A stretch of 64,000 nucleotides of DNA from Trichechus inunguis (lineage: Eukaryota). The translations under genes were made by a program, and so were the position numbers. This document shows, piece after piece, positions 1-64,000 of the stretch. Location: assembly GCA_046562895.1 (NCBI GenBank), contig CM102164.1:32651842-32715841 (forward strand). The letters are read 5' to 3'. The first letter of the stretch is position 1; every line of letters starts with the position of its first letter. The notes under the pieces were generated by a model. The model saw only the letters and a program-made list of their open reading frames with translations. It made no database searches and was not told where the DNA came from.

Positions 1-395
1 ATTTATTTTAAAGAATTGATTCACACAATCGTGAGGGGCTTGGCAAGTCCAAAATCTCTAGGTCAGGCAACAGGCTGGAGATTCCTGCAGTCTTGTGTCC
101 CAGATCCATAAGACAGGTGACGGGAAGAGTGAAAAGTGAGTGACTTCTGGGAAAATGTCTATTTATAGGGGAGACTCCTGTTTTGCTCTTAAGATCTTCA
201 ACTGATTGAATGAGGCCCACCTGCTTTATGGAGGGTCATCTGCTTTACTTGAAGCCAACTGCTTTCACATGTAACTACTCAATAACAGCATCTATACAAG
301 TGTTTGACCAAACAACTGGGAACCATAGCCTACCCAAGTTGACGCATAAAATTAATAATCACAATAAGGAATTTGTATTCTATTTGAAATGTAAT
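1..395 (+). repeat. Partial copy (5' end cut by window start) of a diverged SINE/LTR-like interspersed repeat related to the ~510 bp family seen at 14107, 48484 and 60026
   Basis: Shares the 'aagtccaaaatc…gattgaatgaggcccacc…ccaagttgac(a/g)cataaaattaa' architecture with the other copies; no coding signal. Confidence 0.3.
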
Positions 396-592
396 TAAAA
401 AAAATTACTCAAGCTATGAAGTGGAGAGGAGATTGGAGGTAGCAAAAGAGCAGATGTGAGAGACAAGTCAGGAACCTACAGTTGCCATGGTCCAGGTGAG
501 CCTGTGATGGCAGCCTAGATGAGGTGGCACAGTGGAAGGAAAAAAGTGGATGGATTCAGGCTGTATTTAGGGGATATTAATAACAGGAGAGG

Positions 593-775
593 GAGCCCTG
601 GTTGCATAGTGCTTGGCTGCAAACTGAAAGGTTGGAGGTTCGAACCCACCAACGCTTCTTGGGAGAAAGATGTGGCAGTCTGCTTCTGTAAAGATTTACA
701 GACTTGGAAACCCTGTGGGGCAGTTCTACTGTGTCTTATAGGGTCACTGTGAGTGGCAATACACTGGATGGCAAC
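593..775 (+). mobile_element. AfroSINE (tRNA-derived SINE with RTE-type tail)
   Basis: Head 'ggagccctggttgcatagtg…ggttcgaacccacc' (tRNA A/B-box-like); tail '…tagggtcactgtgagtggcaatacactggatggcaac' followed by a T-run. Confidence 0.8.
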
Positions 776-1187
776 TTCTTTTTTTTTTAAATTTATTGTG
801 TTTTAATGAAAGTTTACAGTGCAATTAGTTTCTCATTCAAAAATTTAATGCACATATTGTTTTGTGACAGTGGTTGCACTCCCCGCAATGTGTCAGTACT
901 CTTCCCCTTTCCCTTTCCACCGTAGGTTCTCTGTGCATTCGTCCAAATTTTACTATCTCTTGCCTTCTTCTATTTGCTTTTGGGCAGGTGTTGCCCATTT
1001 GGTCTCATGTACTTGATTTAACTAAGAAGCACATTCCTCACATGTGTTATTGTTTGTTCTTTAGGCATGTCTGTTTGGCTGAAAGGCGGACTTCCAGAGT
1101 GTCTTCAGTTTTGAGTTAGCAGAGTGTCCAATGGCCATAGTCTCAGTGGTTCCTTCATTGTCTGTCAGACCAGTAAGTCTGGACTAT
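776..1187 (-). mobile_element. L1 3'-end fragment (3'UTR only)
   Basis: Poly-T at 776-790 (poly-A on the - strand), then 'ttacag…tagtttctcat…ttgttttgtgac' typical of this L1 family's 3'UTR (cf. 1200-1500, 28741, 35500). Confidence 0.65.
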
Positions 1188-2368
1188 TTTTTTATTTTTT
1201 TTTATTGTACTTCAGGTGAAGGCTTACAGAACAAATAGTTTCTCATGAAACAGAAGTACACATGTTGTTTTATAACATTGGATAACAACCCCACAACATA
1301 TCAACCCTCTAACTTCTCAAAATCTTTTTTTTTTTTTTTTGGTGAAAATACACATAGCCAAAGATACACCGTTTCAAAAATTTCTACATGCACAGTTCAG
1401 TGACATTGACTATGTGCTTCTAATTGTGCTGTTATTCTCACTTAAGATGAAGGCTTACAGAACAAAATAGTTTCTCATTTAACAGTTACTACAAATGTTG
1501 CCCTATGACAGTGGTTAACAATCTCACAACACATCAACAATATCCTTACTCAACCTTGGGTTCCCTATCACCAGCTTCCTTGTCCCGTTCTGCCTTCTGG
1601 CCCTTGTCACTGGACTCCTGTACCTCGTTAGTCTCATTTGGTTTTATGGGGCTGTCCACTCCCAGGCTGAACGGTGAACCTCGGAGATAACTTCACCACT
1701 GAGCTAAAAGGGTGTCTGGGGGCCATACTCTCAGGGTTTCTCCTGTCTCCTTTAGGCCAGTAAATCTGGTCTTTTTTTTGTGAGTTAGAATTATGTTCTA
1801 CATCCTTCTCCAGCTCTGTCCAGAACCCTCTGTTGTGATCCTGGTCAGAGCAGTCAGTGGTGGTGGCCGGGCACCATCTAGCTGTACTGGACTCAGTCCG
1901 GTGGAGGCCTTGGTAGCTGTGGACAATTAGTCCTTTGGACTAATCTTTTTCCTTGTATCCTGTTCTCTTCATTCTCCCTTGCTCCCGAAGGGATGAGACC
2001 AGTGGAGTACCTTAGATGGCTGCTCACAGGCTTTTAAGACCCCAGACACTACTTACCAAGGTAGAATGTAGAGCATTGTCTTTATAAGCTGTGTCATGCC
2101 AAATGAGCTAGATGTTCCCCGAGACCATGGTCCCCAGAGCACTCCGCCCAGCAATTCAGTCCCTCAGGGAGTTTGGATGTGTCTGTGGGGCTTCCATGAC
2201 CTTTCCTAGTACAAGTTGTGCTAGTTTCTCCTGTATTGTGTACTGTCTCACCCTTCACACAAGATACCACTTATCTATTATCTATTTAGTATTTCCCCAC
2301 TCACTCCTCCCATCCCTGGTAACTAACAAAGATTGTTACATTTTGTGTGTGAACTTTTTCAGGGGTTT

Positions 2369-5300
2369 TTAGAATAGAGGTCTCATACAATATTTGTCCT
2401 TTTGTGATTGACTTATTTCACTCAGGATAATGTCCTCCAGTTTCATCCATGTCATGAGATGGTTCACAGATTCATTGTTGTTCTTTCTCGTTGCATAGTA
2501 CTCCATTGTGTGTATGTACCATAGTTTGTTTATCCATTCATCTGTTGATGGGCATCTAGGTTGTTTCAATTGTTTTGCTATTGTGAACAATGCTGCCATG
2601 AACATAGGTGTGCATATGTCTATTCGAGTGACGACTCTTATTTCTCTAGGATATATTCCTAGGAGTGGGATTGCTGGATCGAATGGTATGTCTATTTCTA
2701 GCTTTCTGAGGAAGCGCCATATCATTTTCCAAAATGGTTGTATCATTTTGCATTCCTACCAGCAGTGCATAAGTGTTCCGATCTCCCCGCAGCCCCTTCA
2801 ACATTTGTTATTTCCAGTGTTTTTGATTTGTGCCAGTAATACCGGGGTGAGATGGTATCTCATTGTGGTTTTAATTTGCATTTCTCTAATGGCTAGTGAT
2901 CGCGAGCATTTCCGCATGTGTCTGTTGGCCATTTGAATGTCTTGTTTGGTGAAGTGTCTATTCATTTCCTTTGCCCATTTTTTAATAGGATTATTCATCT
3001 TTTTGTGGTAGAGGTGTTGGATTTTCTTATAGATTATGAAGATTAGACCTTTGTCTGACTTGTACTGTCCAAAAATCTTTTTCCCAGTCTGTAGGTTCTC
3101 TTTTGACTCTTTTGGTGAAGTCTTTTGAAGAGCATAGGTGTTTCATTTTTAGAAGATCCCAGTTATCTAGCGTATCTATTGGGTTTTGTGAGTTGATGGT
3201 TATGGTTTGTATCCCGTTAATGCCATGTATTAAGGCCTGAAGTGTTGGTCCTATTTTTTCTTCTATGAACTTTATAGTTTTAGGCTTTATATTCAGGTCT
3301 TTGATCCATTTTGGAGTAGTTTTTGTATACGGTGTGAGGTATGGGTCATGTTTCATTTTTTTGCAGATGGATATCCAGTTTTGCCAGCACCATTTGTTAA
3401 AAAGACTGTCTTTTCCCCATTTGATGGACTTTGGGCCCTTGTCGAAGATCAGGTGACCATAGGTGGATAGATTTACATCTGGGTTCTCAATTCTGTTCCA
3501 TTGGTCATTGTATCTGTCGTTGTACCAGTACCAGGCTGTTTTGACTACTGTAGCTGTATAGTAGGTTCTGAAGTCAGGTAGAGTGCATCCTCCAACTTTA
3601 TTCTTTTTCAGTAGTGCTTTACTTATTCGGGGCTTCTTCCCTTTCCATATAAAGTTAATGATTAGTTTTTCCATCTCTTTGAAGAATGTTGTTGGTATTT
3701 GGATTGGGATTGCGTTGTATTTGTAAATGGCTTTGGGTAGAATTGTCATTTTCACAATGTTGAGTCTCCCTATCCATGAGCATGGTATGTTTTTCCATTT
3801 ATGTACATCCCTTTGGGTTTCATGCAGTAGTGTTTTGTAGTTTTCTTTGTATAGGTCTTTTACATCCCTGGCCAGATTTATTCCTAAGTATTTTATCTTT
3901 TTAGGGACTATTGAAAATGGTATTGTTTTCCTGATTTCCTTTTCATCATTGTCCTTATTGGTGTATAGGAATCCAACTGATTTCAGAATGTATATTTTGT
4001 ATCCTGCTCCTCTGCTGAATCTTTGTATTAGTTCCAGTAGATTTCTCGTGGAGTCTTTAGGGTTTTCTGTGTATAGTATTATATAATTTGCAAACAGGGA
4101 CGGTTTAACTTCTTCATTACCAATTTGGATGCCCTTTATTTCTTTTTCTTGCCTTACTGCTCTAGCTAGAACTTCCAGCACAGTGTTAAACAGGAGTGGT
4201 GATAAAGGGCATCCTTATCTTGTTCCTGTTTTCAAGGCGAAGGTTTTCAGCCTCTCTCCATTAAGAATGATGTTGGCCGTTGGTTTTGCATAGATCCCCT
4301 TTATTATGTTGAGGAATATCCCGTTTATACCTATTTTATTGAGAGTTTTTATCAGGAATGGGTGTTGGACTATGTCAAATGCCTTTTCTGTGTCAATTGA
4401 GATGATCGTGTGATTCTTTTCTTTCCTTTTATTTATGTGGTGGATTACTTTGATTGATTTTCTAACGTTGAACCATCCTTGCATACCTGGTATGAATCCT
4501 ACTTGGTCATGGTGTGTTATTTTTTTGATATGATGCTGAATTCTATTGGCTAGAATTTTGTTGAGAATTTTTGCATCTATATTCATGAGAGATATTGGTC
4601 TGTAATTTTCTTTTTTTGTGACATCTTTTCCTGATTTTGGTATCAGCGTTATGCTGGCTTCATAGAATGAATTTGGAAGTGTTGCTTCCTCTTCTATAGT
4701 CTGAAATAGCTTGAGTAGTACTGGTACAAGCTCTTCTGTAAATGTTTTGTAGAATTCTGCAGGGAAGCCATCTGGGCCAGGGCTTTTTTTGGTTGGGAGT
4801 TTTTTTATTACCTTTTCAATCTCTTTTCTTGTTATGGGTCTGTTCAGATTTTCAACATCACTTTGTTGTAGTTTGGGTAGGCTGTGTGTTTCTAGGAATT
4901 TATCCATTTCCTCTAGGTTTTCAAATTTGTTTCAGTATAGTTTTTCATAATATTCTGTTATAATCCTTTTTACTTCAGTTGGGTCTGTTGTAATGTCCCC
5001 CATTTCATTTCTTATTTGGGTTATTTGTGTACTCTCCTGTTTTTCTTCTGTCAGTCTGGCCAGTGGTTTGTAAATTTTGTTGATTCTTTCAAAGAACCAA
5101 CTTTTGGTTTTGTTGATTCTTTCTATTGTTTTTCTGTTCTTTATTTCATTTATTTCTGCTCTGATCTTTACTATTTACTTTCTTCCGGTGGTTGTGGGCT
5201 TTTTTTGCTGTTCTCTTTCTATTGGTTTGAGTTCTGTAGTTAATGTTTTGATTTTGTCCCTGTCTTCTTGTTTGATATGTGCATCTATTGCAATAAATTG

Positions 5301-6186
5301 TCCTCTGGGGACTGCCTTTGCTGTGTCCCAAAGGTTTTGTTATGATGTGTTTTCATTCTCATTTGATTCTAGGAATTTTTTAATTCTATTTCTGATTTCT
5401 TCTATTACCCAGTGATGTGTAAGCAGAGTATTATTCAGCTTCCATGTAGTTGATTTTTTTTCCTTGCTCTTTCTGTTGTTAATTTCTACCTTGATGGCAT
5501 TGTGGTCAGAGAAGATACTTTGAATTATCTGAACGTTTCGGATCTTGTTGAGGATTGCTCTGTGGCCTAAGATGTGGTTTATTCTGGAGAATGTTCTACG
5601 TGCATTGGAAAAGAATGTGTGCTTTGCAGCGGTTGGATGGAGTGTTCTATATATGTCTATGAGGTCAAGTTGGCTGATTGTGCCCTTTAGGTCTTCTGTA
5701 TCTTTGCTGAGTTTCTTCTTAGTTGTTCTGTTCTTTACTGAGAGTGGTGTGTTGAAGTCTGCTACTATTATTGTGGAACTGTCAATTTCTCTTTTGAATG
5801 TTGTTAGAGTTTATGTATTTTGGAGCCCTGTCATTGGGTGCGTAGATGTTTATTATGGTTATGTCTTAATGATGGATCATCCCCTTAAACATTATATAGT
5901 GTCCTTCTTTGTCTTTTATGGTAGATTTCGTTTTATAGTCTATTTTATCTGAGATTAGAATTGCCACTCCTGCTCTTTTTTGGTAGTTGTTAGTTTGATA
6001 TATTTTTTTCCAACCTTTGACTTTTAATAAATTCACATCTTTGTTTCTAAGGTGTGTCTCTTGTAGACAGCATATTGATGGATTCTGTTTTCTTATCCAT
6101 TCTGTCACTGTCTGTCTCTTTATGGGTGCATTGAGTCCATTTACATTCAGTGTAATTATCGATAGATGTGGGTTTGTTGTTGTCAT
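2369..6186 (-). pseudogene. L1 ORF2 (endonuclease-RT), disrupted by a few frameshifts/stops
   Basis: Collinear ORF pieces 2369-2746, 2798-2998, 3027-4181, 4215-4907 and 5866-6186 with L1 ORF2 hallmarks ([10 protein letters not shown]…, YIHTMEYY…). Confidence 0.8.
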
Positions 6187-6593
6187 TTTGTAGTGCTTTT
6201 TTTGTGGTGCTGAAGTTTTCTTTGTTCTTCTTACTCTCTTGTGCTGAGTTACTTTTGTTTGTGGATTTTTTTTTCATTTCTTTCGTTTTTGCTGAGACTT
6301 TATGTTTTTCCTCTTTTTTTTATGAGTATGTTTGTTAACTTTCTTTGTGGTTACCATAAATTTTACCTTTATCTTTCTAAGTTTGAAGCAGTGTACCATT
6401 ACTTGGTATTGCCTGGCCTTCCTCTCCATTAGAAGGTTCTATGCCTATGCCGTGTATTCCCTCTTTTATTGTTTTGATGTTGTTGTCCTTTACTGATTAA
6501 CTGCTCTGATGCCCTGTTGTATTTCTTTTGGTTTTGGATACTCCTCGAGAGTTCATTTCCTAGGTTGGTATCTGGCTGTTACGATCCTGCATC

Positions 6594-7592
6594 CTAGGTT
6601 CTGCCTGTGTGCTGAAGCTGTTTGTCCTCATATTGAAGAACTCCCTTTAATAATTCTTGTAAGTTTGGTTTGACTTTCACATATTCCCTTAATTTCTGTT
6701 TATCTGGAAATGTCCTAATTTCACCATCAAATTTGAATGAGAGTTTTGCAGGATATATTACTCTTGGCTGGCAATTTGTTTCTTTGAAGAGTTTATATAT
6801 GTCATCCCATTGCCTTCTTTCCTGCATGGTTTCTGTCGAATAATACAAGCTTAGTCTTATTGTTTCTTCTCAGTATGTGACTTCTTATTTTTCACGAGCT
6901 GCTCTCAGGATTCTTTGTTTGTCTTTGGTTTTGGCGAGTGTGAATATGATATGCCTTGGTGATTTTCTTTTGGGGTCTCTTCTATATGGGGTTCGTTGAG
7001 CTTCTTGGATGGCCAGCTTTTCATCTTTCATGATATTGGGGAAGTTTTTTGTCAGCAGTTCCTCAGTGATCCTCTCTGTATTTTCTGTTTTCTCCCCCTG
7101 TTCTGGAATTCCAGTCACTCGCAGATTTTTGCTTTTGATTGTGTCCCACATAACTCTCAGGGTCTCTTCATTTTTCTTTGTTCTTTTTTCTGAGTTTTCC
7201 TGAAACAGAGTTGTATCCAAGTGTTTGTCTTCAATTCCAGTGATCCTGTCTTCCACTGTTTCAAATCTGCTTCTCAGCCCTTCTATGACATCATCCATTT
7301 CTGAAATCTTGTTGTTTATCTTTTGGATTTCTAATTGTTGTCTTTGTATAATTTCTAGTTGTGAATTTATTTTGGCATTTTGTTCCTGAATTATTTTCCT
7401 GAATTCTTTCAATTTTTTGTCCGTATTTTCCATGAATTTGTCTATTTTTTCCCCATGTTTGTCAGCTTTTTGCCTCAGTTCTTGGAGAATTCTGAGTATT
7501 AGAGATTTGAATTCCCTCTCAGGTAGTTCTAGTGCATTTTCTTCCAGAGGACAGTCATCTGGTGTTTTATTTTGGACACTTGCTGGAACCAT
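6594..7592 (-). pseudogene. L1 ORF1 (nearly intact; one interruption near 6849-6884)
   Basis: 235-aa and 84-aa minus-strand ORFs with coiled-coil plus 'NLRVTGIPE…' and C-terminal '…YPAKLSFKFDGEI' ORF1 motifs. Confidence 0.75.
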
Positions 7593-8099
7593 CCTTTCCT
7601 GTTTTTGTAAATGTTTTGTTATTGTGTGCTGTCTTCGGGGATTCAGTAGTTATTTTTCTCATTTATTGATTGTAAATTTGTTTGTTTCATCCCTTTTTTT
7701 TAAAAAAAATTGACTATGTCTTTGCAGGCAGACTGTGTGTTCTTTGTTGTTTGCTCGTCTTTGGGCACAATACTTTTTGCCTCCTTCTTCAACTGGCAGG
7801 GTCATTCACTCCGATATGGTATGGCAGGGCAGGTCTAGCTGACGAGGAGTTACTGGGACGGGTTGTTTGTGGCACTTACTACAGGCACCAGGGCGGGTTG
7901 GTAATCAGTGCAGGGCAGGTTCCAGTAGGCCGTGCTTGTGGTGCTTGGTGGTGTGATGTCAAGCGCACAGTGCAGGTAGGCAGGATGCAGCAGGGAGATT
8001 GTTATGTGTGGAGCTCAGATGGATATGGGAGAGAGGAGAGAGGAACAGGAGGCAAAAACATACAAACAAACAAAAAAGAATGCTAGGGGAGCTTGCCGT

Positions 8100-9300
8100 T
8101 GGAGTGGAGAAATGAGAGACTATGAGATGGAGAAAAACAGAAAGGGGAGGAGGAAGAAAAGAAAAGAATGAATAGATAAGAATCAGAAAGGTTAAAGAAC
8201 CGCAAAGTTCCCAGGGATCGCACCGGTGCAGCTATGAGATCTGGGGATGTCTTTCTCAGGTGTTGCAGTACAGCCTGGCTACAATACCACACCAGGTATT
8301 CAGGGAACAGAAAGAGAAGGAAGATATAGAGAGACGAGAAACTGAGCAATGACGAAAGACAAAAAGGGAAAAAGAGGAAAAAGAAAACAAAACAAATTAA
8401 AAAAAAAAAACAAGAAAGGCCCCCAAAGAAACAGAAAAGAGGAAAAAAAAAATGTAAAAAGAAATGTCCTCAGGGATCCCTCTGCACGTCTGTGAAAGTT
8501 GAAGGGTCGTCTCACTGCCATGCAGCTCCGCCTGGCCAGAAAGTGCTCCCAACTCAAGAAAAGGAAAAGAAAACAAACAAACAATTTAAAACAAACAAAC
8601 GAACAAAAGCCCCGGGATCCCACCAGTGTGGCAGCCTAAACCGGGAAGTAGCTGCACACTTGAACGGAGCTCCGCAGCCCCTCAGGAAGAAGCAAAGATG
8701 GTGCACGGAGCCAGGTACTTGAGCAAAGGGAGGGAGAGGTGGCGAGAGGCAAGTAAGATGTCAAAAGAAGCAGAAAAAAAAATCCAACATTAGTAGCCAA
8801 CAAATGGCACTCAGAGAGCCAGCTAGTGCGGGCTGGTGTTTCTGGACAAGAGATTGTGTCTGTGGGAAGCAGAGGGGGCTGAGTGTGGGTGAAGAAGGGT
8901 AGAGAGTGGGAAAGCGTATATCACAAGTTCCCAGAGCTCTGCAGCCCCTCAGGAAGAAGCAAAGATGGCGCAGGGAGCGAGGTACTTGAGCTAAAGGAGG
9001 GGGAGGTGGGGAGAGGCAAGGAAGAAATAAAAAGAAGAGGAAAAAAAGCAACACCAACAGCCAACAATTGGCACTCAGATGGCCACCCGTTCGGGTGTGT
9101 GGAATCCAAGCAGCTGCTGTTTCCCGGTCAAGAGACCATGGCCGCGGGAATCAGAGGAGGCCGAGTCGAGGTGAAGAAGGGTGGGGGGTGGGAAAGCGTA
9201 TATCACCAATTACCGGTTGTTTTGTCTCCCGCTGGAAGCTCTGTAAGGCTGCTTTCTCGTACCCCCTGTTTGCTGGTCTCCAATAGGAGTCCAAGATAGC
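8100..9300 (-). repeat. L1 no.1 5'UTR monomer array (~260-270 bp units, 3-4 copies)
   Basis: The unit '…cagcccctcaggaagaagcaaagatggNgca…gggaaagcgtatatcac' recurs at ~8672, ~8928 and ~9197, with a more diverged copy near 8190-8330. Confidence 0.7.
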
Positions 9301-9540
9301 GGATCCGCACCGTGTTAGCTGGTAGGGGACCTCTGCATGAATCTCTCCTCGCTCTCCGTTCTCTGTCAGTTTTCTCACTCCATTTGGTTCTTGGCTGAGT
9401 TCTTTATCTCTTCATTTGATGTTTTAGGGTTTCAGGATTGTTGTATTCTCTGTTCGGCTTAGTTTTTCAGATCTTTGTTGTGGAGGGACAGTGTGGTGCT
9501 TCTGCCTAGAGCGCCATTTTGCCGGAACTCTCAGTCTGGT

Positions 9541-11175
9541 CTATTCTTGTGAATTTGAATTTTTTTCTATATTTTTCTCCCACTCTGCCTGGGACTCTCT
9601 GTTGTGATCCCTGTCTGACTGATTGGTGGTGTTAGCCAGGCACCATATAGTTGTTCTGGGCTCAGTCTCATGATGGCTGTGGTTCATGTGGTCCATTAGT
9701 CCTTTGGACTAATATTTTCCTTGTGTCTTTCCTTTTCTTCATTCTCCTTTGGTCTGAATGTGATGGGACCAATAGATGTATCTTAGATGGCCGCTCACAA
9801 GCTTTTAAGACCCCAGATGCTACTCATCCAAGTAGGATGTAGAACTTTTTTTTTTTATGAACTATGTTATGTCAATTGACCTAGATGTTCCCTGAGACCA
9901 TGGTTCCCAGCCCTCAGCCCCGGTAGCTCGGTCTGTCAAGGTGTTTGAATATGTCTGGGAAGCTTCTGTGACTTTGCCTTGGTCAAGTTGTGCTGACTTT
10001 CCCTGTAATGTGTATTGTCTTTCCCTTCACCAAAGTTAACAATTGTCTACTATTTAATTAGTGATTTCTCCTTCCTGCCCTTCCCCTCTCTTGTAACCAT
10101 CAAAGATTTTTTTTTTTCTGTGTATAAACCTGTTCTCAAGTTTTTATAATGTGGTCTCATGCAATATTTGTCCTTTTATGATAAACTTATTTCACTCAAC
10201 ATAATGCTCTCCAGATTCATCCATGTTGTGAGATGTTTCACAGATTCATCATTGTTCTTTATCATTGTGTAGTATTCCATTGTGTGTATGTACCATAATT
10301 TGTTCATCCATTCATTTATTCATGGGCTCTTAGGTTGTTTCCAGCTTTTTGCTATTGTGAATAATGCTGCAGTGAACATGCGTGTGCATATATTTTTTGT
10401 GTGACAGCTCTTATGTCTCTGGGATATATTCCTAGGAGTGGGATTGCTGGATTGTATGGTATTTCTATTTGTAGCTTTTTAAGGTGGAGGCATATCATTT
10501 TTCCACAGTGATCATACCATTTTACATTTCCACCATCAGTGCATATGAGAACCAATCTCCCCACAACCTCTCCAACATTTGTTATTTTCTGTTTTTTGAT
10601 TAGTGCCAGTAATCTTGGAGTGAGATGGTATCTCATTGTAGTTTTGATTTGCATTTCTGTAATGACTAATGAACGGAAGCATTTCGTCATGTACCTGTTA
10701 AGTGCCTGACTGTCTTCTTTGGTGAAGTGTCTAATCATAATCCTTTGCCCATTTTTTAATTGGATTATTTGTCTTTTGGTTGTTGAGATATTGAAGTATT
10801 TCATAGATTTCAAATATTTCAAATATTTTTCATAGCCAAAAATATTTTCCCAGTCTATAGGTTCTCTTTTTACTCTTTTGGTGAATTCTTTTGATGAGCC
10901 TATGTGTTTACTTTTTAGGAGCTCCAAGTTATCTAGTTTATCTTCTGGTGTTTGTGCATTGTTAGTTATTGTTTGTATTGTCTTTACGCCATGTATTAAG
11001 GCCCCTAGCATTAACCTTATTTTTGTTCCATGATCTTTATCGTTTTAGTTTTATATTTAGGTCTTTGATCCATTTTGAATTAGTTTTTGTGTATGGTGTG
11101 AGGTATGGGACCTGTTTCATTTTTTTACAGATGGACATCCAGTTTTGCCAGCTCCATTTGTCATGCGTCTGTCAG
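9541..11175 (-). mobile_element. L1 no.2, 3' portion (truncated 3'UTR plus ORF2 C-terminal part), split from its 5' portion by an RTE insertion
   Basis: 9541-10340 matches the L1 3'UTR segment at 1760-2500. ORF2 C-terminal ORF at 10352-11011 (-). L1 homology runs up to 'ccatttgtcatgcgtctgtcag' at 11175. Confidence 0.75.
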
Positions 11176-14100
11176 TTTGTCCTACTATGGTGGCTTGCAT
11201 TTTGGTGTGATGCTGGAAGCTATACCACCGTTATTACAAATAGCAGGAGGATCACTCATGGTAGGCAGGTTTCGGCTGAGCTTCCAGACTAAGACAGAGT
11301 AGAAAGAAGGGCCTGGTGGTCTACTTCTGAAAAAATAAGCCAGTGAAAATCTTATGAATACCAGCAGAACATTTTCTGATATTGTGCCAGGAGATGAGCC
11401 CCTCAGGTTGGGAGACACTAAAAATATGACTTGGGAGAGCTGCCACCTTAAAGCAGAGTCGACCTTAATGATGTGGATGTAGTCAAGCTTTCGGGACCTT
11501 CATTTGCTGATGTGGTATGGCTCAAGATGAGAAGAAACAGATGCAAATATCCATTAATAATAGGAACGTGGAATGTACGAAGACTGAATCTAGGAAAATT
11601 GGAAGTCCTCAAAAATGACATGGGAAGCATAAACGTCAGTATCCTAGGCATTAGTGTGCTTTAATGGACTTGTATTGGCCATTTTGAATTGGACAATCAT
11701 ATGGTCTGCTCTGCTGGGAATGACAAATTAAAAGAGGAATAGGATTATATTGATTGTCAAAAAGAACATTTTAAGATCTATCTTGAAGTACAACGATGTC
11801 AGTGATAGGATTATATCCATACGCCTACAAGGAAGACCAATTAATACGACTATTATTCGAATTTACTCACCAACCACTAAAGCCAAAGATGAAGAAATTG
11901 AAGATTTTTACCAACTTTTGCAGTCTGAGATTGATCAAACATGGAATCAAGATGCATTGATAATTACTGGTGATTGGAATGCAAAAGCTGGAAACAAAGA
12001 AGGAACAGTAGTTGGAAAATATGGCCTTTGTGTTAGAAATGATGTCAGATATCGCATGATAGAATTTTGCAAGACCAATGACTTATTCATTGCAAATACC
12101 TTTTCTCAACAATATAAATGACAACTATACATGTGGACCTTACTAGATGGAATCCACAGGAATCAAATCGGCTACATCTGTGGAAAGAGACAATGGAAAA
12201 GCTCAATATCATCAGTCAGAACAAGGCAGGGGCTGACTTCAGAACCGACCATCAATTGCTCATATGAAAGTTCAAGTTGAAGCTGAAGAAAATGCTTGAG
12301 TGTATTCCACTTGAATTTGAGACCATCTTGTGAATAGATTTGATGCATCAAACACTAATGACCAGACGAGTTGTGGAATGACATCAAGGAGTCATACATG
12401 AAGAAAGCAAGAGGTCATTAAAAGACAGGAAAGAAAGAAAAGACCAAAATAGATGTTAGAATAGACTCTGAAACTTGCTCTTGAACGTAGAGCAGCTAAA
12501 GTGAATAGAAGAAATGATGAAATAAAAGAGCTCAACAGAGGATTTGAAAGGGTGGCTTGAGAAGACAAAGTAAAGTATTATAATGAAATGTGCAAAGACC
12601 TGGAGTTATAAAACCAAAAGGGAAGAACACACTCAGCATTTCTCAACTGAACGTACTGAAGAGAAAATTCAACCCTTGAACTGCAATATTGGAGGATTCT
12701 ATGGCAAAAGTATTAAACGACACAGGAAGCATCAAAAGAAGATGGAAGAAATACACAGAGTCTATGTACCAAAAAAAAATTGGTTGACATTCAACAATTT
12801 CAGTAGTTAGTCTATGATCGAGAACTGATGGTACTGAAGGAAGAAGTCCAAGCTGCACTGAAGGCATTGGCAAAAAACAAGGCTACAGGAATTGACAGAA
12901 TACTAATTGAGATGTTTCAGCAAACGGATGCAGTGCTGGAGGTGCTCACTTGTGTATGGCAAGAAATTTGCGAGGGAGCTACCTGGCCAATCAACTGGAA
13001 GAGATCCGTATTTGTGCCCATTCCAAAGAAAGATGATCCGATAGAATGCAGAAATTATCTAGCAATATCATTAATATCACGCAAAAGTATAATTTTGCTG
13101 AAAACAATTCAAAACAGTTGCAGAAGTACATCAACAAGGAACTGCCAGAAATTCAAGCCAGATTCAGAAGAGGATGTGGAACAAGGAGGGATATCACTGC
13201 TGATGTCAGATGGATCTTGGCTGAAAGCAGAGAATACTAGAAATACTTTTGTTTTATTGACTATGCGAAGGCATTCGACTGTGTGGATCATAACAAATTC
13301 TGGACAACATTGCAAAGAATAGAAATTCCAGAACACTTAATGGTGCTCATGTGGAACCTGTATATAGACCAAGAGGCAATCGCTCAAACAGAACAAGAGG
13401 GTGCTGCATGGTTTAAAATCAGGAAAAAAGTGTCTTATGGTTGTATCCTTTCATTATACTCATTCAGTTTGTATGCTGAGCAAACATTTTGAGAAGCTGG
13501 ACTATATGAAGAAGAACGTGGCATCAGGATTGGAGGAAGACTCATTAACAACCCACGAAATGCAAATAACACAATCTTCGTTGCTGAAAGTGAAGAGGAC
13601 TTGAGGCTCTTACTGATAAAGATCACACAGTCTTCAGTATGGATTACACCTTAACATAACGAAAACAGAAATCCTCACACTGGACCAGTTAGCACCATCA
13701 TGTAAACGGAGAAAAAATTGAAGTTGTCAAGAATTGTGTTTTACTTGGATCCATAATCAACGCCCATGGAAGCAGCAGTCAAGAAATCAAACGATGCATT
13801 GCACTGGGCAAATCATCTGCAAAAGACCTCTTTAAAGTCTTAAAAAGCAAGGATGTCGTTTAAAGGTCTAAGGTGCTCCTAACCCAAGGCATGGTGTTTT
13901 CAATTGCCTCATATGCACTCAAAAACTGAACAATGAATAAGGAAGATCGAAGAGGAATTGATGCCTTTGAATTATGGTGCTGCTGTAGAATATTGAATAT
14001 ACTATGGACTGCCAGAAGAATGAATAAGTCTGTCTTGGAAGAAGTAAAGCCAGAATACTCCTTAGAAGCAAGGATGGCAAGATTTCATCTCATATACTTT

Positions 14101-14892
14101 GGACATTGTCTGTCTAGTGCTGCTATAACAGAAATACCACAAATGGATGGCTTTAACAAACAGAAATTTATTCTCTCACAGTCTAGTAGGCTAGAAGTCG
14201 AAACTCAGGACATCAGCTCCAGGGGAAGGCTTTCTCTCTCCTGTCGGCTCTGATGGAAGGTCCTTGTCATCAATCTTCCCCTGGACTAGGAGCTTCTCTG
14301 CACAGTAACCTCAGGTCCAAAGGACGTGCTTTGCTCCATGTGCTGCTTTCTTGGTGGTATGAGGTCCCCACTCTCCACTTGCTTCCCTTTCCTTTTATCT
14401 CTTGTAAGATAAAAGGTGATGCAGGTCACACCCCAGGTAAACTCCCTGTACGTTGGATCAGGGATGTGACCTGAGTGCGGGTGTTACATCCCACCCTAAT
14501 CCTCTTTAACATAATCTAATCTTGCCTCATTAACCACAGGCAGAGATTAGGATTTACAACACGTAGGAAAATTGCATCAATCATAAAATGGAGGACAACT
14601 GCACAGTACTGGGAATCATGGCCTAACCAAGTTGACACATTTTTGGGGGACATAATGCAATCTATGACAGACATGTTATCAGAAGGGACCAATCCTTGGA
14701 AAAGGACATCATGCTTGGTATAGTAGATGGTCATCGAAAAAGAGGAAGACCCTCAACGAGATGGATTGACACAGTGGCTGCAACAGTGGGCTCAAGCATA
14801 ACAATTGTGAGGATGGCGTAGGACCAGACTCTGTTTCATTTTGTTGGACATAGGGTAGCTATGAGTCTAAACTGAGTTGATGGCACCTAAAA
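11176..14892 (+). mobile_element. RTE/BovB-type LINE copy A (full-length-like, ~3.7 kb minus its nested insert), inserted into L1 no.2
   Basis: ORFs: AP-endonuclease 11750-12121 ('…LIITGDWNAKAGNKEG…'), RT 12828-13322 ('…ISLISRKS…ARFRRGCGTRRDITADVRWILAESREY'), C-terminus 13933+ ('MNKEDRRGIDAFELWCC…WTARRMNKSVLEEV'). Tail '…gatggcacctaaaaacat'. L1 sequence resumes on both sides with a ~20 bp diverged target duplication ('catttgt…gtctgtc'). Confidence 0.8.
14107..14670 (+). mobile_element. SINE-like ~560 bp repeat nested inside RTE copy A (same family as 48484-49000 and 60026-60542)
   Basis: It interrupts the RTE ORF between 'YFGH' and 'RRDQSLEKD' when compared with copy B at 25780. Short flanking duplication 'acat'. 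Begins 'tgtctgtctagtgctgctataacagaaatacc', ends '…ttttgggggacataatgcaatctatgacag'. Confidence 0.7.
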
Positions 14893-17800
14893 ACATTTGT
14901 TTAAAAGTCTGTCTTTCAACCATTCAATGGACTTAACTTCTTTGTCAAAGATTAGCTGACCATAGGTAGATGGATTTACCTTAGGGTTCTCAATTTTATT
15001 CCATTGATCTATGTGGCTGTCATTGTACCAGTACCAGGCTATTTTGACCACCATGACTGTATAGTAGGTTCTGAGATCAGGTAGTGTCACACCTCCTATT
15101 TTTTTTTTTTCAATTTTGCTTTGCTTATCCGGGACCTCTCTCCTTTCCATATAAAGTTGGTGGTTAGTTTTTCCATCTGGTTAAGGAATTGCTGTTGGTA
15201 TTTGGATCAAGAGTGCATTATATCTGTAGATCACTTTGGGTATAATTGATATTTTCACAATGTTGAGTCTTCCTATCCATGAGTATGGTATTTGTTTTCA
15301 ATTTATGTAAGTCTCTTTTGGTTTGTTGCAATAATGTTTTTTAGTTTTCTTTGTATTTGTCTTTTCCATCCCTGGTTAGATTTATTCTTAAGTGTTTTAT
15401 CTTTTTAGCGGCTATTATAAATGGTATTGTGTTCCTGATTTCCTTTGCAAAATTCCCCTTATGGGTGTATAGGTATCCAACTGTTTTTTGTAGGTTGATC
15501 CTGTATCCTGATATTGTGCTGAATCTATTAGTTCCAGTAGTTTTCTTGTGGAATCTTTGTGGTTTTCTATGTATAGGACCATATCATCTGCGAATAGGGA
15601 TAGTTTTACTTCTTCCTTTCCAATTTGGATGTCCTTTATTTCTTTTTCTTGCCTTATTGCTGTAGCTTTGTTGTCCAGCATAATGTTAAATAGGAGTGCT
15701 CCCGTTCTCAGAGGAAATGCTTTCAGCCTCTCTCTGTTGAGAATGATGTTTGCTGTTGGTTTTCTATAGATGTCCTTTATTATGTGGAAGAATTTGCCTT
15801 TTATTCCTATTTTATTGAGAATTTTTATTAGGAATATGTATTGGACTTTTATCAAATGCCTTTTCTGTGTTGATTTAGATGATCATGTGATCCTTTCTTT
15901 TGTTCTATTTATGTGGTGGATTACTTTGATTGATTTTCTAATATTGAACAATCCTTCCATACCTGGTATGAATCCCACTTGGTCATGGCATATTATTGTT
16001 TTGATGAGCTGCTGAATTCTATTGGCTAGAATTTTGTTGAGAACTTTTGCATCTATATTTATGAGGGATATTAGTCTTGATTGCGTCCCGCCTAATTCTT
16101 AGGTTTGCTTCATTCTTTTCTCTGATTTTTCCTCCAACAAAGCGGTTTCTATGGATTTGTGTTCAATCTCATTGATTCTGTCTTCTGTTGTTTCAGACTG
16201 GCTCCTATAACCTTCTATTGAGTTGTCCATTTCTGAAATTTTGTTGTTTATCTTTTGGATTACTACTTGATGTTTTTGTATGATTTCTAATTATTTTTAT
16301 TTTTTTGATATTTTGTTCTTTCATTATTTTATTGAATTCTTCTATTGCTCCATCTGTGTTTTCCCTGATTTTGGCTATATTTTCATTGGTTTTGTCTGTG
16401 TTTTGCATGATTATGCCTAATTTTTCCTTGGTTTTTTCTTTTTTTAAAATCTATTTCCTAATATCTCTCAGAGAGCCCTATGGAGTCTTTTAAACTCCAT
16501 ATCAAGTAGTTCCACGGCTGTTTCTTCTCTACTGGAGGATCATCTGATTCTTTATTTTCGTCATTTTCTGGAGTTCTCTTGTCCTGCTTCTTTATATGCT
16601 TTAATATTGTCTGCTGTCTCTGAGACATTAAGGTATTATTTTCTTTCTTTATTGATTGTATGTTCATTTATTTCATTCTGCTTCTTTGTTTTGTTTTGAT
16701 ATGTCAGCATGGCTTGGTGGGCCAGGCATGCTTTTCTGCTTGCTTGTATGTGGCCATGATAGCTCTGACTGCCTTGTCCGGGTAGGCAGGGCAGCTGTAG
16801 GCAGGGTAATCCTGCTTTACTGGTTTGGTGAGGTGGCTGAGGGAGAACTGGGCGGGCACTGTCTGCCTCCTGATGTTGGTCCAATAGTGTGGGAGTACTC
16901 ACAGCCCTGTGCCATCTAGGTGGACGTATAAGACAAGTAGTGGTATGGGCTTACTTCCCACTGTTCAGCAGCTTGTCTTGTGATGGGTAGGGAGGGGTAG
17001 TGTGGGCCTGGTGCAGTGGTGGGCCTTTGAGCTGAGGATGCTGTAGGTGCGGCAGCATGGTGGGTCTGGCAGGAAGGGAGTGGCATATAGGGCTAGGTTG
17101 GGGGAGAAAGAAAGGAAAAATGGGAGAAGAAAAAAAGATACCCAGCTGGTGGGGGTGGGGTAGACTTGGGGACTGACAGGAAGGGTGGGGAGGTGCTATA
17201 CAGGGCTAGGTGGGAGGTAGAAAGAAAATAGAGAAAAGGAAAAGAGGAAAAAACTATATACGGCAACGCAGTGGTGGCCAGTGGGTGGGGATGGGGCTGA
17301 CCTGGAGCAGCTGCGTGTTGATGTGCCAGTGGTACTTTATTCGTGGCAGCATGGCAGGGCCACTGGGAAGCATAAGGGGCTAGTTCGGAGGGAGAAAGAA
17401 AAATGAGAAAGGAAATAAGAGGGAAAATATGGTGGCACAATGAGGGCCGGAGAGTGGGGGCAGGGTGTACCCAGGGGCCAGTGGAAGGGAGGGGAGGTGA
17501 TGTAGTGGGTTAGGTGGGAGGGAGAAAGAAAAGAAAGAAAAAGAAAAAATGGCAGTGTGGTGGGTGCCACAGATGGGGCAGGGTGAATCAAGGGCAGTGG
17601 CCGGCCAGTACGCCAGTGGTTCTCTAGCCATAGTGGTGTGGCAGGGTCCGGTGGGGAGGGAGGTAGGTGATGTACAGGGCTAGGTGTGAGGGAAAAAGAA
17701 ACGGAAGAAAGAGAAAAATAAATAGATAAACTGGCTGCAAGGTGGGGGCCAGTGAGTAGGGGTGGGGTGGGCCTAAGCGCCAGTGGGAAGGGAGGGGAGG

Positions 17801-18425
17801 TGATGTATGGGGCTATGTGAGAAGGAGAAAGAAGACAAAGAAAAAAAAGCAAAGAAAAAAATGACATTTTGGTGGGAGCCAGTAGGTAGGGGTGGGGAGG
17901 ACTTGGGGCAGCAGTGGCCTGGTGGCTTTTTGCTGCTGTGGTTCAGTGGGGGCTTGCAGGAAGAAGTGAGGGTGGCATATGGGCTAGGTGGTAGGGAGAA
18001 AGAAAAGGGAGAAAAATGGTGGCATGTCAGGAGCTGATAGGTGGGCACAGGGCCGACCCAGGGTGGTGGTGGGCCAGTGGCCCTCTAGCAGAGCCCAGCT
18101 GGACAGTGTGGAGGTGGTGCATGGGGCTAGATGGGAGGGAGAAAGAAAGAAAAGAAATGGAGAAAAATGAAATAAAAAATGGCCTGGTGGGAGTCTGCAG
18201 GTGGGGGCTGGGCGGACCTGGGGCGTTGGTTGGCTGGTAGGCAGGTCTCTAGCTGCAGTGGTGTGGTGTGGCATGGAGGAAAGGGGGGAGGTGTCGTACA
18301 GGGCTAGGTGGGAAGGAGAAGGAGAAGGAATAAAGGGAAAAAGAGAAAGAAAATGGTGTGGCAGGAGCAGGCAGGTGGGGATAGGGTGGCCCTGAGGTTG
18401 TGGCAGGTTGATCCCTCTTTAGCCC
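14893..18425 (-). mobile_element. L1 no.2, 5' portion: ORF2 middle and RT (14893-15855), internal deletion of the endonuclease/inter-ORF region (~15900-16200), ORF1 (16205-16902), monomeric 5'UTR (16900-18425)
   Basis: Minus-strand ORFs 14887-15150 ('…AWYWYNDSHIDQWNKIENP…'), 15415-15855 (RT N-terminal half), 16205-16408, 16458-16667 and 16636-16902 (ORF1-like). Collinear with L1 no.1, but the 4500-7200 equivalent is missing. Confidence 0.75.
16900..18415 (-). repeat. L1 no.2 5'UTR tandem monomer array: G/GA-rich on the + strand, alternating ~130 and ~170 bp sub-units giving a ~300 bp higher-order monomer, about 4.5 copies
   Basis: The anchor 'gggctaggtgggagggagaaagaaa' recurs at ~17091, 17214, 17378, 17511, 17680, 17811, 17981, 18125 and 18301, spaced 123/164/133/169/131/170/144/176 bp. 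Confidence 0.75.
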
Positions 18426-18569
18426 GGTGGTTTCAGTATCACTTAATACTAATTTTTAATTGAGAAATAAATGCTTCTGTAGTCTTAAGCCATACACTCT
18501 TCTGTACTGAAATTTGTCATGTTTTCATTAGGATATATATTACGAACCTGTAGAAAGAACTTTATTTAT

Positions 18570-18720
18570 TTACTTATTTAATTGTACTTTAGATGAAGGT
18601 TTACAGAACAAACCAGCTTCTCATTAAACAGTTAGTACACATATTGTTTTGTGACACTATTTACCAGCTCCACGACATGTCAACACTTTCCCCGTATAAA
18701 GAGATTTTTAGTGTCATATC
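18570..18720 (-). mobile_element. Short L1 3'UTR fragment
   Basis: 'ttaattgtactttagatgaaggtttacagaacaaacc…ttgttttgtgacac…acgacatgtcaaca' matches the L1 3'-terminal segment. Confidence 0.55.
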
Positions 18721-18949
18721 TGCCGTAAAAGCTAGAAATGATTCTAAAACTAATGTACATTTTGCAAATTAGGATAAATAATGTTCTTTTTTGTGACTAT
18801 AACATGATTGTAATATCTTTTGTTTTTTTTAATAATGCCCAATTCTCCTACAATTTGCATGTAGAACAATGTTAAATTCACTGTCAGTTAGATTCACTGA
18901 GAGGAGAGTCCTTAAAAACTATGGCTTGAAATCTGTTTTTTTCTGTAGG

Positions 18950-19081
18950 ATGACTGTGGGAATCTTTGCAAATTGTACCTTCTGTTTGAAAGTCAAGTAC
19001 TTACCTCGACAGCAGAAGAAAAAGCTACAAACTGACATTAAGGAAAATGGTGGAAATTTTTCATTTTCATTACATCCCCAG
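18950..19081 (+). CDS. PARP4: PARP4 first coding exon (start codon; BRCT domain N-terminus): MTVGIFANCTFCLKVKYLPRQQKKKLQTDIKENGGNFSFSLHPQ
   Basis: Polypyrimidine tract plus AG (18947-18948) immediately before the ATG at 18950; donor GT at 19082. Matches human 'MVMGIFANCIFCLKVKYLPQQQKKKLQTDIKENGGKFSFSLNPQ' (from memory). Ends in phase 0. Confidence 0.85.
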
Positions 19082-20159
19082 GTATTTGCAAATTTTATAA
19101 GAACTGTATGACCAACATCCTGCATTATGGGAACGTGGGTCATGGTAAATAGAGTAAGCAGAGAAAATTTGGCAGCAGAAGAATGGCAGTGATTACAGGA
19201 GAGTCAGTGAAGGCAGAAAAAATTGTGACATTGCTAATGTGGAAGTTGGGCCAGGGACGGTCAGTAGAGGGAAGACAGCCTGGTCCTGTCTTCTCCCTGT
19301 TTCAGTCAGTTGTGCAATGATTCCAGATGCCTGTGGATCTGATATTATTAGAGCACAGCTGAAGATGTAAATAGAAATAATTTCAGGCTAACCAAAAATG
19401 TTGTCAAAGGAGAAAAGTCATAGCACATTTGCAAAAAGAATGCTGTAGTCTCTGGTTAAAATGTCAACTCTAGTGATACCTTTAAGTGTGGCTCATGGTG
19501 GATAGACACAAAAATATGCAGTGTGAACTGGTCTCTGGGGTATAACTTGTACTGTGTGTTTTGTTTGTTTAAGGCTAAAAGAAGCTACCTTCCATTTCTT
19601 GAAATAAACTGTAGGCCCTGATAGTTTAGATATAAAATTTCAAAGCTAGATGAATCTTGACAATAATTAAGGCTAACCTCTTTTTCAACCACATCATTGT
19701 AAGAAGTAAAAAATTGAAGTCCAGAGGTTCTTTACAGGTCCAATTAGGTCACGGGGCTACAAATGTAGGGCCTGACTCTCAGGGTTCTTCCCTCTATTGA
19801 TCAGGTTGACCTAGTCATCTGCTCCCCCCAGGACCCCCCAGCCCTGGGGCATGGTGATAGGTGAGTAGCGTTTGTCCTGTGAAGCAAGTTCAGCTCCACC
19901 TGGATGCTGGGTTTTTCCCTAACGTTTAGTAGTTATTATGTGAATACCAGAAATAGAATGTTTCTGTTTTCCTCCAGTTTAGGCAGAATTGTATATACTT
20001 CCCTCATATGGCCTCCCTTACTTACCTGTTCTTACTATTTCTGTGGATGGATGAATAATTCGTACCTGTTATAAATTCTCATTTAATATTTTGGTGGAGA
20101 ACGCCAACATGATCTCTAATTCTTAGAAACTCTCACATACTATGAGTGCAACCTTTTTG

Positions 20160-20730
20160 GAAGTTATTTTGTCAATGTATATAAACATTTGAAATGTGCC
20201 TACCAGCTGTTGTATATGAGAGAGCCCTACAAGTTATGATGAGGAATGATCTCCAAAATAAATTGTTGAGTAGAAAAGCAAATATAGAAGAGTGTGTATA
20301 GTATGCTGTCATTTGTGGGTTAAAAGTATTTATGTGTGTTTGCCTATGTATGGAATATCTATCTCTAGAAGGACACATGAGGAACAGGTTACAGCAGGTG
20401 CGTCTGGAGAGAGGAACTGGGAACAATGGTGGGGGAGAAGTTAATATATTAATATTATTGTTATTTTACTTTTTAGATATTCAACAGTAAGCATGTACTA
20501 ATTATTCAAAAATAAATTAATGAAATTACACATTAACAAATTAAAATAAATAAATAAATAATGAATACCCTTTGAACCTCCCATTCACTCCTATGGAAAT
20601 AATGGAACAAGTGCACAAAGAGTTATACATGCGGATGTTCATCACAGTATTGTTTACAATAGTGAAAATTTGGATACATCCTCTAGGATTGGCTAATCAA
20701 TTATGGTACACCCATACACTTTAAAAACAC
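20160..20730 (+). mobile_element. Old, rearranged L1 fragments in PARP4 intron (a 3'UTR-like piece 20160-20460 and an ORF2 C-terminal piece 20560-20730)
   Basis: 20560-20730 translates to '…MFITVLFTIVKIWIHPLG…QLWYTHTL', compare L1 '[11 protein letters not shown]…WYIHTMEY'. 20395-20440 resembles the post-ORF2 'gagggagaggagaagtgggaggg' segment. Confidence 0.4.
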
Positions 20731-20898
20731 ATGATTTTTCTTTTAACTTCTATATAGCTATAAATTATATTATTTATAAAAGTTTTAGAAATCAGAGAAA
20801 AATTACCACAAATTAACTTCAAACAAGACTTTTTAAGGGTGAAAGTTATTTAAACATGTTTTTACTAGTGCATAATGGACTGATTCTTTTATTCATAG

Positions 20899-21100
20899 TG
20901 CACGCATATAATCTTAGACAATGCTGATGTTCTGAGTCAGTATCAAATGAAATCTATCCAAGAGAAACATATCCATATTGTAAACCCAGATTTCATATGG
21001 AACTCTGTCAAAGAAAGGAGACTCTTGGATGTAAAGAATTACAATCTTAATAATTCATTGGAAATCTCACTACCTCCTGGTCAAAAGGAAAGCAGTTCTG
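20899..21100 (+). CDS. PARP4: PARP4 coding exon 2 (rest of BRCT): CTHIILDNADVLSQYQMKSIQEKHIHIVNPDFIWNSVKERRLLDVKNYNLNNSLEISLPPGQKESSS
   Basis: Acceptor AG 20897-20898, donor 'gtaagt' at 21101. Matches human 'CTHIILDNADVLSQYQLNSIQKNHVHIANPDFIWKSIREKRLLDVKNY…'. Ends in phase 1. Confidence 0.88.
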
Positions 21101-21670
21101 GTAAGTGTTTATTTCCCGTTAAGCACTTAATATGTTATAGGTGTACTGTGGAAAAATGAAATCCCACTACTCACACCAAATTTTAAGGATGAATTCAATT
21201 CTGTTACCTTCTGTTCCACTTCTGTCCAGACACCAGCTGCCCATGCAGCACTTCTTCCTCTGACCCTAACCACCTGGAGATAGGTCAGATCTTACAAGTT
21301 TCAAGGCATAGTCCTCCAGACTGCCAAGTCTGCCCAAGACCTCAGACGCCAGCCATAAGCTTGGGAGTTCCCATGACACCCTTACTTCTGACCTACTGGC
21401 CACGAATTCAGGGTTTTCTTACTACCCCCTCAGGATGCCAGCCATAAGCTCTGGGACCCCCTCCCCACTTCTGACCTGCTGGCTCCTACTACTTTCTTGG
21501 GTTCTATAATTCGCTAGAACGACTCATAGAACTCAGGAAAGTGCTAAACTTAATGATTACAGGTTTATTATAGCAAAAAGGATACAAGTGAAGAGACGTG
21601 TAGGGTAAGATCTGGGAGGGTTCCCAATGTGAAGCTTTCATGTCCCAAAAAGGGGTGTGCTACCTGAGTT

Positions 21671-21778
21671 CCCATGTGAATTGATGTCTGTCACCAGTCA
21701 GGAAGCCCCATGTGCATTGATGTCTGTCACCAGTCAGGAAGCCCCATGTGCATTGATGTCTGTCACCAACCAGGAAGC
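21671..21778. repeat. 36 bp unit x3 perfect or near-perfect tandem repeat ('cccatgtgcattgatgtctgtcaccagtcaggaagc')
   Basis: Direct reading of the sequence. It also shows up as a 12-aa x3 repeat in the spurious minus-strand ORF 21660-21869. Confidence 0.8.
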
Positions 21779-21966
21779 CCATGGAACTTTCATGTCCAGA
21801 GCATTTATTGGAGGTCTCATTACATAATTCAAATTCCAGCACCTCTCCCCTGAGGTAGGTTGATATCATGAGGTTGATATCGCATGGTAGGTCTTTCTGG
21901 CATAGTCAGCCCCCACCCAGCATGAGTCATAAACCCTTAGGTGTGGTCTGGAGTCCTCACAAAGAC

Positions 21967-22312
21967 ACTTTATTTTTATTTTTTTTTCTTTCTTTTTTTA
22001 ATTGTACTTTAGATGAAAGTTTACAGAACAAATAGTTTCTCATTAAACAGTACACATATTGTTTTATGACAATGGTTAACAACCCCACGACATGTCAACA
22101 CTGTCTCCTCTCAACCCTGGGTTCCCTATTACCAGCTTTCCTATCCCCCCCTGCCTTCTAGTCCTTGTCCCTGGACTGTTGTGCCCCATTATCCTTGTTT
22201 TGTTTTATGGGGCTGTCTAATCATTGGCTGAAGGGTGAACCTTGGGAGTGACTTCATTACTGAGCTAAAAGGGTGTCCAGGGGCCATGCTCTCGGGGTTT
22301 CTCCAGTCTCTG
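21967..22312 (-). mobile_element. L1 3'-end fragment (3'UTR) flanked by a target-site duplication
   Basis: Poly-T-rich start 'ttttatttttttttctttctttttttaattgtactttagatgaaagtttacagaacaaatag…' plus TSD 'tcacaaagacacttta'. Confidence 0.7.
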
Positions 22313-23204
22313 TCTCACAAAGACACTTTAACCACTGGGGAAAGTCCAAGGTTTTAGAGGTTATCATCTCTCAGGAAGCAAGGACAAAGACCAAATTGGT
22401 CTTAAAGTTAACTCCACAAGGTGCTATAGTAAACATTTTGGGAAGATATTATAGACAAAGGATTGTCCAGAAGTTCTACAAAATTAATTAGGCTTCTTAT
22501 TACCTCAGAAAATAGGCAGCAAAAATAGTGAAGGACGGAAGACTATGTTAGCAATAGAAATTGATTCTCAGCATTCAGTCTAGTGTGGTCAGATTCAAAA
22601 TGACTGCAAAAACACTGGTCATCTCAGAAACCTCGAGGTGTAATTTTGACTGGGAGGAGAAAAAACCTTTGTGGTAAAAAATTATTACCATGACTTAGTG
22701 ACTATGGAAATTTTGCGACTAGCATTTGGTAGAGAAGTTCTTTCCAAAACATGATCTCTCCAAAAGCAACGTATCTCTTTTATAAACTCAGATTTTATTT
22801 TGAAATCTGGCCAAGAAGAAAGCTTTTCAACATAGAGAAATACGTTTCTCACAGGTTAGATCAAATGTAAGCAGTTCTGATAAATATTAAATTAGACACA
22901 TGATATATATTAGATATTATAATAAACATTTCAGTATGGTGAAGCCTTTTTAGACAAACACTGTCCAGAAATGCTGCTTCTGTCTTCATACTTTCTTGCA
23001 GTCTCAGTAAGTGGTAGCTTAAAGAGAAATAGGCAGGATGATAGACTCCTTTCACATTGAAAACATATTTTTCAACATCCAGAATCATGCAGTCAGATTC
23101 AGAATTACTACAAATATGTTGATAATCTTTGAAATCATGATTATTTGAAATCATAAATTAAAAGTAGAAAAAATCCTTACATTAAACAAGTTATTCCTCT
23201 ATAC

Positions 23205-26030
23205 CGTAATGCTGTGGAATGTATGAGGTATGAATCTAGGAAAATTGGAAATCATAAAAAATGAAATGGAACACATAAACATCGATATCCTAGGCATTAG
23301 TGAGCTGAAATGGACTGGTATTGGCCATTTTGAATCAGACAATGCTATGGTCTACTATGCCGGAAATGACAACTTGAAGAGGAATGGTATTGCATTCATT
23401 GTCAAAAAGAACTTTTCAAGTTCTATCCTGAAGTACAGTGCTGTCAGTGATAGGATAATATCCATATGCCTACAAGGAAGACCAGTTAATATGAGTATTA
23501 TTCAAATTCACTCACCAGCCACTAAAGCCAAAGATGAAGAAATTGAAGATTTTTACCAGCTTCTGCAGTCTGAAATTGATCAAACATACAATCAGGATGC
23601 ATTGATAATTACTGGTGATTGGAATGCGGAAGATGGAAACAAAGAAGGATCGGTAGCTGGAAAATATGGCCTTGGTGATAGAAACGATGCCGGAGATTGC
23701 TTGATAGAATTTTGCAAGACCAACGACTTCTTCATTGCAGATACCTTTTTTCACCAACATAAACGGCGACTGTACACGTAGACCTCAAGAGATGGAATAC
23801 ACAGGAATCAAATCGACTACATCTGTGGAGAAGATGGAAAAGCTCAATATCATCAGTCAGAGCAAGGCCAGGGGCCAACTGTGGAACAGATCATCAATTG
23901 CTCATATGCAAGTTCAAGTTGAAACTGAAGAAAATTAAAACAAGTCCATGAGAGCCAAAGTATGACCTCGAGTATATCGCACCTGAATTTAGAGACCATC
24001 TCAAGAATATATTTGATGCATTGAACACTAATGACCGAAGACTAGGTAAGTTGTGGAATGACATCAAGGACATCACACCTGAAGAAAGCAAGAGGTCATT
24101 AAAAAGACAGGAAAGAAGGAAAAGACCAAAATGGATATCAGAAGAGACTCTGAAACTTGCTTTTGAACTTCGAGTAGCTAAAGCAAAAGGAAGAAATGAT
24201 GAAGTAAAAGAACTGAACAGAAGACTTCAAAGGGTGGCTCGAGAAGACAAAGTAAAGTATTATAATGACATATGCAAAGAGCCAGAGATAGAAAACCAGA
24301 AGGGAAGAACATGCTCATCATTTCCCAAGCTGAAAGAACTGAAGAAAAAATTCAAGCCTCAAGTTGTAATAGTAAAGGATTCTATGGGGAAAATACTAAA
24401 CGATGCAGGAAGCATCAGAAGAAGATGGAAGGAATACACAGAGTCATTATACCAAAAAAAATTGATCAATGTTCAACCATTTCAAGAGGCAGCATATGAT
24501 CAGGAACCGATGGTACAGAAGGAAGAAGTCTAAGCTGCACTGAAAGCATTGATGAAAAACAAGGCTCCAGGAATTGATGGAATATTGAGATGTTTCAACA
24601 AACAGATGCAGCACTGGAAGTGCTCACTCATCTATGCCAAGAAATTTGGAAGACTGCTTGGCCAACAGACCGGAAGAGATTCATATTTATGCCTATTCCC
24701 AAGAAGGGTGATCCAACAGAATGCAGAAATTATCAAACAATATCATTAATATCACACCCAAGTAAAATTTTGCTGAAGATCATTCAAAAGCGGCTGCGGC
24801 AGTTTATAGACAGGGTACTGTCAGAAAGTAAGGCCAGATTCAGAAGAGGACGTGGTACTAGGGATATCACTGCTGATGTCAGATGGATCCTGGCTGAAAG
24901 CAGAGAATACCAGAAAGATGTTTATCTGTGTTTTATTGACTATGCAAAGGCATTCGACTGTGTGGATCATAACAATTATCGACAACATTGTGAAGAATGG
25001 GAATTCCAGACCACTTAATTGTGCTCATGAGGAACCTGTGCATAGATCAAGAGGCAGTTGTTCGAACAGAACAAGGATATACTGCGTGGTTTAAAGTCAG
25101 GAAAGGTGTGCGTCAGCGTTGTATTCTTTCACCATACTTATTCGATCTGTATGCTGAGCAAATCTGAGAAGCTGGACTCTATGAAGAACAGGGTGTCGGG
25201 ATTGGAGGAAGCATCATTAACAACCTGCGTTATGCAGATGACACAACCTTGCTTGCTGAAAGTGAAGAGGACTTGAAGCACTTACTGATGAAGATCAAAG
25301 ATCACAGCCTTCAGTAGGGATTATACCTCAACATAAAGAAAACAAAAATCCTTACAACTGGACCAATAAGCAACATCATGATAAATGGAGAAAAGATTGA
25401 AGTTGTCAAGGATTTCATTTTACTTGGATCCACAATCAACACCAATGGAAGCAGTGGTCAAGAAATCAAAAGACACATTGCATTGGTCAAATCTGCTGCA
25501 AAAGACCTCTTTAAAGTGTTGAAAAGCGAAGATGTCACGTTGAAGACTAAGGTGTGCCTGACCCAAGCCATGGTTATTTTCAATCGCCTCATATACATGG
25601 AAAAGCTGGACAATGAATAAGGAAGACCGAAGAGGAATTGAAGCCTTTGAATTGTGGTGTTGGCAGAGAATATTGAATATACCATGGACTGCCAAAAGAA
25701 TGAACAAATCTGTCTTGGGAGAAGTAAAGCCAGAGTGTTCCTTGGAAACAAGGAAGGTGAAACTACGTCTTACATACTTTGGACATGTTGTCAGGAGGGA
25801 TCAGTCCCTGGAGAAGGACAATCATGCTTGGTAAAGCACAGGGTCATGGAAAAAGAGGAAGACCCTCAAAGAGATGTATTGACATAGTGGCTGCAACAAT
25901 GGGCTCAAGCATAACAATGATTGTGAGCGTGGTGCAGGACCAGGCAGTGTTTCATTCTGCAGTACGTGGGGTCGCTATGAGTCAGAACTGACTCGACAGC
26001 ACCTAACAACAACAATAACAACATAATGCT
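23205..26030 (+). mobile_element. RTE/BovB-type LINE copy B (~2.8 kb, ORF disrupted)
   Basis: ORFs 23230-23781 (AP-endonuclease 'MNLGKLEIIKNEMEHINIDILGISELKWTG…ITGDWNAEDGNKEG'), 24590-25018 (RT '…ARFRRGRGTRDITADVRWILAESREYQKDVYLCFIDYAKAFDCVDHN'), 25378-25991 (C-terminal region). Tail '…gtcgctatgagtcagaactgactcgacagcacctaacaacaacaataacaaca'. Confidence 0.85.
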
Positions 26031-26387
26031 GTAGATAAGAAAAATATAAGATGGAAAGTCCAGCCTCACATAGGGGCCCTTGAGTTTCCCTTCTCTAAAC
26101 TAGAGCATCTGGTTTCTTTCCTTTGTGACATGGCACTCAGAACCTCATTCTGACCTTACAGTGTATGAAAAATGCATTTCATAATATGCTTACCATAATC
26201 TTCACAAGAGAAAAATGCCACTCAGAAATTTTATGTCTATCAATGAGTTTCAGATAATACAGATTACATTAAAATTTCCTTCATCTGCCTATTAAAATAG
26301 AATTATAACATGTTCTCTCCATTTACATTCCTTCCTCTTTTCTCATTTGTATTGCCTTTGAGTTGCCAATAACTGTAGCTAATTTAA

Positions 26388-26558
26388 GGAGCCCTGGTGG
26401 TGCAACTATTATGCACTCAGCTGCTAACTGAAAGGGAGGAAGACCTGGCAACCTGCTTCTGTAAGGATTACAGCCAAGAAAACCCTATGGAGCCATTCGA
26501 CTCTGTCATATTGGGTCGCTATGAGTCAGAATCGACTCTATGGCATCCAACAACAACA
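26388..26558 (+). mobile_element. AfroSINE with 15 bp target-site duplication
   Basis: 'ggagccctggtggtgcaactattatgcactcagctgctaactgaaaggg…gggtcgctatgagtcagaatcgactctatggcatccaacaacaaca'. TSD 'tagctaatttaagga' at 26373-26387 and 26559-26573. Confidence 0.85.
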
Positions 26559-26699
26559 TAGCTAATTTAAGGACAAAAAAACAAAAACAACCTGGTAAAT
26601 ATGGTCCATATTCAAGAATCATAACAATTGCAGCAGTTATTTACTAATTATAGTAAATCTTTGATCAGTAAACAAGTGTTGTTTTTGTTTTAATTCTAG

Positions 26700-26766
26700 A
26701 CGTGGAAACAGATGATCCGTCCCTGGTCAATTCCACAGAGAAGGAAAACATTGTGGAATTCGCTAA
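26700..26766 (+). CDS. PARP4: PARP4 coding exon 3 (acidic linker): (D)VETDDPSLVNSTEKENIVEFA…
   Basis: Acceptor AG 26698-26699, donor 'gtaacc' at 26767. Phase 1 in, phase 2 out, joining exons 2 and 4 without a frame break. Weaker similarity to the human acidic linker 'VKTEGLCPDSATEEEDTVELTEF', which is a fast-evolving segment. Confidence 0.7.
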
Positions 26767-27670
26767 GTAACCTATTTCTGATTGTTATGACTACAGAGTT
26801 TGCAAACATGTTTGAAACCTTAAGCATAGTATTAAAATATTATTTATATATTAGTAGGCTGTGTTTTAGTATTTTAATTAATTTTGCTTATCTAATTCTT
26901 TATGAAATATTGATTTATTGAAGACCTTTTACTTCATTGGTAATAATTATTTTTAGTTTCTCAGTATTATGTGAGATTGGATGTAATTGTTAGATTAACT
27001 GAGTTTTAAAGGAGAAAAATCACTGGAGATAAGATTTAGGAGGACTACTCACTTTGTGACCTTACTGAATAGCTGTTAGCAGTAAAGACATTTAATCACT
27101 CGTACCTGACATTTTCAAAAATGGAAATAGCAACAACTGTCCAGAAATGGGGTATGTGAGTCTAAAGTTCTATATGCTTTCTTAAAACATGCCCAAAACA
27201 GCAGTTACTAATTAGGCATCACATTTGGACTTAACTTTATTTGTTAATAGTAGTATTAAAAGAGAAGAACAAAATCCAAAATAAAAAGTATGAATTATAA
27301 GAATTGTGACTTGTTTATTTTGAAGGGAGTTGGCCGTGGTCTACCAAGTGGTGGTGCATTGTCTATAGCCACAGCGCCTCTCTAAACTGGAACCTGGCTG
27401 CACACACAAGCCATCTCTGTGTGATGCTTTCTCCAATCTGCTGGCCCCCTCAGGCAGTCCCTCCTTCCAGTGCAGACAGTCACAGTGCTTGACATCATAG
27501 TTGAGGAGGAATCAGCTCATTTCATTGTTAGAATACCTAAGAGACAGCATCAGGCAAAGACTGACAGTGTATTTTATAAGGAATTAGGAGATCTTCAAGA
27601 AAAATTTTGTGAAAAATTCTGTGTGATCTAAAAATGCACTTTATTGTTATTTTAATTATACAAATTTCAG

Positions 27671-27746
27671 GTTTTATACAGACAATGTTGAAATTCCTCA
27701 TTTTTCTCAAGAATTTGAAGTTGCAAAATATGACACCTTGGAAAAA
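27671..27746 (+). CDS. PARP4: PARP4 coding exon 4: KFYTDNVEIPHFSQEFEVAKYDTLEK
   Basis: Acceptor 'tttcag' ends at 27670, donor 'gtaaga' at 27747. Matches human '…NVEIPHLPQDFEVAKYNTLEK'. Confidence 0.85.
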
Positions 27747-28486
27747 GTAAGAGTTCAATTTCTATTTGGAAAAAAGAACAAAAAACCTGATTGTTTTCCT
27801 GTTCCATAATTTTCTCATTGTTTTGAAAATTTGTGTACGTTCTAAGTAAAAATTGCTTAATACGCGAGTCGATTTTTAAGTCAAGAAATTTTCACATTTT
27901 AAATTTAATGTCTAATTTTTTAGTGTTTTATGATAAAAGTAATGCGTGCTCATAATAAAAATTTAAACAGTACAGACTATAAATATAACATTAAAAATGA
28001 AATTTCTCCCTGTAATTAAGTTTCCTATGTTTTAAAATGGTAGATTTGATACCAAATACTTATGCCATGTTAAATTTCCAATGCTTTTGCATAAAAAGAA
28101 AAACAAAACTTTTTCTCTGGACTTATACAAATGAAAATACTAGTGTTTGAACATAAGGCTCCATTAGTATTTTTTAGATATCTTAATAAAACCTAATTTG
28201 AAAATAACATTTCCTTCTGTGATAAAGAAAACATGAAAAATGCTACTGTTAAACACATACAGATATATCTATGGTAAAAATACAGGAGGAACATATACCA
28301 AAATATTAAGTGACTATGTATCTACAGTAGAATATAAGGTGATTTTAATTTTTTTATACTTTACTGTATTTTCTAAATTATATCTCCAAATGAACATGTA
28401 TTACTTTCACAATCTACATTTTCAATGGTGTGTGTGTGGTTTGGTATTTAACTAATGCAGTTTATAATATAGTGTATTTTTTCCAG

Positions 28487-28600
28487 ATTGAGACAGAGGG
28501 CAGGAAGGAAATTGTAGTGGTGGAAATGCAGTGCTTCCAGGAACACTGGGACTGTCCTTTTCTAATAACTGCATGTTTCCTCCTGGCTGATGGAATCAAG
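28487..28600 (+). CDS. PARP4: PARP4 coding exon 5: IETEGRKEIVVVEMQCFQEHWDCPFLITACFLLADGIK
   Basis: Acceptor 'ttttccag' ends at 28486, donor 'gtactg' at 28601. Matches human 'GMEGGQEAVVVELQCSRDSRDCPFLISSHFLLDDGME'. Confidence 0.85.
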
Positions 28601-28740
28601 GTACTGATCTTTATATGGATTCCTGTGTGTTTGTCCACCCTTGTCCATAATTAGGTTCCTTAACATTGATTAGTGAACAAACCAATTGGTTTACCTGGTA
28701 AATCATTTTGCAAAGAGGAAATATGTTCTGTTTATTTATT

Positions 28741-28996
28741 TTTTTTAATTGTACTTCAGGTGAAGGCTTGCAGAACAAATAATTTCTCATGAAACAGTAG
28801 TACACATATTGTTTTATGACATTGGTTAACAACCCCACGACATGTCAACCCTCTCCTTTCTCGACCTTATTTTTTTTTTTTGGTAAAAATATACATAGCC
28901 AAAGATACACCATTTCAAAAATTTCTACATGCACAGTTCAGTGACGTTGACTATGCTCTTCCAATTGTGCTGCTATTCTCACTTTAGATGAAGGTT
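28741..28996 (-). mobile_element. L1 3'-end fragment with 16 bp target-site duplication
   Basis: Poly-T then 'aattgtacttcaggtgaaggcttgcagaacaaataatttctcatgaaacag…'. TSD 'aaatatgttctgttt' at 28721-28736 and 28997-29012. Confidence 0.75.
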
Positions 28997-31164
28997 AAAA
29001 TATGTTCTGTTTTGCAGTGTTGCAGGTGAGGAGAGCAGGGTGAGAATGGTGTACCCTAAACAGATGGCCTGGGGATCTCTCCATAGGAAATCATTCACTG
29101 GGATGCAGGGCATAGAGGGTTCCTGCTCATTTTCCAAATCACTTATGAAATATTTTTCTATTTCTATCTCTAAAAGCAATTCACTTAATATACTTCCTTA
29201 AGCATCTGTTATATGCCAAACAATCTATTAGGTGCCAGGACCCAAAGAGAAAAAATATGTCACACCCTGACCTTCATAAATTACCATCTGGAAGGAAATA
29301 AAAGCATTAATAATTATAATCCATTGTGAGAAGTACCGATACTGAAATTTATGTAAAGTATTGTGGGCTCAGGGGTCACAGGCAACCTGGGAAAGTCAAG
29401 GAAGGCTTTGCAGAGGCTATCAGATCAAGAGCACAATTCCACTCTAAAATAATTATGAAACAAACATAGATTCAGAATTAATACCTAAAGTGTAACTAAA
29501 ATACTATAATACCCATTAAGGTGTCTTCTAAACTAGATGTTCAGGACTTACAAATCTACCAAGGGCCACGCTGGCACTAGAAGTGTACAGGCCAGGAAAC
29601 TCCTTATGCAGGCAGGGCGGCACCAGGCATTTCTCTTCAGAGGGAGGTGGTCCTCACAGCAGTTCTCACAGGTTCCTGCTCCAGGTGTCAGTGCAAGTAG
29701 AAGGAAAGGAGACTCATATCAGGTGAGTACAGGACCCACGAGGGCTTAGAAGCCCTACCCCACAGGAATCAGTATATCTTGCAATATTGGCATGGATTCA
29801 AGAGGCCCTCAAGGGACATGTCCAGTTATGAGTCACTGCTCTCAGGGAAACCCACAGTTAAGGCTCCCCACCAGGTGTTTATAGTTCATTCACTGAACTA
29901 GTCCAGATGCAATTTACCAACCAGAGGTCACTATCACCTAATCAGTTTTGCCTAATACTACAGCTGGCATTCCACCATTATCAGGTTTCCATTGGAATAG
30001 AGTTAGAGAGTTAATCTAAAGTCAGATTTGTGCAAGAGAGAGAAAGTGTTCTGTTTAACCTTTTACCCAAAAATGTGTACGATATTTTGTGGAACATTTA
30101 GTTGTTGGGGCAAAAAGTAAATAAAAGTCAAGTTAAAAACCATGATAGGATATAGAATGTATTATAATTCTTTCTTCATTTAAAAAGAAAACTGTAAGCT
30201 GCACAAAGCCATCACGTCCTTCCTGCTTAATGTAACAGAGCCCTTCCTGGGTGTCTCAGAACTTGAGTGCAGCACTCCCTGGGTCAGCCAGGGTCCCTGG
30301 GAAGAGAAGCCTGTGTACCTGACCAGCAGTGAGAGGGGATATTCTGCATACAAGGGTTTTCTAGCTTGCCTTTTTAAACCATTTTGAAGGAAATCTTTCA
30401 AAATTATGTTCACTGTACCTTCTTAATGGAGAAACTTGACCACAGTGTAGTCTCAAGCTATAGAGGCGGTCTTCACGTTGTGTCGGAGATCAGGAGTGGC
30501 CTGGCACAGTGTCCCTTGGGCTGTGTACTCAGAGCCATCTTCCCTGGACTTAATGCTAGGACACCTGGCCATGCAGGGGCAGGGATTTCCAAAGAGCAGA
30601 GAATGCCATGTCCCTTGGCAGGCTGGAGTGAGGAAGGACAGAGATGTGGGCTGTCTGTGCCTTTCCAGAGACTTTTACTCCATGCCTTCAAGAGTGCTGT
30701 GTATGTCCTAACAGCCTTCCTGCCTTTTCCTCACTATCCATTTTTTTTTTTTAAACAATACCTCCTTTTTGAAGTATTTTTTCTTCCCTTCCTATGATTT
30801 GTTTTTCTCATTTCCAAAAAGCTAGAAAGGCAGACTTCAAAGCTTATTGGAATGCTATGTGAAGTGAGAACATATGGGCTCTGAATGAAAGTCTGAGTGA
30901 CTCCAATGCATCAACTGCCGGTTTTCTGCTGTTGTGTCTGCACAACCCCTCTACCCACCCCATACTTCCAGATTTTAGGCTGTTTTGTGAAGAATTGAAG
31001 GCTTAAATAATTATTTGAAAAATACTAGTTTCTAAACTCCTTCATGGCACTATTTATGTTTCTATTCCCCCATGGTACATAGTGGGTGTTCAGTAAAGAT
31101 TGACATGTTAATAAGTTCTTGTGCATTCATATCCTGACACTTTGAGATATACTATAATTCACAG

Positions 31165-31314
31165 ACTAGAAGACAATTCTCTGGAAAGAAAACTTCTGCA
31201 GATGCAAGTGAGTACTATGAAAACTATATTGAAGAGCTGAAGAAACAAGGATTTCTGCTAAGAGAAAATTTTACACCTGAAGCAACCCAATTAGCATCTG
31301 AAAAATTACAAGCA
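31165..31314 (+). CDS. PARP4: PARP4 coding exon 6: TRRQFSGKKTSADASEYYENYIEELKKQGFLLRENFTPEATQLASEKLQA
   Basis: Acceptor 'ttcacag' ends at 31164, donor 'gtaaga' at 31315. Near-identical to human 'TRRQFAIKKTSEDASEYFENYIEELKKQGFLLREHFTPEATQLASEQLQA'. Confidence 0.9.
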
Positions 31315-32109
31315 GTAAGACTGTTATCTATGTATTTGTTCTTCTGGCCATAATAACTTTTTGTTATTGATTTAGTAGTTTTTTTTTTTTAATTGTGGTA
31401 AGAATATATATGACAAAAGATACACAAATTCAACAATTTCTACATGTATAATTCAGTGACATTGATTACATTCTTCAGGTTTTGCAAGCATTTTCGCTAT
31501 CCTTTACCAAATTATTCACCACTATTAACATAAACTCACTGTCCCTAAGCAATAACTTTTCCTTTGGCCCTTCCTCCCACCTCTGATAATCACTAATAAT
31601 TTTTGGTTTTTATATATTTACTTACTTCATGTAAGTGAGATCATACAGTATTTGTCCTTTTGTGACTGACTTATTTCCCTCAGCATAATGTTCTCAAGGT
31701 TCATCCATGTTGTGGTATGTGTTAGGACTTCATTTCTCTTTATGGCTGAGTAATATTCCATTGTATCTATATGCCACTTTTTGTTTATCCATTCATCTGT
31801 TGATGGACAGTTTGGTTGTTTCCAGATTTTCGCTATGTGGAAAGTGCTGCAATGAACATTGGTGTACAGATTTCCGTTTGCATTCCTGCTTTCGCTTCTG
31901 CTGGGTATATGCCAAGGATTAGCATTGCTGGGTTATATGGTAGTTCTGTGTTCAACTTTTTCAGGAACTGCCGAACAGTGGCTGTACCATTTTATATTCC
32001 CACTAACAATGGATGAGGGTTCCAGTTTCTCAACAACCTCACCAACACCTATTTTCTGTTTTTTGTTCATTGCCATTCTAATGGGAGTGAGGTGGTAATC
32101 TCATTGTGG

Positions 32110-32400
32110 TATTGATTTGCATCTTTATTTGCACCTTTGTCACAAAAGGACAAATACTGTATGATCTGACTTATATGAAATAAACAAATATATAGAAACC
32201 AAAAATTATTAGTGATTATCAGAGGTGGGAAGAAGGGCCAAGGGAAATTTTATTGCTTAGGGACAGTGAGTTTAAGTTTATACTGGTGAATAATTTGGTA
32301 AAGGATAGCAAAAATGCTTGCAAAACTTGAAGAATGTAATCAATGTCACTGAATTATACATGTAGAAATTGTTGAATTGGCGTATGTTTTGTCATGTATA
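32110..32400. repeat. Inverted duplicate of 31395-31690 (about 290 bp arms, ~420 bp spacer) inside L1-x
   Basis: For example 32218-32245 'agaggtgggaagaagggccaagggaaa' is the reverse complement of 31561-31585 'cctttggcccttcctcccacctct'. 32132-32168 'gtcacaaaaggacaaatactgtatgatctgac' is the reverse complement of 31640-31676. Confidence 0.75.
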
Positions 32401-32664
32401 TTTTAATGGCTAATGACATTGAGCATCTTTTCGTGTACTTGTTGGCCATTCGACTATCCTCTTTGGTGAAATGTCTACTGAAGCCCCTTGCCCGTATTTT
32501 GATTGCATTGTCTACCTTTTTGTTCTTAAGTTGTAGTAGTTTTTTTTTTTTTTAAATACATTTTGGATATTAGACCTTTGTCAGATATATGGTTCCCCTA
32601 AATATTCTCCAGTCTGTAGGCCTTCTCTTCACTTTTCTGATAAAGTCCTTTGATGAACAGAAGT

Positions 32665-33535
32665 ATTTAAACTAAATAGACAATAGATAAGTGATAACTT
32701 TGGTGAAGGGTAAGGCAGTACACAATACTGGGGAAGCCAGCACAGTTTGTACAGGGAAAGGTCATGGAAGCTCCATAGACAATCCAAACTCCCTGAGGGA
32801 CTGAATTGCTGGGTGGAGGCCTGTGGGGACCATGGTCTCAGGGAACATCTAGCTCAATTGGCATAACACAGTTTATAAAGACAATGTTCTACATTCTACC
32901 TTGGTGAATAGCAGCTGGGGTCTTAAAAGCCTGTGAGCAGCCATCTAAGATACTCCACTGGTCTTACCTCTTCGGGAGCAATGGAGAATGAAGACAACAA
33001 GATACAAGGAAAAGATGAGTTCAAAGGACTAATGGACCACAACTACCATGGCCTCCACAAAACTGAGTCCAGTACAACTAGATAGAGCCTGGCTACCACC
33101 ACTGACTGTTCTGACCAGGATCACAATAGAGGGTTCTGGACAGAGCTGGAGAAAAATGTAGAACAAAATTCTTACTCACAAAAAGGACCAGATTTACTGT
33201 CCTGACAGAGACTGGAGAAACCCCGAGAGCATGGCCCTGGGACACCTTTTTAGCTCAGTAATGAAGTCACTCCTGAGGTTCACTGTTCAGCCAAAGATTA
33301 GACAGCCCCATAAAACAAAATGAGAATAATGGGGCACAACAGTCCAGGGACAAGGACTAGAAGGCAGGAGGGGACAGGAAAGCTGGTAATAGGGAACCCA
33401 AGGTTGAGAAGGGACAGTGTTGGCATGTCGTGGGGTTGTTAACCATTGTCATAAAACAAATATGTGTAGTAACTGTTTAATGAGAAACTATTTGTTCTGT
33501 AAACTTTCATCTAAACTACAATAAAAAAAAAAAGT
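32665..33535 (+). mobile_element. L1 3'UTR fragment (sense, poly-A at 33516-33530) inserted into L1-x
   Basis: Reverse complement of the 1740-2500-type 3'UTR sequence ('…ccatctaagatactccactggtc…gttaaccattgtcataaaacaaatatgtgt…') ending in A-run. Confidence 0.7.
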
Positions 33536-34275
33536 AATTTTATGAGGTCCCATTTATCTACTTTATCTTTTGCTTCACATGCTTCTGTTATCATATCTGA
33601 TAGTACATCGTTAAAAACTAAGCCCTGCAGCCACACTTCTATATTTTTTCCTAAGAATTTTATGGTTTTAGTTTTCACGTTTATGTCCTTGATCCATTTT
33701 GAATTGTTTTTTGCATATGGTGTGAGGCATAGATCCTGATTCATTCTTTTGCATGTGGAAATCCAAGTCTCCCAGCATGGTTTATTGAAGAGATTCTTCC
33801 TTCCCCATTGAATGGACTTAGTACCCTCGTAGAAAATGAGTGGACCATAAATGTATGGGTTTATTTCCAGGCTGTCAATTTTATTCCTTTGGTCTATATA
33901 TCTATTATTATACCAGTCCCAGGATGTTTTTATTATTGTGGTTTTATAGTATGTTTGGAAATCAGGAAGCGTGAGTCCTCTTACTTTATTCATCTTCTTC
34001 AAGATTGCTTTAGCTGTTTGGAGCTCCTTGCTCTTCCATATAAATTTGAGGATTGGCTTTTCCATTTCTCTGAAGAAGGCTGTTGGAAATCTGATTGCAT
34101 CAAATTTATAGATTGCTTTGGATAGTATTGATGTCTTAAGGATATTAAACCTTCTAATCTATTAATATGGAATGTCCTTGCATTTATTTAGGTCTTCTTT
34201 AATTTCTTTTAGTAATGTTTTATAATTTTCTGTGTATAAGTCTTTCACCTTCCCGGTTAAATTTATTCCTAGGTA

Positions 34276-35436
34276 CAGATAGTCCCTGATTTATGACATA
34301 TTTGAATTAAGATGAACTGCACCTGCAACCGTCTTTTTTTGTACATCTTATTGTTAGTAATATGTACTACATGCAGTGTTGCAGCATGTGATTTGCTGAT
34401 GTTATTTATTATCCTCGGATGTTCACTTGCAGATGTTCAATTTTATGATTTATGGTTCAAATCACTGCCGTATAGCTGGCTACAGCCTGGTCTGCAGTAA
34501 AATCAGTGTCAGTGTCAGGAGTCATAACAGACAGAAAATTGAACAATGTTCAACTCTAACAACATACAACAATTGAGCTGCACGTGCACCTGACAGCCGT
34601 TACAACTTCGACTTCATTATTATGACACTGACGCCGACTTCATTGTAGACCAGGTCTGTAGCGTGATCTTATTCAGCGTTTTGTACCATGAGAAGCATCA
34701 GAATAACATGACGGAAGAGATCAGTGGAAAAATCTTCCATATTGCAAGAATGCTGAATTCAGAACTTGGTATTGCCCATGTGGATCAGCTCATAGATCAC
34801 GAAGAAGGGGAATTGACAGACAGGAGTTAATGAACTTTGAAGACGAAGGAAAGAAGAAAGAAATAGTGTTGAAGAGGAAGGAGAGAAGTTGTCAAAAAAT
34901 TTTACGGTAAAAGGGTTAGCTGAAGGTTTTTCAAAACTAAATCGGGGGCTTTAGTTGCTTGAAAACACGGACCCAATCACTGATAGTTTTGCTAAAGTTG
35001 ATAGGCAGACTTGGGAAACAGATGTTACTGTGAAATATATGAAGAAAAAAAGAAAAGGACCATACAGATAACTCTAATTTTATGACTAGAAATGCCATCC
35101 TCATTTCCAGGGATAATCCAGATGATCCAGAACCTTCCAAAAGTGGAGTTATTACCAAAACTGACAAAATGCTAACATCATCTAACTCTTCTTCATCGTC
35201 AGAGTAACTTTTTATGATTTGTGTATTTTTTTATGTGTGTATTAAAATATATCTTTAAGTTAATTTGTAATGTTTCCAACCGTCAAAGATCGGATTTATA
35301 AAGATACTGATAATAAAAGGCAATAATAATGAAAACTAAAAACAAAACAAAAAAAAAGAGGTATTCAACTTACGTCAGAACCGACTTACAACGGAGTCCT
35401 CCAAATGGAACTCTGTTGTAAGTTAGGGACTAGCTG
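34276..35436. mobile_element. Tigger/pogo-like non-autonomous DNA transposon (~1.16 kb) with TA target-site duplication
   Basis: Terminal inverted repeats 'cagatagtccctgatttatgac…' and '…gtaagttagggactagctg'. TA at 34274-34275 and 35437-35438. No transposase ORF. Flanks are L1-x sequence. Confidence 0.7.
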
Positions 35437-38400
35437 TACTTTATTCTTTAGGTGCTATTGTCAATGATAGTGTTTCCTTAATATCCTTTTTCTTTTTTTT
35501 TTTTTTATTGTACTTCAGTTGAAGGCTTACAGAACAAATAGTTTCTCATGAAACAGTAGTATGTATATTGTTTTATGACTTTGGTTAACAACCCCATGAC
35601 ATGTCAACCCTCTCCCTTCTCGGCGTTTTTTTCTTTGGTGAAAGTATACATAGCCAAAGAGACACCATTTCAAAAATTTCTACGTGCACAGTTTAGTGAC
35701 ATTGACTACGCTCTTTCAATTGTACTGCTATTCTCACTTTAGATGAAGGCTTACAGAACAAAATAGTTTCTCATTGAACAGTTAGTACACATGTTGCCCT
35801 ATGACAATGGTTAACAACCTCACAACACATCAACACTATCCTCCCTCAACCTTGGGTTCCCTATCACCAGCTTTCCTGTCCGCTTCTGCCTTCTGGCCCT
35901 TGTCCCTGGACTGCTGCGCCTCATTAGTCCCATTTGGTTTTATGGGGCTGTCGACTCCCCAGCTGAACGGTGAACCTCAAAAATGACTTCATGACTAAGC
36001 TAAAAGGGTTTCTGGGGGCCATACTCTCGGGGTTTCTCCAGTCTCCTTTAGGTCAGTAAATCTGGTCTTTCTTTTTTGTGAGTTAGAATTTTGTTCTACA
36101 TCCTTCTCCAGCTCTGTCCAGAACCCTCTGTTGTGATCCCGGTCAGAGCAGTCAGTGGTGGTAGCCGGGCACCATCTAGCTGTACTGGACTCAGTCTGGT
36201 GGAGGCCTTGGTAGCTGTGCTCCATTAGTCCTTTGGACTAATCTTTTCCTTGTATCCTATTCTCTTCATTCTCCCTTCCTCCCAAAGGGATGAGACTAGT
36301 GGAGTATCTTAGATGGCTGCTTACAGGCTTTTAAGACCCCAGCTGCTACTCACCAAGGTAGAGTGTAGAACATTGTCTTTATAAACTGTGTTATGCCAAT
36401 TGAGCTAGATGTTCCCCGAGACCATGGTCCCCACAGGCCTCCACCCAGCAATTCAGTCCCTCAGGGAGTTTGGATGTGTCTATGGAGCTTCCATGACCTT
36501 TCCCTGTACAAATTGTGCTGGCTTCCCCAGTATTGTGTACTGTCTCACCCTTCACCAAAGATACCACTTGTCTATTGCCTATTTAGTATTCCCCCCCACC
36601 CCTCCCATCCCTTGTAACCAACAAAGATTGTTACATTTTGTGTGTGAACATTTTCATGGGTTTTTACAGTAAAGGTCTCATACAATAGTTGTCCTTTTGT
36701 GATTGACTTATTTCACTCAGCCTAATGTCCGCCAGTTTCATCCATGTTATGAGATGCTTCCCAGATTCATCATTGTTCTTTATCGTTGCATAGTACTCCA
36801 TTGTGTGTATGTACCATAGTTTGTTTATCCATTCATCTGTTGATGGGCATCTAGGTTGTTTCTATCGTTTTGCTATTGTGAACAGGGCTGCCATGGACAT
36901 TGGTGTGCATATGTCTATTTGAGTGATGACTCTTATTTCTCTAGGGTATATTCCTAGGAGAGGGATTGCTGGATTGTATGGTATTTCTATTTCTAGCTTT
37001 CTGAGGAAGCGCCATATCATTTTCCAAAATGGTTGTATCATTTTGCATTCCCACCAGCAGTGCATAAGAGTTCCGATCTCCCCACAGCCCTGCCAACATT
37101 TGTTATTTCCAGTGTTTTTGATTCGTGCCAGTAATGCCGGGGTGAGATGGTATCTCATTGTGGTTTTAATTTGCATTTCTCTAATGGCTAGTGAATGCGA
37201 GCATTTCCTCATGTGTCTGTTGGCCATTCGAATGTCTTCTTTGGTGAAGTGTGTGTTCATTTCCTTTGCCCATTTTTTAATAGGATTATTTGTCTTTTTG
37301 TGGTAGGGCTGTTGGATTTTCTTGTAGATTATGGAGATTAGACCTTTGTCTGACTAGTACTGTCCAAAAATCTTTTTCCCAGTCTGTAGGTTCTCTTTTG
37401 ACTCTTTTGGTGAAGTCTTTTGAAGAGCATAGGTGTTTGATTTTTAGAAGATCCCAGTTATCTAGCTTATCTTCTGGGGTTTGTATGTTGATGGTTATGG
37501 TTTGTATCCTGTTAATGCCGTGTATTAAGGCCTGTAGTGTTGGTCCTATTTTTCCTTCTATGAACTTATATTTTTAGGCTTTATATTCAGGTCTTTGATC
37601 CATTTTGAATTGGTTTTTGTATACAGCGTGAGGTGTGGGTCCCGTTTCATTTTTTTGCAGATGGATATCCAGTTTTGCCACCACCTCCTTAGTATCCTTT
37701 TTCACTTGCTCGTTGCTGATATATAGAAACGTGACTTATTTTTTTGTGTTGACCTTGTTCGTTGCTACTTTGCTGAATTCGTTTGCTAGTTCTAATAACT
37801 TTCTTGTGAACTCTTTGGAGTTTTTTGTATGTAGAATCATGTCTGTGAAAAGGGATAGTTTTACTTTATTCTTCCCAATTTGGATACTTTTTCTTTTTCC
37901 CCCTTGCTTAATTTCCCTGGCTAAGATCCCAGAACAAGGTTGAATAGCGGTGGTGAGTGTGAACATCCCTGTCTTGCTCTTGATCTTAATGAGAAAGCTC
38001 TCAGTTTTTCTCCATTGAATATGATGTTAGCTGTAGGTTTTCCATAAATGCCCTTTATTATACTGAGAATTTCCCTTCTATTTTTATTATGAAAGACTGT
38101 TTAACTTTGTCAAATGCCTTTTCTGCATTGATTGATGATCATGTGGTTCTTTCTTTTCCTTTGTTTTGTTAATGTGGTATATTACATCGATTGATTTTCT
38201 AATGTTGAACCACCCTTGCATTCCTGGAATAAATCTCACTTGATCATGTTGTACAATCCTTTTAATATGTTTTTGGATGCAGTTTGCTAGTATTTTGTTG
38301 AGTATTTTTGCATCTTTACTCATTAGGGATATTGGTCTGTAGTTTTCCTGTGGTGTCTTTTTTTGGCTTTGGTATCAGGGTAATTCTTGCCTCTTAGAAT

Positions 38401-40042
38401 GAGTGAGAAGGTGTTCCCTTCTCTTCCATTTTTTGGAAAAGTTTAAGTAGGATCAGAGTCACTTCTATAAATGTTTGGTAGAATTCCCCAGTGAAATCAT
38501 CTGGTCCAGTACTTGGTTTAGTTGGGAGATTTTTGATTACTGATTCAGTCTCTTCACTTTGTGTTGGTCTGTTGAGATCCACTATTTCTTCTTGAGTCAA
38601 TGTAGGAAGTTTATGTGTTTCAAAGAATTTGTCCATTTCCTCTAAGTTTTCTTATTTGTTGGCATATAGCTATTCATAGTATTCCCTTTTTATTTCTGTA
38701 GGGTCGCTTGTAATAGCCTCACTTTTGTTTCTAATTTTAGATATTTGCGTCTTCGTTTTTCGTTTGTCGGTCTAGCCAAGATTTGTCAATTTTATTGATC
38801 TTTAAAAAAAAACCCAACTTCTGGTTTTGTTATTTTCTCTACTGTTTTTCTATTCTCTGTTTCATCTATTTCTGTTCTGGTCTTTACTATTATTTTTTTT
38901 TCTGGTAGCTTTTGGCTTAGTTTGCTCTTCTATTTCTCATTCTTCAAGTTGTAGAGTTAGGTTGTTGATTTGGGATTTTTCTACCTTTTTAATGTAGGCG
39001 TTTATTGCTATAAATTTCCCTGAGTTCTGCCTTTGCTGCATCCTGTAGATTTTGGTATGTTGTGTTTTCATTCTTGTTCAACTCTAAATATTTTTTGGCT
39101 ACTCTTTTGATTTCTTCTTTGACCCATTGATTGTTTAGTACTGTGCTATTTAGTTTCCACATATTTGTATACTTACTAGCTTTATTTCTGTTATTAATTT
39201 CTAGTTTTATTTCATTGTGATTGGAAAAGATACTTTGTTTGATTTCAGTCTTTTAAAATTCATTGAGACTTGCTTTGTTTTCTAAGATATGGTCTATCCC
39301 GGAGAATGATCCATGTGTGTTGGGGAAGAATGTATATTGTGTGGGGTGGAGTGTTTTATATATGTGTTAGGTATAGTTGGTTAATAGTGTTTTTCAATTC
39401 TTCTAATTTCTTTATTGATCTTCTTTCTAGTTGTTCAATCCAATGTTGAAAGTCTCCAACTATTATTGTAGACCTATCTATTTCTCCATTCAGTTCTGTC
39501 AGTTTGCTTTATAAATTTTGGTGCTCTTAAGTTAGGTACATAAATATTTATTATTGTTTTATCTTCTTAATGAATTTACCCTTATATCATTATCAAATGT
39601 ACTTCTTTGTCTCTTATATTTTGACTTAAAGTATTTTGTCTGATATTAAAATTGCCACACCTACTCTCTTTTTATTACTATTGTGTGAAATGTTTTTTTT
39701 TCCATCCTTTCACTTTTAACCTACTTATGTATATGACTAAGGTAGACACATAGTCATGTAGACAGCATATAGATGAGTCATATTTTTTAAAAATTCATTC
39801 TGCCACTCTCTGCCTGTTGATTGGAACATTTAATCATCTTTGTTCATGGTAATTACCAATAAAGGAGGACTTCTGCCATTTTGTTACTTGTTGTTTGTCT
39901 TATATCTCCCTTGTCCCTCTTTTTCTCCAGTGCTGATATCTTTTCTGTATAGATTTTCTCTCTCTCTCCTTATTGTTGTGCTAAACGATTTGTTTCCCTT
40001 CTTTATTTTTGTATATAATTTTTTCTTTATACTATCTTTGTG

Positions 40043-40212
40043 GTTTTAAACCCTGATGGCATAGTGGTTAAGAGCTATGGCTGCTAACCAAAATGTCAGC
40101 AGTTCGAATCCACCAGGTACTCCTTGGAAACCCTATGGGGCAGTTCTCTTCTGTTCTGTAGGGTCACTATGAGTTGGAATTGACTCGACAGCAACGGGTT
40201 TTTTTTTTAATC
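40043..40212 (+). mobile_element. AfroSINE inserted into L1 no.3, 12 bp target-site duplication
   Basis: 'ccctgatggcatagtggttaagagctatggctgctaaccaaaatgtcagcagttcgaatccacc…gggtcactatgagttggaattgactcgacagcaacggg'. TSD 'atctttgtggtt' at 40031-40042 and 40213-40224. Confidence 0.85.
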
Positions 40213-40413
40213 TTTGTGGTTACCATGAGGATTAATTACATTTAACATCTTATTTTTCTAACATCCTGATTTATATTGATACTAAACTTAACTTCAGTAA
40301 CATACAAAAACTCTATTATGTATGCTAATTCTCCTGACCCCTGTTTATATTATTGTTATCACCAATTACATCTTTATACCTTGACTACCCTATAATTTAG
40401 GATTAAATTTATT

Positions 40414-40502
40414 ATATATATATATATATGAGTTGGAATTGACTTGACAGCAATGGGTTTTTTGTTGTTTTTTCTTTTGACACACACACACACACACACA
40501 TA
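40414..40502. repeat. (TA)n and (CA)n microsatellites flanking a 47 bp AfroSINE tail fragment
   Basis: 'tatatatatatatatat' + 'gagttggaattgacttgacagcaatgggtttttt' + 'cacacacacacacacacaca'. Confidence 0.8.
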
Positions 40503-42329
40503 TATGCAGTTTTTATTTTCAAGTTTTTTTCTATGCTTTTGTCATTGTAAAGCATGAGGGATAGATCATTTGTATTTGCCAACCAAAAGTACCTTAAATC
40601 TGATCTTTATGCTTATTAAGAAATTTCCTTGAATGAAAAATATTTTTTATCCCTGTGTGTACAACTTTAAGTTGCTATCTCGTGTCCTTACCTTTCCTTC
40701 TGGAGGACTTCCTTTAATATTTTTTGTAGGGCTGGCCTGCTGGTAACAAATTCCCTCAGTTTTTGTTTATCTGTGAATGCCTTAATTTCTCCCTCATTTT
40801 TTGAATGACAGATTTGTTAGGTATAGTATTGGCTGCAAGTTCTTTTCTTTCAACACTTTAAATATGTCATCCCATTGCCTTCTTACCTGCATAGTTTCTG
40901 AAGAGATACTGGTACTTAATCTTGTTGAGGACCCTTTGTATGTAATACTTCACTTTTGTTGTGCTGCTCTCAAAATTTTCTCTTTATCCTTGGTTTGATT
41001 ATTATGTGCCTCAGTATTGTTCTTTTTGGATTTATCTTACTTGGCATTCATTGAGTTTCTTGGATGTATAAGTTTCTGTCCTTTGTCATATTTGGGAAGT
41101 TTTTAGCTATTATTTCTTCAAAAATTCTTCCTGTCCCTTTATCACTCTCTCCTCCTTCTGGGATTTCCATAATGCATGTATTATTCAGCTTGATGATGTC
41201 CCACAGATCCCTTAGGCTTTGTTCATTTGTCTTCACTCTTTCTTCTTTTTGCCCCTCGGACTGAACAATCTCATTTGTCCTGTCTTTGCATTCACTGATT
41301 CTCTCTTCTGCCGGTTTAAATCTACTGTTGAACCCTTCCAGAGAATTGTTCATTTATGTTATTGAACTTTTCAGCTCCAGTATTTCTATTTTTTTTTAAA
41401 TTTCTCTTTATTGAAATTCTTATTTTATTCTTGTGTCGTTTTTCTGACTTCCTTTACTTCTTTTTCCATATTTTCCTTTAGCTCTTTGAGCGTGCTTAAA
41501 ACTGTTGCTTTGAAGTCTTTGGTGAGTTATTCTGTTATCTGTTCTTCCTCAGGGACAGTTTCTGTTCCCTTATTTTTGTCTTTTGCATGGGTCATTCTTT
41601 CCTGCCTCTTTATATGCTTTGTGTTTGTCTGTTGTAATTGGAACATTAGGCTATTTTACTGTGTTAACTCTGGAAATTAAAATTTCCCCCTTCTCTAGAG
41701 TTTACTCTTCTTACTCTTTATTGTTGTTGTTATTATTATCTTTTAAGTTTATTGAAGGTTGTAGTTCTCTGCTTCCACTCCAGACTCCCCATCTAGGTGC
41801 AGTTGCTGTTGTCCCTTCCCTATTGGTCTCACTGTCCCGTGACACCGGCTGTCACTGTTTCACCTCTAAGTTTCCTAAGGGGGTTGCTGGCTGAGCCACT
41901 TCAGCACCAAACTGTGTGGCTTGTAGCAGTTGGTGTGGTTGCTTCCCCACCAGTTATTAGGCACACTAATCGTATTACTTTGGTACCAGATGCCTTCTTC
42001 AGAGATACTGGCCATGCCCCTTCAGCACCTGCCCCCTCTTTAGAGATTACCAGCTGTCTTTGATTGCTCACCACAGACCTACTCACTGTGAGGCCTGGCC
42101 TTATGACTCTGGCACTAGGCCCCTCACTCAGTAGCTGCAGCTGTCACAGACACACCACAGACTCCTTTTCCAGAAGCATCATCTGTACTACACCAACCTC
42201 AGAGTCCCACCCTGGAAGCAGCAACTGTTGCCAATTCATCACATGTCCTCACTATTCATGAACTCCAGACTACACTGTGCTCAGCTTATTGTTTCATCCT
42301 GGGACTCATGGGAACTCCAGCCCATTCTC

Positions 42330-42830
42330 TGCTTGCTAAGTTGCTCTGCACCAGGTCTGTCTGCCCAGGTGTTCTGCCCCTCATTATGCCCCTCATTCTT
42401 CTCCATTGTGGGCCTGACTGCACATACACTGCAGCCTGCACTGCACCCATGCACTGCTCTTTCCTAGGATGCACGGGAATGCCCACTTGCATTGTGCTCA
42501 CCAAGCTGCTCTGCCTCAAGTCCAGCTGTTCATGTGTCTTGGCCTGTGCTTCACTGTCCATGTGTCTCTGTCCCAGGCCCAATTGTTCATGTACTGCAGT
42601 CTGCGCTGCATGCACCAGGTTTCTCTTTCCCAGGACTTACCAGAACTCTAGCCTGGGTTGTGCTCACCAAGCCATTCTTTCCCAGGTCCGACTGTTCAGG
42701 TATCTTGGCCTGCACTGTGCAAACCTGGCTTTTCTGTGCCAGGGCCAATTGTTCATGTACTGTGGCCTGCACTGTGCCCTGGGTCACTGCTGGGTGACTG
42801 CCAGGTGGTTTTCAGGCTTCTCTCTGCTGC
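42330..42830 (-). repeat. L1 no.3 5'UTR monomer array (~165 bp units, about 3 copies, internally sub-repetitive)
   Basis: 'tgctcaccaag(c/t)…ccaattgttcatgtactg…' recurs at ~42493 and ~42660, with a diverged copy at ~42330. This produces the overlapping spurious ORFs at 42228-43385. Confidence 0.6.
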
Positions 42831-43769
42831 ACTAGTAGGGGCTGGAGGCACCCTCTCTGGTCTGCCCAGGAAAGCCACCCTTGGTTTAGGAGCCACAAGC
42901 CATCAGACCCCTTCTTGTGCCTCAGAGATTCGTGTGCCCGCCGTTGGTGTGGCTCAGCTGCCAGGCAGCTGTTGGGTGGCTTCCGGCCCTCCCTCCACCA
43001 CACTAGGAGGAGTTGGGTGGAGGCCCCTCAAACTGTCTGCCCCAGAGATCTGCTTTTGGCCTTGGATCTGGAGGTGCCCGAGTTCTGTGCTCTCACTGGC
43101 AGTGTAGGTCGGCTGGATAGGGCTACCTACACTGTCCACACCAGAGATTTGCTCCTGGTTTCAGAGCCCAGGTTTAAGGGGTCCCTTATCATGCGCCAGG
43201 AGCCATGTGCCCAATGTGAGTTGGTTGTCAGGCTGCTACCTGGGCATCCCTCTCCTGTACCAGGAAATGGAAGGGCTGGGAAAGTGGAAGAGCTGCTTCC
43301 TTGTTTTTATTCAATTTTCAGTTCCTTGCTGTTTTTCATTGTCCATGGTTTCAGACTTCTTACAGGGCTTTGTACTAGATTCTAGTTGCTTTTATTGTTG
43401 TTCTTGTAGAGAGGGTCTGGATTTTATATCTGTTCATTACACCATCTTTCTGGAAACCCTGAGTTAATACTTTTAGTAGAAATGTTTTCTCTATACAAAT
43501 AAAAAGCTAGTAGAAGAGAAGAGTAGGAGTTAAGAAAAGGAAAGGTGAACCGACAGGGAGGCATGGAGGCTGAGTGGAAAGTGAATTCCAGGATAACCCA
43601 CAAAGCCCACTGCCTATTTCAGCAACAAACCCTCACAGCTTTGCAAAGATTTATTATAATACAAGCCAGGACTCAGGGATCCTTAACCCTCACTTCTTTT
43701 TTTTTTTTTTAAATAATATTTTATTGTGCTTTTGGTGAAGGTTTACACAGCAATTTAGGTTAACTCTGA

Positions 43770-44170
43770 CTTCTTGTTGTTGTTACTTGCCATCAAGTCA
43801 CCTCTGACTCATGATGACCCTATGTGCAATAGAACAAAATGTTGCCTTTTCCTGCGCAACCTTCATGATCATTGGTATGTTTGAGTCCGTTGTTTTGGCT
43901 ACAGTATTAATCCGTCTCACTGATGTCCTTCCTTGCCTTCATTGTCCCTCCACTTTACCCACCACCATGTTCTTTTCTAGTGATTGGTTTTTCCTGATGA
44001 CATGTCCAAAGAAAGTGAGTCGAAGTCTTACCATCCTCGCTTCTATGGAACTGTCTGGTTGTATTTCTTCTAAGACTGGTTTGTTAGTTTTTCTGGCAGT
44101 CTATGCTATATTCAATTTCTTCACCAACACCACGATTTGAATGCGTAACTCTGACTACATGTACTTAATG
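43770..44170 (-). mobile_element. 5'-truncated RTE/BovB LINE (3' end ~400 bp), older subfamily
   Basis: The reverse complement translates to the RTE ORF C-terminus '…RLRLTFFGHVIRKNQSLEKNMVVGKVEG…RRINTVAKTTDSNIPMIMKVAQEKATFCSIAHRVIMSQ' and ends in '(caa)n'. Confidence 0.75.
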
Positions 44171-44462
44171 CCACTGGAAGGACTCCAACTTACAGGGTAC
44201 GATTTGAAGGCAAAAGGCAAGCAGAAAAATAAAATGGGATGGAAAGAGAGGGAGGAAATTAGAGTCAAGTGTATGGAGGAGACAGAGGGAGGGGCCAGAA
44301 ACAGGAGAGACCTAGAGGAGAAGCTGTTTCTTGGCTGGGGTGACTCTTTCCTGGGCTATAATTATTTCTTCTCACACTTCTCTTCTTCTCCGTGTGTTGA
44401 TTTTAAACTCATTCACTCTTGATAACTTTTTGTTGATGTTTCTTTGTTTTTTGTTGCTCCAG

Positions 44463-44600
44463 TTGCTTTTGGAGGAGGTAATAAATTCAGATACTCTGAG
44501 CCAAGAGGTGAGTGATTTGGTGGAGATGATTTGGGCAGAAACTCTGGGCCACCTGGAGCACACGCTTCTCAAGCCAGTGAACAAAATTAGTCTTAATGAT
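44463..44600 (+). CDS. PARP4: PARP4 coding exon 7: LLLEEVINSDTLSQEVSDLVEMIWAETLGHLEHTLLKPVNKISLND
   Basis: Acceptor 'ttgctccag' ends at 44462, donor 'gtaagt' at 44601. Near-identical to human 'LLLEEVMNSSTLSQEVSDLVEMIWAEALGHLEHMLLKPVNRISLND'. Confidence 0.9.
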
Positions 44601-45339
44601 GTAAGTCAATGTGTCCTTGAAACATAACCTCTAACATGACAAACCTGCTTCCTGATTCATTAGCTTAAAAAATAACACTTATATTTTAGTACTAGTCAAA
44701 CTGAGTTGATTGTTGACTATTCTGTCCTTTTACCCTGGAGAAAAAGAGCATAGAGAGCACTAAGGGGAAAATAAGCTTTCAAGAAAACTAGACATTCCTG
44801 TCTGTAAAATGCTCAGATACAACAGCTGATCAATGGTAGCTTTTTACTGCTTGCAAATTATGAGGCTTGATCCTTTAGGTCAAGAGGTTAGTAATAGACC
44901 TGAATAGACCTGAGGGATATGCATGGTCTTGATAATTAGTTAATGTCCAAACGTTAGCCTTTTTCATAGCTAACTACTTTTAGAGTCTTGTAACTTCTGA
45001 CTGTCTCAGGGAAAGGCAGGTATGCTTCCAACCCAACAGAAAATGCTCTTGCCTTCTTAATTATGTCTAATTGCAATAGAAAGAACAAATGAAAGAAACT
45101 ATTCCCAATGGTACGTCTTGTGCAACTGCACTGTCATATTAAAATAACACAGACAGTTTTCCTCTGTGGAATTCAACTAATTTACTTCCTGGAGAAAAAT
45201 GTTTCCTGGATTAAAGCCCATAAAGTACATGTGTAATTAGAAACATATTCTTGAGGTTTTTGTTCCTAGCTGAGTCTGGCATCTTTCTAAATTTCTTATA
45301 AGAAAAGCAAGTCTGCTAGTGTTTCATTAGCATTCCTCT

Positions 45340-45650
45340 CTCTATATGTATCTCTCTCTATCAATCATCTATCTATCGCTCTATCATCTATCTATGTCTA
45401 TATATAGCTAGGAGCACTGGTGACGCAGTGGTTAAGAGCTATGGCTGCTAACCAAAGGGTTGACTGTTCGAATCCACCAGCTGCTCCTTGGAAACCCTAT
45501 GGGGCAGTTCTACTCTGTCCTATAGGGTTGCTATGAGTTTGAATCGACTTGACAGCAATGGATTTGGTTTGGTTCTATATGTAGCTGTATCTATTATCCA
45601 TAGATAGATATCTATCTATACCTTTATCTACGTCCATATATGTGTAGGTA
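45340..45650. repeat. (TCTA/TATC)n-type microsatellite interrupted by an AfroSINE (45411-45575, + strand)
   Basis: 'tctatatgtatctctctctatcaatcatctatctatcgctctatcatctatctatg…' before and '…ctatatgtagctgtatctattatccatagatagatatctatctatacc' after. SINE 'ggagcactggtgacgcagtggttaagagctatggctgctaaccaaagggttgactgttcgaatccacc…'. Confidence 0.8.
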
Positions 45651-45884
45651 CATAAGAATTTGGTTCTTTCCTGTAGTTAAGCAGAGCCCAGTTTTGGAAG
45701 AATCCTCATGGCATCGTCTTCACAATTGAGACACATCTATAGTAAAGATCAGCATTTGTTTTTGACAAATGTCCAATAGAAAATTGGTAGTTGTAACATG
45801 TCTAACAATTATTTTAGATATTTTTATACATGCTCCTTCACTTTTTCTCTGATTTGATTATTGTATATCATCTTGTATTTAAAG

Positions 45885-46058
45885 GTGAGCAAGGCAGAGG
45901 GCATTCTCCTTCTAGTAAAGGCAGCACTGGAAAATGGAGAAACGGCAGAACAATTGCAAAAGATGCTGACTGAATTCTACAGAGTAATACCTCACAAAGG
46001 TCCAACAACTGAAGAAGTTAACCTGAGACTATTATCTAAGAAAGAGGACCTCTGCCAG
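45885..46058 (+). CDS. PARP4: PARP4 coding exon 8 (PARP regulatory/helical domain): VSKAEGILLLVKAALENGETAEQLQKMLTEFYRVIPHKGPTTEEVNLRLLSKKEDLCQ
   Basis: Acceptor 'tatttaaag' ends at 45884, donor 'gtaaat' at 46059. Matches human 'VSKAEGILLLVKAALKNGETAEQLQKMMTEFYRLIPHKG…KADLCQ'. Confidence 0.9.
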
Positions 46059-46249
46059 GTAAATCCCTAAAATGTATAATTCAATTTAAGTTATTTTCAG
46101 GAGTCTTAATCTGATGAATAAGGTAACATTGAATCACAGAAGTTGTCTCTTGAGTTATGTGCAAAAACAGATTATCAAACCATTTTAGAATGCTTTGCGT
46201 CCTTGGAGAAGTTCTCTAAGCCGTGTTTCCAAACGTGAATATGTCAGCA

Positions 46250-46560
46250 TGTTGTTGTTAGATGTTGTCGAGTCAGTTCTGACTCATAGCGCCCCCGTGT
46301 ACAACAGAATGAAACACTGCCTGGTCCTGTGCCATCCTTATGCTTGAGTCCATTGTTGCAGCCACTGTGTCAGTCCATCTGGTTGAGGGGCTTCCTCTTT
46401 TTCAATGACCCTCTACTCCACCAAGCATGATGTCCTTCTCCAGGGACTGGTCTCTTCTGATAACATATGCAAAGTGTGTGAAACAAAGTCTCACCATCCT
46501 CGCTTCTAGGGAGCATTCTGGCTGTACTTCTTCCAAGAAAGATATGTCGGCATAGGAGTA
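46250..46560 (-). mobile_element. 5'-truncated RTE/BovB LINE 3' end (~310 bp)
   Basis: 'gttgttgttagatgttgtcgagtcagttctgactcatagcgcc…' is the reverse complement of an RTE tail and C-terminal coding region, homologous to 43770-44170. Confidence 0.7.
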
Positions 46561-48483
46561 CAAATGTAGACATTTGTTTAGAATTGCTACATTGTAAAAT
46601 CATTTTCTAGATAATGAGATGAGTTAGGATTCTTTCAGCAAAAGAAATTGAAAACCACAACTAAGTGACTTAAACAATAAGGACCTTTATTATCCTATGT
46701 AATAAGAAGTACAGATGTAGGGTGGCTACTGGTGCGGACTCAGTGTTACCATTAAGATCCCAGTTTCTTTCCATCTCTCCATTCTTCCATTGTAAGTGAC
46801 AGCTTCACTCTCAGCCTGGCTCTCCTCACGATCAGCAATTCATAGCATTACATCTGGAACACTTCTTTTTGTGCCTCTTACAGGAAGCCCCACAGCAGAT
46901 TCTTACTCCTTTGTTCAGAATTGAATCATGTGCCCATTCCTAAGCCAACTGCTGGCAAGGAGAATGGAATAACATGACTGACTCAGAAATGGCCATCTTA
47001 CCCTGAGTTGTGTGGGGAAGGGTGGATGCCTGAACAGACTCAGCGTCTAGTTAGCAAAGATGAAGGGGAAGTGGATGCTGGGTTAGGCAGCCACAGTGTC
47101 CACCACTGCCTTAGACAAGGCTGAAGTCACTCTTTGAGTCTGAGTTGCCTCATCTGTGCATGAAGGGGTTGGGGCAGATTATTAGTCTTTAACTTAGACT
47201 TCAGAGGAGTTTGTAGATGTAAAATTTTGCATGTTTGGGGGAAGTCAGCTTTCACTAGATTCCCAAAAGAGTCTGTAATCTAAAAACAGTAAGAACCAAT
47301 AAATGAGATGAACCAGTAAATGAGATGATAGCAGTCCCTTCCAAATTTAAAATTTCATAATTCTTTATTATGTTCCAATATCCCCATTTGTCTAACACCC
47401 AACATAAAGAGCCACAGTCACTAGTTTTGTTACTGAGAGGGTAAATACAGTGCCCACACAAATACTTTCTAATTTTATATTTTGAATAAGTAACGCATCT
47501 GCATAATTTACAAGTGAAAATTATATTAAAAAGATGTACTTGGAGAAGTTTGAATTCTACCCTATCCCCTCTACCCCAGCCCCTTCCCCAGTAGGTAACC
47601 ATTTTTATTAGTTTGCCTTTGCGGTGTTTCTTTATGCAAGTAAGTATGACTATAAACATATGTTTATATTTCTCCCCTCTTTTTTACATAAAAAGTAGTA
47701 TAGTATACTTGCTGTTCTGCACCTTCCTTTCATCCCTTAATATATCCTGTACATAGAGATCATCCTCATTCTAGTATCCCACTATGGGGATGAGCCATAT
47801 TGTGTGGATGTTCCCTACTGACAGACATTTAGGTTTCCAGATTTTGCTAATACAAGCAATGCCACAATGAATAACCTTGTATATTTGTCATTTTATACTT
47901 GTACAGGTGTACCTCTGGAATAGGGTCCCTTCTAGAAGTGGAGGTGCTGGCTTATAGGATAAATGCATCTGTAAATTTGCTAGATACTGTCTGATTCCTT
48001 TATCAGGGTTGTACCTTTTTGCCTTCCGGCTATTGATGAATGAAAGTTTCTATTTCCTTTAGTCTTGCCAACAGCATATTTGTCAATCTTTTAGACTTTA
48101 GCCAATCATATGGATGAGAAATGGTCTCTCAGTGTCATAAGGCTGAGCATCTTTCCAAATGTTTATGGACCATTTATGTTTCTTTTTCTGTGAACACTAT
48201 GTTCGTGTCCTTTCCCTACTTTTCTTTTAGGTTTTGATATTTTTCTTCATATTAAGAGCTCTTTATATGTTAGACAGTTTAGTCCATGATGTGAGTTTCA
48301 AACATTCTCCCCAGTTGTTTGTCTTTTCACTTTACTTATGGTGATTTTTTTGTTTCTTTTTGTTGTTGGTTGGCTTGTTTTATTTCTACCATACCAGACA
48401 TTTTTTATTTTAGTAACATGCATCAGTCTTTTACTTTATGGCTGGTGGGTTTTGAGTTGTAGTTAGAAAGATCCTCCCTGCTT

Positions 48484-49000
48484 GTCTTAGTCATCTAGTG
48501 CTGCTGTAACAGAAATACCACAAGTGGATGACTTTAACAAAGAGAAATTTATTTTCTCACAGTCTAGTAGGCTACAAGTCCAAATTCAGGGCATCAGCTC
48601 CAGGGGTAGGCTTTCTCTCTCTATTGGCTTTGGAGGAAGGTCCTTCTCACCAATTTTCCCCTGGACTAGGAGCTTCTCCACACAGGAACCCCAGGTCCAA
48701 AGGATGCACTCTGCTCCTGGTGCTGCTTTCTTGGTGGTATGAGGCCCCACTGTCTCTCTGCTTGCTTCTTTCTTTTATATCTCAAAAGAGATTGGCTTAA
48801 GGCACAATCTAATCTTGTAGATCTCATCAGTATAACTGCTGCTAATCCATCTCATTAACATCATAATGATAGGATTTACAACATATAGGAAAATCACATC
48901 AGATGACAAAATGGTGCACAATCACACAATACTGGGAATCATGACCCAGCCAAATTGATAACACATCTTTTTGGGGGGCACAGGTCAATCCATGACACCA
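48484..49000 (+). mobile_element. ~510 bp SINE-like interspersed repeat (unclassified family; copies also at 14107 and 60026)
   Basis: 'tgtcttagtcatctagtgctgctgtaacagaaataccacaagtggatgactttaacaaagagaaatttatt…ttttggggggcacaggtcaatccatgacac'. About 85-90% identical to the other copies. Confidence 0.65.
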
Positions 49001-49711
49001 CTCCAAGGTCAGAAAGGCACATAACACTTTAAACCCTGGAAGGAGACTGGCTAATGCCCTCCTTCAGTGTCTCTTACACTCAAAGATGTTGAAAGCAACA
49101 AATCCCTAGAATAAACATAATTCAGGTTTTCCTAAAATGGTGTTCTTTCTGCCAAGCTCCATGACCTATGACTACACTGTGGTGTACTTGAGTCACTTGC
49201 AGGGCAGGTACCCATGTTTTACTCATCTTTGTATCTTCCAAACCAAGTACAATGTCTGGCATACGGAATATGCTTAATAAATTTTTGTTAAGCAGAACTG
49301 GACTCGAATCCTGGTGATCTGAGTTCCAGTTTAGTTAGTGTCCCCTGTTAGCTGTCAGATCTTGAGCAACTGATTTAACTTCTTTGAGCTCACTTTCCTC
49401 ATTGTACAATGAGGATAATAAGACCTACTTCACATTTTTGAAGTGAGGATTGAATGAAATGATGTATTTGAAAACACTTTATTAGCACCAATGTGTTATA
49501 CTAACATATGTTCTTATTGTTATTATTGTATATTGTGCTATGAGGAACTATATTGGCTTTAATATGCCACTAACAGTACAGGCAGATCTTGGTCAAAATA
49601 TTTGGGAAAAACCCTTCTTTTTCCAAACTTTTTGATAAAGTGTTAATGTGATATAAATATTAATTTTGATATGTGTTGATTCTAACATCTGTTTATCATT
49701 TCCATCTATAG

Positions 49712-49872
49712 CTAATAAGAGACATGGTGAATGTCTGTGAAAGTAATTTGTACAAACCCAACCCACCATCTCTTGCCAAATACCGAGCTTTGAGATGCAA
49801 AATTGAGCATGTTGAACAGAACACTGAAGAATTTTTCAGTGTTATGAAAGAGGTACTGCAGAATAATCACAG
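49712..49872 (+). CDS. PARP4: PARP4 coding exon 9: LIRDMVNVCESNLYKPNPPSLAKYRALRCKIEHVEQNTEEFFSVMKEVLQNNH(S)
   Basis: Acceptor 'ctatag' ends at 49711, donor 'gtaagc' at 49873. Ends in phase 2. Matches human 'LIRDMVNVCETNLSKPNPPSLAKYRALRCKIEHVEQNTEEFLRVRKEVLQNHHS'. Confidence 0.9.
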
Positions 49873-51166
49873 GTAAGCATAAAGGAGATATCTTTTGATC
49901 TATTATTATGTAATGCTATTTCAGATTCTGCTAAAGAGCTAGTTCACCACAATTACCTAGATCATTTAATCATTAGTAACAGGATAATTATGTTGTGATG
50001 ACAAATTACTTTCTTCTGTATTTATACATAGGGCCTGGGCAATATTTTATGCTTGAAAATACTATTATTGCACTCTCTCATCATGGTTACTCTATCTTGC
50101 TTACAGTTAAATTTAAAGTTTTAAGATAAAAGGATGTTTGAGCTTGTGTTCTGAGGGGTATTACATAAGAAAACCCACTTAAATTAAGATTTAAAAATGC
50201 AGGACTATGTGTGTGGCAGCTTTTACAAGGACCATTGTATAGCATGAAAATATGAAGTTGGAAAACATGTCATGAAATGTGGCATCCTTAAATGTCAGTT
50301 CCATTTGTCTTATTTATTGTGCATATCCATGTTTTTGTGCATTCTGTAACTCTAGGGAGCAGCAATAACAACAAACAGATGGTTCAGCTGCTCAGACAAG
50401 TCCTCGTTTAGTGTTAGCATCTTTGTAGAACCACCTTGGCACAGAGTGGAAACTCAGCTTCATGATTCAGAAACTAATTTTATTGATTCTTCTAGAGGGC
50501 GAGACTGACTTTTACTGATTTGGTCATTCACTCCACTCCAGTACTGCTCCCATCTGAAGTCTTTAGCCCAGGCATTTCTGGCAGTTCAGTTCTCTTTATA
50601 CTGGACTGAGTTTAACCTTCATCAACCTTGCACACCCTTGGAACCAACCGTGGTTTATTGGAGCTACCTCATACTAGCTGGAGAGAAAAAATTGTCAAAT
50701 TTTCAGGAATTTTGCAAACTGGTTGTTAAACCATTCATAGCTTGAAATGCACCACAGAAATCAGCAAATGCTATAAGTCAGGATTGTGTGTGGATACTGT
50801 TGTTGTTTTGAGAGCTGGTTTTCTAGCACCTCATGGACTAATTCAGATTTATCTAAAATTTTGTTTGGCTTCCTTGGTCATGCATCCTCAAAGCACATTC
50901 CTCCAGTCTTTTTCCAGATTTTGCTTTTATATATTATCAAATTCTTTTGATATATTTTGATGGACCTCTTGGGATCTAATACAAATTGAGGGTCTATTAC
51001 AATGAAGGTAGAATCAGGAGGGGGAGAACTAGTTTTCTGTAGAGAGTCAGAGGGAAGAAAAAAACTATGTCTTCAAGCCCTGAGGAGGGGGAGCTGTAGT
51101 TCTGTAGTTCAGCAATTATCTCATCTAATTCAATCAAATCCTTAGTATTTTTCCTAATTTTTGCAG

Positions 51167-51304
51167 TAGAAGTCCAGTGAACATCTTGCAGATATATAGA
51201 GTTGGCAGAGTGAATGAAGCCACAGAATTTTTGAGCAAACTTGGCAACGTGAAATCCTTATTGCATGGGTCTCCCGCACGAAACATTGTAGGAATTCTAT
51301 CCCG
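51167..51304 (+). CDS. PARP4: PARP4 coding exon 10 (catalytic domain start, H-G-S motif): RSPVNILQIYRVGRVNEATEFLSKLGNVKSLLHGSPARNIVGILS(R)
   Basis: Acceptor 'ttgcag' ends at 51166, donor 'gtaaga' at 51305. Phase 2 in and out. Matches human 'KSPVDVLQIFRVGRVNETTEFLSKLGNVRPLLHGSPVQNIVGILCR'. Confidence 0.9.
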
Positions 51305-51496
51305 GTAAGAATATGCCATCTTTGTTTTCTAATATTTTAGCCTCACAAATATGAAGTGTTTTACTTTCTTTATAATTATTTTCTGGACTACATGAGTCTT
51401 TTCAGTTAAAGTGAGCCAGCTTAATGCATTCAGAAGAAAATTATAATCTTTATAATTAGGTATATAATATAAATTATGGATTTATTATTATTTATT

Positions 51497-53480
51497 TTTA
51501 AAGACCAATTGTGGGAAGACCTCAAGGACATAATACATGAAGAAAGCAAAAGGTCATTAAAAAGACAGGAAAGAAAGAAAAGACCAAAATGGATGTCAGA
51601 AGAGACTCTGAAACTTGTTCTTGAACATAGTGAATGGAAGAAGTGATGAAGTAAAAGAGCTGAACAGAAGATTTCAAATGACAGCTTGAGAAGACAGAGT
51701 AAAATATTATAATGACATGTGTAAAGACCTGGAGTTAGAAAACCAAAAGGGAAGAACATGCTCGGCATTTCTCAAAGTGAAAGAATTGAAGAAAAATTCA
51801 AGCCTCAAGTTGCAATTTTGAAGGATATTATGGGAAAAATATTGAATGACACAGGAAGTATCAAAAGGAGATGGAAGGAATATACAGACTCAATGTACCA
51901 AAAAAAAATTGGTCAATGTTCAACCAATTCAGGAGGTTGCATATGATCAAGAACCAATGGTATTGAAGGAAGTAGTCCAAGCTGCACAGAAGGCATTGGT
52001 GAGAAATGAGGCTGCAGAAGTTGATGAAATACCAGTTGAGATGTTTCAACAAACAGATGCAGCACTGGAGGTGCTCACTCAGCTATGCTAAGAAATTTGG
52101 AAGACAGCTACCTGGCCAACCAACTGCAAGAGACCCATATTTGTACCCATTCCAAAGAAAGGTGGTCCAACAGAATGCGGAAATTATCTGACAATATCAT
52201 TAATATCACACACAAGTAAAATTTTGCTGAAGTGCATTCAAAAGTGGTTGCAGCAGTACATCTACAGGGAACTGTCAGAAATTCAAACTGGATTCAGACG
52301 AGGATGTGGAACAGGGGATATCATTGCTGATGTCAGATGGATCTTGGGTGAAAGCAGAGAATACCAGAAAGATGTTTACCTGTGTTTTATCGACTATCCA
52401 AAAGCATTCAACCGTGTGAATCATAACAAATTATGGATTACTTTGTGAAGAATGGGAATTCCAGAACACTTAATTGTGCTCGTGTGGAATCTATACATAG
52501 ACCAAGAGGCAGTTGTTCGAACAGAGCAAGGAGATACTGCATGGTTTAAAATAAAGAAAGACGTGAGTCAGGGTTGCATCTTTTCACCATACTTCTTCAA
52601 TCTCTATGCTGAGCAAATAATCCAAGAAGCTAGACTATATGAAGAAAAATGTGGCATCAGGATTGGTGGAAGAGTCATTAACAACCTGCAATATGCAGAT
52701 AACACAACCTTCCTTGTTGAAAGTGAAGAGGACTTGAAGCACTTACTGATGAAGATCAAAGACTACAGCCTTCAGTATGGATTACACCTCAACATAAAGA
52801 AAACAAATCCTCACATCTGGAACCAATAAGCAGCATCATGATAAAGGCAGAAAAGATTGAAGTTGTCAAGTATTTCATTTTACCTGGATCCACAATCAAT
52901 GTCCATGGAAGCAGTAAACAAGAAATCGAACAATGTATTGCATTGGTCAAATCTGCTGCAAAAGACCTCTTTAAAGTGTTAAAAAGCAAAGATATCACTT
53001 TGAGGACTAAGGTGTGCCTGACCCAAGCCATGGTGTTTTCAATACCCTCATTTGTATGTGAAAGCTGGACAATGAATAAGGAAGACAAAAGAATTGATGC
53101 CGTTGAATTATGATGTTGGCAAAGAATATTGAATATACCGTGGACTGCCAGAAAAAGGAGCAAGTCTGTCTTGGAAGAAGTACAGCTGGAGTGCTCCTTG
53201 GAAGTGAGGATGGTGAGACTTTTGTCTGATGTACTTTGGATATGTTATCAGAGGGACCAATCCCTGGAGAAGGACATCATGCTTGGTAAAGTAGAGGGTT
53301 GGCAAAAAAAAGGAAAGCCCTCAATGAGACGGATTGACACAGTGGCTGCAACAATGGGCTCAAACATAACAATGATTTAACAGGATGGTACAGGACCCAG
53401 CAGTGTTTCGATCTGTCGTATGTGGGGTTCCTATGAGTTGGTACCGACTTGATGGCACCTAACAACAACAGCAAATTTTT
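51497..53480 (+). mobile_element. 5'-truncated RTE/BovB LINE copy C (~2 kb) in PARP4 intron
   Basis: Starts inside the region equivalent to copy B ~24050. RT ORFs 52224-52829 ('…GFRRGCGTGDIIADVRWILGESREYQKDVYLCFIDYPKAFNRVNHN…') and C-terminus 52838-53380. Tail '…ggttcctatgagttggtaccgacttgatggcacctaacaacaaca'. Confidence 0.85.
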
Positions 53481-53699
53481 AAAGTGAAGTGCATGGGAAT
53501 GAATTGCTTATTGAAGATAGTATAATATGAATAAAAGTTACTGTATATTTCATGACTCTTCCATGTGTGTTTAATCTAGGGATAGCCCAATACTTAAAGA
53601 GAAAGTTCTAGAAATTAGAGTGCCCAGAACTTGTGAGTTACCTATTTAAAACATAACTCTAGTTTTCTGCTTGCTTTGAATAACCACTTAATGTTAAGG

Positions 53700-54640
53700 C
53701 TGAAACTGAAGATCACGGGGTACACGGAAAAATATGGTTGAATTTAGATCCTTAGTTAAATACTGAAGAAGAAACTTTAAAAGAAATTTACAAGATCTAC
53801 CTGAAGAAAACTTTATAAACTGCTATGGAGGGACCTAAAAGACACTGGCCTCAATCAGAATGATGCCAATTTTCCTAAAATTAATTTATAGGTATAGTGC
53901 TGTCACAGTAATAGTACTACACGATTTTTTAAAAGAAATAAAGTGCTAATTCTACAGTACATACTTTGTAAACAATTTGAAATTACCAAGATAATTCTGA
54001 AAAAGAAGAGTAATGAGGGAAGATTAACCAATCAGACATTAAAACGTGTAGCTATATTAATTAAAATAGTGAGGTGCCACATAAATACATAAATCAATAG
54101 AATAAAGAGTCCAGAAATAAACTCAAAAGCGTAAAGGATTTAAGTATATGATAAAAGTAGCTTCATCCCTGTTGAAGGAAAATTACTTCTTCAGTACTGA
54201 GTGGTGGGATAAATTGGGTAGTTCCTGCAGAAAACAAGCTGACCCTTAACTTTACTCCTCACACTTAAATGAATTCCAGTTAGAGCAAAGATTTAAATAT
54301 TAAAAATAAAAGCAGAAAAGTACTAAATGAAAAATGAGAGAGTAATTTTTAAAAGAATCTTTGAGCAGGAATGGCCTTTATAAGTAGAACCAAACCCAAA
54401 AATCATAGAGTAAAGATCAACTACATAAAAACAAAATTTCTAAGTCATAAAACACTCGCTTTCATTTTACTATTATACAGTTCTCTCTATTTTTATGTGT
54501 TTGAAAAGTACCACAATAAAAGTTTAAAATATCACTAACAAGGTCAAATGACAGATGACAAACTGGAAAAACATTTAAATTATGTATCTCCAGCAGAAGG
54601 CTAATTTCTGTAATATATGATCTGTAGCTACTTGTGTGAT
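53700..54640 (+). mobile_element. Possible ancient L1 ORF2 fragment (highly diverged)
   Basis: A-rich sequence with only faint L1-ORF2-like reading in frame fragments. Low confidence. Confidence 0.25.
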
Positions 54641-54835
54641 ACTGTGCTGGAAGATGAGCCCCCTAGATTGGAAGGCACTCCAAATACACAGTAGCTGCAA
54701 CAATGGACTCAAGCATACCAACAGTCACGAAGATGATGCAAGACCAGGCAATGTTTTGTTCTGTTGTATATGGGGTCGACGTGAGTTGGAGCCAACTCAG
54801 TGGCAACCAACAATAACACCTACAAATCAATAAGA
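54640..54835 (+). mobile_element. RTE head-to-tail deletion derivative (~195 bp): RTE 5'UTR segment joined directly to the RTE 3' tail
   Basis: 54640-54680 'gatactgtgctggaagatgagccccctagattggaaggcac' matches the RTE copy A 5' region at 11378-11420. 54685-54830 '…cagtagctgcaacaatggactcaagcataccaacagtcacgaagatgatgcaagaccaggcaatgttttgttctgttgtatatggggtcgacgtgagttggagccaactcagtggcaaccaacaataaca' matches the RTE 3' tail (cf. 25885-26020). Confidence 0.65.
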
Positions 54836-57506
54836 TAAAAAAAATGTTATGATGCCCTAGAAAAATAGGCAAAAACACTTCAGAAAAGGAAGTACAGCTA
54901 ACTTTTAAACACTTGAAGAGATGTTCAGTATCACTGAAAATAATTTAATATGCAAACTACATCATGATACCATTTTTCACCTATCGAGTCACAGAAATGG
55001 AAAAGTTTGACAACGCACTGTGTTGGCAAGGAGAAGGAGGCATTTTCACACATTTTAGTGGGGGTGAAAATTAGTACAAATCTTCAAGGGCAATTTAACA
55101 GGAACTACCAAATTCACTGAGTACACACTGCTAGTAAGTGGTTTGCCAGTTTTTAATTTATATGACTCATTCATCAAATGGTAGAACTAGAATGATTAAA
55201 TTTATTAATGTGTGTGGGCATAAGCATTTACTAAGATTTCCTTTTTACAGTCCTAAAAATTGATTAAATTTCTCTGTAGTTCTTGATTGGTTGTTCAATT
55301 CCTTGTAGCATAATGATAAGCCAGTTATATTAAATGTGGTTTACAAAAACAACTGTTAATATGTATACCCCTTGTGATCCATTAAGAATTTTACTGTACA
55401 GATATATTTGCACATGCGGAAAACGATGAGTAGTCAAGACTATTCATTGCAGTGTTATTTATAGTAGCAAATTTCTATCCAGAGTGCATTAGCTGGGACT
55501 AGTTCAGATAATTCTGATACATCCAGACAAAGGAATAGTCACTTAAAAGAATGAGGCATACGTATTAATATGATAGGGTCTCTAAGATATGGTCAGTTTT
55601 AAGAAACACACGTGTGGATGTTTTGCTTATATATGTAAATAATATTTCTGGAAATGGATCATTGTGAAGCTGGGCAATGGGTACTTCAGGGTTCATTATA
55701 ATATTTTCTCTACTTTTGTGTATTTATGAAATATTCTGTATCATTTTAAAAAGAAAAAAAGGTAATCTCTCTGGAAACTGCTAACAGTATTGACTTCTGG
55801 GAGGGGAACTGAGTACTGGGTGCCATGGGTGGGAGACCATTTCTTGCTATCCATTTATACTTAGTGGATTTTCTATTGTGTACATGTATCAACTCTTTAA
55901 AGTCTAACTAATTAAACTGTAACCTAAAATTGCTATCCTCTGTGCCACTCTAACTCTCTAATAGCACCCTGCTTTTCAAGGAAGTTGGGTCTCATCTTTT
56001 ATGTACCCTCTAATAGTGGCTGGTTGATAGAGTTTAGCCAAGAAAACAATCTTTGGTTACCAGTGCAGATCTGAAAGGATGCAAGAAAAATTTAAAAGAA
56101 ATTGGGTAATGAGGACATGAGGAAAATAAAAAAAGTGGAACATGAAGGATGCATTTTGCTTTGACAGATAGTGAACATGAGTTTTTCTAACTCTAACTGC
56201 ACCAATGGGCTTCAATATCAATCCTTCCCATGACAGGGAATGCAGTGCACTAAGCAGCATATCTATTTTCCAACTACTCTATTTAAAAGTGCCTCTTTAT
56301 CAGACACTGGAGTCTACCTCCTTGTAACTTTCGTCCTGTAGTTCTATTTCATTCACCTTGATCACACACAAAGAAATGTCATCTCTGTTCTTAATGTCTG
56401 CCTTTTCAGAATTTAATTCATTGATCTTTTCTCCCCTAAATCTTTTCTGTTCCAGGTTAGGCAACTTCAGTTCTTTCAACTTCTCTTCTTTCTGACTACT
56501 TTCTGCTGAACACTTTTAATTTTATCTACAGAATTGCACTTGTGCTAAACCCTGGGCTTCTCTAACTGGCAGGAAACACAGCTTGACTCATTTCCCTTCT
56601 CCTCAGGCAGCCTTTCCTGGTCAGCCTCATTGCACTTTTAATTCTTACTGCATTGAGCTTGTGGTCCAATAAAATCTCTAAATCTTTCTCATGCAAGCTT
56701 TCTTCCCTACCCTGACTCATGCAGTTGTTGTTGCTGTTTTCATCTAAACTATAGGACTTTTTATTTGTCCTTATTAAATATAAATATACTCTTGTTAGTT
56801 CTGGCCCATGGATACAACGTATTAAGCAATCTGTTCATCTGATGGCCTTCTGATTTGTTTACACATTTCTCTTAACATAAAGTTATTTGCATTTTGGTCT
56901 GCATTCACTCTCTGTCCTCACTAAAGTTGTTGATTAAAATGTTGAACAGAGGAGAGCCAAGGCAGAGCCCCTCCATTTTGAAGTTGAGGACATTGTCGGT
57001 GACTGAGAAGCCTGCATTCCATCTCAACTCCTTGTAGTTCCAGGAAAGGAACACTGCTCTAGAGGCCATTGAAAGGAATCCAATATGTGGTTTCTGTCCT
57101 CTAGGAAATTATAACCTGGTTGAAAAGTAAAGATACAGACACATAACAAGTAGAAAAAAATCACAGAGTCACATAGGAAAAAGGGTAAAGACAAACCCTA
57201 AACGATTCTCTAAAGTTTCTTTAATACAGAGAAATGTTTTATTTGCTTTTAAGCAAGTCAGTTGCAAGCATATGGGACATATATCAAAGAGTAATTTTCA
57301 TTTTAAGTGTACTTTTGTAAATAGAGATTGACTTTCCTATAACACAAGTACATTAAATTTGAAAGGTGAGTGATTGATTTATTTAATTGCATTTATTGTG
57401 CACCTGGAAGGTGAGTACAGCACCAGGGAGGTGACGTCTGTAATAAGTGAAGGTAGGACATTTTAGAGGTGATAAACCTCAAGATGGGTCTTGAAGAAGT
57501 GATGTC

Positions 57507-58780
57507 CAAATAGAAATACCATACGATCCAGCAATCCCACTCCTAGGAATATATCCTAGAGACATAAGAGCCATCACATGAATAGACATATGCACACCCA
57601 TGTTCATTGCAGTATTGTTCATAATAGCAAAAAGATGGAAACAACCTAAGTGCCCATCAACAGATGAATGAATAAACATATACACAATGGAATCCTACAC
57701 AACTATAAAAAACAATGATGAATCTGTGAAACATCTCACAATATGGATGAATCTGGAAGGTATTATGCTGAGTGAAATAAGTCAGTCACAAAAGGACAAA
57801 TATTGTATGAGACCACTACTATAAAAACTCATGAAAAGGTTTACACACAAAAATTAACAATCTTTGATGGTTATGAGGGAGAGGAGAAGTGGGAGGGAAA
57901 GTCACTAACTAGACAATAGATAGGTGGTAACTTTGGTAAAGGGTAAGACAGTACATAATACTGGGGAAGCCATGACAACTTGTCCAGGGAAGGTCATGGA
58001 AGCTCTATAGACACATCCAAACTCTCTGAGGGACCAAATTACTGGACTGAGGGCTATGCGGACCATGATCTTGGGGAACATCTAGCTCAGTTGGCATAAT
58101 GTAGTTTATAAAGAAAATGTTCTACATTGTACTTTGATGAGCAGTAGCGTCTGGGGTCTTAAAAGCCTGTGAGCAGCCATCTAAGATACTCCACTGGTCT
58201 CATCCTGTCTGGAGCAAGGGAGAATAAAGAAAACCAAAGACACAAAGGAAAGATTAGTCCAAAGGACTAATGGACCACAACTACCATGGCCTCCACCAGA
58301 CTGAGTCCAGCACAATTAGATGGTGCCCAGCTACCACGACCGACTGCCCTGACAGGGATCATAATAGAAGGTCCTGGACAGAGCTGGAGAAAAATGTAGA
58401 ACAAAATTCTAACTCACACACACACACAAAAGACCAGAATTGCTGGTCTGACAGAGACTGGAGAAACCCTGAGAGTATGGCCCCTGCCCACCCTTATAGC
58501 TCAGTAATGAAGTCACTCCTGAGGTTCACCCTTCAGCCAAAGTTTACGCAGGCCCATAAAGCAAAACGAGACTAAATGGGCACACCAGCCTAAGTGCAAG
58601 GATGAGAAGGCAGGAGGGGACAGGAAGCCTGGTAATGGAGAACCCAAGGATGAGAACGGGAGAGTATTGACATGTTGTGGGTTTGGCAACCAATGTCACA
58701 AAACAATACGTGTATTAATTGTTTAATGAGAAACTAGTTTGCTCTGCAAAACTTCATCTATAATAAAATTTTTTAAAAAA
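57507..58780 (+). mobile_element. 5'-truncated L1 (sense; ORF2 C-terminus plus 3'UTR) with ~11 bp target-site duplication
   Basis: The antisense ORF 57479-57685 (-) is the mirror of the L1 antisense ORF seen on + in L1 no.1. The 3'UTR is the reverse complement of the 1740-2500 type. A-rich end at 58765-58780. TSD 'aagtgatgt(c/t)c' at 57496-57506 and 58781-58791. Confidence 0.8.
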
Positions 58781-59464
58781 GTGATGTTCGTGGAATTAAC
58801 AGATTCAACTGGAGCAAAAGCACAGAGACAGGGTCAGGCATGAGCTGCGATATCATGAAGGAGCCATGTCAGGAGAGAATGGAGATGTGGGTGGAAAGCG
58901 AGGGAAGCTGGCATAATCACAGAAAACATTTTTAATAAAAATCGGCTTGATTTTCATCTTTTTTTTTTTTGCCGTACATTTTGCAAAATTAATTGTATTA
59001 AGTTCATAAGACAAAATTTAGAAACAGATGTTTATATAATAAAAAGCCGAAGTCTCCCTTCCCCATCTTCCCAGAGGTAACGTGGCCTACAAGTGTGATT
59101 GCAAAGAGTTCTTTGAATGCTAGAAGCCCAACAGGAATGTGTGTAAGTTCTTGAGCAAGGGAGAAATGCTGTCAGTGTTGGGCTTAAAGCATTGTTCTGC
59201 TGAGCACAGGGGTGGGGAGGGAGGGTTTGGGTTGAAGTAGGCAGAGTCCAGAGGCAGGAAAAATGGCTGGCAGTATCAAGACGGTGATGAGAAGCCAGCC
59301 GTAGCGTGCTACATTTTGATAGTATCTGGAACTCCATTTGTGTTAAAATGCATATTTCTTTTTCATTTCATGTGTTTTAAATAGCACCTGACTGTTGGAA
59401 TTACGAGGCTGTGATAAAAGATCATTTTTTCTAGTAAATCCTCATGGTGCTCTTTCTTTTTCAG

Positions 59465-59560
59465 AGGGCTGCTTTTACCCAAAGTGGTTGAAGATCACGG
59501 CGTGAAAAGAACAGACGTTGGCAATCTTGGGAGTGGGATATATTTCAGTGATTCCCTCCG
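59465..59560 (+). CDS. PARP4: PARP4 coding exon 11 (catalytic domain, NAD-binding G-x-G-I-Y-F region): GLLLPKVVEDHGVKRTDVGNLGSGIYFSDSL
   Basis: Acceptor 'ctttttcag' ends at 59464, donor 'gttagt' at 59561 (non-optimal +3 T). The unspliced read-through hits a stop within 6 codons. Matches human 'GLLLPKVVEDRGVQRTDVGNLGSGIYFSDSLS'. Confidence 0.85.
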
Positions 59561-60025
59561 GTTAGTATATTTGTAATCATGTTACTTACATCCATCACCA
59601 AGGAATGATGATTGAATACTTGCTATGTGTTTTTCTCACTGTTTTTGGAAGAGTTTCTCACCTAAGAAAGATCACTGAAAGCAAACTGTTTTCTCAGTAT
59701 ATTGCAGAAGCGCGTCTTCTGTAGTGAACATCTGGAAAAATTATGTTTGAAATCACCTTTGTGATTTTACTAGTCTGAGATCTTTTACAAATATTTATTA
59801 ACTTAATCTTTACAATAGCCCTCTGAGGTAGGTTCTATTATTATCTCCTATCACAGATGAAGAAATTCAGGGACACAGAGGGTTTCTTGCCTAAGGCCAC
59901 AGAGCTAAAGTATGACACCAATGGAACTCAGCCTTTCCAGCCAGTCTTTCTCCAGAGCCAGCAATCTTCACTGCTACACTGTATGACTTCTCTGCTAAAC
60001 AGTTTATCTGTTCTGAATTAACTAC

Positions 60026-60542
60026 TGTCTTAGATATTTAGTGCTGCTATAACAGAAATACCACAAGTGGATGGCTTTTAACAAAGAAAAATTTATTCTC
60101 TAACACTCTAGTAGGCCACAAGTCCAAATTCAAGGCACCAGCTCCAGGGGAAGGCTTTCTCTCTCTGTCGTCTCTGGAGGAAGGTCCTTGTGATGCATCA
60201 GTTTTCCCTTGGTCTGGGAGCTTCTCTGCGCAGGAACCTCAGGTCCAAAAGACACACTCTGCTCCTGGTACTGCTTTCTTGGTGGTGTGAGGTTCCCATG
60301 TCTCTCTGCTCATTTCTCTCTTTTATATCTGAAAAGAGATTGGCTTAAGACACTATCTAATCTTATAGACCTCATCAATATAACTGCAACTAATCCATCT
60401 TATTACATCATAGTGACAAAGTTTACAACACTTAGGGAAATTACATCAGATGATGAAATGGTAGACAATCATGCAATGCTGGGAATCATGATCTAGCCAA
60501 GTTGACAGATATTTTTGGGGCACACAATTCAATCCATGACAA
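60026..60542 (+). mobile_element. ~510 bp SINE-like interspersed repeat (same family as 48484-49000)
   Basis: 'tgtcttagatatttagtgctgctataacagaaataccacaagtggatggcttttaacaaagaaaaatttattctc…tttttggggcacacaattcaatccatgac'. Confidence 0.65.
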
Positions 60543-61127
60543 CTACATATGTCTGGAATAATATTTCCTCTTTAGTATCCCTGTTAATATTTAAATTTGT
60601 TTTCATAATTGTCACAGTGTACTTTGCACTGGGCTGAGTGCTGAATGTGCACACTACCTATAAACCACTCCATTACCATGGCGACATCCTTTTATGAACA
60701 GGAAATAGACTCAGGAGGGTTAAGTAACTTGCATAAGGCCACAAAACTAGTTAAATGATAGAGCCTGCGTTCAGGTCCAGGACAAAGGGTAGTTATCCAA
60801 AATATATAGAGAACTCCTACAAATCAATAAGAAAAAGACAACCCAATAAGCAAAAGGGCAAAAGACATGTATGAGAATCTAACAGAGGAAGAAACATGTA
60901 TGGGTAATAACATTTGAAGAGATTAGTAAGTAAAAATACAAACTAAACCATACCGAGATACCAGTTTGTATCTATCAGATTGATAGAAGACAAGTTTGGT
61001 AACTCTAGGTGTTGATGAGGCTGTAGAACAATCTGAACTCATATACTGCTGGGCGAATAAAAATTGATACACCCACTTGAACAGGTTTTGGCATTATCTG
61101 ATATAGTTGGAGATGCTTATAACCTAT

Positions 61128-61309
61128 AAAACAACAACAACAAAAACCCTCAAATCAAATCCATTGCTGTCTAGTGATTTCGACTCATAGCGACCCCATA
61201 GGACAGAGCAGAACTGCCCCATAGGGTTTCCAAGGAGTGGCTGGTAGATTCGAATTGCAGACCTTTTGGTTAGGAGCCGAGCTTTTAACCACTGCACTAC
61301 CAGGGCTCC
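61128..61309 (-). mobile_element. AfroSINE (minus orientation) with ~10 bp target-site duplication
   Basis: Reverse complement of 'ggagccctggtagtgcagtggttaaaagctcggctcctaaccaaaaggtctgcaattcgaatctacc…gggtcgctatgagtcgaaatcactagacagcaatgg'. TSD 'ataacctata' on both sides. Confidence 0.85.
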
Positions 61310-61364
61310 TATAACCTATATAACCTGGAAATTCTATTCCTGGGTAAATACCTAAAGCAATGGT

Positions 61365-61393
61365 TCTCTCTCTCTCTCTCTCTTTCTCTCTCT
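61365..61393. repeat. (CT)n microsatellite
   Basis: 'ctctctctctctctctctttctctctc'. Confidence 0.85.
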
Positions 61394-61539
61394 ATAAGTA
61401 TAATTTAGACTGCACATTAGAATCACCTGGTGGAGCTTTTATAAGTTATTGGTGCCTGAATTTCACCCCAGATCAGTAAAAGCAGAATCTCTTGGGGTGG
61501 GGCTTGGTTGGCAATCATTTTTAAGTTCCCTCAACCAGC

Positions 61540-61693
61540 CAAACCTGTTGCCTTCCAGTCAATTCCGACTCATAGTGACCCTATAGGACAGAGTAGAACT
61601 GCCCCATAGGGTTTCCAAGGAGCCCCTGGTAGATTCAAACTGCCAACCTTTTGGTAGCAGCCATAGCTCTTAACCACTATCCCACCAGGGCAC
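61540..61693 (-). mobile_element. AfroSINE (minus orientation), target-site duplication 'ttaagttcc'
   Basis: Reverse complement of 'gtgccctggtgggatagtggttaagagctatggctgctaccaaaaggttggcagtttgaatctacc…gggtcactatgagtcggaattgactggaaggcaacagg'. Confidence 0.8.
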
Positions 61694-61974
61694 ATTTAAG
61701 TTCCGTAGGTGTTTCTGATGTGCAACCAGGGTTGAGAATCACTACCCTAGAAATACTCTAGTACACATATACCATATACAAGAATGTTTAAGAACACTGT
61801 AATAACAAAAACTTGGAAAGAATTCAAATATCCTTTGATGGTGGAATGTATTCATTTTAGTATAGTCCTACATGGAATACTGTACTGCACTTTAAACAAG
61901 TGGGGAGCAGCCACACATGTCAGAATCAGTGAACTTTAGGAACATAATGGAGAGCAGAAAAAGCAAGTCATGAA

Positions 61975-62110
61975 TTACTACATGAGTGTGTGTATATATA
62001 TATAGCGCATATATGTATGTACGAATATATATACTGTATATGTATATATGTACGTGTAAGTATATATACATATATATATGAAGTTCATATGAACTTCATA
62101 TATATATGAA
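61975..62110. repeat. TA/TG-rich compound microsatellite containing a 40 bp perfect palindrome (62069-62108)
   Basis: 'catatatatatgaagttcatatgaacttcatatatatatg' is identical to its own reverse complement. Confidence 0.85.
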
Positions 62111-62305
62111 GGAGCCCTGGTGGCACAGTGGTTTAAGTGCTCGGCTGCTAACCGAAAGTCTGGCAGTTTGCAAAAGATGTGGCAGTCTGCTTCTGTAAAG
62201 ATTTACAGCCTTGGAAACTCTATGGGGGCAGTTTTGCTCTGTCCTATAGGGTAACTATGAGTTGGAATTGACTCGATGGCAGTGGGTTGGGTTTTTGGTT
62301 TTGGT
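62111..62305 (+). mobile_element. AfroSINE
   Basis: 'ggagccctggtggcacagtggtttaagtgctcggctgctaaccgaaagtctggcagtttgcaaa…gggtaactatgagttggaattgactcgatggcagtggg'. Confidence 0.85.
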
Positions 62306-63026
62306 ACATATATGTAAAGTTGAAAAGTAAACAAAACTAAGCAATATGTTGTTGAGGAATGCATACCTATGTGTCAAAACTATAAAAGAAAGAAAATAAT
62401 ATACACAAAAATCTAGACAGTGTTTTGATTACCTCTGGGTGTCCATGAGGCAGCAGCAAAAACATGGATGATGTTCTGTTTCTTAAGCTAGGCAGTAGCT
62501 ATATGGATGTTTTATTATTCTTTAAACATTTATATGCTAAATTTATTTTCCTATGTATGAAATATTTCAAAATAAAAAATTTTAAACATGGAAATATTCT
62601 TTTAAAAATTCATTCATACTAAAGACCACATTGAAGTCTTCAGTAATTTTTGGCAGAATGGTTTCAGTGGAAAAGTATGAATAGGAGCCAAATTGCAGTG
62701 GGTTGAAGAGTGACCGGCAAATGAGGAAGAAGAGATGGTGGTTGGGTACCTCTGTCAAGAGTATGGGTGAGAAAGGAAGGAGAAGGATAGGTAGAAGGGT
62801 AGAGGGGACAGGGTCAACGGGATTGGGAGTTGGATAGGAAGGATTTAAGCATGTTTATACATTATAGGTAAAGAGCCTACAGAAGAGGAGGGGCTCATAG
62901 GAGGAACAGGGAAAATAATTACAAAAGATTAAAAGTGCAAGTCTTATGGGAAATGGAACTAAGAAGGGCAGTCAGGCAGCACACTTTGGTTTTGATCTTT
63001 AAAAAAACAAACAAACAAAAAATATG

Positions 63027-63645
63027 GAGTGAGTGGCCATCTAAGATACTCCACTGGTCTCACCCAGTCTGGAGCAAGGGAGAGTAAAGAAAACCAAAGA
63101 CGCAAGGGAATGATTATTTCAAAGGACTAATGGACCACAACTACCATAGCCTCCACCAGACTGAGTCCAGCACAACTAGATTGTGCCTGGCTACTACCAC
63201 CAACTGCCCTGACAGGGATCACATTTGAGGATCCCTGACAGAGCTGGAGAAAAATGTAGAATAAAATTCTAACTCACAAAAATAAATAAATAAAAGACCA
63301 GACTTACAGGTCTGAGAGAGACTGGAGTAACCCCAAGAGTATGGCCCCCGGACACCCTTATAGCTCAGTAATGAAGTCACTCCTGAGGTTCACCAAAGAT
63401 TAGATAGGCCCATAAAACAAAACGAGACTAAGTGGACACACCAGCCCAGGGGCAAGGATGAGAAGGCAGGAGGGGACAGGAAAGCTGGTAATGGGGAACC
63501 CAAGGTCAAGAAGGGGAGAGTGTTGACATGTTGTGGGGTTGGCAACCAATGTCACAAGACAATGTATGTATTAACTGTTTAATGAGAAACTTTTTTGCTT
63601 TGTAAACCCTCATCTGAAGTACAATTAAAAAAAAAAAAAAGGAGA
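63027..63645 (+). mobile_element. L1 3'UTR fragment (sense) ending in poly-A (63625-63645)
   Basis: 'ccatctaagatactccactggtctcacc…gttggcaaccaatgtcacaagacaatgtatgtattaactgtttaatgagaaac…gaagtacaattaaaaaaaaaaaaaa'. Confidence 0.75.
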
Positions 63646-64000
63646 TATGTCCCTGAATTGTTGATCCCAAAGTTGTATCCTAGCCTGTTGCTCCTAATAG
63701 TAAGAGTTGCTTTATACTACTGATTCCCAAAAGGAGTTAAAACAGAATCGTTCAAGTGAATGCCATTTGAAATAATTTTTATTTTTCTATTTTGATTCAG
63801 AAGACTGCATTAGAGTTCAGACTGCCTTTCCCTTTGATCCGTTCTTACTTACTTAATATTCAATGTTCTTTCTGAACTTTGATGCAGAGAATTAAATCCA
63901 GTTTTTCCTAATTAATAAGGTGTTCTTTTTCTTCTCTTTCACCACTCTGGTTTTTATTATAGCAAAATGTATATATTTTAATAGCTAATAAAGATTTGGG

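Follow-up and report, generated by a model that had tools for sequence, protein, structure and literature searches.

Eleven coding exons assigned to the 5' part of a placental PARP4 (vault PARP) gene, most likely of afrotherian origin

Identification of the gene

Analysis of the window, the whole 64,000-nucleotide stretch of DNA considered here, leaves little doubt that it contains the 5' part of a placental PARP4 (vault PARP) gene on the forward strand, in 11 coding exons; the source is most likely a member of Afrotheria, for instance an elephant or a relative, a call that rests on the repeats rather than on the gene. The exons, from the ATG at 18950 to the donor at 59560, encode 482 residues plus two nucleotides, and this product can be aligned gap-free with residues 1-482 of the full-length human protein (PARP4 chains 11jf_P, 9bw6 and 9bw7; 832.6 bits, E = 7e-250, 78% identity), while its residues 242-482 match the crystal chain of the PARP4 catalytic domain (8sx1_A) with E = 3.5e-132. 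The next-best paralogues, PARP1 and PARP2, are far behind at about 46-48 bits (E ~1e-11), and all 36 matches with a gene-level name in a large protein database bear the name PARP4 or the older one, poly [ADP-ribose] polymerase 4. A preliminary description of this DNA had proposed PARP4, collinear with the human protein from the initiator Met through the H-G-S motif; both proposals are borne out, PARP4 being the best match far above every other PARP paralogue, and the peptides quoted in that description all lie on the forward strand where it had placed them. PARP4 is already well described, with solved structures and orthologues routinely annotated in mammals, and the locus is a routine annotation rather than a discovery, mattering little beyond its correct annotation. 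For the 5' third of PARP4 the exon model provides a sound annotation: 11 exons and 482 residues, with key residues conserved and with signs of purifying selection.

Exon structure

The open frame of 1448 nt contains no stop codon or frameshift. Exon 1 (18949..19081), preceded by AG at 18947-18948 and followed by a GT donor, holds one base of 5' UTR and encodes residues 1-44 (phase 0), the first half of the BRCT domain; exon 2 (20899..21100) encodes residues 45-111 and the first base of codon 112 (phase 1), comprising the remainder of the BRCT domain and the start of the linker; and exon 3 (26700..26766, 67 nt) encodes the acidic linker, residues 112-134 (DVETDDPSLVNSTEKENIVEFAK; phase 2). The probable WGR-like domain starts in exon 4 (27671..27746, 76 nt; residues 134-159, phase 0), continues in exon 5 (28487..28600, 114 nt; residues 160-197, phase 0) and ends in exon 6 (31165..31314, 150 nt; residues 198-247, phase 0), where the N-terminal helix of the catalytic region starts. 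Exon 7 (44463..44600, 138 nt; residues 248-293, phase 0), preceded by a 13.1-kb intron full of L1, encodes more of this helix and the start of the helical domain (HD), which occupies exon 8 (45885..46058, 174 nt; residues 294-351, phase 0) and ends in exon 9 (49712..49872, 161 nt; residues 352-405, phase 2) with the start of the ADP-ribosyltransferase (ART) fold. The ART fold continues through exon 10 (51167..51304, 138 nt; residues 405-451, phase 2), which encodes the H-G-S motif with the catalytic His438, and exon 11 (59465..59560, 96 nt; residues 451-482 and 2 nt of codon 483; donor CG/GTTAGT, phase 2), the last exon of the window, which encodes GIYFSD with the catalytic Tyr477. All these exons are on the + strand, and the domain order is BRCT (residues 1 to about 100), acidic linker, probable WGR-like domain, helical domain and first half of the ART fold. 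The introns within the window measure 0.7-13 kb and are filled with L1, RTE and AfroSINE retroposons.

The canonical AG/GT boundaries and the donor phases 0,1,2,0,0,0,0,0,2,2,2 that had been described hold exactly: all 11 donors are GT, all 10 internal acceptors are AG, as are the two bases before the ATG exon, and the phases chain consistently. The accompanying count of 12 coding exons does not hold; the phases given number 11, one per donor, and there are 11 exons because the gapless alignment to human leaves no space for another. Conservation of about 80-95% outside exon 3 was too generous an estimate, the identities to human of exons 1-11 being 86, 70, 33, 72, 53, 88, 89, 83, 89, 78 and 94%, or 53-94% with exon 3 set aside. 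In 59561-64000, a search for the next exon with the post-GIYFS residues of four orthologues gave chance-level matches only (E of at least 0.36); no further exon being detectable there, the gene runs off the window, as had been claimed.

Spliced alignment, which had been recommended as a check of the junctions, supports seven of the nine introns spanned by an intron-less Logan contig that encodes PARP4 of another placental (L001; product P0024). For exons 1-4 and 6-10 its alignment blocks end 0-5 nt away from the exon boundaries, and it breaks at the same positions except at the two junctions flanking exon 5, of which only the interior (28517-28582) is covered; exon 11 is outside the alignment.

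The 19 kb upstream of the gene consist of L1 and RTE repeats. Neither a CpG-island promoter nor a non-coding exon 1 was found there: no 500-nt window satisfies the definition of an island, CpG content peaks at 9001-9500, which is the 5' end of an L1, and the extra N-terminal residues of the horse prediction have no match upstream in the window. No neighbouring gene is present in the window and no second gene is apparent, 18 of the 26 open reading frames of at least 120 codons elsewhere in it being derived from L1 or RTE and the others having no Pfam match; nor does it contain non-coding RNAs recognized by Rfam (gathering thresholds) or ARAGORN.

Repeats and the source lineage

The afrotherian origin claimed earlier is supported by AfroSINE-type SINEs and by the ends of RTE LINEs. 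Seven apparently tRNA-headed SINEs in the window have an RTE-derived core (GGGTCGCTATGAGTCGGAATCGACTCGA); they start GCCCTGGTGGCGCAGTGGTTAAG...GGCAGTTCGAATCC, with motifs resembling the A and B boxes, and ARAGORN calls no tRNA within the window, as expected for decayed SINE heads. GGTTT-type tails are found on four of the seven (the copies near 45630, 61100, 61480 and 62350) and a (CAA)n tail on the SINE at 26319-26545; (CAA)n tails also terminate five of the six RTE LINE 3' ends. The core GGGTCGCTATGAGTC.GAA..GACTCGA is common to the SINE copies and to the 3' ends of the RTE LINE fragments, which encode endonuclease and RT. A full-text literature search found no paper that prints the AfroSINE core, and the SINE assignment therefore rests on a presumed consensus of the AfroSINE core, together with published features of the tails and the partner LINE. 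Tails of these types are tabulated for elephant AFROSINE and RTE1_LA and hyrax RTE1_Pca (PMC6007223, Table 2), and AfroSINEs have been described as Afrotheria-specific (PMC11292518). The density of seven SINEs and six RTE tails per 64 kb is similar to the 4-5 AfroSINEs and four RTE1 copies, approximately, that are estimated from elephant copy numbers.

A PARP4 gene from a placental outside Afrotheria is an improbable reading of these data. It draws on the dependence of the taxon call on repeats whose presumed AfroSINE core is printed in no paper found, and on the horse, which has a structurally similar SINE2-1_EC as well as RTE-1_EC with (CAA)n tails. However, PARP4 of Przewalski horse is only 79% identical to the product, which excludes an equid source; in the published table GGTTT-type tails are listed for elephant AFROSINE families only, and the tail of cow BovB is (CTGAA)n, not (CAA)n (PMC6007223). 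The similarity of SINE and RTE density to the elephant estimate also argues against it, as does a protein tree in which the product branches outside the sampled boreoeutherians, beside sloth, although this tree includes no named afrotherian. For the preferred afrotherian source, the nearly equal distance of the product (78-79.5% identity) from human, lemur, horse and sloth would fit such a placement without proving it. The closest orthologue over the full 482 residues is 79.5% identical, and since no named orthologue exceeds this value, the source lineage is absent from the named sequences retrieved; P0026 reaches 85% over the more conserved 65% of the product. The matches in the large protein database include no PARP4 that bears an afrotherian name.

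Domains and functional residues

The BRCT domain is recognized by Pfam at residues 4-80 (52.5 bits, over the cut-off) and by its match to PDB 9dev_A (E = 3e-50), and the BRCT residues K23, K24, K31 and F39, all encoded by exon 1, are conserved and would be those that bind vault RNA. The WGR-like region (residues 135-241) aligns to human without a gap; PF26166 WGR-like_PARP4 is present in precomputed annotations of homologues, including P0024, and was not reported by a local Pfam scan of the window product. The PARP_reg match (residues 258-356, 24.5 bits) falls slightly below its cut-off of 26.8, and the PARP catalytic match (residues 390-481, model positions 2-92 of 199, 53.2 bits) is over its own. 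H438, named as a catalytic triad residue (PMC10711553), and Y477 are conserved at the exact positions of the human triad; the triad residue E547 and the VIT, vWA and MVP-interacting domains are encoded beyond the window, downstream of residue 483. By analogy with the human enzyme (PMC10711553, PMC12212138), the BRCT domain would bind vault RNA through an electropositive patch comprising K23, K24, K31 and F39, the BRCT and WGR domains would damp catalytic output, and the C-terminal part outside the window would use the MVP-interacting domain to dock PARP4 within the vault particle.

The sole unusual coding feature is codon 483, which is split CG/N at the exon-11 donor and, since it begins with CG, must encode Arg. 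This residue is Ser in all the other PARP4 orthologues sampled from placentals, birds, reptiles and frogs, and its equivalent in PARP1, according to our own alignment of the PARP1 sequence, is also Ser. Its neighbour is T484, which occupies the acceptor site in place of PARP1 K903 and contributes to restricting PARP4 to mono-ADP-ribosylation. It is very unlikely that a basic residue specific to the source lineage changes the chemistry of the acceptor site or the catalytic output there; Arg483 may just as well reflect a neutral substitution, a polymorphism or an error in base calling.

Selection and intactness

Relative to the transcript of the other placental, the aligned coding sequence has a dN/dS of 0.24, with values of 0.14 for the catalytic region and 0.83 for the linker, which is indicative of purifying selection. 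Positive selection was considered as the cause of the divergent exons; the published signal in PARP4 is confined to human exon 30, which falls outside the window (PMC4038475).

An unprocessed duplicate of PARP4, or a pseudogene copy, is a very unlikely alternative to the functional orthologue. Such a copy would be in keeping with the visibility of the 5' part alone, with the failure to find a promoter or CpG island upstream, with the lack of a flanking gene in the window for synteny, and with Arg483 in place of the Ser of all other sampled orthologues; it is contradicted by the uninterrupted 1448-nt frame and entirely canonical splice sites, by the low dN/dS both overall and in the catalytic region, and by the conservation of the experimentally important residues. 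The preferred reading is that of an ordinary mammalian PARP4 gene, apparently intact over its visible 5' part, which is about 28% of the total coding sequence.

Comparison with human, other placental and paralogous PARPs

Human PARP4 (PDB 11jf, 9bw6 and 9bw7; 8sx1 and 8sx2 for the catalytic domain; 9dev for BRCT) corresponds to the product residue by residue over positions 1-482 with no insertion or deletion, has the identical order of BRCT, linker, WGR-like, HD and ART domains, and is identical at H438 and Y477 of the H-Y-E triad and at K23, K24, K31 and F39. The product differs from it by 106 substitutions, which cluster in exon 3 (linker, 33%) and in exon 5 (WGR-like, 53%), the least conserved of the structured exons; residue 450 is Ser, not Cys, as in horse, lemur and P0026, and residue 483 would be Arg, not Ser.

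PARP4 of the sloth Choloepus didactylus (P0023), of Equus przewalskii (P0021) and of Eulemur rufifrons (P0022) is 78-79.5% identical to the product over all 482 residues, with a well conserved linker exon (57-76%). The strong divergence that had been ascribed to exon 3 thus stands relative to human (33%) but not relative to sloth (76%) or horse (67%), and because of these identities human is seen as the outlier, the linker sequence being conserved among non-primate placentals. This retention of the linker exon in non-primate placentals, with human divergent, is one small useful point of the comparison.

Identity with PARP1, PARP2 or PARP3, which share a BRCT-WGR-CAT architecture and whose chains are detectable homologues over residues ~260-480, is refuted by their scores of 36-48 bits versus 832.6 for PARP4, by the gapless PARP4 alignment over 482 residues and by the uniform naming of the database matches. 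PARP1 resembles PARP4 in its set of domains and its H-Y-E triad, and is homologous over HD and ART (PMC10711553), whereas its sequence match to the product is very weak (about 48 bits). Human PARP4 is limited to mono-ADP-ribosylation and has an open active site, without activation by nucleic acid (PMC10711553).

Gene identity and exon structure

On every criterion testable within the window, the gene on the forward strand is a member of the PARP4 (vault PARP) orthologue group. Its 482-residue product aligns with full-length human PARP4 (PDB 11jf_P, 9bw6 and 9bw7) over residues 1-482 with zero gaps (78% identity, 832.6 bits, E = 7e-250) and strongly matches the crystal chains of the PARP4 catalytic domain (8sx1_A) and BRCT domain (9dev_A), versus only 36-48 bits for PARP1, PARP2 and PARP3. 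In a 5.8-billion-protein database, all 36 matches named at gene level are called PARP4 or, in the older nomenclature, poly [ADP-ribose] polymerase 4, and the best full-length matches are the horse, lemur and sloth PARP4 proteins at 78-79%; a best match to another PARP paralogue was sought and none was found, so that the identification made in the preliminary description stands. Pfam scores two domains over the cut-off: BRCT (residues 4-80) and PARP catalytic, of which the first half (positions 2-92 of the 199 in the model) matches residues 390-481. PARP_reg, at residues 258-356, falls slightly short of its cut-off.

Candidate exons were located by tblastn with a human PARP4 query, residues 1-482 of which were later found identical to the sequence printed in the Protein Data Bank alignment, and the boundaries were then read from the sequence itself. 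The model comprises 11 coding exons on the forward strand: 18950-19081 (counted from the ATG; the exon starts one base earlier, at 18949, after the AG at 18947-18948), 20899-21100, 26700-26766 (the linker), 27671-27746, 28487-28600, 31165-31314, 44463-44600, 45885-46058, 49712-49872, 51167-51304 and 59465-59560. All acceptors are AG with a preceding pyrimidine tract, all donors are GT, and the donor phases are 0,1,2,0,0,0,0,0,2,2,2, exactly as previously listed; the three peptides quoted earlier were likewise each found on the forward strand where expected. The earlier figure of 12 coding exons is a miscount, since the accompanying phase list itself has 11 values. The coding sequence, free of stop codons, amounts to 1448 nt, or 482 codons and the first two bases of codon 483, and no further PARP4 exon was detectable downstream in 59561-64000.

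Exon junctions, selection and conservation

Because the protein alignment has no gaps, no freedom is left at the junctions. An independent test was provided by the DNA of Logan contig SRR31920052_220, a transcript of another placental encoding a 460-residue PARP4 fragment, which is without introns as far as the retained intron 10 and lacks exon 11; the test covers exons 1-10. BLASTN against the window yields ten collinear blocks, the ends of which lie 0-5 nt from the modelled boundaries of exons 1-4 and 6-10; the block for exon 5 covers its interior only (28517-28582), so that neither edge of that exon, where introns 4 and 5 join it, is covered. Past exon 10 the alignment runs on into the intron, which is what intron retention would predict. 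At 1414-1519 of the contig, read-through from ...CTGTCGCG into GTAAGAGG terminates the ORF, and the first ~115 nt of intron 10 in the window still align there, at lower identity.

Comparison of the window coding sequence with this transcript by the Nei-Gojobori method gives a dN/dS of 0.24 overall (449 codons), 0.14 in the catalytic region, 0.24 in the WGR-like domain, 0.34 in BRCT and 0.83 in the linker, a pattern that fits purifying selection on the gene and near-neutrality of its linker. Positive selection in PARP4 is known only for human exon 30 (PMC4038475), which is outside the window.

Identity to human PARP4 is 86, 70, 33, 72, 53, 88, 89, 83, 89, 78 and 94% for exons 1-11, respectively. 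The range of ~80-95% proposed earlier for exons other than the linker thus fails for exons 2, 4, 5 and 10, and the strong divergence attributed to linker exon 3 holds against human but not against sloth (76%) or horse (67%), as counted over whole codons of the exon (window DVETDDPSLVNSTEKENIVEFAK, sloth DLETDDLSLDNSTEKENIVELTK, horse GVKADDLSLDNSTEKENVVEVTK). By these alignments, the divergent linker is that of human.

Surroundings of the gene

No second gene is apparent in the window. Eighteen of the 26 ORFs of at least 120 aa lie within L1 or RTE pieces and the rest are without a Pfam match; Rfam and ARAGORN searches of the window found nothing. The window has no CpG island, and no recognisable non-coding exon 1 was seen upstream of the ATG exon in 1-18948, which is L1 and RTE almost throughout; the PARP4 promoter therefore lies outside the window or is CpG-poor.

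A nearly full-length L1 at about 2300-9500 on the minus strand contains ORF1 at 6885-7592 (235 aa, with a Transposase_22 match) and a broken ORF2 (4215-4907, reverse transcriptase; 3027-4181; 2369-2746); its 5' region has an internal duplication of ~270 nt (8667-8932 versus 8934-9214). A second long L1 (36597-41246, minus strand) makes up much of the 13-kb intron 6. Adjoining it is a GC-rich (GC 0.49), stop-poor stretch, 42200-43400, in which three ORFs of 149-175 aa overlap one another; a Pfam match was looked for and none found for them, and this stretch may be the 5' UTR of that L1.

At 22754-22883 in intron 2, 1.8 kb downstream from the genuine exon 2, the 3' two-thirds of that exon recur as an incomplete, decayed copy: 22754-22817 matches 20952-21015 (77% identity, E = 2e-9), and the collinear piece 22863-22883 corresponds to the end of the exon, AT standing in place of the donor GT. 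This copy is likely to be an ancient partial exon duplication or a pseudo-exon. The same intron has a 36-nt tandem repeat (21671-21780, 3.1 copies, 95% matches). At ~17070-18400, or 0.55-1.9 kb ahead of the ATG exon, lies a degenerate purine-rich tandem array (G/A on the forward strand, GC skew +0.38) of ~9 units of 130-177 nt, 60-80% alike. TRF does not detect this array, and the 176-aa low-complexity ORF that it yields on the minus strand is spurious. An interspersed repeat of ~165 nt occurs in six copies, 73-79% alike, on both strands (9535-9700, 1765-1931, 33028-33192, 36061-36229, 58266-58418 and 63126-63284).

Repeats and probable afrotherian origin

The afrotherian label of the preliminary description would not follow from the PARP4 gene by itself: the product has nearly the same identity to human (78.0%), lemur (78.4%), horse (79.0%) and sloth (79.5%), and a neighbour-joining tree, built from sequences that included no named afrotherian PARP4, places it beside sloth and outside the sampled boreoeutherians. 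The repeats are informative. The motif GAGTCGGAATCGACTCGA, which we take to be the AfroSINE/RTE core, occurs 8 times in the window at no more than 3 mismatches, versus 0.02 expected, and the mismatches are typical of CpG decay. A profile built from four copies and run over the window recovered 7 SINE copies and 6 shorter pieces that are the 3' ends of RTE-type LINEs. The SINEs, at about 589-819, 26319-26545, 39988-40273 (interrupting the L1 in intron 6), 45337-45634, 61094-61321 and 61478-61766 (both on the minus strand) and 62039-62356, start with a tRNA-like head (GCCCTGGTGGCGCAGTGGTTAAG...GTTCGAATCC), and four have tails of the ...GACGGCAACGGGTTTGGTTT type; (CAA)n ends the copy at 26319-26545 and five of the six LINE pieces. 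ORFs adjoining the LINE ends encode endonuclease and reverse transcriptase, as in the RTE/BovB-type fragments at 11750-13322, 23230-26010 and 52452-53460 on the forward strand, the last two of which end in the SINE/LINE core followed by (CAA)n.

Tails of (GGTTT)n or (GGTTTT)n are listed for elephant AFROSINE families, and (CAA)n tails for RTE1_LA, hyrax RTE1_Pca and AFROSINE2, versus (CTGAA)n for cow BovB (PMC6007223); AfroSINEs are described as specific to Afrotheria (PMC11292518). Horse has a similar low-copy SINE/RTE pair, yet the window product is only 79% identical to that of horse. On the repeat evidence, the source is very probably a member of Afrotheria.

Comparison with human PARP4

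Human PARP4 is a mono-ADP-ribosyltransferase with the H-Y-E triad H438, Y477 and E547, an open active site and an altered acceptor site in which T484 replaces PARP1 K903; catalytic output is reduced by the BRCT and WGR domains (Frigon and Pascal, PMC10711553). The same authors report vault RNA binding by the BRCT domain, and weaker binding upon mutation of K23/K24, K31 or F39 (PMC12212138). H438 and Y477 occupy the same positions in the window product, and K23, K24, K31 and F39 are all kept; the third triad residue and the VIT, vWA and MVP-interacting domains are encoded past the window end. The reading frame, these conserved residues and the order of the domains are thus seen in the window itself; enzyme activity, vault RNA binding and vault association would be expected by analogy with the human enzyme.

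Codon 483 is split after CG at the exon 11 donor (59559-59560) and so encodes Arg whichever base the next exon gives. All other PARP4 sequences sampled (placental, bird, reptile and frog) carry Ser at this position (SDSLSTS...), which adjoins T484, the acceptor-site residue corresponding to PARP1 K903. As read from the sequence, this one-base difference could be neutral, polymorphic or an error. It is the sole non-routine detail of a gene that is already known, with solved structures and routinely annotated orthologues.
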